DNA of 64,000 bases. It comes from Isurus oxyrinchus (Eukaryota). Shown here one piece after another: positions 1 to 64,000 of this stretch. The translations under genes were made by a program, and so were the position numbers. The notes under the pieces are model-generated. The model was not told where the DNA came from. It did no database searches and saw only the letters and a list, made by a program, of their open reading frames with translations. The stretch spans positions 1,054,001 to 1,118,000 of the forward strand of contig JANJGN010000100.1 in NCBI GenBank assembly GCA_026770705.1. Direction: 5' to 3'. Position 1 is the first letter of the stretch, and every line of letters starts with the position of its first letter.

Positions 1-659
1 ACTTTCGTTAATAACACTACAGTTATATGAATGATTGTAAAATACTGTCTACTAGGCAGTTATATGAATGACTGTATAAGATTGTCTACTAATCATTGAA
101 ATATAATGTGCAAGAATAATTTGCTTATGTTTAGCTCAAATAACTATGTATATGGGCAGCGGCGGAGATAATAATAAAGAGAATACGAAGAGCCTGGTCA
201 TGAAGATTGGGGGAGAAAATACCATTCAGAAGACAAAGAGTAACAATACAATTAAATGATAAAGAAGAATATTACAGTACAGGAATTATCGATTGGAACA
301 AGTTCACTAAGAGATTGACAGGATAAAATCTCAGAAGCAGCTGCAAAATAGCAAGAACATGAAACAAGTATTTGGCTTCAGTGTTTGCCACCGAAAGAAA
401 TGAGGTGAAAATAAGAGGAAACGATGCAATTACAAATCGTTTCGAACTTTGAAAATAAGAAGAAAGCTGCTAAATTTAAAACAAAAAACAAATACAAAGA
501 GAACCAAACACCTGATGCAGTTGGACTCTCTGCGCAGTTTAAAACAATCTAGGAAAGAGATAGAACTAATGCAAATATTTAAAAAATCTTTGGAACAAAA
601 AATGTGCAAGAGGGTTTCTTGATAGCTAATGTTATGTCTATATAAAAAAAATGACACAC

Positions 660-1830
660 CATGTTAAGGACTACGGATCTGTCACTTTAACACATAACAG
701 TGGGGAAAATTTTGAAAACATTACTAAACGAGAAAATGGTGAGGGGCGGGGAGTTGATCCGGGTAAGTGTAATGGAATAAGGGGAACATGTTACATTTAA
801 TAAAAATAATAGATTTCAAAAGGCTTTATTGAACAAACTCATTGACGTATTTGAAGAGGAAACAACCAGAGTGGAGAAGTTTCTTAGATGTAATTTATCT
901 AGATTTCCAAAAGGCCTTGTATCAGGCACTACATTATACACATTCAGAACTCGGAATGCCAGGGGACATTCCGGACAATAGATCTCTGGGTGGCTGTAAA
1001 GCAGAAGTTCCAGAGCATGTATAAGTCTTAGGTGTTGGGAAGAGGGTGCCTCAAGGATCTATGCTGGGGAAACAGTTGTTCCATCCTTTCCGTAATTGCA
1101 TATCAAAAGCACAATTTATAAAATTGATAACAATGAAAATTGGGGAGATTGTGATTACTGCGGATAGCTGCACTGAATGATAAAAAGGCATGGACAAAGG
1201 TGGATAGCAATGCATGTAATTGACAAGTTAATTTTAACACAGATAATTATGACGTCTTTCATTTTGCTAAGAAAATAATAAGGTGACACTTTTATTGGAA
1301 AATACTATGTAAACTCGTTTGGTAGCAGTCAAAATGTGTCTGTGGGTGCAAGTCAATAAGTCACCCTAAAGAGTGAAATGAACAAATGAAACCATAAGAA
1401 AAGAAAAGACTTTTTAGGAGCAATTTCAGCAGGAAGACAATTTCAAACTAGCAAACTTATGCAAAATCTGAAAGCAACCATTCTTATGACAGACTGGTGG
1501 TGCTATGTGCGCATCTGGTCACCATGTCATAAGGAGATGGACATGGTATGGAGAGCAGGCAAACGAAAATTTACAGGTTGATACCAGAAATGTCAATTAG
1601 AAAAAGATATGAAGAGCCTGGCTGTATTTATTTTCCTTTGAAGTGAATAAAAAAGACCGAGGGCTCTTTAGAATTTTGAAAGGCTTTAATGGACACCATG
1701 CAGAGAATATTTCTCAACTAAAATTTAAGGTAACGCATTTACGCAAACATATAATAATTCATACATGGATCAGAGAAAAAAAAAGCTTTGCTCAGTGAGT
1801 GGTGAAATTATGGGTCTGGTTACCACAGTA
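660..1830 (+). mobile_element. Decayed CR1 LINE RT fragment
   Basis: DVIYLDFQKA and VPQGSMLG motifs with many stops. Confidence 0.7.
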
Positions 1831-1899
1831 TTTATAACCTAAATACAAACCAGAGGACTTCCATTCAAGACTGGCGTGAGGAGTTTGTTATTTGTTTCT

Positions 1900-2137
1900 C
1901 CGCTTCGTTAGTCTGTGAAATTGTCTTCTCCAGAGAGAAGTAGAGGCTGGATCATTGCATGTATTCAAGACGGAGTTAGACAGATTATTGATCGAAAAGG
2001 GATTCAAAAGGTTATTGGGGAAGGCAGGGAAATGGAGTTGTGGCCACAATCAAATCAGCTATGACTTTGTCGATTGATGGAGCAGACTTGCGGTGCTGAA
2101 TGACCAATTCCTTCTCCTGACCCTGTGTTTCTGTGTT
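1900..2137 (+). mobile_element. CR1 (HER1-type) LINE 3' end
   Basis: Tail ggagcagacttgcggtgctgaatgaccaattccttctcct...tgtttctgtgtt is shared with the other CR1 ends in the window. Confidence 0.7.
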
Positions 2138-2879
2138 AATGATTGTTTGAGGCGAATTTAATGGACATTTGCAGGGAGATTATGGATTTTAGGAAATAAA
2201 GTAGAGAGCCATGCAGATAGATGAAGGTGAGGAAGGAGAAGTGCTCTAAATAGTTGTAAACGTGGCCATCGTCTGCTTGGGGTGAATGGTTCCTTTTTGA
2301 CTTTTAATAGCAATGCAATTCTATGAAGCCCAATATCACGACTAGAATTATCCCAATCTTTTTCTATCCCTGGATTCTTCACAATCTGAGCATCTGCTGC
2401 AAACTCAATTACATCGGACCTTATTCCTAGAGTTTGGAGTGAAAGAAGTACAGGAAACAAACATTTACAAAATTAAACATGGAAAGAAGCTTATCAGGGA
2501 GAATAGAACGAAGATCAATCACTCTCCTCCAGGAGGATGTATAATTTTCCACAAAAGGTGTTGTCTGTGACTTGTGGTCTTGGCTTCAGGTTCAATAAAA
2601 AATCTGAAAAAGGATCCACGTGCAACAGAAGCAATATCTGGTGGCAAACCTTTCTAAAATGTGAATGGACCTTTGCTTGCACTGAATGATTGGAACATTG
2701 CTCAGTTTAAGAACACGGCTATTAACCACTTTATAACTGTTAACAAAAGCCATATCTTAAAAGTTATGACTCTCCCCAGGCAGACACCTACCCTTTTGGA
2801 AGAGACACGAAGCCCGATTTACTCTATGAACATGTCGCCTTTGAGTGGGCGACGTATGTAAATCCTCTTTTTGGTTTGT

Positions 2880-3260
2880 TTATTATTTCTCTGGATCTGG
2901 GCGTCCCACGCCAGGCCACCATTTATTGCTCAGCGCTCATTGCCACTTGCGAAGGTCTGGTGGGATGCCTTCTTGAACTAGAGCAGTGCATGTGATGTAG
3001 GTAAAGCTGCAGTGCTGTTAGGAAGGGACTTACAAGATATTAACGCAGCGACAATGAAAGAAAGGCCAGTGTAGTTCCAAGGCAAGATGTTGTTTGGCTT
3101 GGAGGGGAGCTTGGATATGCTTGAGTTCCAATGCACATGCTGCCCTTGTCCTTCAAACTGGTAGAAATAGCAAATTTGAAAGGTAACGCCAAGGAACCTT
3201 GGTGACTTGTTGCAATGTTACCTGTCGGTGGTGCACATTGCTGCTGCTGTGGGTCGATGG
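2880..3260 (-). mobile_element. LINE 3' end of a second family (tail aagggcaattagggatgggcaataaa type). Related tails lie at ~15400-15610, 16820-17225, 27980-28320, 28450-28640 and 54740-54930.
   Basis: The shared motif ttcaagaaggca..caccac..ttc.caagggcaatta..gatgggcaataaat..tggcct recurs across these sites. Confidence 0.6.
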
Positions 3261-3329
3261 TGGAGGTGCTATGTTATGACAGTGGTACTTGCCAGGCTGA
3301 CCAAATCCACAAGGGAATCTTGGCCACTC

Positions 3330-4190
3330 TATCACAACCATTTTGCAATTTCTGTTTCTTACGAGTAGGCTTATGCATGGAAATACGAAGTCATGAATCC
3401 ACTACCACCTTTGGATAATGTAAAGATGAAATTAAAACATTGATTAACAAAATAAGACATAAACCTCAGTACACACAAGATTACAGTAATGTAATTACAA
3501 CAGTTCCCAAAATTTCTCCTTAACCAGTCTTCCAATTACACAACCGATTTAAGGCAAGAGTCCAAATAGATTCATAATGTATAAAGTCATCAAGCAATAT
3601 CACAACAAGTACCCACTGGGCAAGGGGCTTCCAAAGGCTTTCAAGACAACTTTGGTTCTTGGAGCAGTAAACATCTGCAGGGTGGCTGGAGGCACTTCCC
3701 CGACATTTGTTTCACACGGTGCACCTTCAAATATCTCACATGGCAACACCTCACACAGCTTTGCATCCTTTCTTAAATATATTTCTCCTTTTTTTTTTGG
3801 CAAATCCAATTGTTTCAACTTGCCTTTTCAAGTTTACTTTTACCTAAATATAACAATCTTTCATGTTATTATTATGAACACCACTTTTGGGAGAAGTTTT
3901 TGTAATAAGCTTTACAGGTTTAACTTTCCAGTTCTAAACATTTTTCCACGTCACATTGAAAATCAAACACCTTTTGCACTTATCTAAAAATTGAAATTTC
4001 ATTCACACCGTCTCTGCTGAGACCTCAATCAAGTTTATTATCTAAATTTCTAATGCATAACTCCAATGATAATTTAAACCTTGCAGTTTAATGGTTTCTA
4101 CATTAATGAAATTAGCCAGACACACAAAGCACACATGCACCCAAACATGAGCCTGTTTTAACGTATCCCAGAGTAACATTCGAAAAGTAT
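3330..4190 (-). repeat. Diverged solo LTR related to 11539-12302
   Basis: tatcacaaccattttgcaatttctgtttc resembles tgtcatgaccattttttgcaatttatattttc. Further collinear similarity includes aaattaaa.cat..attaa and agacacac..a.cacac. Confidence 0.55.
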
Positions 4191-5103
4191 TAGGAAATGC
4201 CGGGGGTGGGGGTGGGGGTGGGGGGGGGGAATGGTGGTGGGGTTGGGGGGGGGGGGTGTTGGTGAATAATGAAGCATGATGATGGGCAGCTTTGTCCTGA
4301 ATGGTGTCAAATCTCGTAAGTGCTGTTGGTTCTGCACTCAGCATCAGGCTGTGTTTGTTCAGTTGACAGAAGAGAGTCAGCAATCATTTACTACAATGTG
4401 TCATGGGTGATCTGGTGTATCAGCACTGTGCCATATAGCTTGACCTCTGCTTTTCCCTTCCTCTCTGGCACAAGATGCTCCTTGCTAATGGAGCGATTTC
4501 AGGAGAGTCGGATGACCATCGTCTTTTCACTGTTATCATGTCCCTTCACTTTTTTCTGTCTGCATGTTATGTATTACTTCCATGGAAGTGTGGACGGGCC
4601 ATCTCAGTATCATTCTGTCTTCATTTCACACTCACACAATGCAGGCTGACCACTTCGAGTCACAAGAGAGTGAACAGGAGCCGTTCCCTACCTGATCTGC
4701 CACAGTAAATGCCTGGCTTAATGCCCTCTCATGGGCCTATGATTCATGTACCGCAGAATGGAGTGCATTTTGCCAATTCTAGCTCTCCCTACTGCGGGAT
4801 GAATCATGTGCTCTGGAAGTCAAGTCGATGTGTCTAATTACAACCATTAGCACTGTGCTCACCTAATGTGATGGGTGAAAAAAAACATTATCGCAGATTG
4901 AGCCAGGGAATAGTATATGTTCCTTTGACGCAGTGAAAGTATCTGGTGAACATTTAATTTTTAACATGCCATAAAAGTGTTATTTATCCTTTAAATGGTG
5001 TAACATTATTGAACAATATCATAATTTAGCTAAGGTTTTATAACGTTGGCTGCCATGGTTTGCTCCTTTGGGGGACCATGACTAACGCTGAGATAATGCA
5101 ATG

Positions 5104-5138
5104 TTATTGTCGCATGAGGCGATCACATTCGGTATAAG
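5104..5138 (+). promoter_or_regulatory. Putative degenerate promoter module of copy 1
   Basis: TTATTG-TCGCATGAGG-13 nt-TATAAG, about 70 nt upstream of ATG 5209, with the same order and similar spacing as the paralogues. Confidence 0.35.
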
Positions 5139-5208
5139 TGAGGTGTCATAGGAATGAATTGCAGCCGATGTGTGGTTGTTGTCTCCAGCACTTCGTTTCT
5201 CGCAGAGA

Positions 5209-7554
5209 ATGCACGCCGCGGGAAACAATCCAGTACTTCTTATTTACTATCCTATTCTACGTGTTGTCCGTGTGCTGGGTATGTTATTACAGAAACTTTT
5301 TTGTTTTAGGACATTGTCGCCTGCACTGAGTGTGTGGATTTTCAGCTGGTTTGTCTCATTGTGTTATCCAGACTTTCTTCCACTGCATCCTCAGCTGAAT
5401 GAGCTATGATCGAACGCCATTCAGGAACGGTGATAATGGCATGAAGCTGATGTGCTGGCTGAGGACTGAGCGATCAGGGAGAGATAGGGGAATCTCAAAC
5501 GCTATTGTGAATAAAGAGCAAAGGGTGAGATTCAAGGAATGGATCGGTTGGAGGCTTAGATGAATCAGAAAAAGAGTGTGCGCAGGTTTTGGTAACCATG
5601 ACTTGCTGTCACTTGCGATCCTTCACAACTGAAAGAAAGGCGAAAAGTTGATTATTCAGCTTTGAATGAGGCGAAGAATCCTTATGGACCAGGACAGTTT
5701 TGAGCTTGTGTGAGTCAGTGTTGCTTAAGGAGAAGATTGAGGGTTTGCTTCTCGTGGCGCATGGAATTGAAAGTCTATCTTCGGGTGTGGCGACAAGAGC
5801 AGTTTGAGGAGTTCTGGATGTCTTGCAGATATCTGTGATCATAACAGGAAGGCTGGGATTTCAGCTGGAATGCATGTGGAATGACGGGAACCCGGAGACA
5901 GTTGCTGAGGAAGGAAATGCGACTGTGAAAACCTAATTTGTTATTGCACATGTGAACAAAGATGAGATGCTCCTAATCAAGCGTCATCGACCTAAAACTT
6001 TAACTCTGTTTCTTACCACAGGTTCTGGCTCACCTGTCGACCATTTCCAGAATTTTTGGCTTTTTCTTCAGATTTCCAGCATCCATTATATTCTGCTTTT
6101 TAAAATTGGAGGTCCAGGTATTCTGTCTTCGGACAAGATCCCCGATATTAAGTAAATGGGCAGAAGTCAATACACATTCTCCTATGGACAGAGTTGCTGA
6201 AATTCTGTCTACCTTTTCAATATGTGTTTAAGTTTCTCAGACTGCTTTTTCAACCCCGAAACTGAAAAAAAATGAAATATCTGAGAAAACATTTTCTGAG
6301 GTGGGTATCTAACCAGCATGCTTATTGAAAAATGATTTCGCAGTCAGCCAGTTACTGCCACTTCGTGAATGATTTTAGTGGTTTTATTCAGGAAACTGAA
6401 CGTAGAGCTCCAATTTACTTTCTCAATCCAATGATCCTCAATCATTGCCACGATTCGACCATGCTCCTTTACATTAGCTGTTCCTGTTAACCTTCCTCAG
6501 CAACTGTCCACCTCCTACCAGAACAATCTCTCCATTAGGAATTATCAAACCCGTCTTGTGTGGTTCAAAACTAGAGGCATAAGATCAAAGAAACCGTTGA
6601 TGGGAGCAATGTTCAATTTTACTGATTGTTTATTTCTCTTTCTTACAACTAACTTTGTGACCATTGTGATCCTGTCCAGAGGATGATGCGGTCTCTCCAG
6701 ATGCATCACGCTTTACCTAGTGCCCATGGCAGTGACGGATCTCCTGGTCATTATCACCGCTGTGATATTAAACAGGGTTGTTGGTATATATTTCAGTTTC
6801 AGTGCGCTTTCCACCACTCCGGGCTGCACAGTAAGCTTTATCCTAACTTATGCTGCCACAGACAGTTGTGTGTGGTTGACGGTCACTTTCACTTTGAGAG
6901 GTTTTTCGCTATTTGTTGCCAGAAACTGAAAACGAAATACTGCAGTGAAAACGGCAGCGGCGGTGATAGCAAAAGTGTGCGCCCTGAGTTGTTTCAAAAA
7001 CACGCCGTCTTATCTCCCTTACGAACCGATGTTCCCAGTGGACAATGTTCAGTGGCTGTGCAACATCGAAGAAACATTTTAATCATCTCTTGGATGGACA
7101 CTGTATGACTGGCTTGACAGAATTTCAACGCCGTGCCTTCCATTATTCCTGTTGTTACTACTGAATGCTGTGACAGTTAGACATATTCTAGCGGCCAGTC
7201 GATTCCGAAGGAGACTCCAGGCCCACAGCAATGGAGCCAATCAGCGTGACCCAGAGATAGAGAATAGGAGGAGTCCATTATGTTACTCTTCCGTACTTCG
7301 GGCAGTTTCATCCTGTTATGGATGGTGTACGTTGTAAGCTTCTTTTATGTTTAAGTTACAAGCAATAATTATTTTTCAGGTTCCAATATCAATGACCAAA
7401 GATTCATCCTCCAAGAAACAGGTAATACTCTTCAATTTTTAAGTTCCTGCACCACCCCGTGCATTTATGCATTAACAGAGGGTAAATTCAGGCAGGAGTT
7501 AAAAAAATGGGATTAGGTATCCACTTTATTATTTTAAGATTAAGGAAACAATGA
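5209..7554 (+). pseudogene. GPR139-like GPCR pseudogene (copy 1): exon 1 5209-5278, exon 2 ~6649-7554
   Basis: Exon 1 MHAAGNNPVLLIYYPILRVVRVL-G|GTATGT. The acceptor is mutated (cttacAA|ctaac at 6647-6648). In-frame TGA at 6684 within SRG*CGLSRC, with frameshifts near the DRF motif and ICL3. Recognisable segments: MAVTDLLVIITAVILNR, DSCVWLTVTFT, DPEIENRR. Confidence 0.9.
5400..5930 (-). mobile_element. Probable L2-like LINE RT fragment in the intron of copy 1
   Basis: Decayed RT-like reading on the minus strand (F......S.ET.L.......LFAFLS). Family assignment is by resemblance only. Confidence 0.4.
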
Positions 7555-7959
7555 TAATCATACAGTCGTGTTTTTTTGGCCTTATATTAAAACAGAGTTT
7601 TCTCTCCTGTACTATGCGCTCTGGGTGATACCATGTCCAAAATCATCAGTCGGATAACATAGGCCAAGTTCGCATCCATGTGTGAGAAAGTGAATCAAGG
7701 GCCTGATTTGCTGCGAGTAAAATTCCATGTTTAATTGGACGACCATATTGAACGACCGATTTGTTTAATCATCATGAACAAGACAGCACATCAAATACCC
7801 ACCCATCGTTCACTTCAGACTCATCATCAGTTCATGGCTGGAACCATGTGGACGTGAAGGGGTGAGTCCAGTTCATTCCGCAAAACTCTCAAAAACGTCA
7901 CTCTAGAAATCTGAGCAATAGAGATCTGGGTATTGTGATTGGAGCCTCAGGGCAGCAGT

Positions 7960-9290
7960 TAACTGTGATCCTGTAAACCAGAATATTTGAACAGGAGGTG
8001 GCCATTCTATACATAGCGTCTGATATACTATTCAATTACATCATCATTTATATTAACCTCGAATACAATTGCCTGTTATGATCTTATGTTCCTTAATAAC
8101 ATTCCCCAAACAAAAATACATAAGCGGTTTAGGCATTTTAAATTAGCCATTAGCATGATCAGACATTTTGATGGCAATGCCAGATATCCACAACCCTTTG
8201 CATAACCAATTGTGTCCTGATATCACTCCTAAGCATTTTAGTCATAATTATATAATTTTCCACTTTGCTCTTGGGCTCCCCCAGTATAGAAAATTATATG
8301 TCTTTATCACTTTATTGCATTTTTTAATTTCTTGAATACCTGAACTTGAGCATTCCCCAATCTTTTATATTCACTCGAATGCAATATCTAGCTGACTGCC
8401 CCTCCCGTTTTAGCCCAGATATCACTCTAGAGAACGTGTATTCCACCCCCTCCAGTGCCGATACATCCTGCCTGAGGTGAGCGGCTCAGACTTGAGCCCA
8501 ATTAATCCAGATGAGCTGTTACCTGTATTTTATCCAACTGTAGCATGTCTTTCATCCCTTTCTGCCCCAGCTCTCCTCAGATAAAGACTAACATTGCAGG
8601 AGCCATTTAACTCTTTTTTCTACCTGTCCACCAGTTCTAAATGTCTCTTGTCCTTCAAAACCTATATCGTTCTGCCCACTCAAAAGTTCAGAATCACTTT
8701 GATAAAAAGCTGATTCATATTTCTTTCATCTCGCCTCTAGCCTCTGCCACCCCCTCTCTCTAAGTTAATCAATGTTCCTTCGCAACTTTGTTCTCCAATT
8801 CACAATGTGCCACATAACTTAACAGCAACAGCAAAGTTGGATACAGACACCCCAATTCCTTAATCAAAGTCAATGACAAATGCACAGAAAAGCCAAGGCC
8901 CCAACAGAGAACCCTGTTTGACAATGCAGGTCACATAATGCCAACTGCAGTAGATACCCAAAACCAGAATTCTTCTAGCTAATTCCTCATCAATTATCTG
9001 CACACGTAATCGGTTGTTGCTCACTCCAGGCACTTTCATTTTTGTTCATAGTCACTTGCGCGGAACCTTATTGAATGCCTCCTGCAAGGCAGTATAATTA
9101 AGATCGATAAATATTCCCTTACCAACCATAATAGTAGGCAGTATAATTAAGATCGATAAATATTCCCTTACCAACCATAATAGTAACCTCCTCCAAATTA
9201 AGCATTTTCTGTTGGACATGGCGTAGCTGTTACACATCAGTTGTCTTTCTCTCTATGACCAGCTTATATTTTCCAAGTTTTAATGCGGTG
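7960..9290 (-). mobile_element. Decayed CR1 LINE
   Basis: LQEAFNKVP motif at ~9060-9090 and 3' tail aggaggtggccattc at ~7995. Confidence 0.6.
9087..9185. repeat. Perfect 49-bp tandem duplication
   Basis: aggcagtataattaagatcgataaatattcccttaccaaccataatagt occurs twice, at 9087 and 9136. Confidence 0.95.
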
Positions 9291-9929
9291 AATGCTTCTG
9301 ATAGCAAAGGCCAACTTAATCTTACTTGCCTCCTTGAACTCACAGGCACCCAGTACAATGCAGCATTGCTGAAACACACAAATTTTGAATATAACGGGCT
9401 CCTTCACAGCACAGGCCCCTGAATTTCACTAACACGCTGAACCACACAGACCTATGAGCCAAACAATATCTGAAGCTTACAGATCCCCCTGAACCAAAAT
9501 GACTTCCTCAAATTATGATTGCTGAAGTTACATTTTCCCTGTTTATAAGACTCCATCACCCAGTTTTTGGCAGACAGCGGGCAGAGTATTGTTCTCTTAC
9601 TGTCTCTCTCAATTTCCCTCTTGTGCTGTCCTTTAGTATTTTCTCTATCTCCCTTTCAGTATCTCCCCTCCTCCTGTTCTCCTGTCTTTCACTGTATCTC
9701 GATTTCTCCCTGCTTCTGTGTCTCTCCTTCTCTCTCACAGTTTATATCTCTCAAGCTGCCTGTCTTTCACACAATTTCACTCGTTCTGTCATGCTTCTGT
9801 TCGATCTGCCTGTCTCACTGTAAATTCACCAATCCTTCTCTCTCTGAGTTCATACATCAGGTGCGTTGCCCATAGCTGATCAAAATATTTCCCTTGACAC
9901 GTAGCAGAGTTTCCTAGAGTCCTTGAATT

Positions 9930-10610
9930 TTTCTTCCTACGTCATGTAACCTTTGACACCCTTGTTAGTCACTAATCTATCTAACCCTGTCTTTAAAAAA
10001 AGTATTCCGTGACCCTGCCTCTGCAGATATCTGAGGAAGGGAGGTTCACAAGCTAACTAGACTCTGAGAGAGAAAATCAACCTTGTCGGCTAGGTCTCAA
10101 CGAGCAGACCCATTAATTTAAAATCTGTCTCCACGCCCTGGTCTCGACCATCTTCTCACCATCGACTCTTCCATGTTCCCTCGGGGTCTTATGTTTTTTC
10201 ATTCTTCTAAACTCCAACGGAGAGAGGCCTAACCGTTCAACATTCCCTCACGATACAACCCTCTCATCCCAGAAATCACCATGCCTTCTCTGAACTGCTT
10301 CTGTCCTTTATTGAATATGGAGGCTAAAACTGTACACAACAATCTGAATAACGTCTTACCAATGTCCTGTAGAACTGTAGAAAACCATCTATACATCTAT
10401 ATCCCATTACGTTTGCAATAAACTGCAATATTTCCTGTGTATTCTTAATCATTGTTTGTAACTGCATAGTAACATTTTGAGGTTTCACGTACCAGGGCAC
10501 CTGGACTCACTGTACCTCAGAATGGTGTCGTTTTTCTCCATTTAGATATCATGCTAGTATACTAATATTCCTGCCAAAGTGGTCAAGTTCACATTTTTGC
10601 TCATTAAACT
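9930..10610 (-). mobile_element. CR1 LINE 3' portion
   Basis: aaactgtacacaac..tc (reverse of YCVQF) and gaccctgcctctgcag..ctgaggaagggagg motifs. Confidence 0.6.
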
Positions 10611-11538
10611 CAAACTTATAGTTGCAACTTCAAGGCCAATAGAACAACTATGATGAACTCAGTAATATGGACTCGTTCCAAACTCAATTGGACCAATGTG
10701 CTTCGTTGGTCGTCTGAGCATAACAGAGGTGGAGCAGAGTGATTCTAGCAATGGGTCATTTAGTGTAGGGCGGAGTGATTGAAGAAAGGCGTCTGCAATC
10801 CCAGGGTTTCAAAAGAATGGCAATTAAGTTCATTGGAATGTCTGAGTCTTTCGTCAGCTGGACATGATAAACTCAGAAATGCAAATGATACAGAGCACGT
10901 AGAATGCTAAATATTGGTTAAAAATATAAACTTCTGATGACTCCTGTATTTTCTCATGACAAGTCATTTGCAAACACTTAGATTTTTTTGTCGCAAATGG
11001 AGCAACAATGAGCCAATTTGGTGACACTCTATCTTTCACTTTATGCATCACCGTTTTGGGTTCTATTGAACATGGTGCTTATTTATGCGTTTTTTTTTTT
11101 ACTGTGGATTGAACCATCTGTTTAGATCCCTGGTAGTCGTAAAGTATTTTTTTTGCCATCCCGTTTTTATCCACAAGAGTTGTTGAGCTCCATTTTCTTG
11201 TTCTACCTCGGAATGCTGGCACCACTGGCTAAGCCAGCATTTATTCTTTATCGGTAATAAGAAATGAAAAATAGTGATCAGCCAGCATCTTACGACCAGG
11301 AAAAACTAAGTAGGAGCAGATGTGTAAAGAAAAATACTGCGCATGCTAAAAATCTGAAATAAGAACATAAGATGCTGGATAATCTCAGCAGGTCTGACAG
11401 CATATGTGGAGAGAGAAACAGAGGCAACGTTTTCAATCCGTATGATATAGTTCTTACCCAGTAACTGCATACCATTATGATGTCACTGCCGATGATAATG
11501 GCTGAATTGTTCAAATCCCAGAGAGAAATTGAAATAAC

Positions 11539-12302
11539 TGTCATGACCATTTTTTGCAATTTATATTTTCGAAATGCAGACTTTGCGTTCGGTAGGAATA
11601 CGACCACAGAGTCTCGTGGTTTTGATATAAAACAAAATTAAACATCTATTAATTTAACATAAAATTAGACACATACATGTGGCTGCAAATTACTACGAAA
11701 ATAACTTGTAACACTTCACAAAATCAATCACGTGCAGCTAAATCTCCACTAAGGCAACACTAGCCCATATAGTTTACACAGACACCAGGCGAAACACATT
11801 TGACATTACAAATTCGAATTGAGGTGCTTTCCCAAATTAGTTGGTGGCATACAAGCTGGTGAGTACTTAACTGCCTCTTCCTTGTACAAAAATTCCTTTA
11901 TTTAGGTAGCTAACTTTCCTATCAATGTAAATTTTCCATTACATGACTAGATCTTTTGAACTTCAGCTCTTCTAGCAATAAAACCCCTTTCATGGCACCA
12001 ATTTAACTGGTAAGACGAAAAGAAACATCAAAGCATTGTTTGGTTTCTTCTAGATATTGCAAGATTTTAACTACAATTTTGAATACTTTATTCAACAAAT
12101 GCAAATGAGCACTTTCCCTTCCTGTTCTGCTTACTGTTCACCGAATGAAGATCTCAAAATTACTGTACACCAAAGCACCCAGGCGAGCTGGCTTTAATTC
12201 AGTTAAGACACACGCAGACACAAACCTAGACACAGACCCACACTGGAATCCTATTTTAAAAAAATCTTTTCCAATAAAACAGATCATTACCACTTCATCA
12301 CA
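11539..12302 (-). repeat. 3' LTR (~764 bp) of the Gypsy element
   Basis: TG...CA termini with an imperfect terminal inverted repeat (TGTCATGA / TCATCACA), abutting the polypurine tract. Confidence 0.75.
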
Positions 12303-14900
12303 TTCCCCTCATTGAAAAATGAACAATCATAATTTTAACAAATAGCTTCATTTTTAATAATGGATCTTGCAGTATCTCCTCTGCTATCCCACTATTACTT
12401 AACCACATGCCTGCATTAACGTAACAATATATCTACATAACTCCTTTGTCTCAGCAGGAATCATTCCAGTTCAGTACCGTTGTTTTAAAATATCCAATTT
12501 TCCCTTTAATTTCAAAGTCCTGGGAACATATCTTCAATCAGATTCTCTGATCCAGTGACAAGTATTATTTGTAGACTTAATGGTTGCATTAATGAACTCC
12601 ACCTGATTGGCTTTGCACTTTTGTGTCGAAATTTGTCCAGAAGCTTTAAACGGTTGTGGCTTGTAAAAGCATTATTTTCTGATGAATGGTTTGCTGCATA
12701 TCTTTCAAAGTGCTGCAGTAGTAACACGAAATCCAACGTCTATTTTCAATAATTGAATATCTTCTCTGTTGAGTGTTCAAATTCCGTGAAAAGCATACGA
12801 TAGAATTTTCAATTGCAGCCTCATCTTTATGTAACATGATATTCCTACATCGCTTGCATCAACAGCCAACTTAAATTACTTGGACAACAAGGTACTGCCA
12901 AAACCGGTGTCATATTAACTACAGTTTTTAAAGTTTCAGGTGCCAGTGTCCATTAAAACCTCTTAATTTTTTAATACTTCAGTCAGTGGAGCAACCAGAC
13001 TGCTAAAATTTTGTACACATTTCTGGTAAAACCCACTCAGGTTGAGAAATTTAAAGCTTCTCATTTTGTTTTAGGCACTGGGAAATCCACGAAAACCTGA
13101 CTCGCATCTCTTGGAGCAGCCTTGCCATGTCCAATGTTATGGCCTAGATGCATTGCTTGTGCTTTTGCGAATTCACTTTTAGTCAATTTCATTACAGAAT
13201 TTGCATCTGGTAGTCGAGCAAAAAATTCTTCTGGATGTTGGAAATGCTCCTACCACGTCAGACTGAAAACAATTAAGTCATTAATATAAACAGCACAATT
13301 ACTTAAACGTGCCATTTTTTTTGTCAGACCTTGCTATGGTGCAAGTGCATTCTTCATACCAAATGTTGTGACTTTTAACTGATATAATCTATTTGGCTTC
13401 ACAAAAGCTGATATCTCATTTGCTCTCTCCAATAAAGATACTTGCCAATACCATTTTAGCATGTCATACTTTGTGATAAATTTTGATTGCCCCATTATCT
13501 CAATGCAATCTTGCAACTGTGATATAGGATAGTAATCGACTTGTGCCACTACTTTCAGATTTTGATCGTGCACACACCTTGTTTGTGTTCCATCTGGCTT
13601 TTGTACCAGTACAAGAGGCGAACTCCAGTTACTGCAACTAGAATCAACGATATCATTGTGAAGCATGAAATCAATTTCTTTCTGTACGTCTGATAGTTTT
13701 TCCAGATTTGATCTATAAGGTTGTTACCTTATTGAAGACGAAACATGTACAGACACATCATATATATATTAACACGTCCTCACCAACCTATTCACACAAA
13801 TAGGTTTTTGTGACTGAAAGACCTTCTCTGAATCACTCAGGATCACAATTACATTTTCATGTACTCCTTCATCAACCAGTTTGATTAGAGGAAAATCAAT
13901 TTCAGAGCCCATCACTTCCAGCTATTTCTCATCATCCACCATCACTAATGACTCTTTTTGTTCTTCATTAAATAGCTTAAACTCACTCAATGCCTTTTCA
14001 ATCCTGTTAGTCCTATTGAAACTTGTCTTTAATAGGTAATTTAGCACTGGTAAGGGAACAAGCACTTCTCTTCAGCAATTAAAAAATGCAAGGTTTAGCT
14101 TTCTTATCTGACTTCCCTTTCATCACTTTCTGTGATAAATTTAAATGTTCCCCAACCAAGTACCATGCTTTGTCTAATATCTCCCTGAGATTAGATACAT
14201 AATCCAGGAGAGTGGATTCATGATTTTGAACCACCAGTTTCTCATGAATCAATTTCAGTGGTCTCCTTACTTCAGGACCATTTACTACTTGAAAAGGAAT
14301 AAAAACGGTCGAGGCATTAGGAGCGTCCCAGTAACAATTAAAATAAAATGGAATTCCTTTGTCTCAATCCTGCAGATAATGTTTTTTTTTCAAGTTACAT
14401 GCCGTCTTTCCAAGTCGCTTGTGACTCGGGATGATAAGCTGTTGACCTACGTTGGTTAATTCCCAAACTGATCATTACTTCCTTAAACAGCTGCGACAAA
14501 ATATTTGAACCCTGTTCTGATTGTATTTACTTAGGTAAACTAAGTCATATAAAATGCATATAACTCTTCCAGAATCTTCTTAGCTGTAATATTTTAAAGA
14601 TATCCCCTTAGCAAATCTGGTAGACCCATACTTTATAGTCAGTAAGTACTGATTTTGACTTTTTAGTCATTGGAGAGGTCTTACACAATCAGTCATGGCC
14701 CTAGCAAATGATGCTTCAAATGCTGTTATTTGGAATAAAGGCCATGCTTGTGGTTCTCCTTTCATCTAACATGTGTAACATGTTCTACGGATTTTAATGA
14801 CATCCCTATGCAATCCTGACCAATAGAAACGCTTCTGTGCTTTTGCCTGTGCCTTTCTAATTCCTCATTATCCCCCCATTGGAATTTCCTGAGCCACCCT
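11539..14900 (-). mobile_element. Decayed Gypsy LTR retrotransposon of Gmr1 type (INT-RT-RNaseH-PPT-3'LTR)
   Basis: Order on the minus strand: integrase Zn-finger (..RFYWSGLHRDV..TCYTC, ~14770-14900) and core (NQYLLT, QSEQGSN), then RT (WSSPLVLVQKPDG, FGMKNA, AVYINDL, ~13250-13700), then RNase H (FKLAVDASDVG ~12845-12880, YFSRNLN..RYSIIE), then PPT GAGGGGAA at 12303-12310. Confidence 0.85.
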
Positions 14901-15849
14901 CGGACCCTGATTTCTATGATTTAATGGGATATCGCTCTGATGTAACACTCTCCAGCTTTCATTTGCTGAAATATGATCTGGCCTCCATTTTCTCATTAAA
15001 ATATTGTGTTAAAGATAATAACATACTGGAATTCATTTTGCCTCTGTTTCTGAGTAAGGTTTCTGAGATAACTGTTTTAATTGCATGTTCTCCAGCTTCA
15101 GCTTTATTAACTGCCTTGAGTTGAACACTTCATCTGAAATGATATATATCAATTCTGATGCATTAATTAAGAGTCCTGAGAACAAATCATGTACGTGAAT
15201 GAGGGAACATCAGTGGTCCAACTCCCAATCCCCATGGAAAGTCATTCCAACGTTCTTCATGTCTAATTAATTACACTGCAATACTATTCTTTTATTATGA
15301 ACCACTGTTGAAATTATCATGTTGTTTGATGTTAACTGTTATGACCCAGATGTACATAAAGTAGGAAACAATCTAAGGATGATAATGAAACGATTGCCAT
15401 TTGTTGTAAAAGAAAAAAACATCTGGTTCACCAATGTGCTTTCGGGAAGGAAATTTGCCGTCCTTATTTTGTCTGGCCTACAAGTAATTCCATTCACACG
15501 GCAATATGGATGACTCTTAAGAATTCCCCCTGAGCAAGGGCAATTAGGGATGGGCAATAAATTTTGGCCTAGCCAGTGACACGGACATCCTAAGAACTAA
15601 AAAGAAAATGTTCAATATTAGTAAATTACAAAGGAATCAGCATAAATTCTTGAAACAAAAATAATACAAGTTGCAATGCAGAAGGGAACAGTGCTGGGAT
15701 GATGCAATAGCTCTTTCAGGAACAGCTAGAATGGGCTCCATTACACTGTTCAATAGCGTATGATAAAATGGGTTTCCACCCAGTTAGGTACTACGAAACT
15801 GGAATTAAATAATGCTAGTCTTATGCAACAGCAAATGTAGGATCATGAC

Positions 15850-16630
15850 ATCAGAGAACCACTGAAACGCTCTATTACACAAAGATGTCATTCAGTCGAT
15901 CGTGTCTGCAATGGCTCTCTGAAGGAACAACACACATAGTGCAAATCAGTCGCCCACTCCCTGGAGCCCTGTGCATTTTTCCTTTTCAGATATTAATCCA
16001 AAGTCCTTTTCAACACATCGATTTAACCGAAAATCACCACACTCTGTGGTAGTGCAGTCAGGATACTCGCCACTCGCTGCGTGAAAAGGCTGCTCTTCCA
16101 CCACCTTCTCCTTCACCATTGCTTCTGTAGCCAAGTCCAACAAATTTGTGTCCTGTGTTCTCAATCCTTCCGAAAATTTATACTTTGTCCCCGATGCACT
16201 CCATTCAGGCCCCTTATTATTTTGTATATGTCAATTACATCTCCCCTCTTTCTCGCCACATATACTGCAAGTTAGTTAAACACGATTTTCCCTTAAGATA
16301 GCAGTGCAAGCTTTCCTTGCATAAAAAGGATTTGCCAAGTGGCTGTTAATTTTGTCTAGAGTCATCTTTTCCAGAATCTTCTCTATCACTGAGATAACGC
16401 TGAGTGGCTTGGAATTGCTGAAGCTATCATCACACCCTCTGCTTAAAGATGGTGTGACATTTGCACATGTCCTGTCCTGTGGCATCACCTGTGAGTCTAA
16501 GGAAGGCTAGAAAATTATGGCCAGTGCCTGTATATTTTCCACTCTCAATTCACTCAGCCACCTTCAATGAATCATATCTGGTCCTCGTGCCTTCAAATCT
16601 GTAATTATAAACAGATGATCCAATACCTTC
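15850..16630 (-). mobile_element. CR1 LINE fragments
   Basis: ANVTP..S.G...SNSKPLSVISVIEKILE RT N-terminal motif together with 3'-end motifs. Confidence 0.6.
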
Positions 16631-18639
16631 TCTCGCCAGGCACAGGACAAAGCAAGAATGCCGAATTCTATTTGATTGCAACAAATCATACTGCAGGAGA
16701 AGAATGTTCTGATTGGTTCACAGGACGACTCTGATTGGCCAGGGCACTACACGGAGAAAACAATGGAGAAACGTTTTCTCCCCATAAATTCGGGTGATTG
16801 TATAAAACAAAACAACACACAGCCTGCTGGACTGTCACCTCAGCCATCGCCATGTACATTTACTCCCTGCACAGTGCCGACAATGTGTACCATCTACAAG
16901 GTAGCTTGCAGCAATTTGCCAAGGCTTCTTCGACAGCAGCGTCAAATCCCGTGACTGCTCCGTCTAGATGGAAATGGGCAGCAGAACACCGCCACATGCA
17001 ATTTCCTCTCCAGGCCACGCAGCAACCTGACTTGGAACACTATTGTCACTCTTTCACTGCCGCTGAATCATAATCCTGGAAATCCATTCCTAACTGCATT
17101 GTGAGTCTACATAAATCACGAGTACTGTAAGCGTTTCATGAAGGCAGCTGACCACCACCTTCCCAAGGGCATTTGCTGCTGTGCCTAGTAGCGGGTCCCA
17201 CGTTCCAAAAACGAATAAATATTTAAAAGTAGAATGCAGTCTGCAGAGAACTGTTTGAGTATGAATGTGTATGTATGTCGCTTCTAGCAAATGTTAATGA
17301 GCCACATTACGAACATGATTGACTATGTTATTTGGTTGCAGGTGTATTTATTAGTGCAGTGAACACTCTTCAGCCAGTGCTGTCAAATCATGGAATCACA
17401 TATAAAAGTAGACGATTTGTTTCGAGTTTTGATAGCGCCGGATGGTTGACTGTGGCCTGTAATACACCTATTAGGAATAGCAGAGGGACATGTTGTTTGA
17501 TATGGTCAGCCAATCATTGGGATGTCTGCTATAGGTACCTGGCATCATACTGGCATTGAAATTCATACACAATATTACTAAGCGGAAACGACTTTTTAAC
17601 TCTGTTGTTCGAATTTTAGAGAAACTTGACCATTCCAGATTAACTTGAGGTGGGCCTGAAATTTTGCATGACCGACATTGGTGGCCTTTGGCCAAATTGC
17701 AATTTTGCATAACATACCGTGAAAAAATGTATTTGCATATTTATGAGTAACGTGTCTGCATTTGAATTAATTTCAATTTTTTTCAATTTGTTACTAGTCT
17801 ATTTGTTCAATTATGAAACAACTTTTCATACGTCATAAGTAATCTTTATTCAAACTCCTTAAGTCGAGGAATGAAAGTAATACGTTAGCTGAAGCACATA
17901 AGAAAACTGAAACTAGATAAGTATTAAGACTATGACCTAAAGCTTTTTAATCGAATTTCATTGATTTACTAACCTGCGTGTGCTTCTCTACATGTTATAT
18001 TCAATTATTTTTTTTTATGACTCCAGCCTTCTATAGAAAACGAATGACATTTAAATCACCAGGACATTCCCTAACTTTACACATTTCTAATTAGCATGAA
18101 ATTATGAAAATATTTTTACATGCAATTGGATGTGTAATCTAATTGAACTAGATACCTGGCATCATTGGTGACTAATAGTCTCAATACTGGATTACAGCTG
18201 CAACCGCTAACTGTTGTTCTGATGTCCATTTTAAGAGCCATCTCTCTAAATTGACTAATCTATCTACGAAGACAGCTGCAATCGATCATCAGCAGGGACT
18301 GTGTTTTTTTGTAGCTTGTTCAGTATTCTTAACAAAATATAACACCGGGTTTCTGATGCATTGCATGTAACAAGAACATTGGCTCCGAAGCTATACATGC
18401 AAACTTGAAAGGTAGCCTGTTTTAGAATAAACAGAAAGTAACCAACTAATGCACAAATTATAATTTGAATGGAATGACGAAGGCTTTTTCAAGATGACAA
18501 GTTTTTTTAAAGACCAGGAGATCTAATTGCTCCAAATAAACAGTAAAGGGATATTTGAACATTGTCAGAATTTAACTGTCATTCGGGCTGTTTGGAAATT
18601 GCATGCGAACTTTCAGTTGCAGCAAAACATAACTCAATA

Positions 18640-18960
18640 TTTTAAGTGTTTTGTTTGCCAGTCAGGCAGGAAATAACAAGTAATAGTCATCAAAGAGATT
18701 GAATCGTTTCTGACCTGTTTTGTTTCGGTGAATACGACGAGACAAGGCAGTTGCTTGACTAGCCTATGGGACAGCTCCCTGGTCCTCAGCTGCGAAAGAC
18801 GAGCTATTTGCAGGATCGTTGTCGTTTTCAGAACCAGTGTCACTGTCGGGTGTTCCACCTGATGTAATTATCAACTTTTTTTTCACAGTGACTTGCTTGA
18901 GCATGACAGATGGCAGGTAACAATTAACCTCATCTCCATTGGTCTGGTTCACCTCTAAGC
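18640..18960 (-). mobile_element. LINE ORF2 N-terminal (APE endonuclease) fragment
   Basis: ELSHRLVKQLPCLVVFTET resembles the APE 'PDIV.LTE' motif. Confidence 0.5.
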
Positions 18961-20469
18961 TAGATTTCTTCCACCAGCTGCATTAATGAAGGGAAATGTA
19001 TTTTCTTCTTGCTAATGCTGCAATTTCATGGGTTATTATTCGTGACTTTTAATTTTTAATTTCGGATGAATTTAATTAACTTGATTAAAGTTTTTCAACC
19101 TCCGTGGTGGGATCTGAGATTGTGTACAAGATTCACGAAAATGACTCGGGCCCTGTCGGTCACTAACCCTAACCACTATTTCCCAAGGTAATTTTGTCCC
19201 AAAGAGCTGAAGTGAATCGGAATCTATCGTACATGTCAAAAATGAGAATGATGGGCCAATGTCAGACAACCTCTTCATAGGTTATAAAACTAAGGCAGGT
19301 CGACGGATGTAACCTACAGATTATCTGTGAACTAATTAAAAGACAGAAAATACTCCTGTTCATATGAGTCAGCATCCTCCAGAGAGGAACACAAAGAGTA
19401 TTGGCTACATGCAAAACTGAAACTAGGCACAATCAGTGATTTCTGGGAAGCAGCCAGAGGGGCTCCAGTGAGCGTAGAACAGAGCAAAACAGAGGTGAGC
19501 ATTGTTGCCAGTGTAGTCAGTGAAATTTATATCAAAAGACAGTGTTTCTAGAAACACAATGAGACATGCTCCTGACTTAGAGCATCACAATATAATGACT
19601 GTCGAAGTAGCTCTATCCAGTTACACAGAATTATAAATAAAATCACATATTTTACAATTGGGTGAGATCGTACACATACTCTGTGTGTGCTCGAGGTTTC
19701 AACTCATTATCCAACCTGAAAAGACACAAGGACTCCCTTTTACAGAGAAACGTTGGAAACATGGAAGCTTTAGGCAGGGATTCGCTCCCCCAATCCAACT
19801 GCGTATTTATCGAAATGTTCGCACAATTAATATTCTATTAACGTGCACCATTGCTAAGGAAAGATTTTGCCATGTGTCTCATCTGTTCAAAGTGCAGTAC
19901 GTCTGCAAAGTAAAAAGGCATTAAAATGGTATGTGGTGGGGCGAGAGACACTCGTTCATTTGAACTGCGAATTTACCTGTGACATCAGCGAATTTCCCTG
20001 TGAGAGCGGAGATTCGCTACTGCTGTTACTTATATTAATCTCATCTGGGGCTGAGATTTAATAGCTTAGACAAAAATCAAATAAAGCAAAATGGAAGCCA
20101 TTTTCAGGCATGACTCCGAAAGACCTACTGAGGGATAATAAATATTTAACATGACTTCCTTGGGCCAGAATTTCTGGTGTCAACAGTGGTGTATCTTCAG
20201 ACTTTTGCCTGTGTTGTACGTCGTGATCTGGCGAAATTCCATACACCAATGCATGTGCACCAGAGATTGTGATGGAAATTCATTGCTATGAGTAGTCTGC
20301 TATTTCAATATCGTTACATTTTGTGGGCATCAGGAAGGCAATAATAGTCAATGATCAAGGTATTGTCGCCATTAAAGTTGATAATATCTTCTTATGATTC
20401 AGTTACATATGATTTTTGCACGTTTAAAATCGGAAACATTTGCTTAAGTCGAATTGCCCTGCTGATGAT

Positions 20470-20665
20470 ATAGAAACATAGAAACGTAGACATTAGGAGA
20501 AGCAGTAGGCCATTCGGCCCTTCCAGCCTGCTCCGCCATTCATTATGATCATGGCTTATCATCCAACTTAATAGCCTGCTCCTGCTTTCTCCCTATATGC
20601 TTAGAGCCCTATCACAAAAAGTGTTATTTCTAACTCCTTCTTGAAAGCATAGAATGTTTTGGTCT
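20470..20665 (-). mobile_element. CR1/HER1-type 3' tail
   Basis: atagaaacatagaaac...gcagtaggccattcggcccttccagcctgctccgccattca. Confidence 0.75.
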
Positions 20666-21222
20666 GGGAATGTCATCTCAACTGAAAAATGGAAAGATTA
20701 TCAGGCGAACTAGATGTTTTTCCTCGCCTTATTCCTGCAGCAATTTCTTCAATATAATGTTTAGAGTCAAATGAGTTCGAGGGTGCAGCGGGTGCCTACA
20801 CATTAGAGAACAATAGTATTTATCCTCATTTCACAGCTTCCTCTACACTGAAAATGCAAATCAAAAGTAAGGGTGATGTTGAGATTCCTACATTAACTGG
20901 GTAAACATTTTATTCAATTACATATCTACTTTGGATTGTCTGTCTCCCACATGAATATAGAGATAGCACGGGGCCCGTGGAGCCGGTGAGAATGCACCAA
21001 GCCTGTGTCAGCACGGGGAAGAGAACTAAAAACTTACTGAGAGCAGTGTTCATTGTTCATTCCTGAATCCACAAAGAGGATAAGTTTCTGATAGGCAGTG
21101 ACTCTCCTTCTGCGTGGGCAGGGCAAATATGACATGAACAAGAATCGCAATAGATGTAATAAAAAGTGAAATTCATGTCGTATATTACTATTGTCACCAT
21201 TTAATTAATTTAGCTATCAGTC

Positions 21223-23518
21223 TCAATAGATATTGCATGCCATTTTTAACTCCTCCCTGAATTTGCTCTGGGTCCATGCATAAATAAACGGATTGATGCA
21301 GGAACTTAGAAGCTGCAGCATAAGGTCACGTTCTTCTAGAATATATGTTGATTTGTTGAAAATTGAACCTTCTAAATAACTAGCGCTCACAATTCGGACG
21401 TAGAGGAAATTTATAACAACTAATACACCTAACAGGATGAAACTGCCCGAGATTGTGAAAAGTAAAACGATGGACTTTCTCCTCTTCTCCATCTCTGGGT
21501 CACTCTGATTTTTTCCATTGCTGTGGGCTCGGAGTCTTCTGTGGGCTCGGCTTGCCCTGCCAATGTGCCTGACAGTCAGCACATTGAGTAGCAAAATACG
21601 GATAAATGCGAGACAAGGGATTAAAGCAGCATTTACGCTAACTTATGCAGCCCATCCGGGTGAAGTACAAGATACTGATTTCAATTTGCTGTACCAGGGT
21701 ACAATGTTAATGATAACAGAAGGTTCACAAGCTAAGTACAAGGGAACTTGTTTGGCACAGTGCAAAGTACAGACAGTTCCTATGACCACAGCCGCTGTTT
21801 ACTTCGTGCAATATTTGCGTTTCAGAAATTGGCAACAAATGGCTACAAATCAATCAAACGTGAAAGCGACTGTTAACCAGACAGATGAATCTCTGATACC
21901 ATATATTAAGACAAGGCTGAGAGCAAAGATCAGAGTGATGGAGAGAAAGCTGAATGGTAAATATTTACTTACAATCCGGTTTAATACCATGGCCATGATC
22001 ATGATCAGAAGATCCGTCACAGCCATGGACATCAAGTTGTAAGTGATACATCTGGAGAGACCACATCTTCCTCGAGATAGGATGACAATGATTGCCACGT
22101 TAGCTGTGACAGAAAAATATAGCCAGTGAATATGTGGTTGAGACAAATGAATATAGGACAAAAAACGCTGGAGAACTCACAGACCAGGAATCAATTATGA
22201 AGTGAAACATATTTAGTATTCCAGGTTTATGATGTTTCTGTTCCACTTGAGAAAAAATAACTTCATAAAACACAGCTAATCGTCAACACTGTACTGTGCT
22301 CCCTGCAAGAATATGGGCTAAGTCATATAGTTAACATTTAAATTCCTACTTCGTGACACATATATATGAAACAGAATTATGCCCCTGCATACTACCTAGA
22401 GATTAGATAAGGGAAGGACAGGACAGAATATTTGAAAATCGAAGAAACACAACGTTACTTCGACCTGAGGATTGGGCAGTAAATTCCACGGATACAAAGA
22501 TAAAATTCTTCCCATGGTGGCAGAATGAAGGATAATAACATTGAATAGAAAGGAAGTAGCTTGTTAGGAAAATTAAATATACCTGGATCTCCTGATTGAA
22601 AATTACCTGAAGTTAACAAAGCAGTGCTTCATGGCAGCGAGAAAAGCTACCCTCGTTTATAGATTCAGTTGGAGCTAAGTTGGTAGAAACATCGCTTCAG
22701 TGTCAAAATGTCATTGCTTCAGCTTTGAGAGCATGCTCTGCTGCCCCGGGTGCCACATTTTGGCAAAGCCGGTAAATGGAGGGTCCGTAATTTAATATGT
22801 TATGCAGGTTAATAAGGTACACGCTTTTCTAATTCCAGACAAAACGTAAAAAAAAGAGATAATGCCGTCTGTGTGTGTATAATGTATGTAAGAGAGATAC
22901 AGTCAGAATGTAACAATGGACCTACGCATGCAGTGCCACAAACACAATAGAAATATGCTTAGCAGTTTGAAGTATGTGATACTTCAGTATTAATGATGTC
23001 AGTCATAACATAAAATACATTTGAAACGTAAAATTATGGATGTAAGCAGAAGTTATCCAACTAAAGTATTGAAATATTACTGGCCAGTTAAAGGCAGTAC
23101 ATTGTTAAATTGGATAAAAATATACAGGCAATGGGAGGAAACCATTGTCAAGGGCTGGAATGACAACATTAAAATGAAGGAACCTCACCAGTGATGATAT
23201 GCAATCATGTCAGTAAATTGAAAAATTAAATGGAAAATTCTTCCTTAAGTTGAAGGAAGAAAATGCTCTAAAAGGCAAAAAAAGGGAGAATATCGCTGTA
23301 AAATTATTAGATTACACTGTTAAACGGGAGAACGAATATGATGGAAAAGTACTGATTATAAATGAGAGGAATCATGAACTCATATCAAAGAAAAGAGAAT
23401 TGATTAAACAATAATTCTCATAACTAATATCTAATGAGAATGGTTTACCTGGAATCCCGATCGCTGCAAGAATGGGGTAGTAAATGACAAAAACCAGATC
23501 TTTCGGTAATCCATGCAT
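21223..23518 (-). pseudogene. GPR139-like GPCR pseudogene (copy 2): exon 1 23518-23449, exon 2 22103-~21223
   Basis: Exon 1 MHGLPKDLVFVIYYPILAAIGIP-G|GTAAAC. Intact acceptor tttttctgtcacag|CTAAC. The DRF Arg codon is TGA (21850-21852), and two further in-frame TAA stops follow. The C-terminal half reads DPEMEKRRKSIVLLF...MLQLLSSCINPFIY...KFREEL. Confidence 0.92.
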
Positions 23519-23569
23519 TTCTATTTCCAGCTACGAGTGTGTTCTGCCTGACAATTAAACATCTTCACA

Positions 23570-23604
23570 TTTATATCTCAGTCCAGGCTCCAGGGAGATA
23601 ATTA
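23570..23604 (-). promoter_or_regulatory. Putative promoter module of copy 2
   Basis: The gene strand reads TAATTA-t-CTCCCTGGAG-12 nt-TATAAA, about 52 nt upstream of the ATG. Confidence 0.55.
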
Positions 23605-23739
23605 GATGTTTTGATCTGTCGCAATAATGACACTAATTCAAGTAAAAACCTTAATGTTGCCGCGGCCCGGAAGTTGCTTTTGTTTTGATGGAGTTGAAAG
23701 CTCTTCAAGGCCACTGACACTGTTGTGAAGAACAATCCT

Positions 23740-25230
23740 CTCAAAAGGCGGTGGCAATGGAAATAGTGGATGAGTTGGTGGTGAACTTCCAAAATTTTGT
23801 AGGTTCTAGAACAGTCCAAGCATATTGGAGGTTGGCAGATGCAAACCCACTCTTTTAAAAGAAGTGAGGAATAGGCAAATTATTAAACGCTGGTTAGCAT
23901 AACTTCAATAGTAGGGAAAATGCTAGAGTATATTATAACGAACGTGATAAAAGGACACTTAGAAAATATTAATGGGGTTGGATTAAGTCAGCGTGCATTT
24001 ATGAAAGCCAAATAACTTTCGACAAACCTACTGGCGGTTTTTGAGGACTTTAGTAGTAGAACAGATAAGGGAGAACCAGTTGTTGTGGCATATTCGGATT
24101 TTGGGAAAGCTTTTAATTAAGTCCAACGTAAGAGGTTAGTTTTCAAAACGAAATCACATAGGGTTGTGGGTGATTTATTTGCATGGATTGAGATTTGTTT
24201 AACACACAGGATATCGATAGTCGGAAAAAAAGTATTTTTCGAGCAGCAGACAATGACTACTGGAGTACTGCAGGGATCAGTGCTTGGGGCCCAACTATTC
24301 AATGATTTGGATGAGGGAACCAAATGTAATATTTCGAAGTTTACTTAGGACTCAAAATTTGGTCAGACTGTGAATGGTGAGAAGGATGTAAAGAGGTCTC
24401 AAGGCAATTTAGACACATTGAATGAGTGGCATATACATAGCAGATAAATTATATATAGGGTAACTGTGAAGCTGTCGACTTCGGTAGGAAAAGCAGAATG
24501 GCAGATTATTATAAATATAGTGATAGATTGGGAAACGTTGATACACAAAGGGACCTGGGCGTTCTTGTACACCAGTCGCTAAAAGCAAGTATACAGGTGC
24601 TGCAAGCAGTAAGCAAGGCAAATAGCATAATGTCTTTCATTTCAATATCATTTGAGAGCAGGAACGTAGATGCGTTGATATATCTGTACCAGGCCTTGGT
24701 GAAACCACACCTGGAATATTGTGTACAGTTTTGGTCTCCTTGCATAAGAAATGACATACTTACCATGGAGGGAGTGCAGCAAAGGTTCAGCAGACTGATT
24801 CTTGGGATAGCAGCATTGTCGCTTAGGGAGAGATTTGGTTGCCTAAGCCTGCACTCAATGGAGTTTAAAACAAATTGAAGCAAATGATATCCTGACATGG
24901 CTGGACAGGTTGCATGCAGAGATCATGCCAAATCTGGCTCTGGTGTCTAGGACAAATGGTCACAATTTTAGGACATTGGTGACAAAGATGAGGAGGAATT
25001 TCATCTCTCCAAGGGTGGTGAACATTTGTAAAGTTCTACCACAGAAGGATGTGGAGGTCAAGCCACTGATAATATTTAAGAAGGATACAGGTGGAATTCT
25101 CGACTTTAAAGGCCTCAAAGGACAGGGGGATAGAGCGGGAGCCTGACGATGAGGATCAGACATGTTCATATTGAAATGTAGAGCAGAAAAGGAGGACCGA
25201 ATGATATTCTCCCGTTTCAATTTTCAATTT
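23740..25230 (+). mobile_element. CR1 LINE RT and 3' UTR, decayed
   Basis: GVLQGSVLG, ISKF, QRDLGVLV, LVKPHLEYCVQFWSP, RRNFISPRVV. Confidence 0.85.
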
Positions 25231-25627
25231 CTGAAAAGCGTTCTGAAGCTGCAAGACATTGACAAACTAGGTTGGCTGTTGCAAAAATGAAATCGAGCGT
25301 TGTAAACGAAGATTCCTCACGTTAAGATTCATGAAGGCTTGTGTTAAGAAACTTCAGCATCAGGTATAATTGACAAAAGCAGAACTGGCTCGAAGGTTAA
25401 ATGTAGCCATGTTTTCGCACCTGATCATTGTTCGTCATTTTGATAACTGATCAGTTGTAATAGATATCTCAGAGACTGTACATCCAATTTAACGCGATGG
25501 CATGTGCAATCAGTGTGGACAGATCGACTCAATTACAATGGCTGTGCAGACACCAGGTTCACTATGGTTATTTCCTAGGCAGTTTTGCCCAGGTCAATGC
25601 CGTTATATTCAAAATGGACAGGTCAAA

Positions 25628-25803
25628 ATTGACAGATTGATAGATAGTTAAATAGATAGATGGATAGAGGGGCGGATAGATGGACAGATAGATAGACGGA
25701 TAGATAGACGGACAGATAGAGGGAAAGACAGACAGACAGACAGACAGATAGATAGATAAATAGATAGATAGATAGATAGGTTTCAGGTTGGTGATAGATA
25801 GAT
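25628..25803. repeat. (GATA)n/(GACA)n compound microsatellite
   Basis: Visible directly in the sequence. Confidence 0.9.
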
Positions 25804-25869
25804 CTGCATGGCAATATTCAGTTTTCCACTGCCCTGTTATTTACGCCAGTGCACATTCTGCGTGCATTG

Positions 25870-27290
25870 ATTCTCTGCAGAGTGCTTAAGTGTACAGTGG
25901 AAATGTTCTATTTGCTCTCTACTCACGCTCTTGCATGAATTTTCTTATGCCTTCCACCATTTTACCAGTTATCAGATCACTGGAATAAACCTTCGCTTTG
26001 AAACCAATTTCTCCACCTCTGCATTCCCACCAGGACCATCTCAATGTCTTCACATTACTGTCTTGCGTGAAGGTCCACCCAGTCGACATTCAGAACCGCA
26101 CACATTCACCTGGATGAAGGTTTTATTACAGCGAATAACTTCTCATTTATCTCCACTCAGTTCCAACAAATAAACACTTTTGACCTGTGTATCCTCATGG
26201 GTCCCAGCTATGTTTGCCTTTTTATATGATATGAGGAACATTTCGTTGTTACAATCATTCTCATGTCTCAAATATTCACTCTTTTGGTGAATGATTGATA
26301 AAAGGATCAGTGCCGTTCGTACTGATGTCCAATGTCTGTCATTCGATTTACAGTGACAGGTAGCATGACACCACCCGCAAGTAGTCAATAATCCCCCTTT
26401 CCACGGCAGCATTCGGAACAGGCCATTTATTCACTGCCACCTTGATTTACTCCAGAATAACTCTCAGACCAGGTTTCACACAGCAGATATTAAATTAAAT
26501 TCTCGTTAAATCAGAGGAAAGGCACTTTGTCCCACCGCCCTTCTCAACGCCCAAGACCTCAAATACTATTTCCAGTTGAAACACTGGTTTCTGCGCAATG
26601 CTTCCCATTGGATATTCGGCGTTCTTTCCTCAAGATGCAGTTTCAACGAGGTAATGGAAAACAAAACAGGGAGGATGATGTTTTTCCAGAGCACCTCCAT
26701 TCAGTCCACAAACGTGACACCAAGTCCCTGATCGCTTGTCACTCTATTCATCTGCTACACTCTCACTTGGAACCCTCTGTGTACGGCCATCTTCATTTAT
26801 CCTAATGAAGATTGAGGAATACTATCCAATCCTTCATTTAGGAACTGAAGAACATTCTTCAGATCAAGTTCAGAAGTTGTGGATATTAACCATCTTCTCC
26901 CAGTAATCTGTTATTTGTTCTCTATTTATGTTATTTGTTTTAATTTTTTTTCGGCAGTAGCAGTTGGTGATGCTTCTACTATTCCTTTTTTGCAAATCTT
27001 CTAGGCATATTACAGGCGATTTTACTTCCTCCATTAACAACTTATTTCACATTTCACAATTTCCCGCCCCTCTTGTCGTTTAATCTTTTCTGCCTTCCAC
27101 TCCAACATATAGCTAACTTAATTTTCTTTTGTCTCACGTCCTTCACTACAAAAGTACATATCATCATTACAAAAAAAAAACAGTTGCTTTACTTTTTCCA
27201 GTTTTTATGAAAGGATATTAACCTGAAACCTTTAACGTCCAATTCTTCTAAATTTCTTCCCTTTTCGTCTGGCCAAATTAAGCAGAGTTG
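25870..27290 (+). mobile_element. Old decayed Penelope-like element (RT, GIY-YIG remnants and 3' UTR)
   Basis: NNFSF.STQFQQI and MGPSYVCLF RT-like fragments at ~26130-26220. FPEHLHSVHKRD..LIACH parallels the young copy. A decayed hammerhead-like tail lies at ~27200-27240. Confidence 0.65.
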
Positions 27291-29039
27291 CTCTCAATAT
27301 GCGCAGGACATTCAGTCATGATAGATTGAATGTGCATAGTCTCCATTGTGCACGCCTACGTTCACTGTAGACCGGTGAAGCCCGGTTACCAACCTTGTGT
27401 ACATGTTTAATTGCTCATACTCACTCAGTCTGTGAAAATAAAGTCCAACATTCAAGACAGAATGTTCAATTCCTGTTCAGCCCCTTTTGACAGAGACAGG
27501 GCCTGTAAGACTATAATGAGTGTGAACTGGCCCAGGTCGGGACAATGATATTCATTGCAGAATATTCTCTTCTCGATCTCTGTGTTCAGAATGAACTACT
27601 TTAAATGGGCATTTTTATTTTCGGTGTGAACTGCCCCTGTTCAGCGCAATTAGCTTCAATCTGTGCAATCCAAATGCATCACTTGTCAGTAGAACAGCAG
27701 GTCATAACCTCGGAAGTCCGAGGGGAGAAATAAATTCATGACTCTACAAAGTTCCGCCAAATCTGCAAGGCATACATTAGTGGCGGGATGGAACAGTTGC
27801 CTTTTCCCCAGGTGTGGGAAGTTCTACTGAAAATCAAGAAGTTTCGCTAACATTCAGGGCAACACAGCCAGCTTGATTGCCACCCCATTTATCTGTCAAA
27901 CCCAATATCGCTCCCACTGGAACATCTGGGGTGACATGTGTAACAATCCAGGAGATGAACCGTAATAATAGGTAGATGGAGGTATGCTGGTAATGTCACA
28001 AGATTAGCAATCATGAATGGGAGGCTAATACACTTGTGACATTGTTTCAAATTTCACCATGGCAGATAATTCAACTAATGCAAATGAAACATCAAACAAG
28101 TCACAGAAATTGTGCTCACAACAATCATCGATTGTTGGAAGCAACCACCCGCTTCACTAATGTCCTTTAGGGAAGATAATGTACCGTCTTTCCCTAATCT
28201 GGCTTGCATGTGACTGTAGGCCCATAGCAACGTAGTTGAGTCTTACGTTCCCTCAAATTGGCAACAGATGTGGCCTTGCCAGCAATGACCACACCTCCTG
28301 AAATGAATAAAAAAAAAGTAAATGTCAACTTGTCAAGTATTCTGCAACAGCAGCTGTCACATTCCAGACTCTACTGTGTGGACAGACAAAGACAGCAGGC
28401 TCAGTGGAACACCAGCAGCTGAAAATGTCTTCTATTTCATTCGCAATCCAAGCTTGGAAATATTCTTCGCCGCTTGGTCCAAATCTGAAACGCCCTGTCT
28501 CACAGCAATATGGGTTTCCATATTGCACAATAACGAAAAGCGCCCAAGATGGCAGCTCACCACCACATTCTAGAGGCAATTAGCAATGGGCAAGAATGAT
28601 TGGCCATGTCACAGATGGCCATATCCTACGAATGAATAAGAAGGCAGGATCAGTACTGATCAAAGACAATATGGCAGCCCTGGAGAGAATGTCATCAGTA
28701 CTTCAACGACCTAAACAAACTAGTGGGCAATAATAAATTATGATTGAATCATCACAGTTCCTGGACTATTTCATAGGTCAGAAGGCAGTGGGAAGACGAT
28801 AGAAGTTTGGCTTCCATGAATTAAATAAAAAGATGCAAAAATACATTTCAGATTGATGTTATGGCTAGACTATCATTTTCCACTGCGACCACTCTTTGTA
28901 CATTTACACACATGCGCTCCAATATTCACAAGTATACACATGCAGTCAACATACATATTCACAATATACACATGAGGTCAATATTACGTTATTATTGGAT
29001 AACCTGATGAATACACCATCAGTGGCCACACGCATTTGC

Positions 29040-29420
29040 TCAATACGATAGAATTTAAGGGCAAAAATTGGGAAATTTTCGTTTAAATCATGCCCTTCCA
29101 GACCGAATAACGCCAACTGATATTTCTTGCATCCACCCAGGAGAGTGCAAATTCCTTGAGTTCAGAATCTTCCGGGTGGATGGAACCTCCGCCAATGCAG
29201 CTCGCCATGAATACTGCTCTGAACTATCACAGATTTTACGCTTGCACTGAAGCCCCAAAGAAATCGACTTTACGCCACATCCCTTTTCTTTTTCAACTCT
29301 CAAAGGGTCAACATTCCATGGGAGGACAGAGAAAGCACTTAAACGAAACTCTGAAGCTCTCCTTGAAGTACGGCGTCATTCACATTTATAACTGGGAGTA
29401 GCTTTCTACCAATGATGAAA
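29040..29420 (+). mobile_element. RTE-clade LINE 3' ORF fragment
   Basis: GGQRKHLNETLKLSLK resembles the RTE C-terminal GGQKKR.KDTLK.SLK motif. Confidence 0.55.
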
Positions 29421-29439
29421 AAAAATGATGGAGCTTTGT

Positions 29440-30660
29440 ATCACTCTGCTTGTAATGCAGAATAGACTGCTGCGGCTTCATTTGGTTAGATTAAATTATT
29501 ATTTCCTTTGCTGGACAGCACACACTTGAATAGTTTCCAAATATTAGGTCATTGCCAGTTTTCTAAGCTGTACCGAAGGATCTTCGCTATGCTTGTTTTG
29601 GAGCATAAGTATTCGCTTCTACAGCTGGAATTTTTTATTTTATGGCTCCTTGCCTTGGTGACATTCTGTGTCTTCAACCGTCTTTAATATCAAGTAGAAT
29701 CAATCGAATTGGCTGATGTCAGGCACCTGGGAAAGTGCAGACCTCAGGCCGAGATGGATCATGCACTCGGAGGCTCTGGCCGAAGGTGGATTAAAATCCT
29801 TCAGCCTTGCCTTTTTGCACTGATGCGCTTGCCTTCAGCTATCCTTAAGACTGGGAATATGTGGAAAAGCCTCCTTCACTTAATTCTTCTCTTTTCCATC
29901 ACTATTGATGACTGGCTGTGGAAGGATTCGAGATACTTGATCTGATCCGTTGGCTGGAGGATCTCCTGGCGCTGCAAATCGCATGCTGTTTCTGCTGCTT
30001 AGCATGCGCATGTTGCTGTGTTTATGCTTCAACTGGTTGGACCCTCCTTTTATATATCTGGTGGGTTCTGCCCCTGGCATTCTCTCCAACAACCATCACT
30101 TCATCAGAATTGATCCCTTCAACTATTGTTAATGTCAGGGTGAGGTATATACCGGGCCACAAGTTTACCAACTATGATTTGAAAAACTGCTATGGCTGCT
30201 GTTGGCTCACTGCTCCTCATGAAAACCCGGTTTTGATTTTCTGGATTTGATCTGAACCTCGCCCATGTAGTACCATGGTAGCGCCGCACAACATGATAGA
30301 TTGTAACCGTTTTCATATTTACACGAACTGTGTATTGGAGGCTCATTCTAATACTGTGGTGGACAGGTGCATCTGCGACACTTAGACTACTTAGGATCAG
30401 GTTACTTATGTTCTTCCCTGTTTTTGGCTCTCTCACCACTTACCACAGGAACAATCTGGTAGATATTTCCTTGGGCTTTCGGCCTGTTCGGTTAGTATCG
30501 GTAATTCTGAGTCACGCTTGGTGGTGGACTTTGAAGCCCCCTAACCCTCAATAGGTTCTGCGACCTTGCAATCCTTCAGGGTCTTGCAAGTGGTGCTCAG
30601 CATGTAGAAGTGCTGACTCATCAGCCATTATGGAGGGTGCGTGGTCGTGTGGAGTGGGGG
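29440..30660 (-). mobile_element. LINE ORF2 fragment (endonuclease and linker)
   Basis: GGFKVHHQ (~GDFNVHH), MVREPKTGKNISNLIL (~PTRG.NILDL.L) and SIRMS (~SD H) APE motifs. Confidence 0.6.
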
Positions 30661-31780
30661 GAAATCAGCTGGAGGCACTTGTTCAAAAAACATATTGTGC
30701 AAATCAACAGAACTATGACCAGAGATGTTGCACAGCTAGTGTCATTGTGAATAATTTAAACTGAATTGGCGAGTGTCTGCTCACCAAATTACAGAAATAA
30801 ACGCGAGCTACAAGATGAAGAAAGCAATGAGAGTTTTGGATAGTGCTAGACAAGCAACATTTAAATTACTCGATAGAAAATACTACGAGGACTATGAAGA
30901 TTGGAATGTTTAAAAGAGTGGGAGGAGGCCTATTGATTTCAAAAGCCAAGCAGCACATGAATAATTGTGGCTGATGGCACTTAACCCAGGAAATGGTAAA
31001 TTTTGTAAAAGGGCCAGTGAGGAGCAATACCCACTTAATGCCAAGGTTTTAAAGAGTGTAGAAGGACAGAGGGACGTGGGGGTTGGGTGGGGGGGGGGGG
31101 GGGGGGGTGGGGCACGTGACATGTGAAGGGGCCTTGACAAGTTGAGAGTATTGTTACAACAGGCTTTGGAATTTCAGACTTCATAAATCGGAAATTGAGC
31201 ATAAATATGGGGAATCTGTACTGAAGCAATTTACATTCTGATTAGAACGAAATTAAATTGTTGTGTCCGTTTCTTGTCACCATCCTCCAAGTAAGGTGTT
31301 TGTGTCCTTGAGATGGTGTAGAGGAGAATTACCTGAATGGTTCCAGAGGAGAGGCGTCTTGGCAGCAATATTCGGTGAGTGAAGTTTGGGTTGTTTTCTT
31401 TGGAGGAAAGGGAATTGACGGGACTTTTGATAGCGATTTACTAGTTTAAACAGGTTCAGATGATGGAGACAATAGCAAATATGTCCCCAGTTGCTGATCC
31501 TAAAGTTACTTGCGCACAAAGTATTAATGTTCTTGCGAAACCTGCCGGCAGCATGTGACAAACAAAAATGTTTATGTAGCGAGTGATCAAGACCTCAAGG
31601 CTCTGCCTATGAATGTGGTGGAGACGGAGATAACTCGTGATTTTCAATAGAATTATGATAGTTACTTGATGGAAATAAACAAATAGGGCAATTTATATAA
31701 AATGGGGAGGGGCGTGACTGAATTGCACTTGTGAAAGCCTGAATGTGTACAAACGGCTGAATGAATTGCTTCTGTCTCGA
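30660..31780 (+). mobile_element. Decayed CR1 LINE with an internal G-run
   Basis: Remnants of the GVPQ and YCV.FWSP motifs, plus 3' UTR. Confidence 0.5.
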
Positions 31781-31849
31781 AAGGTCTTGGTAAATTTATC
31801 ACGTTAGTGTTTCCCAATGTTAACAAGCGAATGCAGAAGGCATTCACAA

Positions 31850-32600
31850 TGCCTTGCTCTATCACCGTGGTCCTGTATCGTCCCAAAACAATTTTGACGG
31901 CCCAGTCCTCTCACTACAGGCCTCACTGAATCCAAAAAAAGTCATTATTTTCTTCCTTTCTTTATAGTCATAGAACCCTTAGGTTCACACTTGCTGCATT
32001 CTCACTCCAACGTTGTATCAATGAATAAGTCTCAGCTCTCTCTTTATAGGCCTGTCACAGTTCAAAACCTTTCACATTGACTTACAATTCGCAACAACAA
32101 AAAACAATTCACTCCACCCTGTTTTCTTAGTATAAGCATCTGACAATCTGAAATATCTCACACTGCTTTTTCTTTCTCACTATAATACTGCACCAATCCA
32201 AAACAATTCATCATTTTCTTCCCTCTCATTATAGGCCTGCATTAATGCAGAACAATTTGCCCTGCCCGTCTTTCGTACTACAGCCCAGTATTCAGTCAGA
32301 AATATTCCTATGCCTCTGCTCTCTCATTATAGCACGTACCGAACGTAATCAATTAACACTTCCCATGACCATTACAAAATCTAACATTGATCCTACTGCC
32401 TCACACACTCCCAAATGCCCTGTATGAATTCAAAACAATTCAGACTGCTGTGTATCCGTCACAGGGATGTTTACATCTGGATCCGAACGTTCCAGGCTCT
32501 CCCCAGAGCCGCATATCAAACAGAAAATAATCTCATCACTTTGCAGATCCTGCTACTCATACCCTGTATTAATCCCAGGCACATTATTGTGCAACATATT
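31850..32600. repeat. Degenerate ~50-bp tandem repeat array
   Basis: The motif ctctcaYtaYagg/c...ccaaaacaatt recurs at ~31909, 31956, 32038, 32172, 32222, 32272 and 32320. Confidence 0.6.
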
Positions 32601-33241
32601 TTCTTCAAAAACCGGCAAAGCATCTCCAGTGTAAAGTATCTCCAGCATCTCAATCTCTTTTGATGGTGGTTAGTTGTACCAATCTGATCTCTGTCAGAGG
32701 CCCAATGCACTGTAATATTGCACAGTGCAATAAGGAATGGTGGAAAGGGTGCACAGGATTTAATAAACACTGGAAAATTATTAGCTTTTTTCCAGAAGAA
32801 CAGATACCCGTTGATCCAGAAAGTAGAACAACAACATCCCTTCATTTGTTGCCTGGGTGAACATGAATTAACCTCCAACAAATTTTGAGATCGAGCTCAT
32901 ATAATAACCTTCATCTGTAGCTGAAAAACTCAACGTGGAGCAGATGGAACTTTATTGTTGAGTGATTGATAACTTGATGTTTAATGAAGATCACAGTGAG
33001 GACAGATTACTATAAATGGGAATGTTTGTGACACTGCTAAAGGGAGGGCACCTGTTAGTAAATTGCGATATTTGTGTCAATGCTACAGCAAGGTAGCAAG
33101 TGAGTACATTAGGATATTCTTTCATCTGCCCCATTATGAACATCTTGCCACTAATTCAAAAGTTTCATCCTTATGTTTACACAAAGAATGCCAGAGATAT
33201 GGTCATAAGACCAACATATTGCAGGACGTGTTTTACTGTAT

Positions 33242-34143
33242 TTATTGAACCAATTTACCAATTAGAGTGATAGGATATTCCAATATATTTCTTAACTGTT
33301 CCCTAAATTTCCTCTGGGTCACGGCATAAATAAACGTGTTTGTGCAGCAACTCAGCAACTGAAGCATATTTGCACTTTCTCGGAGAATATATTTGGGGTC
33401 ACTGAAACTTTTGATTTCATAATTGTTTGTAAATCGGTCATGAAAGAACTGTACAACATACGTTATCCACAACAGGATGAAACTACTCGAAATAGCAAAG
33501 AGTAAAATGATGGACTTTCTCCGATTCTCCATCTCTGGGTCATTCTTATTCTCTCTATTGCTTTGGGCCCAGAGTCGCCTGCGGGCTGTGTTTACCAATA
33601 GAATGTGCCTGACCGTCAGCACATTCAGCAAAAGAATCAAAAAGAAAGAGAGGCAAGGAGTTAAAATACGGTCTGACCAATCAAACGCTGTCCACACAAC
33701 TGAAGTATAACGTATATCCTTCAGTCTGCAATACCATGGTACATTGTCCAATATGTAAATCGGTTGGTGTATAAAATACCAGGGAATACATTTAAAACAA
33801 ACCAGTGCACAAACCATTCCTATCACCACAGCCGCCGTTTTCTCAGTGCAATATTTTGTTTTCAGCTTCTCATAAGAAATGGCCACAAACCGATCGAATG
33901 TGAAAGCGACTGTTAACCAGACGGAACTGTCTCTGGTTGCATGAATTAATGTAATGCTGAGGCTGCACACGGGAGTGATGGACATAAAACTACCTGGAGA
34001 ATAAATGCCAGGAATCCGATTTATTATGACTGCAGTGATAATAACGAGGAGATCAGTCACTGCCATGGACACCAGGTACTGAGTGATACATTTGGAGAGG
34101 CCGCACTTTCCTCGGGACAGGATCGCAATAGCCACCAAATTAA
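33242..34143 (-). CDS. Intact GPR139/GPR142-like class A GPCR (copy 3), coding exon 2 (TM1 to C-terminus)
   Basis: Polypyrimidine acceptor ...ctctctatcttccctgcag|TT AAT TTG at 34144/34143. Uninterrupted frame to TAA at 33242. 7TM motifs: VNLVAI (N1.50), MAVTDLL (D2.50), PVC, SSVWLTVAFTFDRF (compare GPR139 TSIWITVPLTIDRY), IPWYF, TPC, FILLW, ANMLQLLSCCTNTFIY (compare ANMLALLNTAINFFLY) and helix 8 QRKFREQL. Confidence 0.93.
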
Positions 34144-36589
34144 CTGCAGGGAAGATAGAGAGGGAAGTTACAGAATACTCACCCAGCAGAAGTATTACAT
34201 TGATTTGAATTATATAACTCTCCCCCTTGTTATGCAATGGGGCAGGGGTCTTTGCAGGTAAAACAAACATATGTAAATCAATTAGGAAAATAAATAGGTT
34301 AATAAAATGCAAATATCAATACATAAACATAGGCGATTGTGTACTGACATATGAAAATGATTAAAAAGCAATGCATTCATATTTCAGATAATGTATTACA
34401 ATTGCATAACCAACAGAATAGCAAATTGAAGACAATTCAAAACAGCTTCATAATCACTTTTACAACGAAGGAAACAAAGTTGGAGGAGACTTACATCGTT
34501 GTTCGCCCAGAGAGTTAGTTGAATGGATCAGAGCACATTACATTACAGCTACAATAGACCAGCATAATGATTTTGGCTTCACATGCTCAACTGAAACTGT
34601 TTACATGTTGTTTTGGAACTGATGAGATCAGTCAAGAAAGGATTATTGTCCAAAGAAAAATTAGGGCTATTGGCCCCATTTTAATCCAATGTTTAACTTT
34701 CATCAATACAACGTGTTTATAGCATTGCATGTGCAAAGCAGGACTCCTGAATATTTCTAATGTCCGCATAAATTATGAGCTATGATCGTTGAGTCAGGTT
34801 TCAATAATTCCCGAACTAAGAGCACTCTGAACTGAAAAAGATTTGACAGCTTGAAATGAACATTCGCATTTTAATATAAGAACTCTTCCAAGATTGTTCA
34901 TGAACAGTGTCACAGAAGCAAATGGATAAACTATTAAGTCTGAGAAGGTAAAGTTCGATATACATTTCCCGACCTGTGTTTCTAAATGGAAGGTTGACTG
35001 GCCTGGCTGCTGTACAGAAAATCTATAGTCCTTGAGGGAAATGAGAAATCTGCACTCTAGAAAGAATTTCCATGTCTTGAGCGAGGATTATTTGAGGATC
35101 AAATAATCAGAAATGGAAATTTCAAGGATGGCACAAGGATCAGGAACCGCTTTTAGAGTGAAAGGAGTTTTCAGGTGAAATGTCCCACAGCAGAGAATTT
35201 TCAAAGAGAATTCAGAGCTAAGGTGAATGGAAGGAATAGCGAGACTGGGATGCATGTTCCTGGACATGTATTATTCATCACTGCTGTCACTGAATTCATT
35301 GCTCTGATTGGTCAAACCAGAATGAGCTGCAACTTACCTTCATTAAGTTAATTACATCAAACCAAATGATTACTTCACCTCTGAATTTATCAAGTCAGCA
35401 ATTGTTAATTTCTTATATTATTTAGCCAAACAGTTGGTGATTAAATTTTCATACATTCCCCGAAAAGACGCATTTCAGAACCAAGCCTCTAAATTAACTA
35501 TATACTAAATACAGCACATTAACAATTAATGTCTGAACAATAGCCATTCCTAGCCATTCTGACAGCATCCGGTCAGAATTGATACACTTTTTATTTCCAG
35601 TTAATTCTTACAAGCATGCCAATTAATTAATGCCCCATCTGCTTTTTCACATTCTTTTCAGTTCTGAGATAGTCAGGAGGTCTGGTTTCGCATCACCATC
35701 TTCCACTTACAGGATTTGGAACATTCTCACTTTAATGATGGGATTGCATTTGAAATCATCACCGGCGTCCTCATATGTTAAACAACACATTAACTGTTCA
35801 TGGTTTTTGTTTCCACAAACGCCAAACATACAGACCATTCAGTTGCAGCAGGGGTAGTAAGTGTATTCACTCCATGTACCGGCGCGGTTTCATATCACTT
35901 ACTGTACTGTTTAATTATAGTTAACAACTAAAATTAACTACATTACAAAATGATCGAGTTAAATAGTGGAGCAAGATCGAGAGCCGAATGATTTCCTACG
36001 TTCCAATGAAAAGAAAATTAACAACATGAGTGTTAACATTTTCAATCCTCTCCAAACCAGCATATATTTTGTGTGTCGACGCATTTCATGAAATCACGCC
36101 TTGTTAGTCTCACTCTAATTTTAATTTCATTGCACGATCTTTTAGATTTACGCACGAGAGGAAAGTAAGATTTTATCTACACAACAGATCCTTTCGGTAT
36201 CATATCCCTCTCTTCATACAGCATGCTCCTTGTCCTGGGATTGCCAATTATGCTTTATGCCGTGACATCACGAGGGAGTGATCTGATGGGGAAAACCGTA
36301 ATAATGAACTCATTCAGTAGTGGGATTCAACTCGTTTTATTAACAGCATTTGGCACCACGTCCTTCCATGCGGCCAGTTGAGCCAAAAGTCCCCAATGAC
36401 ATACTCCCATTATCATTGTAATGAATCTGCGCTGCAAACGCCCCAGCCCCTAAACCTCCGCCAACTGAAGCCGATTATTCCTTTCTGAGCTTCGCAACTT
36501 GGAGCTGAATTCAGTCTTAGCAGGCTTTTTGTACTCTGGAAACTGACAGCATTCATTCAGGTAGCGATTAGCATGTGGCAATAATTTAC

Positions 36590-36659
36590 CTGGAACAGCG
36601 ATAGCTGCAAGGGCAGTGTAGTAAACGGCATATACCAAACCTCTTGGCGGGGCGTGCAT
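36590..36659 (-). CDS. Copy 3 coding exon 1: MHAPPRGLVYAVYYTALAAIAVP(V). The spliced product is 323 aa.
   Basis: ATG at 36659, 70 nt, ending CCAG|GTAAAT. The phase-1 junction G+TT gives Val in frame with exon 2, and 70+902=972 nt. Homologous 70-nt exons precede three paralogues. The intron spans 34144-36589. Confidence 0.88.
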
Positions 36660-36727
36660 TGTCAAAGAGAAGCAGCGCTTAGTTGTTGGGATCCTCCACG
36701 TGCACTGTTCGACATTCAAAGAATCCA

Positions 36728-36764
36728 TTATTATACCTCATGTCAATCCCAAGAGACATAATTG
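36728..36764 (-). promoter_or_regulatory. Putative proximal promoter of the intact receptor: homeodomain site, O/E(Ebf)-like site and TATA-like box
   Basis: The gene strand reads CAATTA-tg-TCTCTTGGGA-11 nt-TATAATAA, about 70 nt upstream of the ATG. Confidence 0.55.
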
Positions 36765-37067
36765 CATATTATCAACATTTCTATAAATTAGTCACTGAAC
36801 AAACATGTTTGTTGACATAACCACTTACATTATGTACAGTCGCTGAATAAATAATTAAACGTAGTCAATTATATCTCTAGTTTTGATGCATTCAAGTGCA
36901 TAGAAACAATGTCCCAATTATTTAAAGGTAAAGTTGATAACTTGAAGGAGTAACACTTGCTTTTGCAACTTCAATCTCACTCCAAAACTATTGACTCTTA
37001 CGTACTGTCTGAACTCTGGCCATGAGATTCAGTCATTTGCATCAAGCAGTATTTAAAATGAACGATT

Positions 37068-38288
37068 TTTCTGTTGTAACGTTGCTAGACACCTGCAAGT
37101 ACCACACCTGAAGAACAGAAGTAAGGAACCTTGTGTCCTCCTTGTAACCAAGATTCCACCCACTATGCTCCCCTGGTAAAGCCACATTCCTGAACTCGAC
37201 AAAGGAAGCCATTGCACCTGCACAAGCAATACTACAAACTCAAGATATTCACTTCAGGTATGCTAGGTCCCAGCTCCAGTGTTTTACCCGGTTTAACTGC
37301 TCTATTCCTTTCTACCTGCTAGAGTTAGAGCTAACAAAAATAGTTCTGCACCAGGTGACTCTGCATATTAATCCTCACAAGCGTCTGGATCCCGGCGCTA
37401 AATTTGGGAGAGCTGATGCAACCCTAATTCAGCAGCAACCAGACATAGACTTACACTCTGATCATGTCATCAGCCAATCTGCTGCAACAGCATCCCTGGA
37501 TTTGGCCTATCTCAGAAATACAACAACAACATTTAGATGTGACATTCAGACACAGTTAGGATCGTGTGGCGCAGAGAGTCAACATTATTGAGAATGCATT
37601 TCAAAGCTTTTAAGGTGCAGTAAGGATATCTCATTTTATTTAGAATAATGCTTTAATTGGAAAATTTAAAAAAGAGTTTAAAGTCAGTTTCAAAATGCCT
37701 CCAAGGTACCAAATGGTATTGTACATTTTAAAACAGGTCTTCTCTTCGGAGGGGCAAAGGACAATCTTTTATTTAATGATGGTTCGCTCAGGTCTCCTCA
37801 GGAGATAGCAAATGCTTTTTTTTTTTTCCGATGCCTTATCACAAATAAATGAATGTGTCTTAACCAGGACGAAACCTAAGAATGAGAGGTAGGAGAGAGT
37901 CTGCTTGAAGTGTCATTCCCTTATTTGGGAGATGACTTGGCATTTTCTACAAGTTTTGTGATTACAACGGCCATCATAGTTTACCTGCTAAAAACATTGA
38001 ATTTGTTAAGAAATTGGCTACAATAATGATACCCATGTTGAAGAAGCATCTCTCCAGGGAGAGACAGAGAAAGCAGCCTGAAAAGAGCTACTGTAAAGTT
38101 CTGCTGTAAAGTAACTAGGCAGTTACAAATGCCACACCTGCAGAACAGAAGTAAGGGGGCTTCTGCCCTCCCTGTAAACATGATTCAACCTACTAAGCTC
38201 ACCTGGTAAAGCAACATTTGGCAAAAAGACAGTGGAAGCCATCGCACCTGAACAGCCAAAACGACAACCTCAAGCTATTCAATTTAGA
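37068..38288 (+). repeat. Pair of ~190-bp diverged direct repeats (37068-37258 and 38099-38288)
   Basis: ccacacctg.agaacagaagtaagg...gattc.acc.acta.gctc.cctggtaaagc.acatt...ggaagccat.gcacctg occurs at an offset of 1030 bp. Confidence 0.8.
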
Positions 38289-38999
38289 CAGCGCAAGTGT
38301 TCAAAATTCAAAACAGATCATCAATGCACCGAATATGGACTCATCTTGACTAATGTTCATAAATATTGTTTTATGCGTTTTTCCACCCTTCTGTGTCTGT
38401 TAGCTACGTTATATTTTTTATTTGCAAGAGCGATTGAGTAAAATTAATGGGCCCTTTCTTTTTTAAGTAAAAGATTCTTTGTTGATTTTTAAAATGATTT
38501 GAACTTCTCAAAAACACACAGACATAGGGAAAACATTGTTTATGTGTGTGTTTGCGCAAACACATTTTGTAAGTGTTCATGTCAATTAATGACCTGGATA
38601 CTGGTGCTGGGGAGGCGGTAAGTGTATTTCCAGATGGAACTAAGCCTAAGCAAGAGTGAAGGGGCTCCATGAAAATATTACATTTCAAACATATTCAGAT
38701 GTGCTGATGGATAAACAAAGATACACGAAGTGCATAAAGAATGAAAAGGAGCTTGAAAAAAAATTATGATCAACAAAAAGGATAGATGGATAGAAGACAG
38801 AATTCACATCTGCTGCTCTGTGTGAACCCCAGTACACTTCCCATATCCTGCGGAACCATTTGAGCAAGAAACATCGTCAGTTGCAGCAGATTTAGCTCAG
38901 TGTTTCAGAACTTGACAAGCAAGTCTATACATGTTGTCAGCCCGCAGCTTTAGCTTATGAAGATTTAGAGGAAATGCGTAGCCATTAAATAGGAAGTGG

Positions 39000-41390
39000 C
39001 ATTAGTGCAGGAGTGGAACTGAGTGCTTTCCTCACTCCAACCAATTCTCACTGCTGAAAACTGACGGGAGTGAAATGTCACCTGCGAAATGCGAATCCTT
39101 AATGAAGTGGGTGAACAGCCAGAAATCTTGGTGCAGATTAGTACGGACAACATTGTCAGATAAAGGGCTGTCATCCTGCAGTCACAATGTAAGGAATTAA
39201 GTTGGAAATTAGCAAATAGGAACCCAAACGGTGTAATCTCTGGTTTGCTACCAGTGCAACGCATTTGTGAGTATATGGTTAACTAGAGGAGTGCTAGCTT
39301 GAATAGAATAAGAACGGATCATAGCCAAATAAGCTGGAGTCAAATACTGGCAGGAAAGATGACAACCTAACAGTAGCCTTCAAAGAAGAGATAGTTCTGA
39401 CACAGTCAAGATCATTTCATCGAAAGGGAGAGGTACAGCAGGGAAATACAGAGCTCTTTACATGGCAGAAGAGTTCTCACTTATGATAACGAAGAAAACA
39501 AAGGTGTTTAGGACAGATCACAGTTAGAAAATAACATTGGAAACCAAGCTGGATATAGAACGTCCAAAGAGAGGGTGATAAAAATAAGAGAAGGAAAGAG
39601 GGCGTCGGAATCGAAACTCTGATTTCAATGTTTGCTGTAAATGCAAAAACGATAAAAGGGTGGTAAAACGAGGAGTAGGACCGATTAGGGACCAAGTACA
39701 TACAAAGACATATGGCGTAGCTGGGGTATTTCATGAATATTTCGCATTGGTCTTTACCATTGAAAAATATATTAAACAGGCCATGGTGAAAGTGGAGGCA
39801 ATGTAGACGCTAGAATTGTTGACAATTGATATGGGGGGGGGGGGGGAGGGTGGTGCTGTGGGCGGGGGGGGTGGGGGGGGGGTGGGGTTGGTGGGGGAGG
39901 GTGGTTGAGTTGTGGAGGGAGATTCTGGGGAAGGGACTGCTTGTATTCAATTTGGTAAAGCATCAGTTCCGGCCGGATGACCTGCATTTAAGGATGCTCG
40001 GGGGAGTGAGTTTGGAAATTGCAGAGGCATTGGCCATAATTTATTACTTTTCCTTAGACTCTGGGATGGTTTCACAGGACTTCAGATTGGCAAACGTTAA
40101 ATCCTCGTTCAAAGAACGTGTGAAAATATAAGTGCCTAAAACTATTTGCCAGTAAATCTATCCTTGGTACTTGGGAAACTTCCGCAATAGTAAGTTGAGA
40201 CAACATAAATAATCACATGTACAAATGTGTGTTAACTAAGGAAAACCAGCATGGATTCCATAAGGGGAAATCATATTTAACTAACGTGCTGGAGTGTTTT
40301 TTAGGAAGTAATATAGATGCATGATGGAGCCAAAGCATTTTATGTGGCAGTCATAGGTTTACCAAAGGACAATTGATACAATGCCGCACAACAGATTTGT
40401 GGGAAACGTTACATGGAATAAATGGAAAAGTAGCAACATCGATACAAATTGGCTGATCGAAGGTGGTAGGGATTAGAGGTTCTTCGTTTTATTTGAGGTT
40501 TGTAGTTGTGCTCCCCAGGTATCAGTGAGGATGGCTGAGAATTTAAAAAGGCATTAGGCATGTTGCTGGGATGGGAAAGCAGGTTCAATGGAGTTCAGTG
40601 GAGTTCAATGTGGGTAACTGTAGTTATTATTTTTGATAGCAACACCATGGAGTGACAATATCAAATAAGAGGCATAAAGTTAAGGTGTTACAGGAACTGA
40701 TGGACCTGGGTGTATATGTACATAAACCATTGAATGTTGAATGAGAGCATAAGATGACGATGAATGAAGCATTCGGTACCCAAGGCTTTATGAGCAGGGG
40801 CATTGATTACACGAATAAGGAGGTTACGCCGATTTCTTATAAGATGCTATCTCTGCCTCATCAGGTATATTGCGACAAGTTCTTGGCGTCCACACTTTCG
40901 GAAGCTTGTGAAAGCTTGAGAGGGTGCAGGAACAATTCTCGAGAATGGTGACAGGGATGAGGAACTTCAGCTAGTGAGGTGACAGGATTTAGCACTATTT
41001 TCCGATGAAGGCTGAGAAGAGTGCTGCAAGGGGTGTTCAATCATGCGGGATCTGAGCGGAGCAAATAGGGAGAACTATTCTTAATCGTGAAAGAATCAAG
41101 AACGACAGGATACAGATTTAAATCAATTGGAAAAATAAACAAAAGTAGAAAAGACTGTTTTATGCAGCGGTGCTTAAATCTGGAAGGCAGTACCTGAAAA
41201 TATCATGCAGAGAAGTTCAATAGAGGCAATCATAAGGGAATTAGATTGCTCTCTGAACAGGAATATTCCGCCGGGTTATAGGGAGAGGGTGGTAGAATTA
41301 CGCTTGGTAAATTGCTTATTCATACAGCTGAATCAGGCACTCAGGGTAGAATTGCCTCCTTCTGCACTGGAACAATTCTGTGAATACGTG
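39000..41390 (+). mobile_element. Decayed CR1 LINE (RT and 3' UTR) with a G-rich insertion at 39833-39900
   Basis: GPDDLHLRML..EIAEALAII..SLDSGMVSQDFRLANV and QHGF..GKS.LTN motifs. Confidence 0.75.
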
Positions 41391-42499
41391 CAACATAAAC
41401 AGGGTTTATGAAAGGATATAGAAACTCATAATAATTGTACTGCCCGGACACTCAAGGAACAGAATAATTAAGATGTCGAGAGGTCCAGATTGGTTATGTT
41501 ACAGTCTTATTGATATGTATTTAGGTTCAATTTCCGCCGAAGAATAAGGAATAACGTATTCATTGTGTACATTTTTTGCAGTTAGCATAGAAAGAAACGC
41601 GAAATAGGGCATTCATGAAGGGGAAAAACATGATTCCAGATGCATTGCATCCGCAGGTGCTCATGAAAAGTAAGAAGAAGACTGCGAACCACTGTCTTGC
41701 ATGTATGAGAAAGTAATTTTAATAAAGTGCAAATGCACTTGCTATTTTGAAAACAATGTGTCATATGTAGTCGCTGTGATGCGTCGAGTGTGCGGTTGAA
41801 GAGAGTTATCATGCTTTATGCTTTTGCAGTTGAGTTTGCATTTCATTATTAGCCCATATCATTGTCTAGCACCGACGTGAAAACGAGAGCCAAATTTGTA
41901 AATCTCTCCCTGTCTGCAAAGAGGCATTACATCGGTAAGTCTTCAGCTGTGCCTCTTGGTGAAAATACCCGAGAGCTTGGACCCTGGCGGCCCAAGGCTA
42001 ATTTTGCAGTGGAAATCTGAGTAGGGTTGGACCCTATACCAGCATTCATGAACAAAACTGCCAGCTACAGTGAAATGGCTTCACTGCATTGTAGATACGT
42101 CGGGAGGGTTGAAGGCTAAGGGGGTAAAACCTGAGCCCCCCCAAAAATCAAGGCAATCTATTTGAGGCTCAAAGACAGACTGGTTTCCAAATATGACATC
42201 TTCCCCCCGGTTTCGCCATGTAAATCAGAAGCCAATGTGATTGCCGATCATTAATGCAACATGGCTCTAAAATAGAATTAAGTAATCCAAAAAAACTATA
42301 ACCTAATTTCCGAACATTCTTTTAAGATGACAGTATACATATAAAAACTTGAGATGATCATCAAATCGAACTGTTGCTGCTGGTGGGAAAATGGATACAT
42401 TTGGCTCCACCGGGCAGCAAATTAAGAACTGTTATAAGACCATGAAGCTCCCATGTTGCCGTTGAATCGAATTGGTTATCTAATAACTCTAATTTCTGA

Positions 42500-43690
42500 A
42501 AGCTTCTATACGTTCCCCCTTGGGACAAAATCGATTCTCACTCATTTACCAGCTATCTTGTATTTTCAGCACTGCCCGTTTCCCTGAAGTTGAGTCATGG
42601 CCACCAGCCTCCACATTTGACAAACTGCTGAAATTTCCGCCACTTCCAGCGTGATGACCTCACAAAAACATCGACACCTGACCTTTCAGAATCTAGAAGG
42701 GACCGTTCCATCCGCTGCCCCCTTGTCCATTATTTAACCACCGTCCACAGCTTCTCTTCCCGCATCACCTTCATGATGTGCAACACCTTCCCTTTTATGC
42801 CCATTTTCTTCCATTTGACTTCCACACATGCTTTCCATGTGCATTCGGCGATTTGTTTGAACCTATTTCAATGGTATTGCATTGGAATTTTTGGTCGTGA
42901 TGCTGTGTCATCTAAACTCGGGGTAGCAAAACATATGTCTATATTTTTATTCCTATTCTATTTGCCATTGTAACTGAATACTATTTTATGCTAACTAATC
43001 AGGTTAGAGGAGAGCCAGGCCAGACTTTGGCTTTTGATCAGAACCACACAGGCAATTGTACACAAACTGTTCTGGGAGGTAGTGGCTGGAGCAAATTTGA
43101 CTGCCGCAGTGCTGTAGATCGAATATAATGGGCCTGTCCTAAGGTCAGCTAAATGATGAAGAAAACTTCCCTCATCAGACGGTGAAAAGATCGTTTGATT
43201 GTGTCTCAGTATAAATGCAAACCATATAATTGAGGCATCCCGATTTTTCTGATCTTCTGAGTTATAAGGATAATGTGTCGGAAAAGTTCTCACTGATTTG
43301 GTGGGAACTTTGGCGAACATCTCTTCATAATGTGCATGTGAATGTGCACTTTCAGCTAGCTGCCGTTATAATTCTGCATCCCACTCCGACTGATGAACCT
43401 CTGCCCTTGACCTTCCCTACTGCTCTGTTAAAAATCAACAGAAACAATAGAGCAGGACCTCAGTTTAGGTTTAGGAAGTGTCCAGGGCTCAATGCTGAGT
43501 TAAACCATTTCAGATCATACGCCTTCCTGCCATTTTTGTTTTGGACAACAGCTGTAGGCAATTATTCTAGCAACACTCATTCAACTTCCTCTCGACCATT
43601 CCTGCTTATTTACTTGCCCTATTGCTATCCCAACTGCCTTTTGTCAATCCGTTTTGTCATTTAATTCACCTGCCTTCTTCCCTATAGACC
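42500..43690 (+). mobile_element. Decayed Penelope-like fragment
   Basis: tttggcgaacatctc (~FAEHL) and gggctcaatgctgagttaaaccatttcagatca (~GLNIEFNNFRS). The 5' boundary is uncertain. Confidence 0.5.
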
Positions 43691-43769
43691 CCTAAACATG
43701 CACATAAAGAAATCAGGACCAATGTAGGAAAACCTGTAAGAAGTGAAAGCAAATGTGTAAAGATAGAGG

Positions 43770-44030
43770 GAGATTGCAAATAGGCTAATAATAAATAGGA
43801 TAAAATTAGCGTGGAATACACAGTTGGAGTAATGCCTTTAAAATGAATGCAGAAGATTTTGAAGGGAATTCACAAGTAAAATTGGACTGCGATCTGAAAG
43901 GAGAAAAAGTGCATGGTTAGGAGGATAATTCAGGGGAGTGGGACTAGGTGGAATGCTCTTTCGGAGAGCCAGCGCAGACTCGATGGGATGAATAACCTCC
44001 TTCTGCACTGTATCGGCACTATGACACTTT
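43770..44030 (+). mobile_element. CR1 3' end
   Basis: ggagagccagcgcagactcgatgggatgaataacctccttctgcactgta tail. Confidence 0.7.
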
Positions 44031-45057
44031 AAAAATTTCACAGTTGGGTCAATATGGAAGGTGGGTTTTGAATGGACATTATTGGCCTAAGATATACGAA
44101 TTGAAAATACAATACTCGAGGGGTTATCGGTTGGGCCATATGGTCGTGAAAATGATTATGATTCGTTAGGTTTAGGGTAGGTTGTTTGTTTTGCATTTAT
44201 CGGCGACGTACCAAAACTTTACATTGCGTGAATATCGTGGCCTTATTGATATAGAAAAAGATAAAGCAGTGGCCTGATATAAAATATAATGAGGTTTAAG
44301 TGAAAAAGCACGACGACAATGTACAACATAACATCTTAGATGTAAGGGAGAATGGGTGTAAAATGCAGTAAAGCCAACTTGCAGAGCTAATACGTAAGAT
44401 TAAACTATAAAGTATTGCCTTGTAACTGGCAACAAACAGGAAGCAATGCCTTAGTTGTGGTAAAAGGTACTTCAAGGGATAACTCAATGATATAAAGTGC
44501 AACTTACAGTATTCGAAGTGTTGATGCAGGAGTTTAAAATAGTATATGGTATTTTGAAGGGATTAGACAAAAGTAATATTGCAATATTACTGATATGAAA
44601 TGTTCAGGACTGCAGTAGCCCTAACACCAACCATGTGGAACACCAATGTTACCTTCCTTCCGTCTGAATCAAAACAGAAAACATTACATTCCTGTTCCAT
44701 CCTTTCTGGATCGTGAAGCAATGAGGACGCCACACTTCACCTATCTCTTCACTCCAGCACGTTTTAGATTTCCAATCAAAACAGCTTTATGACCCTTTGA
44801 GAGGTCATAGGAACTTCAACAACTATAGATCCCTCACGAAGCCTCACATTAGCTTGTAGTTGAAATGCATTTCACATCAGTTAGGTACACTTTGTTGCAA
44901 CTATGTAAGATTATAGTTATAACTATTTTATATTGCATTCTAAAGTAGTCGTTTTTATTCGATTGCACTATGTTGCATTAATTAATATAAGCATGAAAAT
45001 GACTGCATTGCTTTGTTTGTTCAGATAACTGTAACAAACAGCTTTGATGTTGCAAAC

Positions 45058-45096
45058 GAATTGCCCCTCTAGCGGTGAGCATTAGATATAAATGTG
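45058..45096 (+). promoter_or_regulatory. Putative promoter module of copy 4 (degenerate HD and O/E sites, clear TATA)
   Basis: GAATTG-CCCCTCTAGCGG-11 nt-TATAAA. The context AGATATAAATGTG is identical to copy 2. Confidence 0.45.
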
Positions 45097-45154
45097 TATG
45101 CCACTCAGCTTAAATTAGAGGGAAGAAGACAACAGCATAGCACTTTCACAGAAA

Positions 45155-47878
45155 ATGCATGCTCCAGGAAATGGACCAGTATTTCCCATTTATATTTCTG
45201 TTCTTGCTGCTTTCGGTGTTCCAGGTAAACTTCTGGCGAAAGTGAATAACTGGGCAGTCAATCTTTAACTGCGCTATCTATGAGTTGTTCATTGCTTACC
45301 ATAGATTTCATGCATTTTCTCTCTGCTGCTTTAAGAGCATTGCATTTCATTACTGCAGTACGACTGCTCTAAACTACGTGCCTTCTGTGGTCTCTTTTTG
45401 AAAGATAGGTTTATGTCCGTCTCTGTAATAAAGGACCCAGTTAGGATATTAATGTCCTGTGGATTATTGTAAGGAAATTGTGTTCTATGACATGCTGTTG
45501 AACGTTCAAGACGCATTATGATACATCCATGTCTACAAACTGCGCTGGAATTACATAATTTTATTCACCCCTCACAGTTCCATGGATATTCCTCTTGCGT
45601 TGACGATTTTCCACTGCCAGCTTTTCTTAAATGTCAACGGCATAGATAGATGTAGACGATAGAAATGCAAAAAAAAATAAAACAATGGTATTAATATCTT
45701 GGACAATGTAATGCACTCTGTGTAAAGGGGTTTAAACTAGGTTAGAAGTACTGAAGCAGGTTGATATGATTCTTTTCTTTCTGTTGTTGTTTCCATCTTG
45801 ACAGAAGTGCTTGTAACATATTGAGCATGTTCAGCAATTTTTGTTTACACTCCTCACATTTGCAGTTGCTACTTTTGCATGGAGTGACGTTATCATACCA
45901 TTATAATCAACAAGATTTTATGAAGATCGTGAATAGATCCTGATATTCTTGATAAACTTTAGCTGTTTCAGCAACTTTGTCAATAAATGTATGTTATTGT
46001 CCAGGCTGTATGTGACCTTTCAGAGAAGAAGTTAATTCTACTCATACTCAGGCAATTTGTTTCCCTGAAAAATATTGTCGAATTATCCTGTTCCACCAGG
46101 AGGCAGTAAGTCTGAACTCCGCTCCAAATCCCGAGTCTGTAAAAAAGGTCCGTATTCCCCGTGCATTGTTGGAGAATTGCAACACCATCAGGTCTGCCGT
46201 TTTTCTGAGGAAATGTTCAGTGGAGGTCGTCCTGCTCCTTTGATTACAGGACTCCGTGACAATGTTGGAATATCATATTTCTCTATCCTTGAGCCAGAAA
46301 CAATCATGCACCGACAACGTATGTCAGAATAAAATGCAGAGGAATCTCTAATCTCCCTTCTTACTGGAGCAGGATCTTGCTGGCGATAGCACCTCGCTAT
46401 AATGGATCGAATCGACTGCAGAAGAACTGCTGACCCTCCTTGACTTCGGTTCACAGGAGTAGAGGCCGATTACAATCAACATGATTGGTGCAAGACTTTA
46501 TTTTCCTCAGCCTTGATCCTCAATTACATTTATTATTGCCTCCTTATTAACTATATTTTAATTCCTGTCATTTGCTTTATTCTTTTTTTTTATTCCAGTT
46601 CTTCCGCAGTTCTTATAGTCAGCATTTACTATGGTTAAAAAAGAATCACCGTATTGAATTTTATTATAAGTACTTTTGCGCCAATGTAGCTATTTCATCC
46701 TTGTAATACCTTTAAAAACTATGTTCCATCCACTTGGATAATTTCTAAAATTTGCATGAATATAAAAGAAAGAAATGCTATGTTTTACTAGATGTTCGGC
46801 ATTCCAATTTTATTTGTAAGTAATTTGTTTTGTTCGACAAAGAGTAATACATTGGTAAACCAATCAGCGTCAGTGTTGATCAGTGCAAATTTTATCCCAC
46901 CCTGCCGCCAAAGTGATGTTGCAGCTGTGACTGTGATCATTAACACCGGTCCTTCTCTCTGTCTTATAGCTAACTTAATGACGATTGTGCCCCTATCCCA
47001 AGGAAAATGCGGTCTCTCCAGATGCATCAGTTCCGACTTGTCATCCATGGCAGTGAATGACCCTCCTTGTCATTATCACTGCTGTGATATTAAGCTGGCT
47101 TCGCGCTATTTCCCACTTAGTTTCCTGTCCAGTACCCCTGCCTACAGCGTGGTTATTGTCCTCAACTATGCTTCCAGAGACAGTTCTGTCTGGTTAATTG
47201 TCGCTTTCATCTTCGATCGCTTCATGGCCATTTGCTCCCAGCAGCTGAAATTAAAATATTGCACTGAAAAAAAACAGCAGCTGTGGGAAGTGGAATGGTC
47301 TGTGTGCTGTTCTTTTTGAAAAACGCCCCGTTTTACTTTATATATGAACCTATAGGTGTAATTAATAACGTACCATGGTACTGCAAAATAAGGAAAATCA
47401 CTTATGTTTCGGTGCAATGGAGAGTATTTGACTGGTTGGACCGTATTGTAACTCCATGTCTTCCTTTCATCCTGATCTTTCTGCTCAGTTTACGGACTGT
47501 CAGACATATTATATCAGCCAGTCGAGCTCGGAGGAGACTCCGAGCCCAAAACAGGGGAGAGAATTAGAGTGACCCGGAATGGAGAGCCGCAGAAAGTCCA
47601 TCATTTTACTTTTCGCCATCTTGGGCAGTTTCCTTCTGTTTTGGTTGACATATGTTGTAAATTTCCTATTTGTACAAATTTCAGGTAATGACTTTTCGGT
47701 AGGTTCTAACTCCAACGACCCAAAATCTATCTTGCAGGAAAGCGGGTACATGCTGCAACTCTTGACTTCCAGCACCAATACGTGTATATATTCAGGGACC
47801 CAGACAAAATTCAGGGGAGAGTTGAAGGACGCAGTCAAACACGCCTTCAATGTAATTAAGAAATGGCACAAAAACTGA
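45155..47878 (+). pseudogene. GPR139-like GPCR pseudogene (copy 4): exon 1 45155-45224, exon 2 46970-47878
   Basis: Exon 1 MHAPGNGPVFPIYISVLAAFGVP-G|GTAAAC. Acceptor tctctctgtcttatag|CTAAC. Compensating frameshifts at ~47060 and ~47100, a frameshift at the A-run 47267-47274, and TAG at 47565-47567 plus a 1-nt loss in DPEM. Retains RDSSVWLIVAFIFDRF, NVPWYC and STNTCIY. Confidence 0.92.
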
Positions 47879-47927
47879 AGATAGCTATAAAAGTTATTGC
47901 AGTTACCCTGCCTCCGTTTCTAATTAC

Positions 47928-47933
47928 AATAAA
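47928..47933 (+). terminator. Candidate polyadenylation signal of copy 4
   Basis: AATAAA 50 nt after the stop at 47878. Confidence 0.35.
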
Positions 47934-50312
47934 GAAGAGCAGAAAGTTTAGCCAGCATTCGGCCGATGTGCACAGTGTTCAATTCTATTATCGGTCTTAA
48001 TGTTCATAAATTTACGTGTGCCTCAGCAACTGATATTGTGATCTTTTGCTATGGTACTGGGATGGCTACGAAGAGTTCCAAGTCCCACGGGAGGAATTTG
48101 TAAAATTGAACATAATTAAATTCTGTTTGCTTTTGAGTTGGCATCGAACATATCGATGAAGAATCACAGGGGATCTGCACGCACGCATCTTGTTTCATAT
48201 TGCCGTTCAGGCAATGGATATTGTCAATTATCCCGAGTCAAGTCTACATATAAATCCAATCCCACACCACGTTATTGATTCTGATTTCCGTCATAGACAC
48301 TTGGAGAGGCCTTTTGGCACATTTACGTATTCACCCCGGGCTACTTTTGGCGTTGCTGATTGGTAGGCCGCTCCAGGAAGAGACTGACGTTAATTTATAT
48401 TGGTTTTCTTAGGCTGCATATTTGATAGCTTCCATTTAGATTGAACATTGCGTTCCACTATTTTTGATCTAATGATGATAAACGGCCTTGTCAATCAAAA
48501 GGAGGGCAATGCTTGCCATAGTTACATAATATTTTTCATTTTATGTATTCATTTTGGGAGAGCAAGGCTGAAGTTGATGACTTTTTATAACCTATTGCCC
48601 GGGCAAGTTGTATAATCCAATTTTCTCAGATCATTGATGATCATATATTGATTTGGCAAAGTTTTCAGGGAACATTGATGCAACTAATCAGCGTTTTTCA
48701 TCATAGGCTATATTCCGCTACAAATATTATTTCTAGCTGGCCACATCTTACTTTTTGGTGTTTAGGAATTCAACTCTTATGTATCAGTGATATCCTGGCT
48801 TAAGTGCTAGGCAATTGAATTCTCAAACATCGCTCAGTTCCTTTCAACGTTTGCTTTATACATTTCATTCAAAGTGTTTCCCTCTCCATCTCATGCTCTC
48901 TCTCATTCTCGCTCTCTCTCCTCCATCCGCTCCCACCACGTGTCTCTCTCTCTGCATTGTCATTTTTATACTTGTCCCTTTCTGCAACTTCCAACTCTCT
49001 GTCAATGTCAAGTCGATGTAAACTTTATTGACAGCTTCATTTTTTATAAGCACCAACATTTTTCCCCAAATTGATGCAGATTCATCATATTTATAGGCCA
49101 TGATTAAACGTTGTGCGAGTCCGCGAGGTGAAGGTGTTCATAGTATGGGCAATAATGGAATTAGTCATTATACAAGGAAAAAAGCAAATGCTCAAAAATG
49201 CTCGAAATTTAGGAAGGGCAGGCAAAAAGACAAAGGAGATCAGGCATCGCTGATAATACAGGATGAGACACTACATTAGTGACAGAGGATCTTAGATCAG
49301 ACGAACAAGATGTAGCATCAGTTTGGATGGTGCTAAAAAAAAAGTAAGGACTGCAAAATTTAATAAGGGCTATTTATAGGCAAACAAATGTTAATGGTAG
49401 TTTAGGGCACTGAACAATCAGAAAAATGGAGCTGCATGTAACAACTGTCATGGAATAGTCATAATATTCTTAAATCTACATATTAACTTGGTAAACCTAA
49501 TGAGCACTAATGTTTAGGATGGTTTCCAGGAGCGACTAAAAGTTGGCTAACAAAAGCAGAAAGTTGAGGAACCAACCACGGAACAGGGAAGTCTTGGTGC
49601 AGCATTGTGCAGCGTGAGAGGGATAATTAATAATTTTATTGTAAAACAGCCATTCCAGAAGTGTGACCATTGTATGACATTGTTCCATTAAGTTTGAGAA
49701 CAATGACGTTCAATCTAAAGCTATAATCTTATTCCAAGCAAATGAAACAATTGCGGTAAGAGGGACAATTTGCATGCAATGCATTAGCAAAACAAATTAA
49801 AAGGTAAATGACTGGATACGTTCAATGGCTAGTATTTCAATAACTAATACATAATTTACAAAAGAAACATTCCCCTAAGGCGCTCAAACCAGAAAGGAAA
49901 TGTGAATCACCGATGGCTAACAGTGGAAGTTAACAATTGCAATAGATGAAAGGAAGAGGTTACACATTTACCAAAAATAAAGCAGCAAGCCCGAGGGTTA
50001 GGAACATTTTAGAATTCACCAATGGGAGCCCAGGAAACTGGTCAAGAAAGGGAGAATAGAATATGAATGAAAACGAACGAGAAACATAAGAACGGACAAA
50101 CAGTGTCTATAGGTCCGATAATATTAAATGTTTATTAGGGACGAATGTGGCCCCACTACAGGAAGAGTCAGGAAAATTTATCATTAATCATGTGAAATGG
50201 CAGAGATGATATTTAATTACTTTGTCATCACGATGAAATTACAAGAAATCCCCTAGGAGCAATAGAGAACCAACGGGTCAGTGAGAATCAAGAACTGAAG
50301 GAAATCAGTATT

Positions 50313-51369
50313 GCCACCACCAAACACATCTTCCCTTCACCCCCCTTATCGGCATTCCGTAGGGATCGCTCCCTCCGGGACACCCTGGTCCACTCCTCCA
50401 TCACCCCCTACTCCTCAACCCCCTCCTATGGCACCACCCCATGCCCACGCAAAAGATGTAACACCTGCCCTTTCACTTCCTCTCTCCTCACCGTCCAAGG
50501 GCCCAAACACTCCTTTCAAGTGAAGCAGCATTTCACTTGCATTTCCCCCAACTTAGTCTTGTGCATTCGTTGCTCCCAATGTGGTCTCCTCTACATTGGA
50601 GAGACCAAACGTAAACTGGGCGACCGCTTTGCAGAACACCTGCGGTCTGTCCGCAAGAATGACCCAAACCTCCCTGTCGCTTGCCATTTTAACACTCCAC
50701 CCTGCTCTCTTGCCCACATGTCTGTCCTTGGCTTACTGCATTGTTCCAGTGAAGCCCAACGCAAACTGGAGGAACAACACCTCATCTTCCGACTAGGCAC
50801 CTTACAGCCTTCCGGACTGAATATTGAATTCAATAACTTTAGGTCGTGAGCTCCCTCCCCCATCCCCACCCCCTTTCTGTTTCCCCGTTTTTCCCTCCTT
50901 TTTTTTCCCCTATAAATTTTATACATTTTTCTTTTCCCACCTATTTCCATTATTTTTAAATATTTTAAAATCTTTTATGCTCCCCCCACCCCCACTAGAG
51001 CTGTACCTTGAGTGCCCTACCATCGATTCTTAATTAGCACATTCGTTTAGATAATATCACCAACTTTAACTTTAACACCTATGTGTTCTTTTGTACCATT
51101 GTCGCTGACATCTTTTGATGATCTGCTTCTATCACTGCTTGTTTGTCTACACAAGCACCTCTCTCTCTCTCTATCTCTCCGCCACCCCCCCCCCCCCCCC
51201 ACACACACACACACACACACCTTAAACCAGCTTATATTTCAACTCTTTCCTGGACTCGAAATCAAGTTCTGTCGAAGGGTCATGAGGACTCGAAACGTCA
51301 ACTCTTTTCTTCTCCGCCGATGCTGCCAGACCTGCTGAGTTTTTCCAGGTAATTCTGTTTTTGTTTTGA
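50313..51369 (+). mobile_element. Young 5'-truncated Penelope-like element with an intact GIY-YIG endonuclease frame and 3' UTR
   Basis: Open frame 50313-50849: AFRRDRSLRDTLVHS...CPRKRCNTC...NLVLCIRCSQCGLLYIGETKRKLGDRFAEHL...GLNIEF*. The 3' end reads tgctgccagacctgctgagtttttccagg. It interrupts a CR1 element. Confidence 0.9.
51265..51303 (+). ncRNA. Minimal type I hammerhead-ribozyme-like motif in the Penelope 3' UTR
   Basis: Stem I AGTT/AACT, core CTGTCGA (variant of CUGANGA), stem II GGGTC/GACTC, then GAAAC-GTC with palindromic ACGT as stem III. Confidence 0.6.
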
Positions 51370-54300
51370 AAAAGGGCAGTATTGGAGGATCCTATGGGAT
51401 GAAACGTCTACAAATCCCGGAGGCCCAATGACCTACGTCCCAACGCGTTTAAAGAAGCTTCCATAGAGAGTGTGGATGCATTGGTGCTCACCTTTTGCGC
51501 TTCTATACATTCTTGAGCGGTGCCTGAAGATAAGAAGCTTGTAAGTGTATCCCCACGACTGAAGAAAGGAGGGAGAGGGAAAATGTGGGACTGTAGACCT
51601 GTTTCCTGATGCCAGTAGTAGGGCAAATCCTGGAATCTATTAAAAAGAATGTCATGTGCAAAACTCTGCCTCAGCCCCTCTCCAGGGAAGACAGTTCAAA
51701 AGACTTACAACCCTCTGAGAGAAGAATAAAGCTTCTTCATCTCCCTCCAAAATGCAAGACTCTTTTTTAAAAAAAAGTGGTGTTTCCCATTTCTACTCTC
51801 TCATACGAAGGGAAACATCATTGTAGTATTCAGCGTGTTAAGCACCATCAGGGTCATTTTTGTTTCAATGAGAACTCTCCTCATTCATTTATCTCCAATG
51901 GATACAGGGCCAGCCTTTTCAATCTTTCTCATAAAACGACACCCATTCCAACTCCCCCACCAAAACACACAAACGCCTCCATCCAAGGTATAAATAACTT
52001 CAGCAAAACGCTTTGTGGCATGTATTGAGAATTGGTTAACGGAATGAAAACAAAAGTAGGAATTTATGTGTCATTCTCAAATGGGCTGATTATGACTCGT
52101 GGGGGAATGACAGGGTCAGGACTTGGTCTCAGCTGCTCACAATCTATAACAATGTTTTGAATGTGAGGACTAAATTTATTATTTCAAAGTTTGCGGATGT
52201 TACAAAAGTAGGTGGGAATGTGATTTGTGAGAAGTTTGCAAAGCGAATTGAAGCACATTTCGACAGGCCAAAGTGACTGGGCAAGCACCAGGCATAATGA
52301 ATATGATGCCGCTACGTGTCGGATTATCCAATTTGGTAGGAGAAACAGATGTACAGAGCACTTCATAAATGGTGAGAGATTTGGAAGTGGCAAAGTCCAA
52401 CGGGCCCTGGGTTTCCTTGTCCATTAAACACTGAAAGCTAACATGCAGGTGCAGCAATCAATTAACAAGACAAAGGTTATGTTGGCCTTTATTGCAAAAG
52501 GATACATGGTGCAGGAGTAAATAGGTTTTGCTTCATATGTATATACGCTTGTTTAAAACACGGCTGAAGCATTGCATGCAGCTTTTGTCTCCTCCCTTAT
52601 GGAAGAATGCACTTGCCATAGGGAAAGAACAGCAGAGATTTACCAGGCGTATTCATGTGATTGCAGGACTGGTGTATGGAGGGATATCGGGGAAACTGAG
52701 TCTATCTTCTGTTGAGATTGGAAGAAAGAGATTTGGTGTCATTGAAACCTACAGATTTCTCAAGGCGCTAAAAATAGTTGGATGTGGAAAGTAAGTTTCC
52801 CTTGGTAGCGGTATCTAGAACCAATGAACACGGTCTCAGAATAAGGGACCAGTCACTTTGGAATCAGATGAGGAGGAATTTCTTCATTCAGAAGGAGCCT
52901 TTAGAATTCATTGCCTAAGACGGCTGTGGAAGCTCAGTCACTGAGTAATGCTCAAAACAGATATCGATAGATTTCTGGGCACTGATGACATCAAGGCTTT
53001 AAGGGAATAGAGAGCGAAAATGGCGTTGAAACAGGTCGTCAGCTGTGACCTAGTTTAATAGCAGAGCAGCCACGCAGGTGTTTAATTGGCCTATTCCCGA
53101 TTCTATGTTCCTAAGCTATATTTGCAATGCAATACACTCTGTATATAGGAGTTATAATATCTGTGCTAAGATTCTTTAATACCTTTTCAAGGATTATATT
53201 AGGATCCTATTGGGGACAGTTTAGGTTTCAAGTGAAATTCGAAAACCCAGTGCTTAGTTTAAAGAACCATACCACGGAAATTCACGTTTACATCATGAAA
53301 ACACACTTCGTTAAATACAAAAAATAGCAAATTAAGCCCCACTAACTTAATACTGTACTTTGTAAAGAATCTTGCTGAAACTCAGGTTTTCTTTTAACTT
53401 CCCATCAAGAGTTTTTTTGTTAACCTGGAGAAATCGTCAAGGCCATTCATTTATGTGAGGGATCACCCAGTATAAGCCTTAGCCAGCCTGAATTTACGTT
53501 ATTGTCCTCAGATCATCAGAAATTTTCTGAGGTATGAAAATTCTTACGGGTTCTTCCATGAGATTTTGGCTAAGTGATTTTCCAAATTTATTTAAAGACC
53601 TCACTATTGTGGTCCCTGCAGTTTCAGCTTCTTCTTAACTGCCTCCTTGCTTAGGGATTTAATCATCAAGTTCATATTCTCGCCCTAATATCCCCTATTC
53701 TACCACATTTTCTGTACAGCTGCTTGTTTCATAGCTGTTTCACTGCTCATGGAACATGCTTTCGAAATGCCCATTCAAAGTTGGCTGAATGCTTCATGGA
53801 CCTTTCTATGAACAAACGTACACATACAGATTGGTTAAATACAGCAATCCCACACGCATCACTATGCTAATGTGGCATACTGTGGGGTGTTGCCAACCTA
53901 AACGTTAAATAATAATTTTCCCTTCAATATGACTCTTCAATTATAAAACACAGATGAGTAAGTTGTATCTCTAATTGATATAACTTCCCTCCTTCCAGAC
54001 ATGCAGGTCCCAACAAGAATTCCCGAGGTGGATCATGCTTTTTATAAGCATAATGAGTTTCTACGGTGTGGTTGTAAGATAAACTAGTGTTGCGTTTTCC
54101 ACTAATCTCACATTGAACGAATTAATTCCTGAGACTCAAATTTATATTCGAAATTATTGGAATTGTATTATATACATTTGCAACTGGTATAGGGCCAATA
54201 AACTGTTATAGGCAATAATTGGTGGGAAGTAACTGTGGTTATAAAATCTACATATGGGCTTTAGGATCATCGTTGATGGTATCGGGTCAGCATGTTTGGA

Positions 54301-54989
54301 ATCATGTCAGTATTGTGGGTATAAGATCGATGTATGTATATAGTTGGTGTTTTGAGAAGAAGCACAGCATATTCGTTATAGGATATACACATGGCGGAAC
54401 TTAAATCAGTCATAAAAAAAGCCTCGTGAATATAGCGTTCAGCCTGTTGTGTCATAAGTTTAGGATTACGAATATATCGTCACGTGTGTGCCATTGAGTC
54501 ATTAATGCGGCTGTAAAGTCAACATGTCTGCTGTAGGTCAATATGACGGGTGTCATGTCGGTACATGTGCTAAAGAAACAATGTTGTGGGTCTGTGGATT
54601 GAAAGGAAAAGAAAGCGGGGATTCGGTTAGCTAAAGACGATTTCAGAAGAGAGGGAAAAACGAACCTTCCATTCAGCCTATCGACGATGTTGTGCTACTC
54701 ATTGTGATCATGAACGACCTATATCCTAACCCAACGTTTCACTGTTTTCCCTGCGCTGCCGCCGGGCCAAATTTCTGGAAGACCCCGTCCAGCAACACTG
54801 TGAGTGTACCTACAGAACATGGACTGCAGAGGTTCAGTAAGGCAGCTAACCACTCTCTTCGAAAGGGGAACTAGGGATTAGCAGTAAATTCTGGCCCAGT
54901 GAACGACGTCCAAGTTCCTTAACTGAATGAAGAATGTCCATTGGCATCAACTCGAAATATTTATCCCCTCCCGCTCTCTCCAAAACTGT

Positions 54990-55920
54990 GTCCATCTCAT
55001 GTTGAAAAAATAACTTGATATTAAAGCTTTTATTTTGCATTGTTGATCCTTTCACACTTATGCCACTCTTTGAATGAATAATTATTTCCCTTCTTCTGTT
55101 ATCGATGCTCCAGCCCTAATATTAAGTGTTTTTTCTCGCATGTCCCAAATCTGTCCTATCAAAGCAACACGGTTCCATGAATCTTCAGTTCCATTACAAA
55201 ACCTAAGAGCCACAATCAAATCCCGTTTGAAACTTCCATGCTCGGATTCTCCTTGTGTAATCATTTCTAATAAGTTAGCCTTTGGAATCTTGATAACATT
55301 TTGGTTAATTCATCCAAGGCATATATATTATTTTTGTGGCGTAGTGCCGAGAAATTCATACAATAATCCGGGTGCTGTATCTCCAGAGTTTTCGCTTTAT
55401 TCAAAATGTTATAACTGTAGCAAACGTCATCCAGCCGTTCCCTATTTATTTAAGCACTCTGGTTATAAGCAATGAACATTGTTGTGTGTCTTTATACCAA
55501 ACTTTATATTGTGTTGCCAAAATCATTCATGCTTACAATGAATGGGTGAAGCTTCTGCACATCGCCCTCTGGCGATCAATCTTCTTTCCAACTGTACTTC
55601 ATGTCCGTTACTATAGCACTCTGCCTTCTCTCCACTATCATTTTTTTCTGTTTGGGTCAATATCTGTATTGATTCCATGAGCTTTAATGATAGCTATTAG
55701 AAACAAAGGAAAAACCTTGTTGAAAATTTTCTGGAGGTCATTTCAACGATTTCCATACTCATGGCACGGTCCCCAAGTATACATTCTTCCTGAGAAATTT
55801 TAAAGAAGTTCGGTAGACGTGACATGCGCTTTAAAAATCCACTTGGGCAATCCATAAGCGCATACCAGCCTCTCCTTCATTATAATATCCAATAATTACG
55901 GAACAACAGATTTTATACTA
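54990..55920 (-). mobile_element. Very old CR1 RT fragment
   Basis: GFLKRMSRLPNFF...RKFSTR resembles the GF..GRSCLTNL...KAFDKV block. Confidence 0.45.
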
Positions 55921-55959
55921 ACAAAATAGGTATGTATTCTATGTATTCTATAGGCAACC

Positions 55960-56368
55960 AAATATTTGGATAGGTGGAACATATCTGAGGAAGATTAAGC
56001 AGAGGTGCAAAAATTGCTCATTTCTGATGGCATGTTTCCCCGAGCTGGTCTGTCTAGAATGAGAGGACACCGTGTCAGAATAAGGGATGGGCCATTTAGG
56101 ACAGAGATGAGGAGGAATTTGTTCACTGAGTGAGTGATGATTTTTGGAATTCTCTAGGCCAGAGGGCCGATGAGGCTCAGTCCTCGCTTATGTTCAAGCC
56201 TGAGATCGATAAATGTCAACATCTACAAACATCAATGGATACGGGGGTAGTGCAAGAAAATAGTGCTGAGGTAGAAGATCAGCCACGATCGCATTGATTG
56301 TTGAAGCGGAGCCTGGGGGCTGAATGGTCAACTCCAGTTTCAACTCTCTACATTCTTATGTTGTTATG
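55960..56368 (+). mobile_element. CR1 3' end
   Basis: gagatgaggaggaattt...gggggctgaatggtcaactcc...ttcttatgttgttatg. Confidence 0.75.
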
Positions 56369-56469
56369 GGAACAATTGGGAACTTTTAATGTTGTAATTT
56401 CTGTTCTATTCAACAGATTCTCTCAAGCCTACTTACAGCTATTTAACTAAGACGACAAAGTGCTGAAAG

Positions 56470-56830
56470 GCGGTTAATTTGAATACAAAGAGGGCGGACA
56501 GGAGGAAAAATTGAAAGAAGCAGACTGGATAGAAAAACGTAAAAGGGAAGACGAAGGAAGGAGGTAGGGGAATAATTGGAAGAGGCAGAGTGGAGACAAT
56601 GGATTAAATGGAAGATGCAGGGACAGAAAGGCGGAGTAAGACAGAAGAAGAAGAGGGAACCTGTAATGGATAAATGGAGGTGGAAGGAGGGATTTTATGT
56701 GTAAAAGCGAAATGGCACAGATGAGAAGAGGTGAAAATTGGAAGAGGTAGCTTGGAGAAAAAGGGCAACTTAAAGCATGCGAGTGGAGAGAGCAGGTTAA
56801 GTAGAGTAGACAGAATTGAAACTTTGGAAT
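56470..56830. repeat. Purine-rich (GA) low-complexity tract
   Basis: Strong A/G bias on the plus strand. Confidence 0.7.
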
Positions 56831-58029
56831 AAATGGCAGTCGCTCAGATCGTTGCTTATTGGCTTCTGCTATTGCCGTGATATGAAATTGAACATAAATA
56901 ATTTCCCTGAAGAATTTTAAGGGCGTTTCTTTCGTGATCCCAAATTGGCAATGTCACGATTTGTGAGGAGAGATGACAATATTACAAGAGAATAAGAAAC
57001 CCACCCCCCCCCGCCAAAAAGTAGCATTTCCGGGAGTTGTTTCGAAAATCTAATTGGTACAGATGTCCGGGTTTTACTGTGGTGGTTGAGTGGTGGGGGG
57101 GGGGGGGGGGGGCGGGGGCAAGGGGGTTGGGGTGTTGGTTGGGGTGAGGGGATGGTATTGAAGATGTTGGATGTCTTTATCTGACGAGGCATCTTGTTTT
57201 CTTGGGTTATAGAGGAGAATCGGAAGCTACTTGTATCCACAGTGTGGTGAATTGGGACAAAATATGGCGGAAACCAAAGTTAAAATACTGTGTAGTGTAC
57301 AGGACATAAGTGTGGGAAGTCGAGTAGTGTCCCATGGCCTGTACAATGCACTGCGAGTGTAATATCGGAACAGTTCAGCACTTACCATCCGAAAAATTCC
57401 ACTAATCCTGCCTATCACGTGATGGCCAGACCTTATGCACTGCAATCCTGGCCTGTCAAGTTTGGAGGGAAACAGTCCAGTTAATGAATAATCAGCAACA
57501 AATGCGTTAAAAAATGGCAATGGGTCGTCAGCTTGCAGAAGGCTATGAAGGGGTATAACAGTGTATATTTCCACAAGGAGGAATATGAGTAATTGCTTGG
57601 CAGTACTGATCCTGAGTGTTGCTGAGAAAAGAGAGAGGCTGTCGAAACTTTCATTTTTGCACTCATCAGGGCAAACACAAGAATGTCGAATTTCAAGGGG
57701 AACAACAAGGTGTAATGCATGAGCTAAAGCGTTGTGATTGGTTGTCAAGTCAGTTCTGATTATTCTAGACGTTGTCATGGCTGCCACGCAACAAGGCAGG
57801 ATTAAGCAGCGCCTTTTCCTCTAATTATTCCGCATTGCGCTAAACCAAAAACTGTAGCTGCTGGAAATGTGCAGCCAAAATTAGAATAGCCTGGCTGGTC
57901 TGGCAGCTCATGTAGAAAGCGGCAAACATAGCTAAACTTTCGGGTCTCAGGGACATTTAAGGTAATAAATGCTGCCCTTATCAGTGAAGCCCGCATTCCA
58001 CGGTCTACATTTGAAAAAGAGAGTCATTG

Positions 58030-58890
58030 AACATTCCAGCACATGCCTTGGTCCCTTTTGGAACTTACGCTGGGTGTATCCATAATTACACTTGATGCAA
58101 CGGCTCAGGAGAAGCTGCATTGCCCCACTTCCTCCAGCATTAAAGTTGAGGTAATTTACTTATAAGCTGTGAAATATGAAATATTGCAGTTAGTTAATAC
58201 ATAATGCTTACTATCATACTGCCCACAGTAGGAAGAGACTGCCTGAAGAGTAAAATGTTGGAATTTATCTGGCTCTGCATCTCTGGCCCCTTCTCATTCT
58301 CCGCATTGTCTTTGGTGCCAGAGAGTCCAGCAGATTTCACAGGCAGCGAATTGAATGCATGGAACGTTTAAAACGTTGAGATGAATAATACAAGAAATGG
58401 AAGTAAGAAGATAAAACGTGATTTATCTAGTGGGTTCTTACTCCTGCAAATGAAACGTAGAAGTGTAATTCGATACTTCAAAATGATGCACTTTGTTATT
58501 TACCCTCACTGATTCATGCACAATGTACCTCAGGTTTATTTTTGTTCAACTTTTTAAAGCACAAAAACGAACATATGGGCACTTCTCCTAGAGAAATATC
58601 GCAACTTCATATTCGGGCAACGAACACATATGTAGTCATCGAAGGCGAGAGTGACGAATAGTCGGACAGAACAATCCTCTGGATGCAGATAGAGCATCGT
58701 GCTGACGTCACTGGTAGAGTGGTGAATGCCAAAGTAACCCACAGTTAAACGCCACTCACTGAATGTAAGAAGCAGCGATAAAACCAGTAGATTGGTCGCT
58801 GCCGTGAATGACGAGTGATGCGCCTGGAAAGAACGCTGCCCCACGAAAAAGCAGCGCAGAGGACAATAATTATCATTTTTTGGAGACCAG
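58030..58890 (-). pseudogene. Ancient, highly decayed GPR139-like GPCR relic (copy 5)
   Basis: Collinear fragments across frames: VLSRRIT (~GLSRCIT), AATNLLVL (~AVTDLLVI), DCSVRLFVTLAFDDYICVRCPNMKLRY (~DSSVWLTVAFTFDRFVAI..KLKTKY), ENEKGPEMQSQINSNILLF (~ENKNDPEMENRRKSIILLF), SLFLLWA, and TQRKFQ at ~58060-58075. Confidence 0.78.
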
Positions 58891-59419
58891 AAAATACCAG
58901 AAAATGAACTGCTGTTCAAACCGAGAATAAGATACCAGGTTCGGAAATTGCTTCAATATTTGGAGATTTCTTATATCGATATATGAAGTTATGTGCTAAT
59001 TTCGGGAGTATGATGTGATTATTAACAAAATGTATCTTCTGCAGTTGAAGTTCGCTTTCATATATTTCGATCGTCACTTGCATAAATCGAGTGTTTGATT
59101 TGAAAGGAGTCAAATCTATGCTGAAATTGCAAAGCGGCAACAGATTAGTGAAAAACGCAATGGGACTAGTGCCCAATTGAATGATTTTCAGTTATTTGGT
59201 TAAGGGATGAATGTTGGCCGGGGCATTGGGAGAAATGCTACCGCCTGTAGAAATGAACCTTGAACTTTCTCTATTCGATTAATTTCCCTTTGTTTCTTGC
59301 TGCACTGACCACGCCCAGCAACATCCATTGCATTCTGGCTCCTCCCTTCCTATGATTCCCGTAACCTAATTTGGAACACTGCTCCATGCAAATGCATCTC
59401 AGTTCCGCGAATTTAAATA

Positions 59420-59530
59420 AAAACATTGCTGGTAAAGAAAACAAAACCTCAGCAGGTCTGTCAGCATCCGTAAATAGAGAAACTTAGTGAATGTTTCGAG
59501 TCCAATATGACTCTTCTTCGGGACTGGTTC
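59420..59530 (-). repeat. Penelope-derived 3' terminal fragment with hammerhead remnant. Similar fragments lie at ~5985-6100 +, ~11330-11460 - and ~57850-57950 -.
   Basis: The reverse strand reads CCGAAGA-a-GAGTC..GACTC-GAAAC followed by gatgctgacagacctgctgag. Confidence 0.65.
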
Positions 59531-59954
59531 ATTGACGGGCGGAAGCACGGATGATCTAATGGATGGATGGATGTAGATATTTTAAGAGAATGCTGCTTGC
59601 TATCAGTTAATCTGTTGTTAGAATATTGTGCAATTTTCGTCACAGTGCTCCATCAACAGAGCACCTGACGATACGTGGACCGAGGACACAAAGCCAGGGT
59701 CTCTGGCAACAATATCCTTAGTCTGAGCTAACTGGTACCAAGCACCATGTCCATAGTCCTTTTTTCCCAGATATGACTGCTGCCAATGGAGATATGTCCA
59801 CTGACTGTTTTAGTGTTATTCTTTGTTTTAATGGGGTTCCTAAATTGTAACTGTTAGGACACTTCAAAATTATTAAAATGCCTTGAAATCAGTTTAATTT
59901 TGCTGTTGGGGATACTTCCGGTAACAATAATTCAGAAAGAAATGAATCGTCATG

Positions 59955-60850
59955 TGAAAAATGTGGTTAATAGTGAGGCTGAGTGTTTGAACTCCAGGAA
60001 GGCATACACGGGATGGTCAAGTGGGCAGATAAGTGGTAGGTGGAATTTAATCCTGAAAAGTGTGAGGTGATACACTTTGGAAGGAGTAATTTGACAAGGA
60101 AGTATTCAATGAACGGCACGACACTAGGAAGTTTTCAGGAACAAAGGGGCCTTGCCCTTTGTGTCCATAGATCTCTGAAGGCGGAGGGGCATGTTAGTGG
60201 GATGGTGAAAAAGTCATATGGAAGACGTGCCTTTATCAATCGAGGCATAGATTAGAAAAACAGGGAGGTCATGTTGAAGTTTTATCGAATCTTGGTGAGG
60301 CCACAGTTAGAGTACTGTGTGCAGTTCTGGTCGCCACATTATAGGAAGGATGTGCTTGCACTGGTGGGGGTGCAGAGAAGATTCAACCGGATGTTGCCTG
60401 GAAATAAACATTTAAGTTATGAAGAGAGGTTGGATAGACTGGGGCTGTTTTTGTTGGAGCAGAGAAGATGGAGGGGCGACCTGATCGAAGTGTACAAGAT
60501 TATGAGTGGCATGGACAGGGTGAATAGGGAGCAGCTGTTCCCCTTAGTTGAAGTTTCATCACAAGGGGGCATAAGTTCAAGTTAGGGGGCAGGATGAATG
60601 TGAGGAAACTCTTTTTAACCCCGACAGTGGTGATGGTCTGGGATGCGCTGCCTGGAAGCGTGGTGCAGGTGGGTTGCCTCACATCCTTTAAAAACTACCT
60701 GAATGAGCAGTTGGCAGGTCAGAACATTGAAGACTTTGGGCCAAGTGCTGGCAAATGGGATTAGGTAGGTAGGTCAGGTTTTTCTCATGTGTTGGTGCAG
60801 ACTCGATTGGCCGAAGGGGCTCTTCTGCACTGTGTGATTCTGTGATTCTA
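59955..60850 (+). mobile_element. Relatively well-preserved 5'-truncated CR1 LINE
   Basis: FNPEKCEVIHFG, LVRPQLEYCVQFWSPHYRKD, RGDLIEVYKI, and a terminal 8-nt repeat tgtgattc x2. Confidence 0.9.
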
Positions 60851-61099
60851 GTCAGGTAAACCAGTTTCCTGGGCACTGCTCTAAATTGAAAGCTTAATGT
60901 GTATAATTTGTAAGGATCCCACATAGATAATTGAGAGTGCCATCACATTTTTCAGAAATGTGGGATTCCCCAAGGTTTTCAGAATTCTTGAAGCACACAT
61001 TGTGTAGCTTGTATGTTAACCTCCAAGATTATGTGAATCCCAAAGGCTTCCATTTCCTATGGCATCTTGAGCCATGCGGGGTAGCAGAAATCCCTAAAA

Positions 61100-62385
61100 A
61101 TGCGGGTTAATCAAGAAGAGAAAGCATATATTTATTATGAGATGATCCTTTTTAAGTAACCTGCTGGAATTTTTTGAAGAGTTAAATGAGAGGGCTGAAA
61201 GGGAAATACTGTTGATGTGTTGAACATGAACTTCCAAAAGGTGTTTGATCCAGTGTCACACAGCAGAGTTGTGATCAAAGCTATACCACGTGGAATGAAT
61301 GGGAAAGGACTAATGGCGATACTAAATTAGCTGATTGGTAGGACACTGGGAATGGTGGTTAATAGGCTGGAGTATGTCTCGTAGCGGAGTCACCCAGGGT
61401 ACAGAGTTGGAAGCTTTGTTTTTTTCCAGATATTAGTTAGTGGCACAGAACTTGGTGTACAGGGCATAATTTCAACATTTCGAATGATATGAAATTGGAA
61501 GCATTGAGCCAGAAAGTATAGAGCCTCAAATTGCCACGTTGGTGGAAGTAGCGAGCTTTTGGCAGATAAATTTCAATGCTGAGAAATGTAAAGTGATTCA
61601 CTGATGTAAGAAAAACATGGTGAAATATTGTACATTAAGGCTGCAACTCTGAATGTGGAGCAGGCGCCGAGGGGCCTTGGTGTACATTTGCATACGTCAT
61701 TGAAAGTGGCAGGACAGATCGAGAGCCTGGTTATTAAACCATGCAGAAAGCTATTTTGTTCAATGCGAGCATTCAGTAAAAGAGCGCAGAGTTTGGATTG
61801 AACTTGTATAAGGCAATAGTTCGGCATCAGCTAGAATGTTGCCTCCAGTTCTGGGCTCTGCTCTTTGTGAAGGGTGTGAAGTCATTGGAGTGACCGCAGA
61901 AAAGGTTCACGTGAATTGGTCCAAGGGTGAGGAACTTCAGTTAAAATGCTAGATTAAAGCATTTGTGACTGCTGCAATTGTAGAAGATACAGCAGAGAGA
62001 AGACTTGAACGACGTTATTCAAAATCATGAGAAGCCTGAACGGAATAAATAAGGAGAAATTGTTTCCACTCGTGAAATATTCGACCACAGTGGGGCATAG
62101 GTTTAAAGTAATGAGCAAAAGAAACAAAGTTGGGAACAGGAAACACATTTTCTCACGAGGCGACGTATTGTTACGGTATGGAGTTCATTGCCAGAGATTG
62201 AAGTTGATGAAGTTTCAATCGAGGCATACAAATCAGAATTCCAGTGTTATCTGAAAGAGAGGGATATGCAGGATTACATGGAAAAGGCGGAGGAATGGCA
62301 CTAAGTGAATTGCTCTTTCGGAGACCCGCAGCAGGAACAGGCTGAATAGCCTCCTTCTGCGCTGCAACAATTCTGTGATTCTGAC
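61100..62385 (+). mobile_element. Decayed CR1 LINE
   Basis: NLLEFFE, NFQKVFD and a tail ending ttctgtgattctga. Confidence 0.75.
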
Positions 62386-64000
62386 CATAGAGTCATAGGA
62401 TCTAGGAGCAGGAGTAGGCCATTCTGCCTTTCCAGCCTGCTCCGCCGTTCAATATGATCATGCCTGACCATTTATCTCAAAGCCATATTGCATCGTTCTC
62501 TCCATACCCCCGATGCAATAACATCCAAAAAAATTATTTTCTTTCTTGAATACACTCAGTGGCCCGTCCTGCACAGACTTCGGTGGTAAATAATTACACA
62601 GTTTGAAGAACATCTAGGTGCAGAACGTTTTCCTCGTGTCAACCCGAAATGGCCTTTCCCATATCCTGAGATTCTGGCCCCTGGTTCTGGACCCTCAGCA
62701 TTATCCCTGCATTAGCCTGTCTAGACCTCTTTGAATTTTATGCATTTCAATCAAATCCTTTCTCATTCTTCTGAATTCTAGTGAATACACTCCAAGTTGA
62801 ACCAATCTCTCCTCAGATGACAGTCCTGCCATCCCCGGTATCAGCTTCACCAAGGCCTTGTATAACTGGATTTAAGACGTTGTTACTCCTGGACTCAATT
62901 TGTCTTGCAATGAAGGCCTATAATTTGGCGTCGTAATTGCTTGCTGCACCTGCCTGTGTACTTTCATTGGCTGGTGTACAAGGACACCCGGATGCCTTTG
63001 TACATCCACATTTCCCAATATATCACCACTGAAATAATACTGTGCCTTTCTGTTTATCACATCGAGACATAAACCTTCACATTTATCTACGTTATACTGC
63101 AACTGCTTTGTGTTTGCCCACACACACACACATATTGTCTAAATTGCCCTGAAGCCTCCTTGCATCCACCTAACAACTCACAACCCCGCCCAGTTTCCTG
63201 CCATCCCCATCCACGCCATTCATATATATCGTGAAGAGTTGTGGCCTGCAGGTATGCCACAAGTCACTGCCTGCTACATGGTAAAAAGACTCATTTATCC
63301 CCACTTTCTGTTGCTGGTCTGTTAAACATTTCTCAATCCATGCCGGTATATTACCCCCGATCCCATGTGCTTTAATTTTGCCCACTAGCCACTTCTGTGG
63401 TACCTTCTCAAAATCCTTCTTGAAAGCCAAATACATCACACACACTGGTTCTCCCTTATCTATTCTACCAGTTACATCCTTAAAAACTCCAGTAGATTAG
63501 TTAAGCATGATTTCCCTTTCTTAAACTCATGCTGACTTTGTCTAACCCTGTTAATGCTTTCCAAGTCTCATGTTATCACGCATTTTAAAATAGACGCTAG
63601 CGTTTTCTCCATTCCTCATATTAGGCTCACTGATCTGTAATTCTCTATTCTTTTTCTCTCCCTCTTCTTTTAAATAGTAGGGTGACACTTGCCACCCCTC
63701 AATCTGTAGGAACTGTTCCAGAGCCTGTAGAATTTTTGAAGATGACCTCCAATGCATCTAATATTTCCAGAGGCACTTCCTTTATTACTCTCGGGTGTAG
63801 ATTATGGCCCTGGGGATTTTTCAGCCTTTAACCTTATTAATTTCTCTAGCACCATTATTTTTAACTAATACTGATTTTCATCAATTCCTCCCCCTCAATA
63901 TAATCTTGGTTCCCTCACAATTCATGGAAATTATCTGCGTCCCCTTTTGTGAAGACAGAATAATAATATATGTTTAATTCCTCTGCCATTTCTTTGTTCC
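62386..64000 (-). mobile_element. CR1/HER1-type LINE, tail-to-tail with the previous copy and continuing beyond the window
   Basis: aggagcaggagtaggccattc tail, MYLAFKKDFEKVP and KIKAHGIGG. Confidence 0.85.

What the first reader, a model, noticed from the sequence alone, without database searches (positions are those of the whole stretch)
5104..58890. Birth-and-death cluster of GPR139/142-like GPCRs: a candidate unrecognised chemoreceptor family in a cartilaginous fish
Seen: five paralogous 7TM loci within 54 kb in mixed orientation (+,-,-,+,-). Only one is intact and four are pseudogenised to different depths. They have very short N-termini, and about 93% of the CDS lies in one exon. Known: GPR139 and GPR142 are single-copy in mammals and respond to aromatic amino acids (L-Trp, L-Phe). 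Cartilaginous fishes have very few OR/TAAR/V1R genes. Tandem clusters rich in pseudogenes are typical of chemosensory or immune receptor families rather than of neuropeptide receptors. Inference: this is a lineage-expanded sister family of GPR139, not its orthologue, and it may sense environmental ligands such as amino acids.
Basis: partly seen in the sequence, partly recalled or inferred. Interest (0 to 1): 0.88.

Follow-up and report, generated by a model that had tools for sequence, protein, structure and literature searches.

The report
Shark-expanded orphan GPCR gene cluster
This stretch of cartilaginous-fish DNA holds one working and four broken copies of a receptor gene family that has multiplied in sharks, rays and chimaeras, and it is a plausible but unproven candidate for how these fish sense chemicals with so few ordinary smell receptors.

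Summary
Five paralogous rhodopsin-class 7TM loci lie at about 5.2-58.8 kb, in orientation +,-,-,+,-. One is intact (c3, 70-nt exon 1 plus 896-nt exon 2, 322 codons by my count). Four are pseudogenes of different depth.

The family is very large and found only in chondrichthyans in my searches. NCBI labels its members "probable GPR139". It is not the GPR139 orthologue: c3 scores only 33.7 bits against human GPR139, keeps 2 of 5 GPR139 pocket residues, and keeps a Cys pair that GPR139 lacks.

In my tree its sister is a conserved orphan gene seen once per species in amphibians and sturgeon. That gene's ligand pocket is frozen, while the shark and ray paralogues vary there.

c3 looks constrained: exon divergence from a close relative is 0.8%, against about 3.3% in the intron. 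The four copies that could be placed are old lineages with closer kin in other species.

A chemosensory role remains untested. No RNA data were usable, and I found no paper describing the family. True GPR139/142 sequences could not be obtained, so "sister of GPR139" is untested.

The scan has already flagged this family on other DNA of this genome (142 notes, one follow-up with the same reading).

The parts
5133..7560 (+). Copy c1, pseudogene. TATAA at 5133-5137. Exon 1 at 5209-5278 (MHAAGNN..., GT donor). Intron 5279-6648, with the acceptor AG changed to AA. Exon 2 runs from 6649 to about 7560.
   Evidence: tblastn. Disablements: 3 to 4 frameshifts and 4 stops. Splice sites. TATAA. In the tree it sits beside H. 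francisci P0102 with support 91/93.
21223..23603 (-). Copy c2, pseudogene. AATTA at 23603, O/E-like TCCCTGGAG at 23596, TATAA at 23575-23571. Exon 1 at 23518-23449. Intron 23448-22104. Exon 2 at 22103-21223, with 3 in-frame stops.
   Evidence: In the tree it sits beside Heptranchias perlo P0113 with support 99/93.
33245..36763 (-). Copy c3, the intact gene. AATTA at 36763, O/E-like TCTCTTGGG at 36756, TATAA at 36735-36731. Exon 1 CDS at 36659-36590 (70 nt). Phase-1 intron at 36589-34144 (2446 nt, GT..AG). Exon 2 at 34143-33245 including the stop. AATAAA overlaps the stop at 33246-33241, and a second lies at 32956-32951.
   Evidence: ORF. Pfam 7tm_1 E 4.6e-18. Splice sites. Homologues 73-78% identical with the same N-terminus. 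Exon divergence 0.8% against about 3.3% in the intron versus a close relative. c3 departs at 3 of 73 highly conserved family positions, which is within the family's range. AATAAA.
45059..47875 (+). Copy c4, pseudogene. AATTG at 45059, TATAA at 45087-45091. Exon 1 at 45155-45224. Intron 45225-46969. Exon 2 from 46970 to about 47875, with 4 frameshifts and 1 stop.
   Evidence: It forms a clade with H. francisci P0115 and Leucoraja P0312 at 100/100.
58007..58793 (-). Copy c5, a deeply decayed relic of exon 2. No exon 1 was found.
   Evidence: tblastn E 1.4e-5. Three colinear HMM fragments: 58793-58560 (iE 3.7e-6), 58313-58236 (0.07), 58132-58007 (0.005). At least 9 stops and many frameshifts.

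Best explanation
The window carries an old tandem array of five genes of an orphan class-A (rhodopsin-type) GPCR family. The family has expanded greatly in cartilaginous fishes: sharks, rays, skates, and at least one chimaera member. Automated annotation calls its members "probable GPR139".

The family is not GPR139. In my tree it is co-orthologous to a conserved orphan receptor of amphibians and sturgeon that appears once per species.

Each gene has a 70-nt first coding exon (a short N-terminus plus most of TM1), a phase-1 intron, and one large exon. In this array only c3 is functional, and it looks to be under purifying selection. c1, c2, c4 and c5 are lineage-specific deaths of old paralogue lines.

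How it works (inferred):
- The intracellular face is nearly fixed across paralogues. This covers DRF, ICL1 'SRGxCGLS', ICL2 'KYC', ICL3 'DPEMESRRKS' and NTxxY/helix 8. That points to one shared G-protein or arrestin partner.
- The outer halves of the helices and the extracellular loops vary, most of all at canonical ligand-pocket positions.
- So the family looks like a repertoire of receptors for many different small ligands. The c3-type pocket is unusually polar and charged (R3.36, D3.37, D5.42, R5.43, Y6.51, N7.39).

My odds:
- Identity and evolutionary picture: about 0.9.
- Ligand-diversified repertoire: about 0.7.
- Used in chemosensory cells (nose, taste or solitary chemosensory cells): about 0.35-0.4. 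This is the favoured reading but it is unproven.
For: Shown:
- Five loci and their states.
- Pfam 7tm_1 is the only hit.
- 2343 family-level hits. Of the best 120, 70 are shark, 49 are batoid and 1 is unnamed.
- 111 clusters at 50% identity with E<=1e-30.
- A Callorhinchus member at 50% identity.

Careful ML tree, 50 rows:
- The chondrichthyan family forms a clade at 96/84.
- Its sister is sturgeon plus amphibians (100/100). The joint clade has 100/99.
- c1, c2 and c4 each pair with a gene of another species (91/93, 99/93, 100/100).
- c3 sits in a shark-plus-ray clade at 100/97.

The amphibian gene appears as one protein per species in 20 species at 66-74% identity.

Pocket:
- Amphibian pairs differ at 0 of 18 pocket positions.
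- 125 chondrichthyan pairs of matched overall identity (66-80%) differ at a mean of 5.7 of 18.
- There are 9-12 residue kinds at 3.29, 3.32, 3.33, 5.39, 5.42, 6.51, 7.35 and 7.39.

Entropy over 112 members:
- Outer TM halves 1.52 against inner 0.82 (p 5e-12).
- ECL 1.73 against ICL 1.20 (p 0.0016).

Constraint on c3:
- 6 differences in 724 exon bases, against 88/2717 and 97/2793 in the intron and flank, in two DNA runs of a close relative.
- Of 5 listed coding differences, 3 are synonymous.
- No listed insertion or deletion lies in an exon.

Context from papers:
- Cartilaginous fishes have a mean of 43.8 olfactory receptor genes, with many sensory neurons (passages of PMC10869828).

Promoter:
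- AATTR lies 28 nt upstream of TATAA in 3 of 4 copies.
- An O/E-like site lies 21 nt upstream of TATAA in 2 of 4 copies.
Against: There is no expression evidence at all:
- No RNA run held the locus.
- The 'RNA?' run X7 gave only paralogue-like, unspliced pieces.
- Passages of PMC11979771 say the 50 most olfactory-specific catshark genes include no GPCR. Its supplementary tables were not open to me.

Other points against, or weakening the argument:
- The genes have two coding exons, unlike most vertebrate chemoreceptor genes.
- The entropy contrast between outer and inner halves is expected to some degree in any GPCR paralogue set.
- The sample of 112 members is biased towards c3-like members.
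- The list of pocket positions and the Ballesteros-Weinstein numbering are recalled. TM4 was anchored by guess.
- c3 lacks P5.50 and C3.55, which are present in more than 90% of members.
- True GPR139/142 are missing from the tree.
- The O/E and homeodomain consensus sequences are recalled, and such sites are not specific to olfactory neurons.
Confidence: 0.6

Rival explanations
1. The family is a set of receptors for internal signals (neuropeptides, metabolites, or immune or inflammatory mediators), expanded for internal physiology. The parallels would be chemokine receptors or MRGPRs. It would not be an external chemosensor.
For: - Its nearest solved relatives are GPR139, NTSR1, NMUR2, PrRP, TRH and ghrelin receptors, all of them brain or gut peptide or metabolite receptors.
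- The bony-vertebrate counterpart is a conserved gene with a frozen pocket that appears once per species. That is the profile of an endogenous-ligand receptor.
- No GPCR is among the top 50 olfactory-specific catshark genes (passage of PMC11979771).
- GPR139 itself is restricted to the CNS (passage of PMC7318219).
Against: - Dozens of paralogues per species with diversified pockets, and a high local pseudogene share (4 of 5 here). This is unusual for endogenous-ligand receptors.
- No matching expansion of a ligand family is known to me.
- The very short N-terminus argues against large peptide or protein ligands. This last point is inference.
Confidence: 0.3
2. The cluster is the true GPR139/GPR142 locus of this fish, simply duplicated.
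For: - NCBI names.
- GPR139 is the best PDB match.
- Both genes are described as having two exons (passage of PMC7318219).
- Both lack P7.50 (alignment).
Against: - Only 33.7 bits against human GPR139, when zebrafish is 70% identical to human.
- 2 of 5 pocket residues are kept.
- The family keeps the TM3-ECL2 cysteines that GPR139 lacks.
- ECL2 is 12 residues longer.
- The family has closer relatives in amphibians, sturgeon, coelacanth and teleosts, and these are themselves not GPR139 (E 2.6e-13 to 1.8e-18).
Confidence: 0.02
3. The family is largely decaying DNA, spread by segmental or transposon-linked duplication. c3 would be intact by chance.
For: - 4 of 5 local copies are dead.
- Transposon relics lie between the copies.
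- c3 departs from the consensus at P5.50 and C3.55.
Against: - The exon is about 4-fold less diverged than the intron.
- 3 of 5 listed coding changes are synonymous.
- c3-type proteins stay 73-78% identical across sharks and rays.
- Introns and promoters are retained in all four copies that can be read, so these are not retrocopies.
- Pseudogene end branches are 2-5 times longer than those of their intact sisters.
- 34% of annotated members have at least as many departures as c3.
Confidence: 0.05

Closest known systems
GPR139 (and its close homologue GPR142), mammalian aromatic-amino-acid-responsive orphan receptors
   Same: - Class A 7TM.
- GPR139 is the best solved-structure match to a family profile (82.8 bits, E 1.9e-22, against 61.8 bits for NTSR1).
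- Two-exon gene (passage of PMC7318219).
- W6.48 and N7.39 (7x38) are shared, and neither has P7.50.
   Different: - Only 33.7 bits for c3 alone.
- Multi-copy, where GPR139 is a single conserved gene.
- F109, H187 and R244 of GPR139 correspond to H, D and Y in c3.
- The family keeps the TM3-ECL2 Cys pair, which GPR139 lacks (passage of PMC5430874).
- ECL2 is 12 residues longer.
- The family has T6.50 and N5.58.
- GPR142 was not compared, because no sequence was obtainable.
Unnamed amphibian and sturgeon orphan receptor (NCBI 'probable/putative GPR139', e.g. Pleurodeles P0235, Xenopus tropicalis P0294, Acipenser P0310)
   Same: - Sister clade of the chondrichthyan family, with joint support 100/99.
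- 32-34% identity.
- The Cys pair, W6.48 and N7.39 are shared.
   Different: - One protein per species in 20 amphibian species.
- Its pocket is invariant at 18 of 18 positions among amphibians, while the chondrichthyan pocket is diversified.
- It has P6.50 and a different set of pocket residues (Y3.32, F3.33, K6.51, K6.55).
'GPR210A/GPR210B' orphans of coelacanth, gar and some fishes, listed beside GPR139/142 in PMC6504862
   Same: They are a GPR139/142-related orphan group absent from mammals (passage). Latimeria P0238 and its kin are the next lineage out in my tree.
   Different: I could not map that paper's Ensembl ids to my proteins, so the identity of P0238 with GPR210A or GPR210B is unverified. 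That paper had no cartilaginous fish: 0 occurrences of 'cartilaginous', 'chondrichth' or 'elephant shark'.
Vertebrate class-A chemoreceptor multigene families (OR, TAAR) and other lineage-expanded class-A sets
   Same: Works-like features:
- Large lineage-specific expansion.
- Tandem arrays rich in pseudogenes.
- Variable pocket with a conserved intracellular face.
- A 'FDRFVAIC' motif at the end of TM3, which resembles the OR motif I recall.
   Different: - Not an OR or TAAR by sequence. Pfam gives 7tm_1 only.
- The TM6 and TM7 motifs differ. The OR and TAAR motifs are recalled, not tested.
- Two coding exons.
- No expression data.

Membership tests
GPR139/GPR142 orthology group | High identity to human GPR139. 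Zebrafish is 70%, chicken 92% and mouse 96% identical to human (passage of PMC7318219). | tested here: not met
   c3 exon 2 against the human GPR139 chain 7vug_R: 33.7 bits, E 2.1e-7. This is barely above CCR2 (30.8), AT2R (30.6) and GALR2 (30.3).
GPR139/GPR142 orthology group | Agonist and aromatic-amino-acid pocket: F109(3x33), H187(5x43), W241(6x48), N271(7x38), with R244(6x51) as hydrogen-bond partner (abstract and passages of PMC5430874). | tested here: not met
   The HMM alignment to the GPR139 chain maps these to H, D, W, N and Y in c3, so 2 of 5 are kept. Family-wide counts of 112 at those positions: Y67/N14/F11; D87; W108; N83; Y80.
GPR139/GPR142 orthology group | No TM3 (3x25) to ECL2 (45x50) cysteine pair (passage of PMC5430874). 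| tested here: not met
   The family has C at both positions: C108/112 and C107/112. Both are nearly invariant in A2. c3 has both.
GPR139/GPR142 orthology group | A conserved gene found once per genome. | tested here: not met
   Five copies lie in this window. At least 28 distinct H. francisci proteins are among the best 120 hits.
GPR139/GPR142 orthology group | Two-exon gene, with the intron at the same site. | tested here: inconclusive
   The family has two coding exons, with a phase-1 intron two codons before N1.50 in 4 of 4 readable copies. The intron position in GPR139 could not be checked here.
GPR139/GPR142 orthology group | Groups with GPR139/142 in a tree. | not testable with these tools
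   No true GPR139/142 sequence could be obtained as a stored protein.
Chondrichthyan 'probable GPR139' expansion (unnamed family) | Sequence membership and family signature: N-terminus MHxPxxG..YAIYY, SRGxCGLS, FDRFVAIC, PWYC, DPEMESRRKS, NTxIY. | tested here: met
   c3 is 73-78% identical to the best members. The HMM score is 504.9 bits. c3 matches 70 of 73 positions that are at least 90% conserved. It sits inside the clade at 96/84.
Chemosensory receptor repertoire (functional class) | Large lineage-specific expansion, in tandem arrays with many pseudogenes. | tested here: met
   In this window 4 of 5 copies are pseudogenes. The genome-wide pseudogene share was not measured.
Chemosensory receptor repertoire (functional class) | Diversification concentrated in the ligand pocket. 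| tested here: met
   Matched-identity chondrichthyan pairs differ at a mean of 5.7 of 18 pocket positions, against 0 of 18 in amphibian orthologues. The pocket list is recalled.
Chemosensory receptor repertoire (functional class) | Expression in chemosensory cells, ideally one receptor per cell. | not testable with these tools
   No RNA holder was found. Paper supplements were closed.
Chemosensory receptor repertoire (functional class) | Activation by external chemical cues. | not tested
   This needs heterologous expression and ligand screens.
Odorant receptors / TAARs (sequence families) | Match to an OR-specific profile, and a single coding exon. | tested here: not met
   Pfam returns 7tm_1 only, with no other family at E<=0.01. 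The genes have two coding exons.

The most novel reading that the evidence does not exclude
This family may be a fifth, so far unrecognised, major vertebrate chemoreceptor family. It would be a repertoire of many genes per genome, specific to chondrichthyans and born from a single endogenous-ligand receptor that survives in amphibians and sturgeon. It would be expressed in olfactory or other chemosensory cells under a homeodomain + O/E + TATA promoter. It would be tuned by a charged pocket (R3.36/D3.37/D5.42/R5.43) to small polar waterborne cues such as amino acids or amines. That would explain how sharks smell well with only about 44 canonical olfactory receptor genes.
Probability: 0.3. Interest if true: 0.9.

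Novelty: new variant of a known kind. Interest (0 to 1): 0.62.

Why it matters
Papers I read in passages describe cartilaginous fishes as poor in GPCRs and in olfactory receptors. The figures are a mean of 43.8 olfactory receptor genes and 8.7 ORs, despite many sensory neurons (PMC10869828; PMC8455134; PMC11979771).

A large class-A family with a diversified pocket sits in public annotations under a misleading name, and none of my nine literature searches found it described. If it is expressed in sensory epithelia, it would change the accepted picture of shark chemoreception and add a new vertebrate chemoreceptor family.

Even if it is not chemosensory, it is a clear case of a conserved single-ligand receptor (amphibians, sturgeon) turning into a large diversified repertoire in one lineage. 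The automated "GPR139" label also deserves correction.

This window by itself adds one more cluster to a family the scan has already met many times in this genome.

Tried and rejected
1. Expression.
- The look-up of sequencing runs listed no RNA holder.
- Read laying on 33100-36900 showed that X1 and X3 are DNA of a close relative.
- X7 ('RNA?') gave 5 short pieces at 90-95% likeness. These look like paralogues, and one runs through the exon-1 donor unspliced.
- X10 gave nothing.
- So there is no evidence on expression either way.

2. Loci in other species.
- I could not test synteny, cluster structure or promoter conservation in other species.

3. True GPR139/142 for the tree.
- None appeared in the 150 listed representatives.
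- Candidates P0260, P0266, P0238 and P0235 proved not to be GPR139 (E 3.7e-15, 2.1e-15, 1.8e-18, 2.6e-13).
- A search with amphioxus P0259 returned 9 amphioxus proteins only.
- I did not type the PDB chain or a remembered sequence, so the tree lacks GPR139/142 and the 'sister of GPR139' claim stays untested.

4. The upstream in-frame extension of the c3 ORF (ATG at 34270) as the real start. Rejected: homologues begin with the 23-residue exon-1 peptide found at 36659, and a polypyrimidine-cag acceptor sits at 34144.

5. A sixth copy. None was found.

6. Literature (nine searches).
- Terms used: GPR139+shark; GPR139/elasmobranch/cartilaginous fish/olfactory/expansion (11); 'G-protein coupled receptor 139'/'GPR139-like'/'gpr139l' (14); chondrichthyan/chemoreceptor/novel/GPCR... 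(37); GPR139/GPR142/phylogen/lamprey/coelacanth/amphioxus (38); elasmobranch/orphan/GPCR... (55); GPR139+cartilaginous (68); 'G protein-coupled receptor 139' with skate, catshark and others (69); and the GPR139 pocket residues (48).
- None describes this expansion.
- The library lacks most subscription journals.
- Supplements were closed. Dataset S8 of PMC11979771, the expression tables of PMC10116579 and the id lists of PMC6504862 could each bear on expression or naming.

7. Structure prediction and fold search. Not run. A 7TM fold is not in doubt, and the tools return no coordinates with which to inspect the pocket.

8. Species identity. Not determined. The best protein identity is only 77-78%.

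Full report
**What is in the window**

The longest ORF is 33242-34312 on the minus strand (356 aa from stop to stop). Its only Pfam hit is 7tm_1 (E 4.6e-18, 66.1 bits against a cut-off of 30.5).

Searched back against the window by tblastn, it finds four more loci:
- 6630-7504 (+)
- 22101-21244 (-)
- 46852-47863 (+)
- 58706-58010 (-, weakly, E 1.4e-5)

A family HMM run over every six-frame fragment of the window returns the same five places and no sixth. The fifth copy is three colinear fragments.

**Gene structure**

Homologues from other species start with a 23-residue peptide, MH.PP.G..YA.YY....A..VP. That peptide is encoded 2.4 kb upstream of the big exon of c3.

- Exon 1 of c3 is 36659-36590 (70 nt), followed by GTAAAT.
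- The big exon starts after a polypyrimidine-cag acceptor at 34143.
- The intron is phase 1 and lies two codons before N1.50.
- c1, c2 and c4 have the same 70-nt first exon with a GT donor (5209-5278, 23518-23449, 45155-45224).
- c2 and c4 have AG acceptors. In c1 the AG has become AA.
- The c3 model has 70 + 896 coding bases, or 322 codons, with 92.8% in exon 2.
Exon 2 alone, or contiguous genomic translations, were searched.

**State of the copies**

- c1: 3 to 4 frameshifts and 4 stops, plus the lost acceptor.
- c2: 3 stops and essentially no frameshift.
- c4: 4 frameshifts and 1 stop.
- c5: at least 9 stops and many frameshifts.
- c3: intact. It matches the consensus at 70 of 73 positions that are at least 90% conserved in 112 family members. 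It departs at L77M, C113S (3.55) and P189S (5.50). 34% of annotated members have at least as many departures.

**Constraint on c3**

No RNA run held the locus. Two runs of a closely related organism (coded A) proved to be DNA, since they cover the intron.

- Their contigs differ from the window at 6 of 724 exon-2 bases in run X1 and 6 of 726 in X3.
- In the intron and upstream flank they differ at 88 of 2717 (X1) and 97 of 2793 (X3).
- That is 0.8% against 3.2-3.5%.
- Of the five coding differences that the tool listed, three are synonymous. Two are I to L and E to K.
- The four listed insertions and deletions lie outside the exons.
- Coverage of exon 2 is not complete. Contigs break where about 130 further contigs at 90-95% likeness pile up on the conserved TM3/DRF segment. 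This itself points to many paralogues, though the tool warns that depth is not copy number.
- The presumed-RNA run X7 gave five paralogue-like pieces, one of them unspliced. X10 gave none. Expression therefore remains unknown.

**The family**

- The search for homologous proteins found 2343 proteins with E<=1e-3 among 8000 scored candidates.
- Of the best 120, 70 are from sharks, 49 from batoids and 1 is unnamed. 28 come from Heterodontus francisci and 19 from Heptranchias perlo.
- Nearly all are named 'probable G-protein coupled receptor 139'. A few carry other automatic names (GPR15-like, TRH receptor-like, CCR3-like).
- The best identity is 77-78%, so the window's own species is not in that collection.
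- The exhaustive search of 50%-identity representatives gave 765 hits at E<=1e-3 and 111 at E<=1e-30.
- Of ten representatives looked up, nine are elasmobranch and one is Callorhinchus milii (50% identity).
- The ESM Atlas look-alikes are again 'probable GPR139' chordate clusters.

**Not GPR139**

- c3 scores 33.7 bits (E 2.1e-7) against the human GPR139 chain. CCR2, AT2R and GALR2 score 30-31 bits.
- Passages of PMC7318219 state that human GPR139 is 96, 92 and 70% identical to mouse, chicken and zebrafish, and that the gene has two exons.
- A profile of 32 diverse family members does single out GPR139 among solved structures: 82.8 bits, E 1.9e-22. The next are NTSR1 at 61.8 and NMUR2 at 57.4. 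The label 'GPR139-like' is therefore fair at the superfamily level.
- That alignment lets the GPR139 pocket be mapped. The check that chain residues 321, 399, 453, 456 and 483 are F, H, W, R and N confirms an offset of 212.
- PMC5430874 (abstract and passages) shows that F109, H187, W241 and N271 are needed for activation by the agonists and by L-Trp and L-Phe. R244 is the hydrogen-bond partner. It also states that GPR139 lacks the TM3-ECL2 cysteine pair.
- c3 has H, D, W, N and Y at those five places. The family keeps both cysteines (C108 and C107 of 112) and has an ECL2 that is 12 residues longer.

**Nearest relatives and tree**

The closest non-chondrichthyan hits are:
- a salamander gene (34% identity)
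- a Latimeria gene (33%)
- two teleost genes
- amphioxus 'GPR139' genes

None of those I tested is GPR139.

The salamander protein has one hit in each of 20 amphibian species (frogs, a caecilian and salamanders; 66-74% identity). It has one hit in sturgeon (46%). After that come only chondrichthyan proteins at 32-33%.

A careful ML tree rooted on amphioxus (IQ-TREE, LG+C20 PMSF, 50 rows, 329 columns) gives:
- the chondrichthyan family as a clade (UFBoot 96 / SH-aLRT 84)
- sturgeon plus amphibians as its sister (100/100; joint clade 100/99)
- then a Latimeria, Odontesthes and unnamed-UniRef clade (100/99), and an Engraulis gene

Within the family:
- c4 groups with H. francisci P0115 and Leucoraja P0312 (100/100).
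- c2 groups with Heptranchias P0113 (99/93).
- c1 groups with H. francisci P0102 (91/93).
- c3 lies in a seven-row shark-plus-ray clade (100/97).
- The Callorhinchus protein is nested inside, with weak support (86/68).

tblastn of all stored proteins agrees. Each copy has a better match abroad (62-77%) than among its neighbours (45-57%).

The array is therefore old. The lines of c3 and c4 predate the shark-ray split. The 'deaths' are local. Pseudogene end branches are 2-5 times longer than those of their intact sisters.

True GPR139 and GPR142 are missing from this tree because I could not obtain them as stored sequences (see 'tried and rejected'). PMC6504862 (passage) names coelacanth and fish orphans beside GPR139/142 as GPR210A/B. 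I could not map its ids to my proteins.

**How it probably works**

Across 112 members:
- Mean column entropy is 0.82 in the inner TM halves and 1.52 in the outer halves (Mann-Whitney p 5e-12).
- It is 1.20 in intracellular loops and 1.73 in extracellular loops (p 0.0016).
- ICL1 (SRGxCGLS), the DRF-ICL2 stretch, the DPEMESRRKS stretch before TM6, F6.44, W6.48, NTxIY and helix 8 are nearly fixed.

At 18 positions that I recall as canonical class-A pocket sites:
- The five amphibian orthologues (62-80% identical overall) are identical at 18 of 18.
- 125 chondrichthyan pairs of matched overall identity (66-80%) differ at a mean of 5.7 of 18.
- Nine to twelve residue kinds occur at 3.29, 3.32, 3.33, 5.39, 5.42, 6.51, 7.35 and 7.39.

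The c3-type pocket carries R3.36, D3.37, D5.42 and R5.43. These are charged residues deep in the bundle, which suggests small polar or zwitterionic ligands. That last step is inference.

My reading is as follows. A receptor with one conserved ligand, still seen in amphibians and sturgeon, was duplicated many times in chondrichthyans. It kept one intracellular partner and diversified its ligand pocket.

Caveats:
- The numbering is anchored on motifs, and TM4 was anchored by guess.
- The pocket list is recalled.
- The sample leans towards c3-like members.
- Paralogues of any GPCR family differ more on the outside than the inside.

**Promoter (another finding's subject, s1-901402)**

- TATAA lies at -76, -57, -76 and -68 from the ATG in c1-c4.
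- AATTR lies exactly 28 nt upstream of TATAA in c2, c3 and c4.
- An O/E-like TCYCNNGRG lies 21 nt upstream of TATAA in c2 and c3. It is degenerate in c4 and c1.
- The layout is truly conserved between old paralogues.
- That it is 'olfactory-type' rests on recalled consensus sequences and is not shown.

**Literature**

Nine searches found no description of this expansion (listed under 'tried and rejected'). Passages I read say:
- The 50 most olfactory-specific catshark genes include no GPCR (PMC11979771).
- Cartilaginous fishes have a relative paucity of GPCRs (PMC8455134).
- They have a mean of 43.8 olfactory receptor genes despite many sensory neurons (PMC10869828).

Supplementary tables that might show expression of these loci were closed.

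**Earlier scan notes**

- 142 notes in this genome mention GPR139.
- A follow-up on another piece (s1-864206) reached the same reading: a large undescribed family and a candidate chemoreceptor.
- Two follow-ups on the promoter (s1-870781, s1-871174) judged it conserved but not shown to be olfactory.
- My work agrees with these. It adds the amphibian/sturgeon sister gene, the contrast between a frozen and a diversified pocket, the GPR139 pocket and cysteine tests, and the constraint estimate for c3.

**Verdict**

The family is a real, large, chondrichthyan-wide expansion and is not the GPR139 orthologue.
- The 'sister of GPR139' claim and the amino-acid-sensing analogy are not supported as stated.
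- The chemosensory role is attractive but untested.

Noticed in passing
window 5133-5137, 23603-23571, 36763-36731, 45059-45091: There is a rigid promoter layout upstream of c1-c4. AATTR lies 28 nt before TATAA in 3 of 4 copies. An O/E-like TCYCNNGRG lies 21 nt before TATAA in 2 of 4. TATAA lies 57-76 nt before the ATG. This is the subject of finding s1-901402. The consensus sequences for O/E and homeodomain sites are recalled.
   Followed up: partly
window 34312-34144 (-): The c3 reading frame stays open for 56 codons upstream of the true acceptor. It contains an ATG (34270). It also contains a GTGAGT...CAG stretch of 39 nt (34182-34144) whose removal would keep the frame. I took this for chance, because homologues use the distant exon 1.
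   Followed up: partly
family alignment A2 / P0002 positions 94, 95, 181, 182, 197, 251, 293: The core clade has charged R3.36, D3.37, D5.42 and R5.43 in the pocket, an invariant N at 5.58 (where class A usually has Y, as I recall), T at 6.50 and T at 7.50 (NTxIY). Divergent members keep P6.50. P0113, and the read-throughs of c1 and c2, have P7.50.
   Followed up: partly
window 13334-13666 (-), 50520-50849 (+): Transposon relics lie between the receptor copies. One is a reverse-transcriptase fragment (RVT_1, E 7.6e-5, below Pfam's cut-off). The other is a weak GIY-YIG match (E 0.0039, below cut-off). Some fused NCBI gene models of the family match these regions.
   Followed up: partly
window 24498-24878 (+) and 60271-60585 (+): Two ORFs share a '...P.LEYCVQFWSP...' stretch, which suggests two copies of one repeated element. 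Neither has a Pfam hit.
   Followed up: no
window 4042-4383 (-) and 56917-57240 (-): Two ORFs both carry a proline run with a similar 'PQP...PPPPPPPP' context. This may be a repeated or low-complexity element flanking c1 and c5.
   Followed up: no
window 33100-36900, runs X1 and X3: The DNA runs that hold this locus belong to a differently labelled organism (coded A). It is about 3% diverged in the intron. Runs with the window's own species label held next to none of its words.
   Followed up: no

Follow-up and report, generated by a model that had tools for sequence, protein, structure and literature searches.

In the mouse, promoters of olfactory receptor (OR) genes are reported to be enriched in O/E and homeodomain sites, and a subset of them carries a TATA box (PMC3247239, PMC12547500). 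A homeodomain and an O/E site standing side by side as a composite mark the mouse OR enhancers known as Greek Islands but, in the accessible text of these papers, are depleted from OR promoters (PMC5608512, PMC11643329, PMC12547500), so that an earlier sequence-only reading of the present locus, which took this adjacency as a hallmark of OR promoters and enhancers alike, is supported for the enhancers and not for the promoters. The spacer of the Greek Island composite is 1 nt (PMC5608512, PMC11643329, PMC7804114). For mouse V1R genes, O/E-like sites were also reported in each of the 39 promoters studied (PMC3247230).

Sharks have a keen sense of smell and very few known olfactory receptor genes (PMC10116579, PMC11979771), and the surveys of these genes, in their accessible parts, cover four known families. 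The V1R sites matter here because the olfactory neurons of sharks are microvillous (PMC10116579) and the shark nose is V2R-dominated (PMC11979771, PMC6368271). Here, we describe a module upstream of a shark receptor gene and its paralogues that has a TATA box and, in two copies, candidate homeodomain and O/E (EBF) sites.

Four paralogous receptor genes in the window

Self-comparison and translation of the window, by which we mean the whole 64-kb stretch of shark DNA analysed, revealed four paralogous two-exon class A GPCR genes, copies 1 (+), 2 (-), 3 (-) and 4 (+), with 66-69% identity among their second exons (Table 1). Copy 3 is intact, and copies 1, 2 and 4 are pseudogenes with in-frame stops, accompanied by frameshifts in copies 1 and 4. 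The coding part of exon 1 has the same length in each copy and ends at a GT donor, and the N-terminus encoded by exon 1 of copy 3 is the start of most full-length homologues. A fifth relic of the family, older and heavily decayed (~25-30% identity), lies at 58010-58730 (-); profiles of exon 1 and of the module described below found no fifth copy of either in the window, including at this relic. No Rfam family was matched in the window. Retroelement remnants are present at 13334-13723 (-) and 63170-63496 (-), as weak RVT_1 matches, and at 24459-24878 (+), 60256-60585 (+) and 50217-50849 (+), as LINE/Penelope-like pieces judged by eye only.

Table 1. Positions in the window of the four gene copies and of the modules upstream of them
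Feature	Position	Strand	Details
Copy 3 homeodomain-type hexamer	36759..36764	-	CAATTA (other strand TAATTG)
Copy 3 O/E (EBF)-like 10-mer	36747..36756	-	1 mismatch vs consensus
Copy 3 TATA box	36730..36735	-	predicted start A at 36706 (YAG, +29)
Copy 3 exon 1, coding	36590..36659	-	70 nt, 23 codons + 1 nt, GT donor
Copy 3 exon 2	33242..34143	-	with exon 1, intact 323-aa 7tm_1 receptor
Copy 2 module	23570..23604	-	TAATTA 23599-23604; O/E-like 23587-23596, 1 mismatch; TATAAA 23570-23575; predicted start 23545
Copy 2 pseudogene	21244..23518	-	exon 1 23449-23518 (70 nt), exon 2 from 22103; three in-frame stops; approximate 3' end
Copy 4 module	45058..45092	+	GAATTG; degraded O/E position 45066-45075, 3 mismatches; TATAAA 45087-45092; predicted start 45117
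Copy 4 pseudogene	45155..47881	+	exon 1 45155-45224 (70 nt), exon 2 from 46970; frameshifts, one stop; approximate 3' end
Copy 1 module	5104..5138	+	TTATTG; degraded O/E position 5112-5121, 5 mismatches; TATAAG 5133-5138; predicted start 5163
Copy 1 pseudogene	5209..7505	+	exon 1 5209-5278 (70 nt), exon 2 from 6649; acceptor reads CAA; stops, frameshifts; approximate 3' end

A module of fixed geometry precedes each first exon

All four copies carry a gapless module consisting of a hexamer, 2 nt, a 10-mer, 11 nt and TATAA, with 29 nt from the start of the hexamer to the TATA box, while TATA-ATG distances range between 57 and 76 nt. The sequence-only reading had proposed a module conserved in position; the four strings it quoted are present on the gene strands where the modules of Table 1 begin, and the conservation is stricter than it claimed, its differing spacers (0, 1 or 2 nt, then N11-N13) having arisen because the O/E site was read in different registers. 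Over the 29 nt before TATA, gapless identity was 0.506, whereas sets of four randomly drawn TATAA sites gave 0.263 ± 0.035, and 0 of 200,000 draws reached 0.506. The module also ranked first among 11 non-coding 29-mers tested (mean z 2.6; runner-up 1.7). blastn returned no convincing alignment of the introns or of the 2 kb upstream of the four copies.

The surroundings of the copy 3 promoter are AT-rich (GC 0.30 over 200 nt). Just before the copy 4 TATA, CATTAG at 45080-45085 (+) is the core of the Rhodes Lhx2 probe, with copies 1 and 3 one base off, and a second ancestral homeodomain site possibly stood at this position. Between 0.3 and 1.5 kb upstream of copy 3, a 189-nt element is duplicated at 37069-37257 and 38099-38287, its two copies being 77% identical; close by, an O/E-like 10-mer lies at 37169 and a sequence matching the O/E consensus perfectly at 38051.

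Homeodomain-type and O/E-like sites are retained in two copies

O/E sites were scored against the published consensus TCCCYNGRGA (PMC3247239). In the homologous register and the best orientation, the 10-mer has 1 mismatch in copies 2 and 3, 3 in copy 4 and 5 in copy 1; in the best register, copies 1 and 4 have 3 mismatches each. Approximately 2% of window positions fit the consensus with up to 3 mismatches in one orientation, and copies 1 and 4 do not rise above background in their matches. Copies 2, 3 and 4 retain the palindrome's symmetric C-C / G-G positions. A TAAT core is found at the homologous place in two of the four copies, again 2 and 3, and TAAT/ATTA occurs anyway about 8 times per 600 nt. 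The claim that all four copies carry the sites is not borne out, good O/E sites with a TAAT core being confined to copies 2 and 3; these are the intact gene and the copy that had been named as the best matches.

Pairs of any TAAT core and an O/E site with at most one mismatch (spacer 0-4) occur three times in the window compared with 1.5 expected, and two of the three are the promoters of copies 2 and 3. At two mismatches, the same search is at background (18 found, 18.6 expected). Outside the promoters, a pair with at most one mismatch is present in 0.13% of 100-nt tiles, which agrees with the view that an adjacent pair this good is rare. Since copies 1-4 share one ancestor, the pair counts as a single draw, with a chance of roughly 0.1-3% depending on stringency. 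The pattern YAATTR-NN-O/E has both of its two matches at the promoters of copies 2 and 3; we prefer the wider pair tests because this narrow pattern was fitted after the data had been seen. A second homeodomain, 2 nt and O/E-like pair with 2 mismatches lies at 4719-4736 (+), 414 nt upstream of the copy 1 TATA, and is within chance expectation, as is a pair at 63799+.

Compared with a neutral expectation, the module shows no excess of identity (0.51 versus 0.54-0.56 for exon 2 positions that are four-fold degenerate; P=0.83). Its least conserved part is the O/E 10-mer, which at 0.43 falls below those positions. At the level of substitutions, conservation therefore does not go beyond neutral paralogy, an outcome that the sequence-only reading had itself named as counting against it, although spacing and alignability stand out against introns and UTRs. 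When neutral decay from a perfect ancestral pair was simulated, two or more of the four copies still had the pair with P of 0.25, 0.07 and 0.02 at branch lengths of 0.25, 0.35 and 0.45, and TATAA was retained in all four copies with P of 0.008-0.0003. In the tree, the pseudogene branches are 0.26-0.43 long compared with 0.12 for copy 3; copy 2 has the longest of them, yet both of its sites are kept, and the loss of sites in copies 1 and 4 fits pseudogene decay. Given the lack of excess over four-fold sites, decay probabilities of 0.02-0.25 and the retention of the sites on the long copy 2 branch, selection on both sites is not established by this analysis of four promoters, two of them with good sites.

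There is a real though less than even chance that only the TATA core was selected, and that the homeodomain and O/E appearance arose by chance in one ancestral sequence, or belongs to another factor's site, and was spread by duplication. The low identity of the O/E 10-mer, the loss of the pair in two of four copies, the lack of a match to the published 20-mer composite in any of the four and their descent from a single ancestral draw are all consistent with such an origin. However, at one mismatch that draw has a chance of just 0.1-0.2% per 100 nt, and at two mismatches of 3%; homeodomain plus O/E is the first pair to look for in a GPCR cluster, and no indels interrupt the spacing to TATA, whereas the 5' UTR differs in length among the copies. 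We consider a homeodomain and EBF input to the promoter plausible, the odds lying slightly on its side.

An expanded receptor family of sharks and rays

The genes had been described as GPCRs other than ORs, and the family data confirm it: Pfam assigns 7tm_1 only and not the OR profile 7tm_4, and an OR structure ranks far below solved GPR139, the best solved-structure match. A homologue search returned 2,717 proteins at E≤0.001 among 3,997 candidates. Among the best 120 matches, 119 are named, and all 119 are from sharks and rays, mostly labelled 'probable G-protein coupled receptor 139'; the same 120 hold at least 29 Heterodontus (horn shark) and at least 18 Heptranchias (sevengill shark) clusters, which gives a lower bound of family size. 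The label is a loose one because the match to solved GPR139 has an E value of only 7e-7, and true GPR139 is no more than a distant relation. Neither the high identity nor the kept ligand pocket of a GPR139 orthologue was found, the TM6 Arg of the GPR139 ligand pocket being replaced by Tyr in 76 of 80 shark and ray proteins, so that the GPR139 ligand cannot be carried over and amino-acid ligands are not to be assumed. The N-terminus is short, with a sequon in 4 of 80 proteins, and internal variation peaks in ECL2 and ECL3, the tail being variable too. Nearer relatives with 26-33% identity are found in coelacanth, newts and teleosts and may be the orphans GPR210A/B of PMC6504862. In comparison with GPR139/GPR142 and GPR210A/B as covered in the accessible text of that paper, strong expansion appears only in chondrichthyans among the matches listed.

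A careful tree was built with 34 of the 119 named homologues, picked to span clades, and rooted at the midpoint; a quick tree had 123 rows. A single clade of copies 1-4 was rejected (p-AU 0.0004), as was a clade of copies 2 and 3 (p-AU 0.003). A 100/98 branch separates copy 2 from copy 3, and several mixed shark and ray groups fall on the copy 3 side, which suggests that, provided the root is not inside the copy 3 group, the two copies probably split before sharks and rays diverged. The elasmobranch ancestor is dated to more than 270 My (PMC11979771). In two proteins, P0049 and P0027, exon 1 is of the type found in copy 4 or copy 2 but exon 2 belongs to a different clade; either the gene models are mis-joined or exons have been exchanged within the cluster. 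In the open literature, subscription papers aside, we found no description of the chondrichthyan expansion or of its promoter, and the accessible parts of PMC12294341 and PMC13113109 hold nothing on the GPR139-labelled expansion.

Is the family olfactory?

With its tandem array, many pseudogenes, short N-terminus and variable ECL2, ECL3 and tail, the family behaves like a chemosensory one, and the module hints at an overlooked family of chemical sensors. That its members act as olfactory receptors is a tentative reading. They might form a further olfactory repertoire of cartilaginous fishes, used in sparse microvillous neurons under Lhx2/EBF control, an explanation to which we would give rather less than one chance in two. 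The shark family has an intron within its coding region, unlike OR, V1R and TAAR genes, which are not known to have one there, and the 2-nt spacer departs from the mouse composite. A tandem birth-and-death cluster with one intact gene, three pseudogenes and one relic in 64 kb, the horn-shark and sevengill-shark clusters among the best 120 matches, the short N-terminus and variable loops, the O/E-like sites of V1R promoters (PMC3247230) and the microvillous olfactory neurons of sharks (PMC10116579) all suit a repertoire of this kind. On the other hand, the catshark work, in its accessible parts, assigns the nose to V2Rs, has no GPCR in its top-50 brain plus olfactory list and reports shark OR genes as expressed mostly outside the nose (PMC11979771); the list is a weak argument because the sparse V2Rs are also missing from it. 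Our search of the literature found no expression evidence for the family.

EBF and homeodomain sites are not specific to the nose, and it is possible, if rather unlikely, that the pair is real and drives expression in other EBF-positive cells, such as central or sensory neurons, solitary chemosensory cells or B cells. A large tandem family rich in pseudogenes argues against this, since families of this kind on the scale of hundreds are more typical of chemosensory receptors, although the family size given here is a lower bound. EBF works in B cells, and many neurons use EBF and LIM-homeodomain factors; in mammals, GPR139 is a brain receptor and GPR142 an endocrine one, which would favour such cells. 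So would the wide action of EBFs in neurogenesis and adipocytes (PMC3113313, PMC5411707) and the expression of many shark chemoreceptor-family genes in spleen, testis or ampullae (PMC11979771).

A probable core promoter and its predicted start site

In all four copies, a YAG follows TATA with its A in the initiator position (+29 or +30), compared with 10% of 193 random TATAA sites, as would be expected of the promoter that had been proposed. The pyrimidine fraction before this YAG is 0.39-0.56 compared with 0.67-0.89 at true acceptors, and so weak a tract speaks for an initiator rather than a splice acceptor; no other YAG precedes the ATG of intact copy 3. The identity of the module, its rank among non-coding segments, the position of the YAG and the age of the duplications together make a TATA-type core promoter likely, and from these comparisons we are fairly confident that the block is such a promoter, real and ancient. 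It is improbable that the block is intronic and the YAG the acceptor of an upstream non-coding exon. In favour of this reading, YAG is what an acceptor would also show, a second CAG directly ahead of the copy 1 ATG follows a pyrimidine-rich tract (0.72), and several gene models join upstream exons near the start codon; the weak tract, the lack of an alternative YAG in the intact copy and TATAA at the canonical distance in four of four copies argue against it.

Pyrimidine-rich stretches ending in CAG before the ATG, at 5190-5208 (+) and 45140-45154 (+), are conserved in copies 1 and 4; they have no acceptor counterpart in intact copy 3, and similar residues precede the start Met in gene models of other species. 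When 270 proteins were scanned for N-terminal extensions as promoter readouts, one usable but ambiguous model was obtained. This gene model, from the zebra shark, has Tyr-Lys 19 codons before its start Met, equal to the 57-nt TATA-ATG distance of copy 2, while the residues corresponding to the homeodomain and O/E sites do not match, which a splice junction could explain; the model weakly supports the position of TATA and says nothing firm on the sites. The stingray model P0107 was discarded as a readout, its upstream residues having no match.

Discussion

We propose that the block is the ancestral proximal promoter of the receptor family, in which TATA would act with an initiator 29-30 nt downstream to give a short 5' UTR of ~28-47 nt ahead of the 70-nt first exon. 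Homeodomain and EBF (O/E) sites at fixed spacing directly upstream would place a LIM- or paired-type homeodomain protein and an EBF dimer beside TFIID. The intact gene and copy 2 would have kept the sites, which would have decayed in pseudogenes 1 and 4. Expression would be likely in sensory or neuronal cells that are EBF-positive, the olfactory epithelium being the single likeliest candidate tissue. As a whole explanation, an ancestral promoter with homeodomain and EBF input is one that we modestly favour, its start site, bound factors and tissue being predictions from DNA sequence.

Should the core promoter alone be real, the result would amount to a modest addition to the annotation of an orphan family. 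If, however, this large tandem GPCR family does have an EBF/homeodomain promoter, it becomes a candidate for a missing repertoire of sharks and for an independent recruitment of a GPCR lineage to olfactory gene control, and an olfactory role, if true, would revise the view of a shark nose run by a few dozen V2Rs. The receptor expansion itself is apparently unstudied. More speculatively, and with doubt prevailing, sharks and rays may have a strongly expanded family of olfactory receptors, so far undescribed, that derives from GPR139/142-related orphans and was recruited to olfactory neurons before the shark-ray split by a hard-wired homeodomain-EBF-TATA cassette copied with each gene.

The comparisons that follow refer to the accessible text of the mouse papers. 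Mouse V1R promoters (PMC3247230) are like the shark module in serving class A receptors of microvillous neurons and in having O/E-like sites near the start; they are unlike it in that the receptor family is unrelated and a fixed homeodomain-O/E-TATA spacing is not described there. With mouse OR proximal promoters (PMC3247239, PMC12547500), the module shares a TATA box, AT-rich surroundings (copy 3) and clustered receptor genes and, in copies 2 and 3, candidate O/E-like and homeodomain sites within 100 nt of the predicted start. A TATA box at -60 to -10, as in a subset of OR promoters, is present in all four copies, with the YAG at +29/+30, and an O/E site near the predicted start has 1 mismatch in two copies and is at background level in the other two. 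In contrast to the mouse promoters, the shark sites are adjacent and fixed relative to TATA, belong to a family other than ORs and stand in a promoter directly on a coding first exon.

Like the Greek Island composite (PMC5608512, PMC11643329, PMC7804114), the shark module has a homeodomain hexamer followed by an imperfect O/E palindrome, and CTCCCTGG is found both in copy 2 and in the OMP O/E probe of the Greek Island work. Unlike it, the shark O/E site lies one base further out, the module is promoter-proximal rather than intergenic, and the TAAT core of copy 3 is on the opposite strand. An equation of the 2-nt spacer with the mouse spacing was dropped, since the probe control shows 1 nt. Against the published 20-mer pattern, the shark copies have 2-3 mismatches compared with 0 in the Sfaktiria control, and 3.7-12% of positions fit it as well as the shark copies do. 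Since the composite has a 1-nt spacer and the shark copies mismatch its pattern at 2-3 positions, the module appears OR-promoter-like in content and stands outside the composite class, with a fixed geometry of its own.
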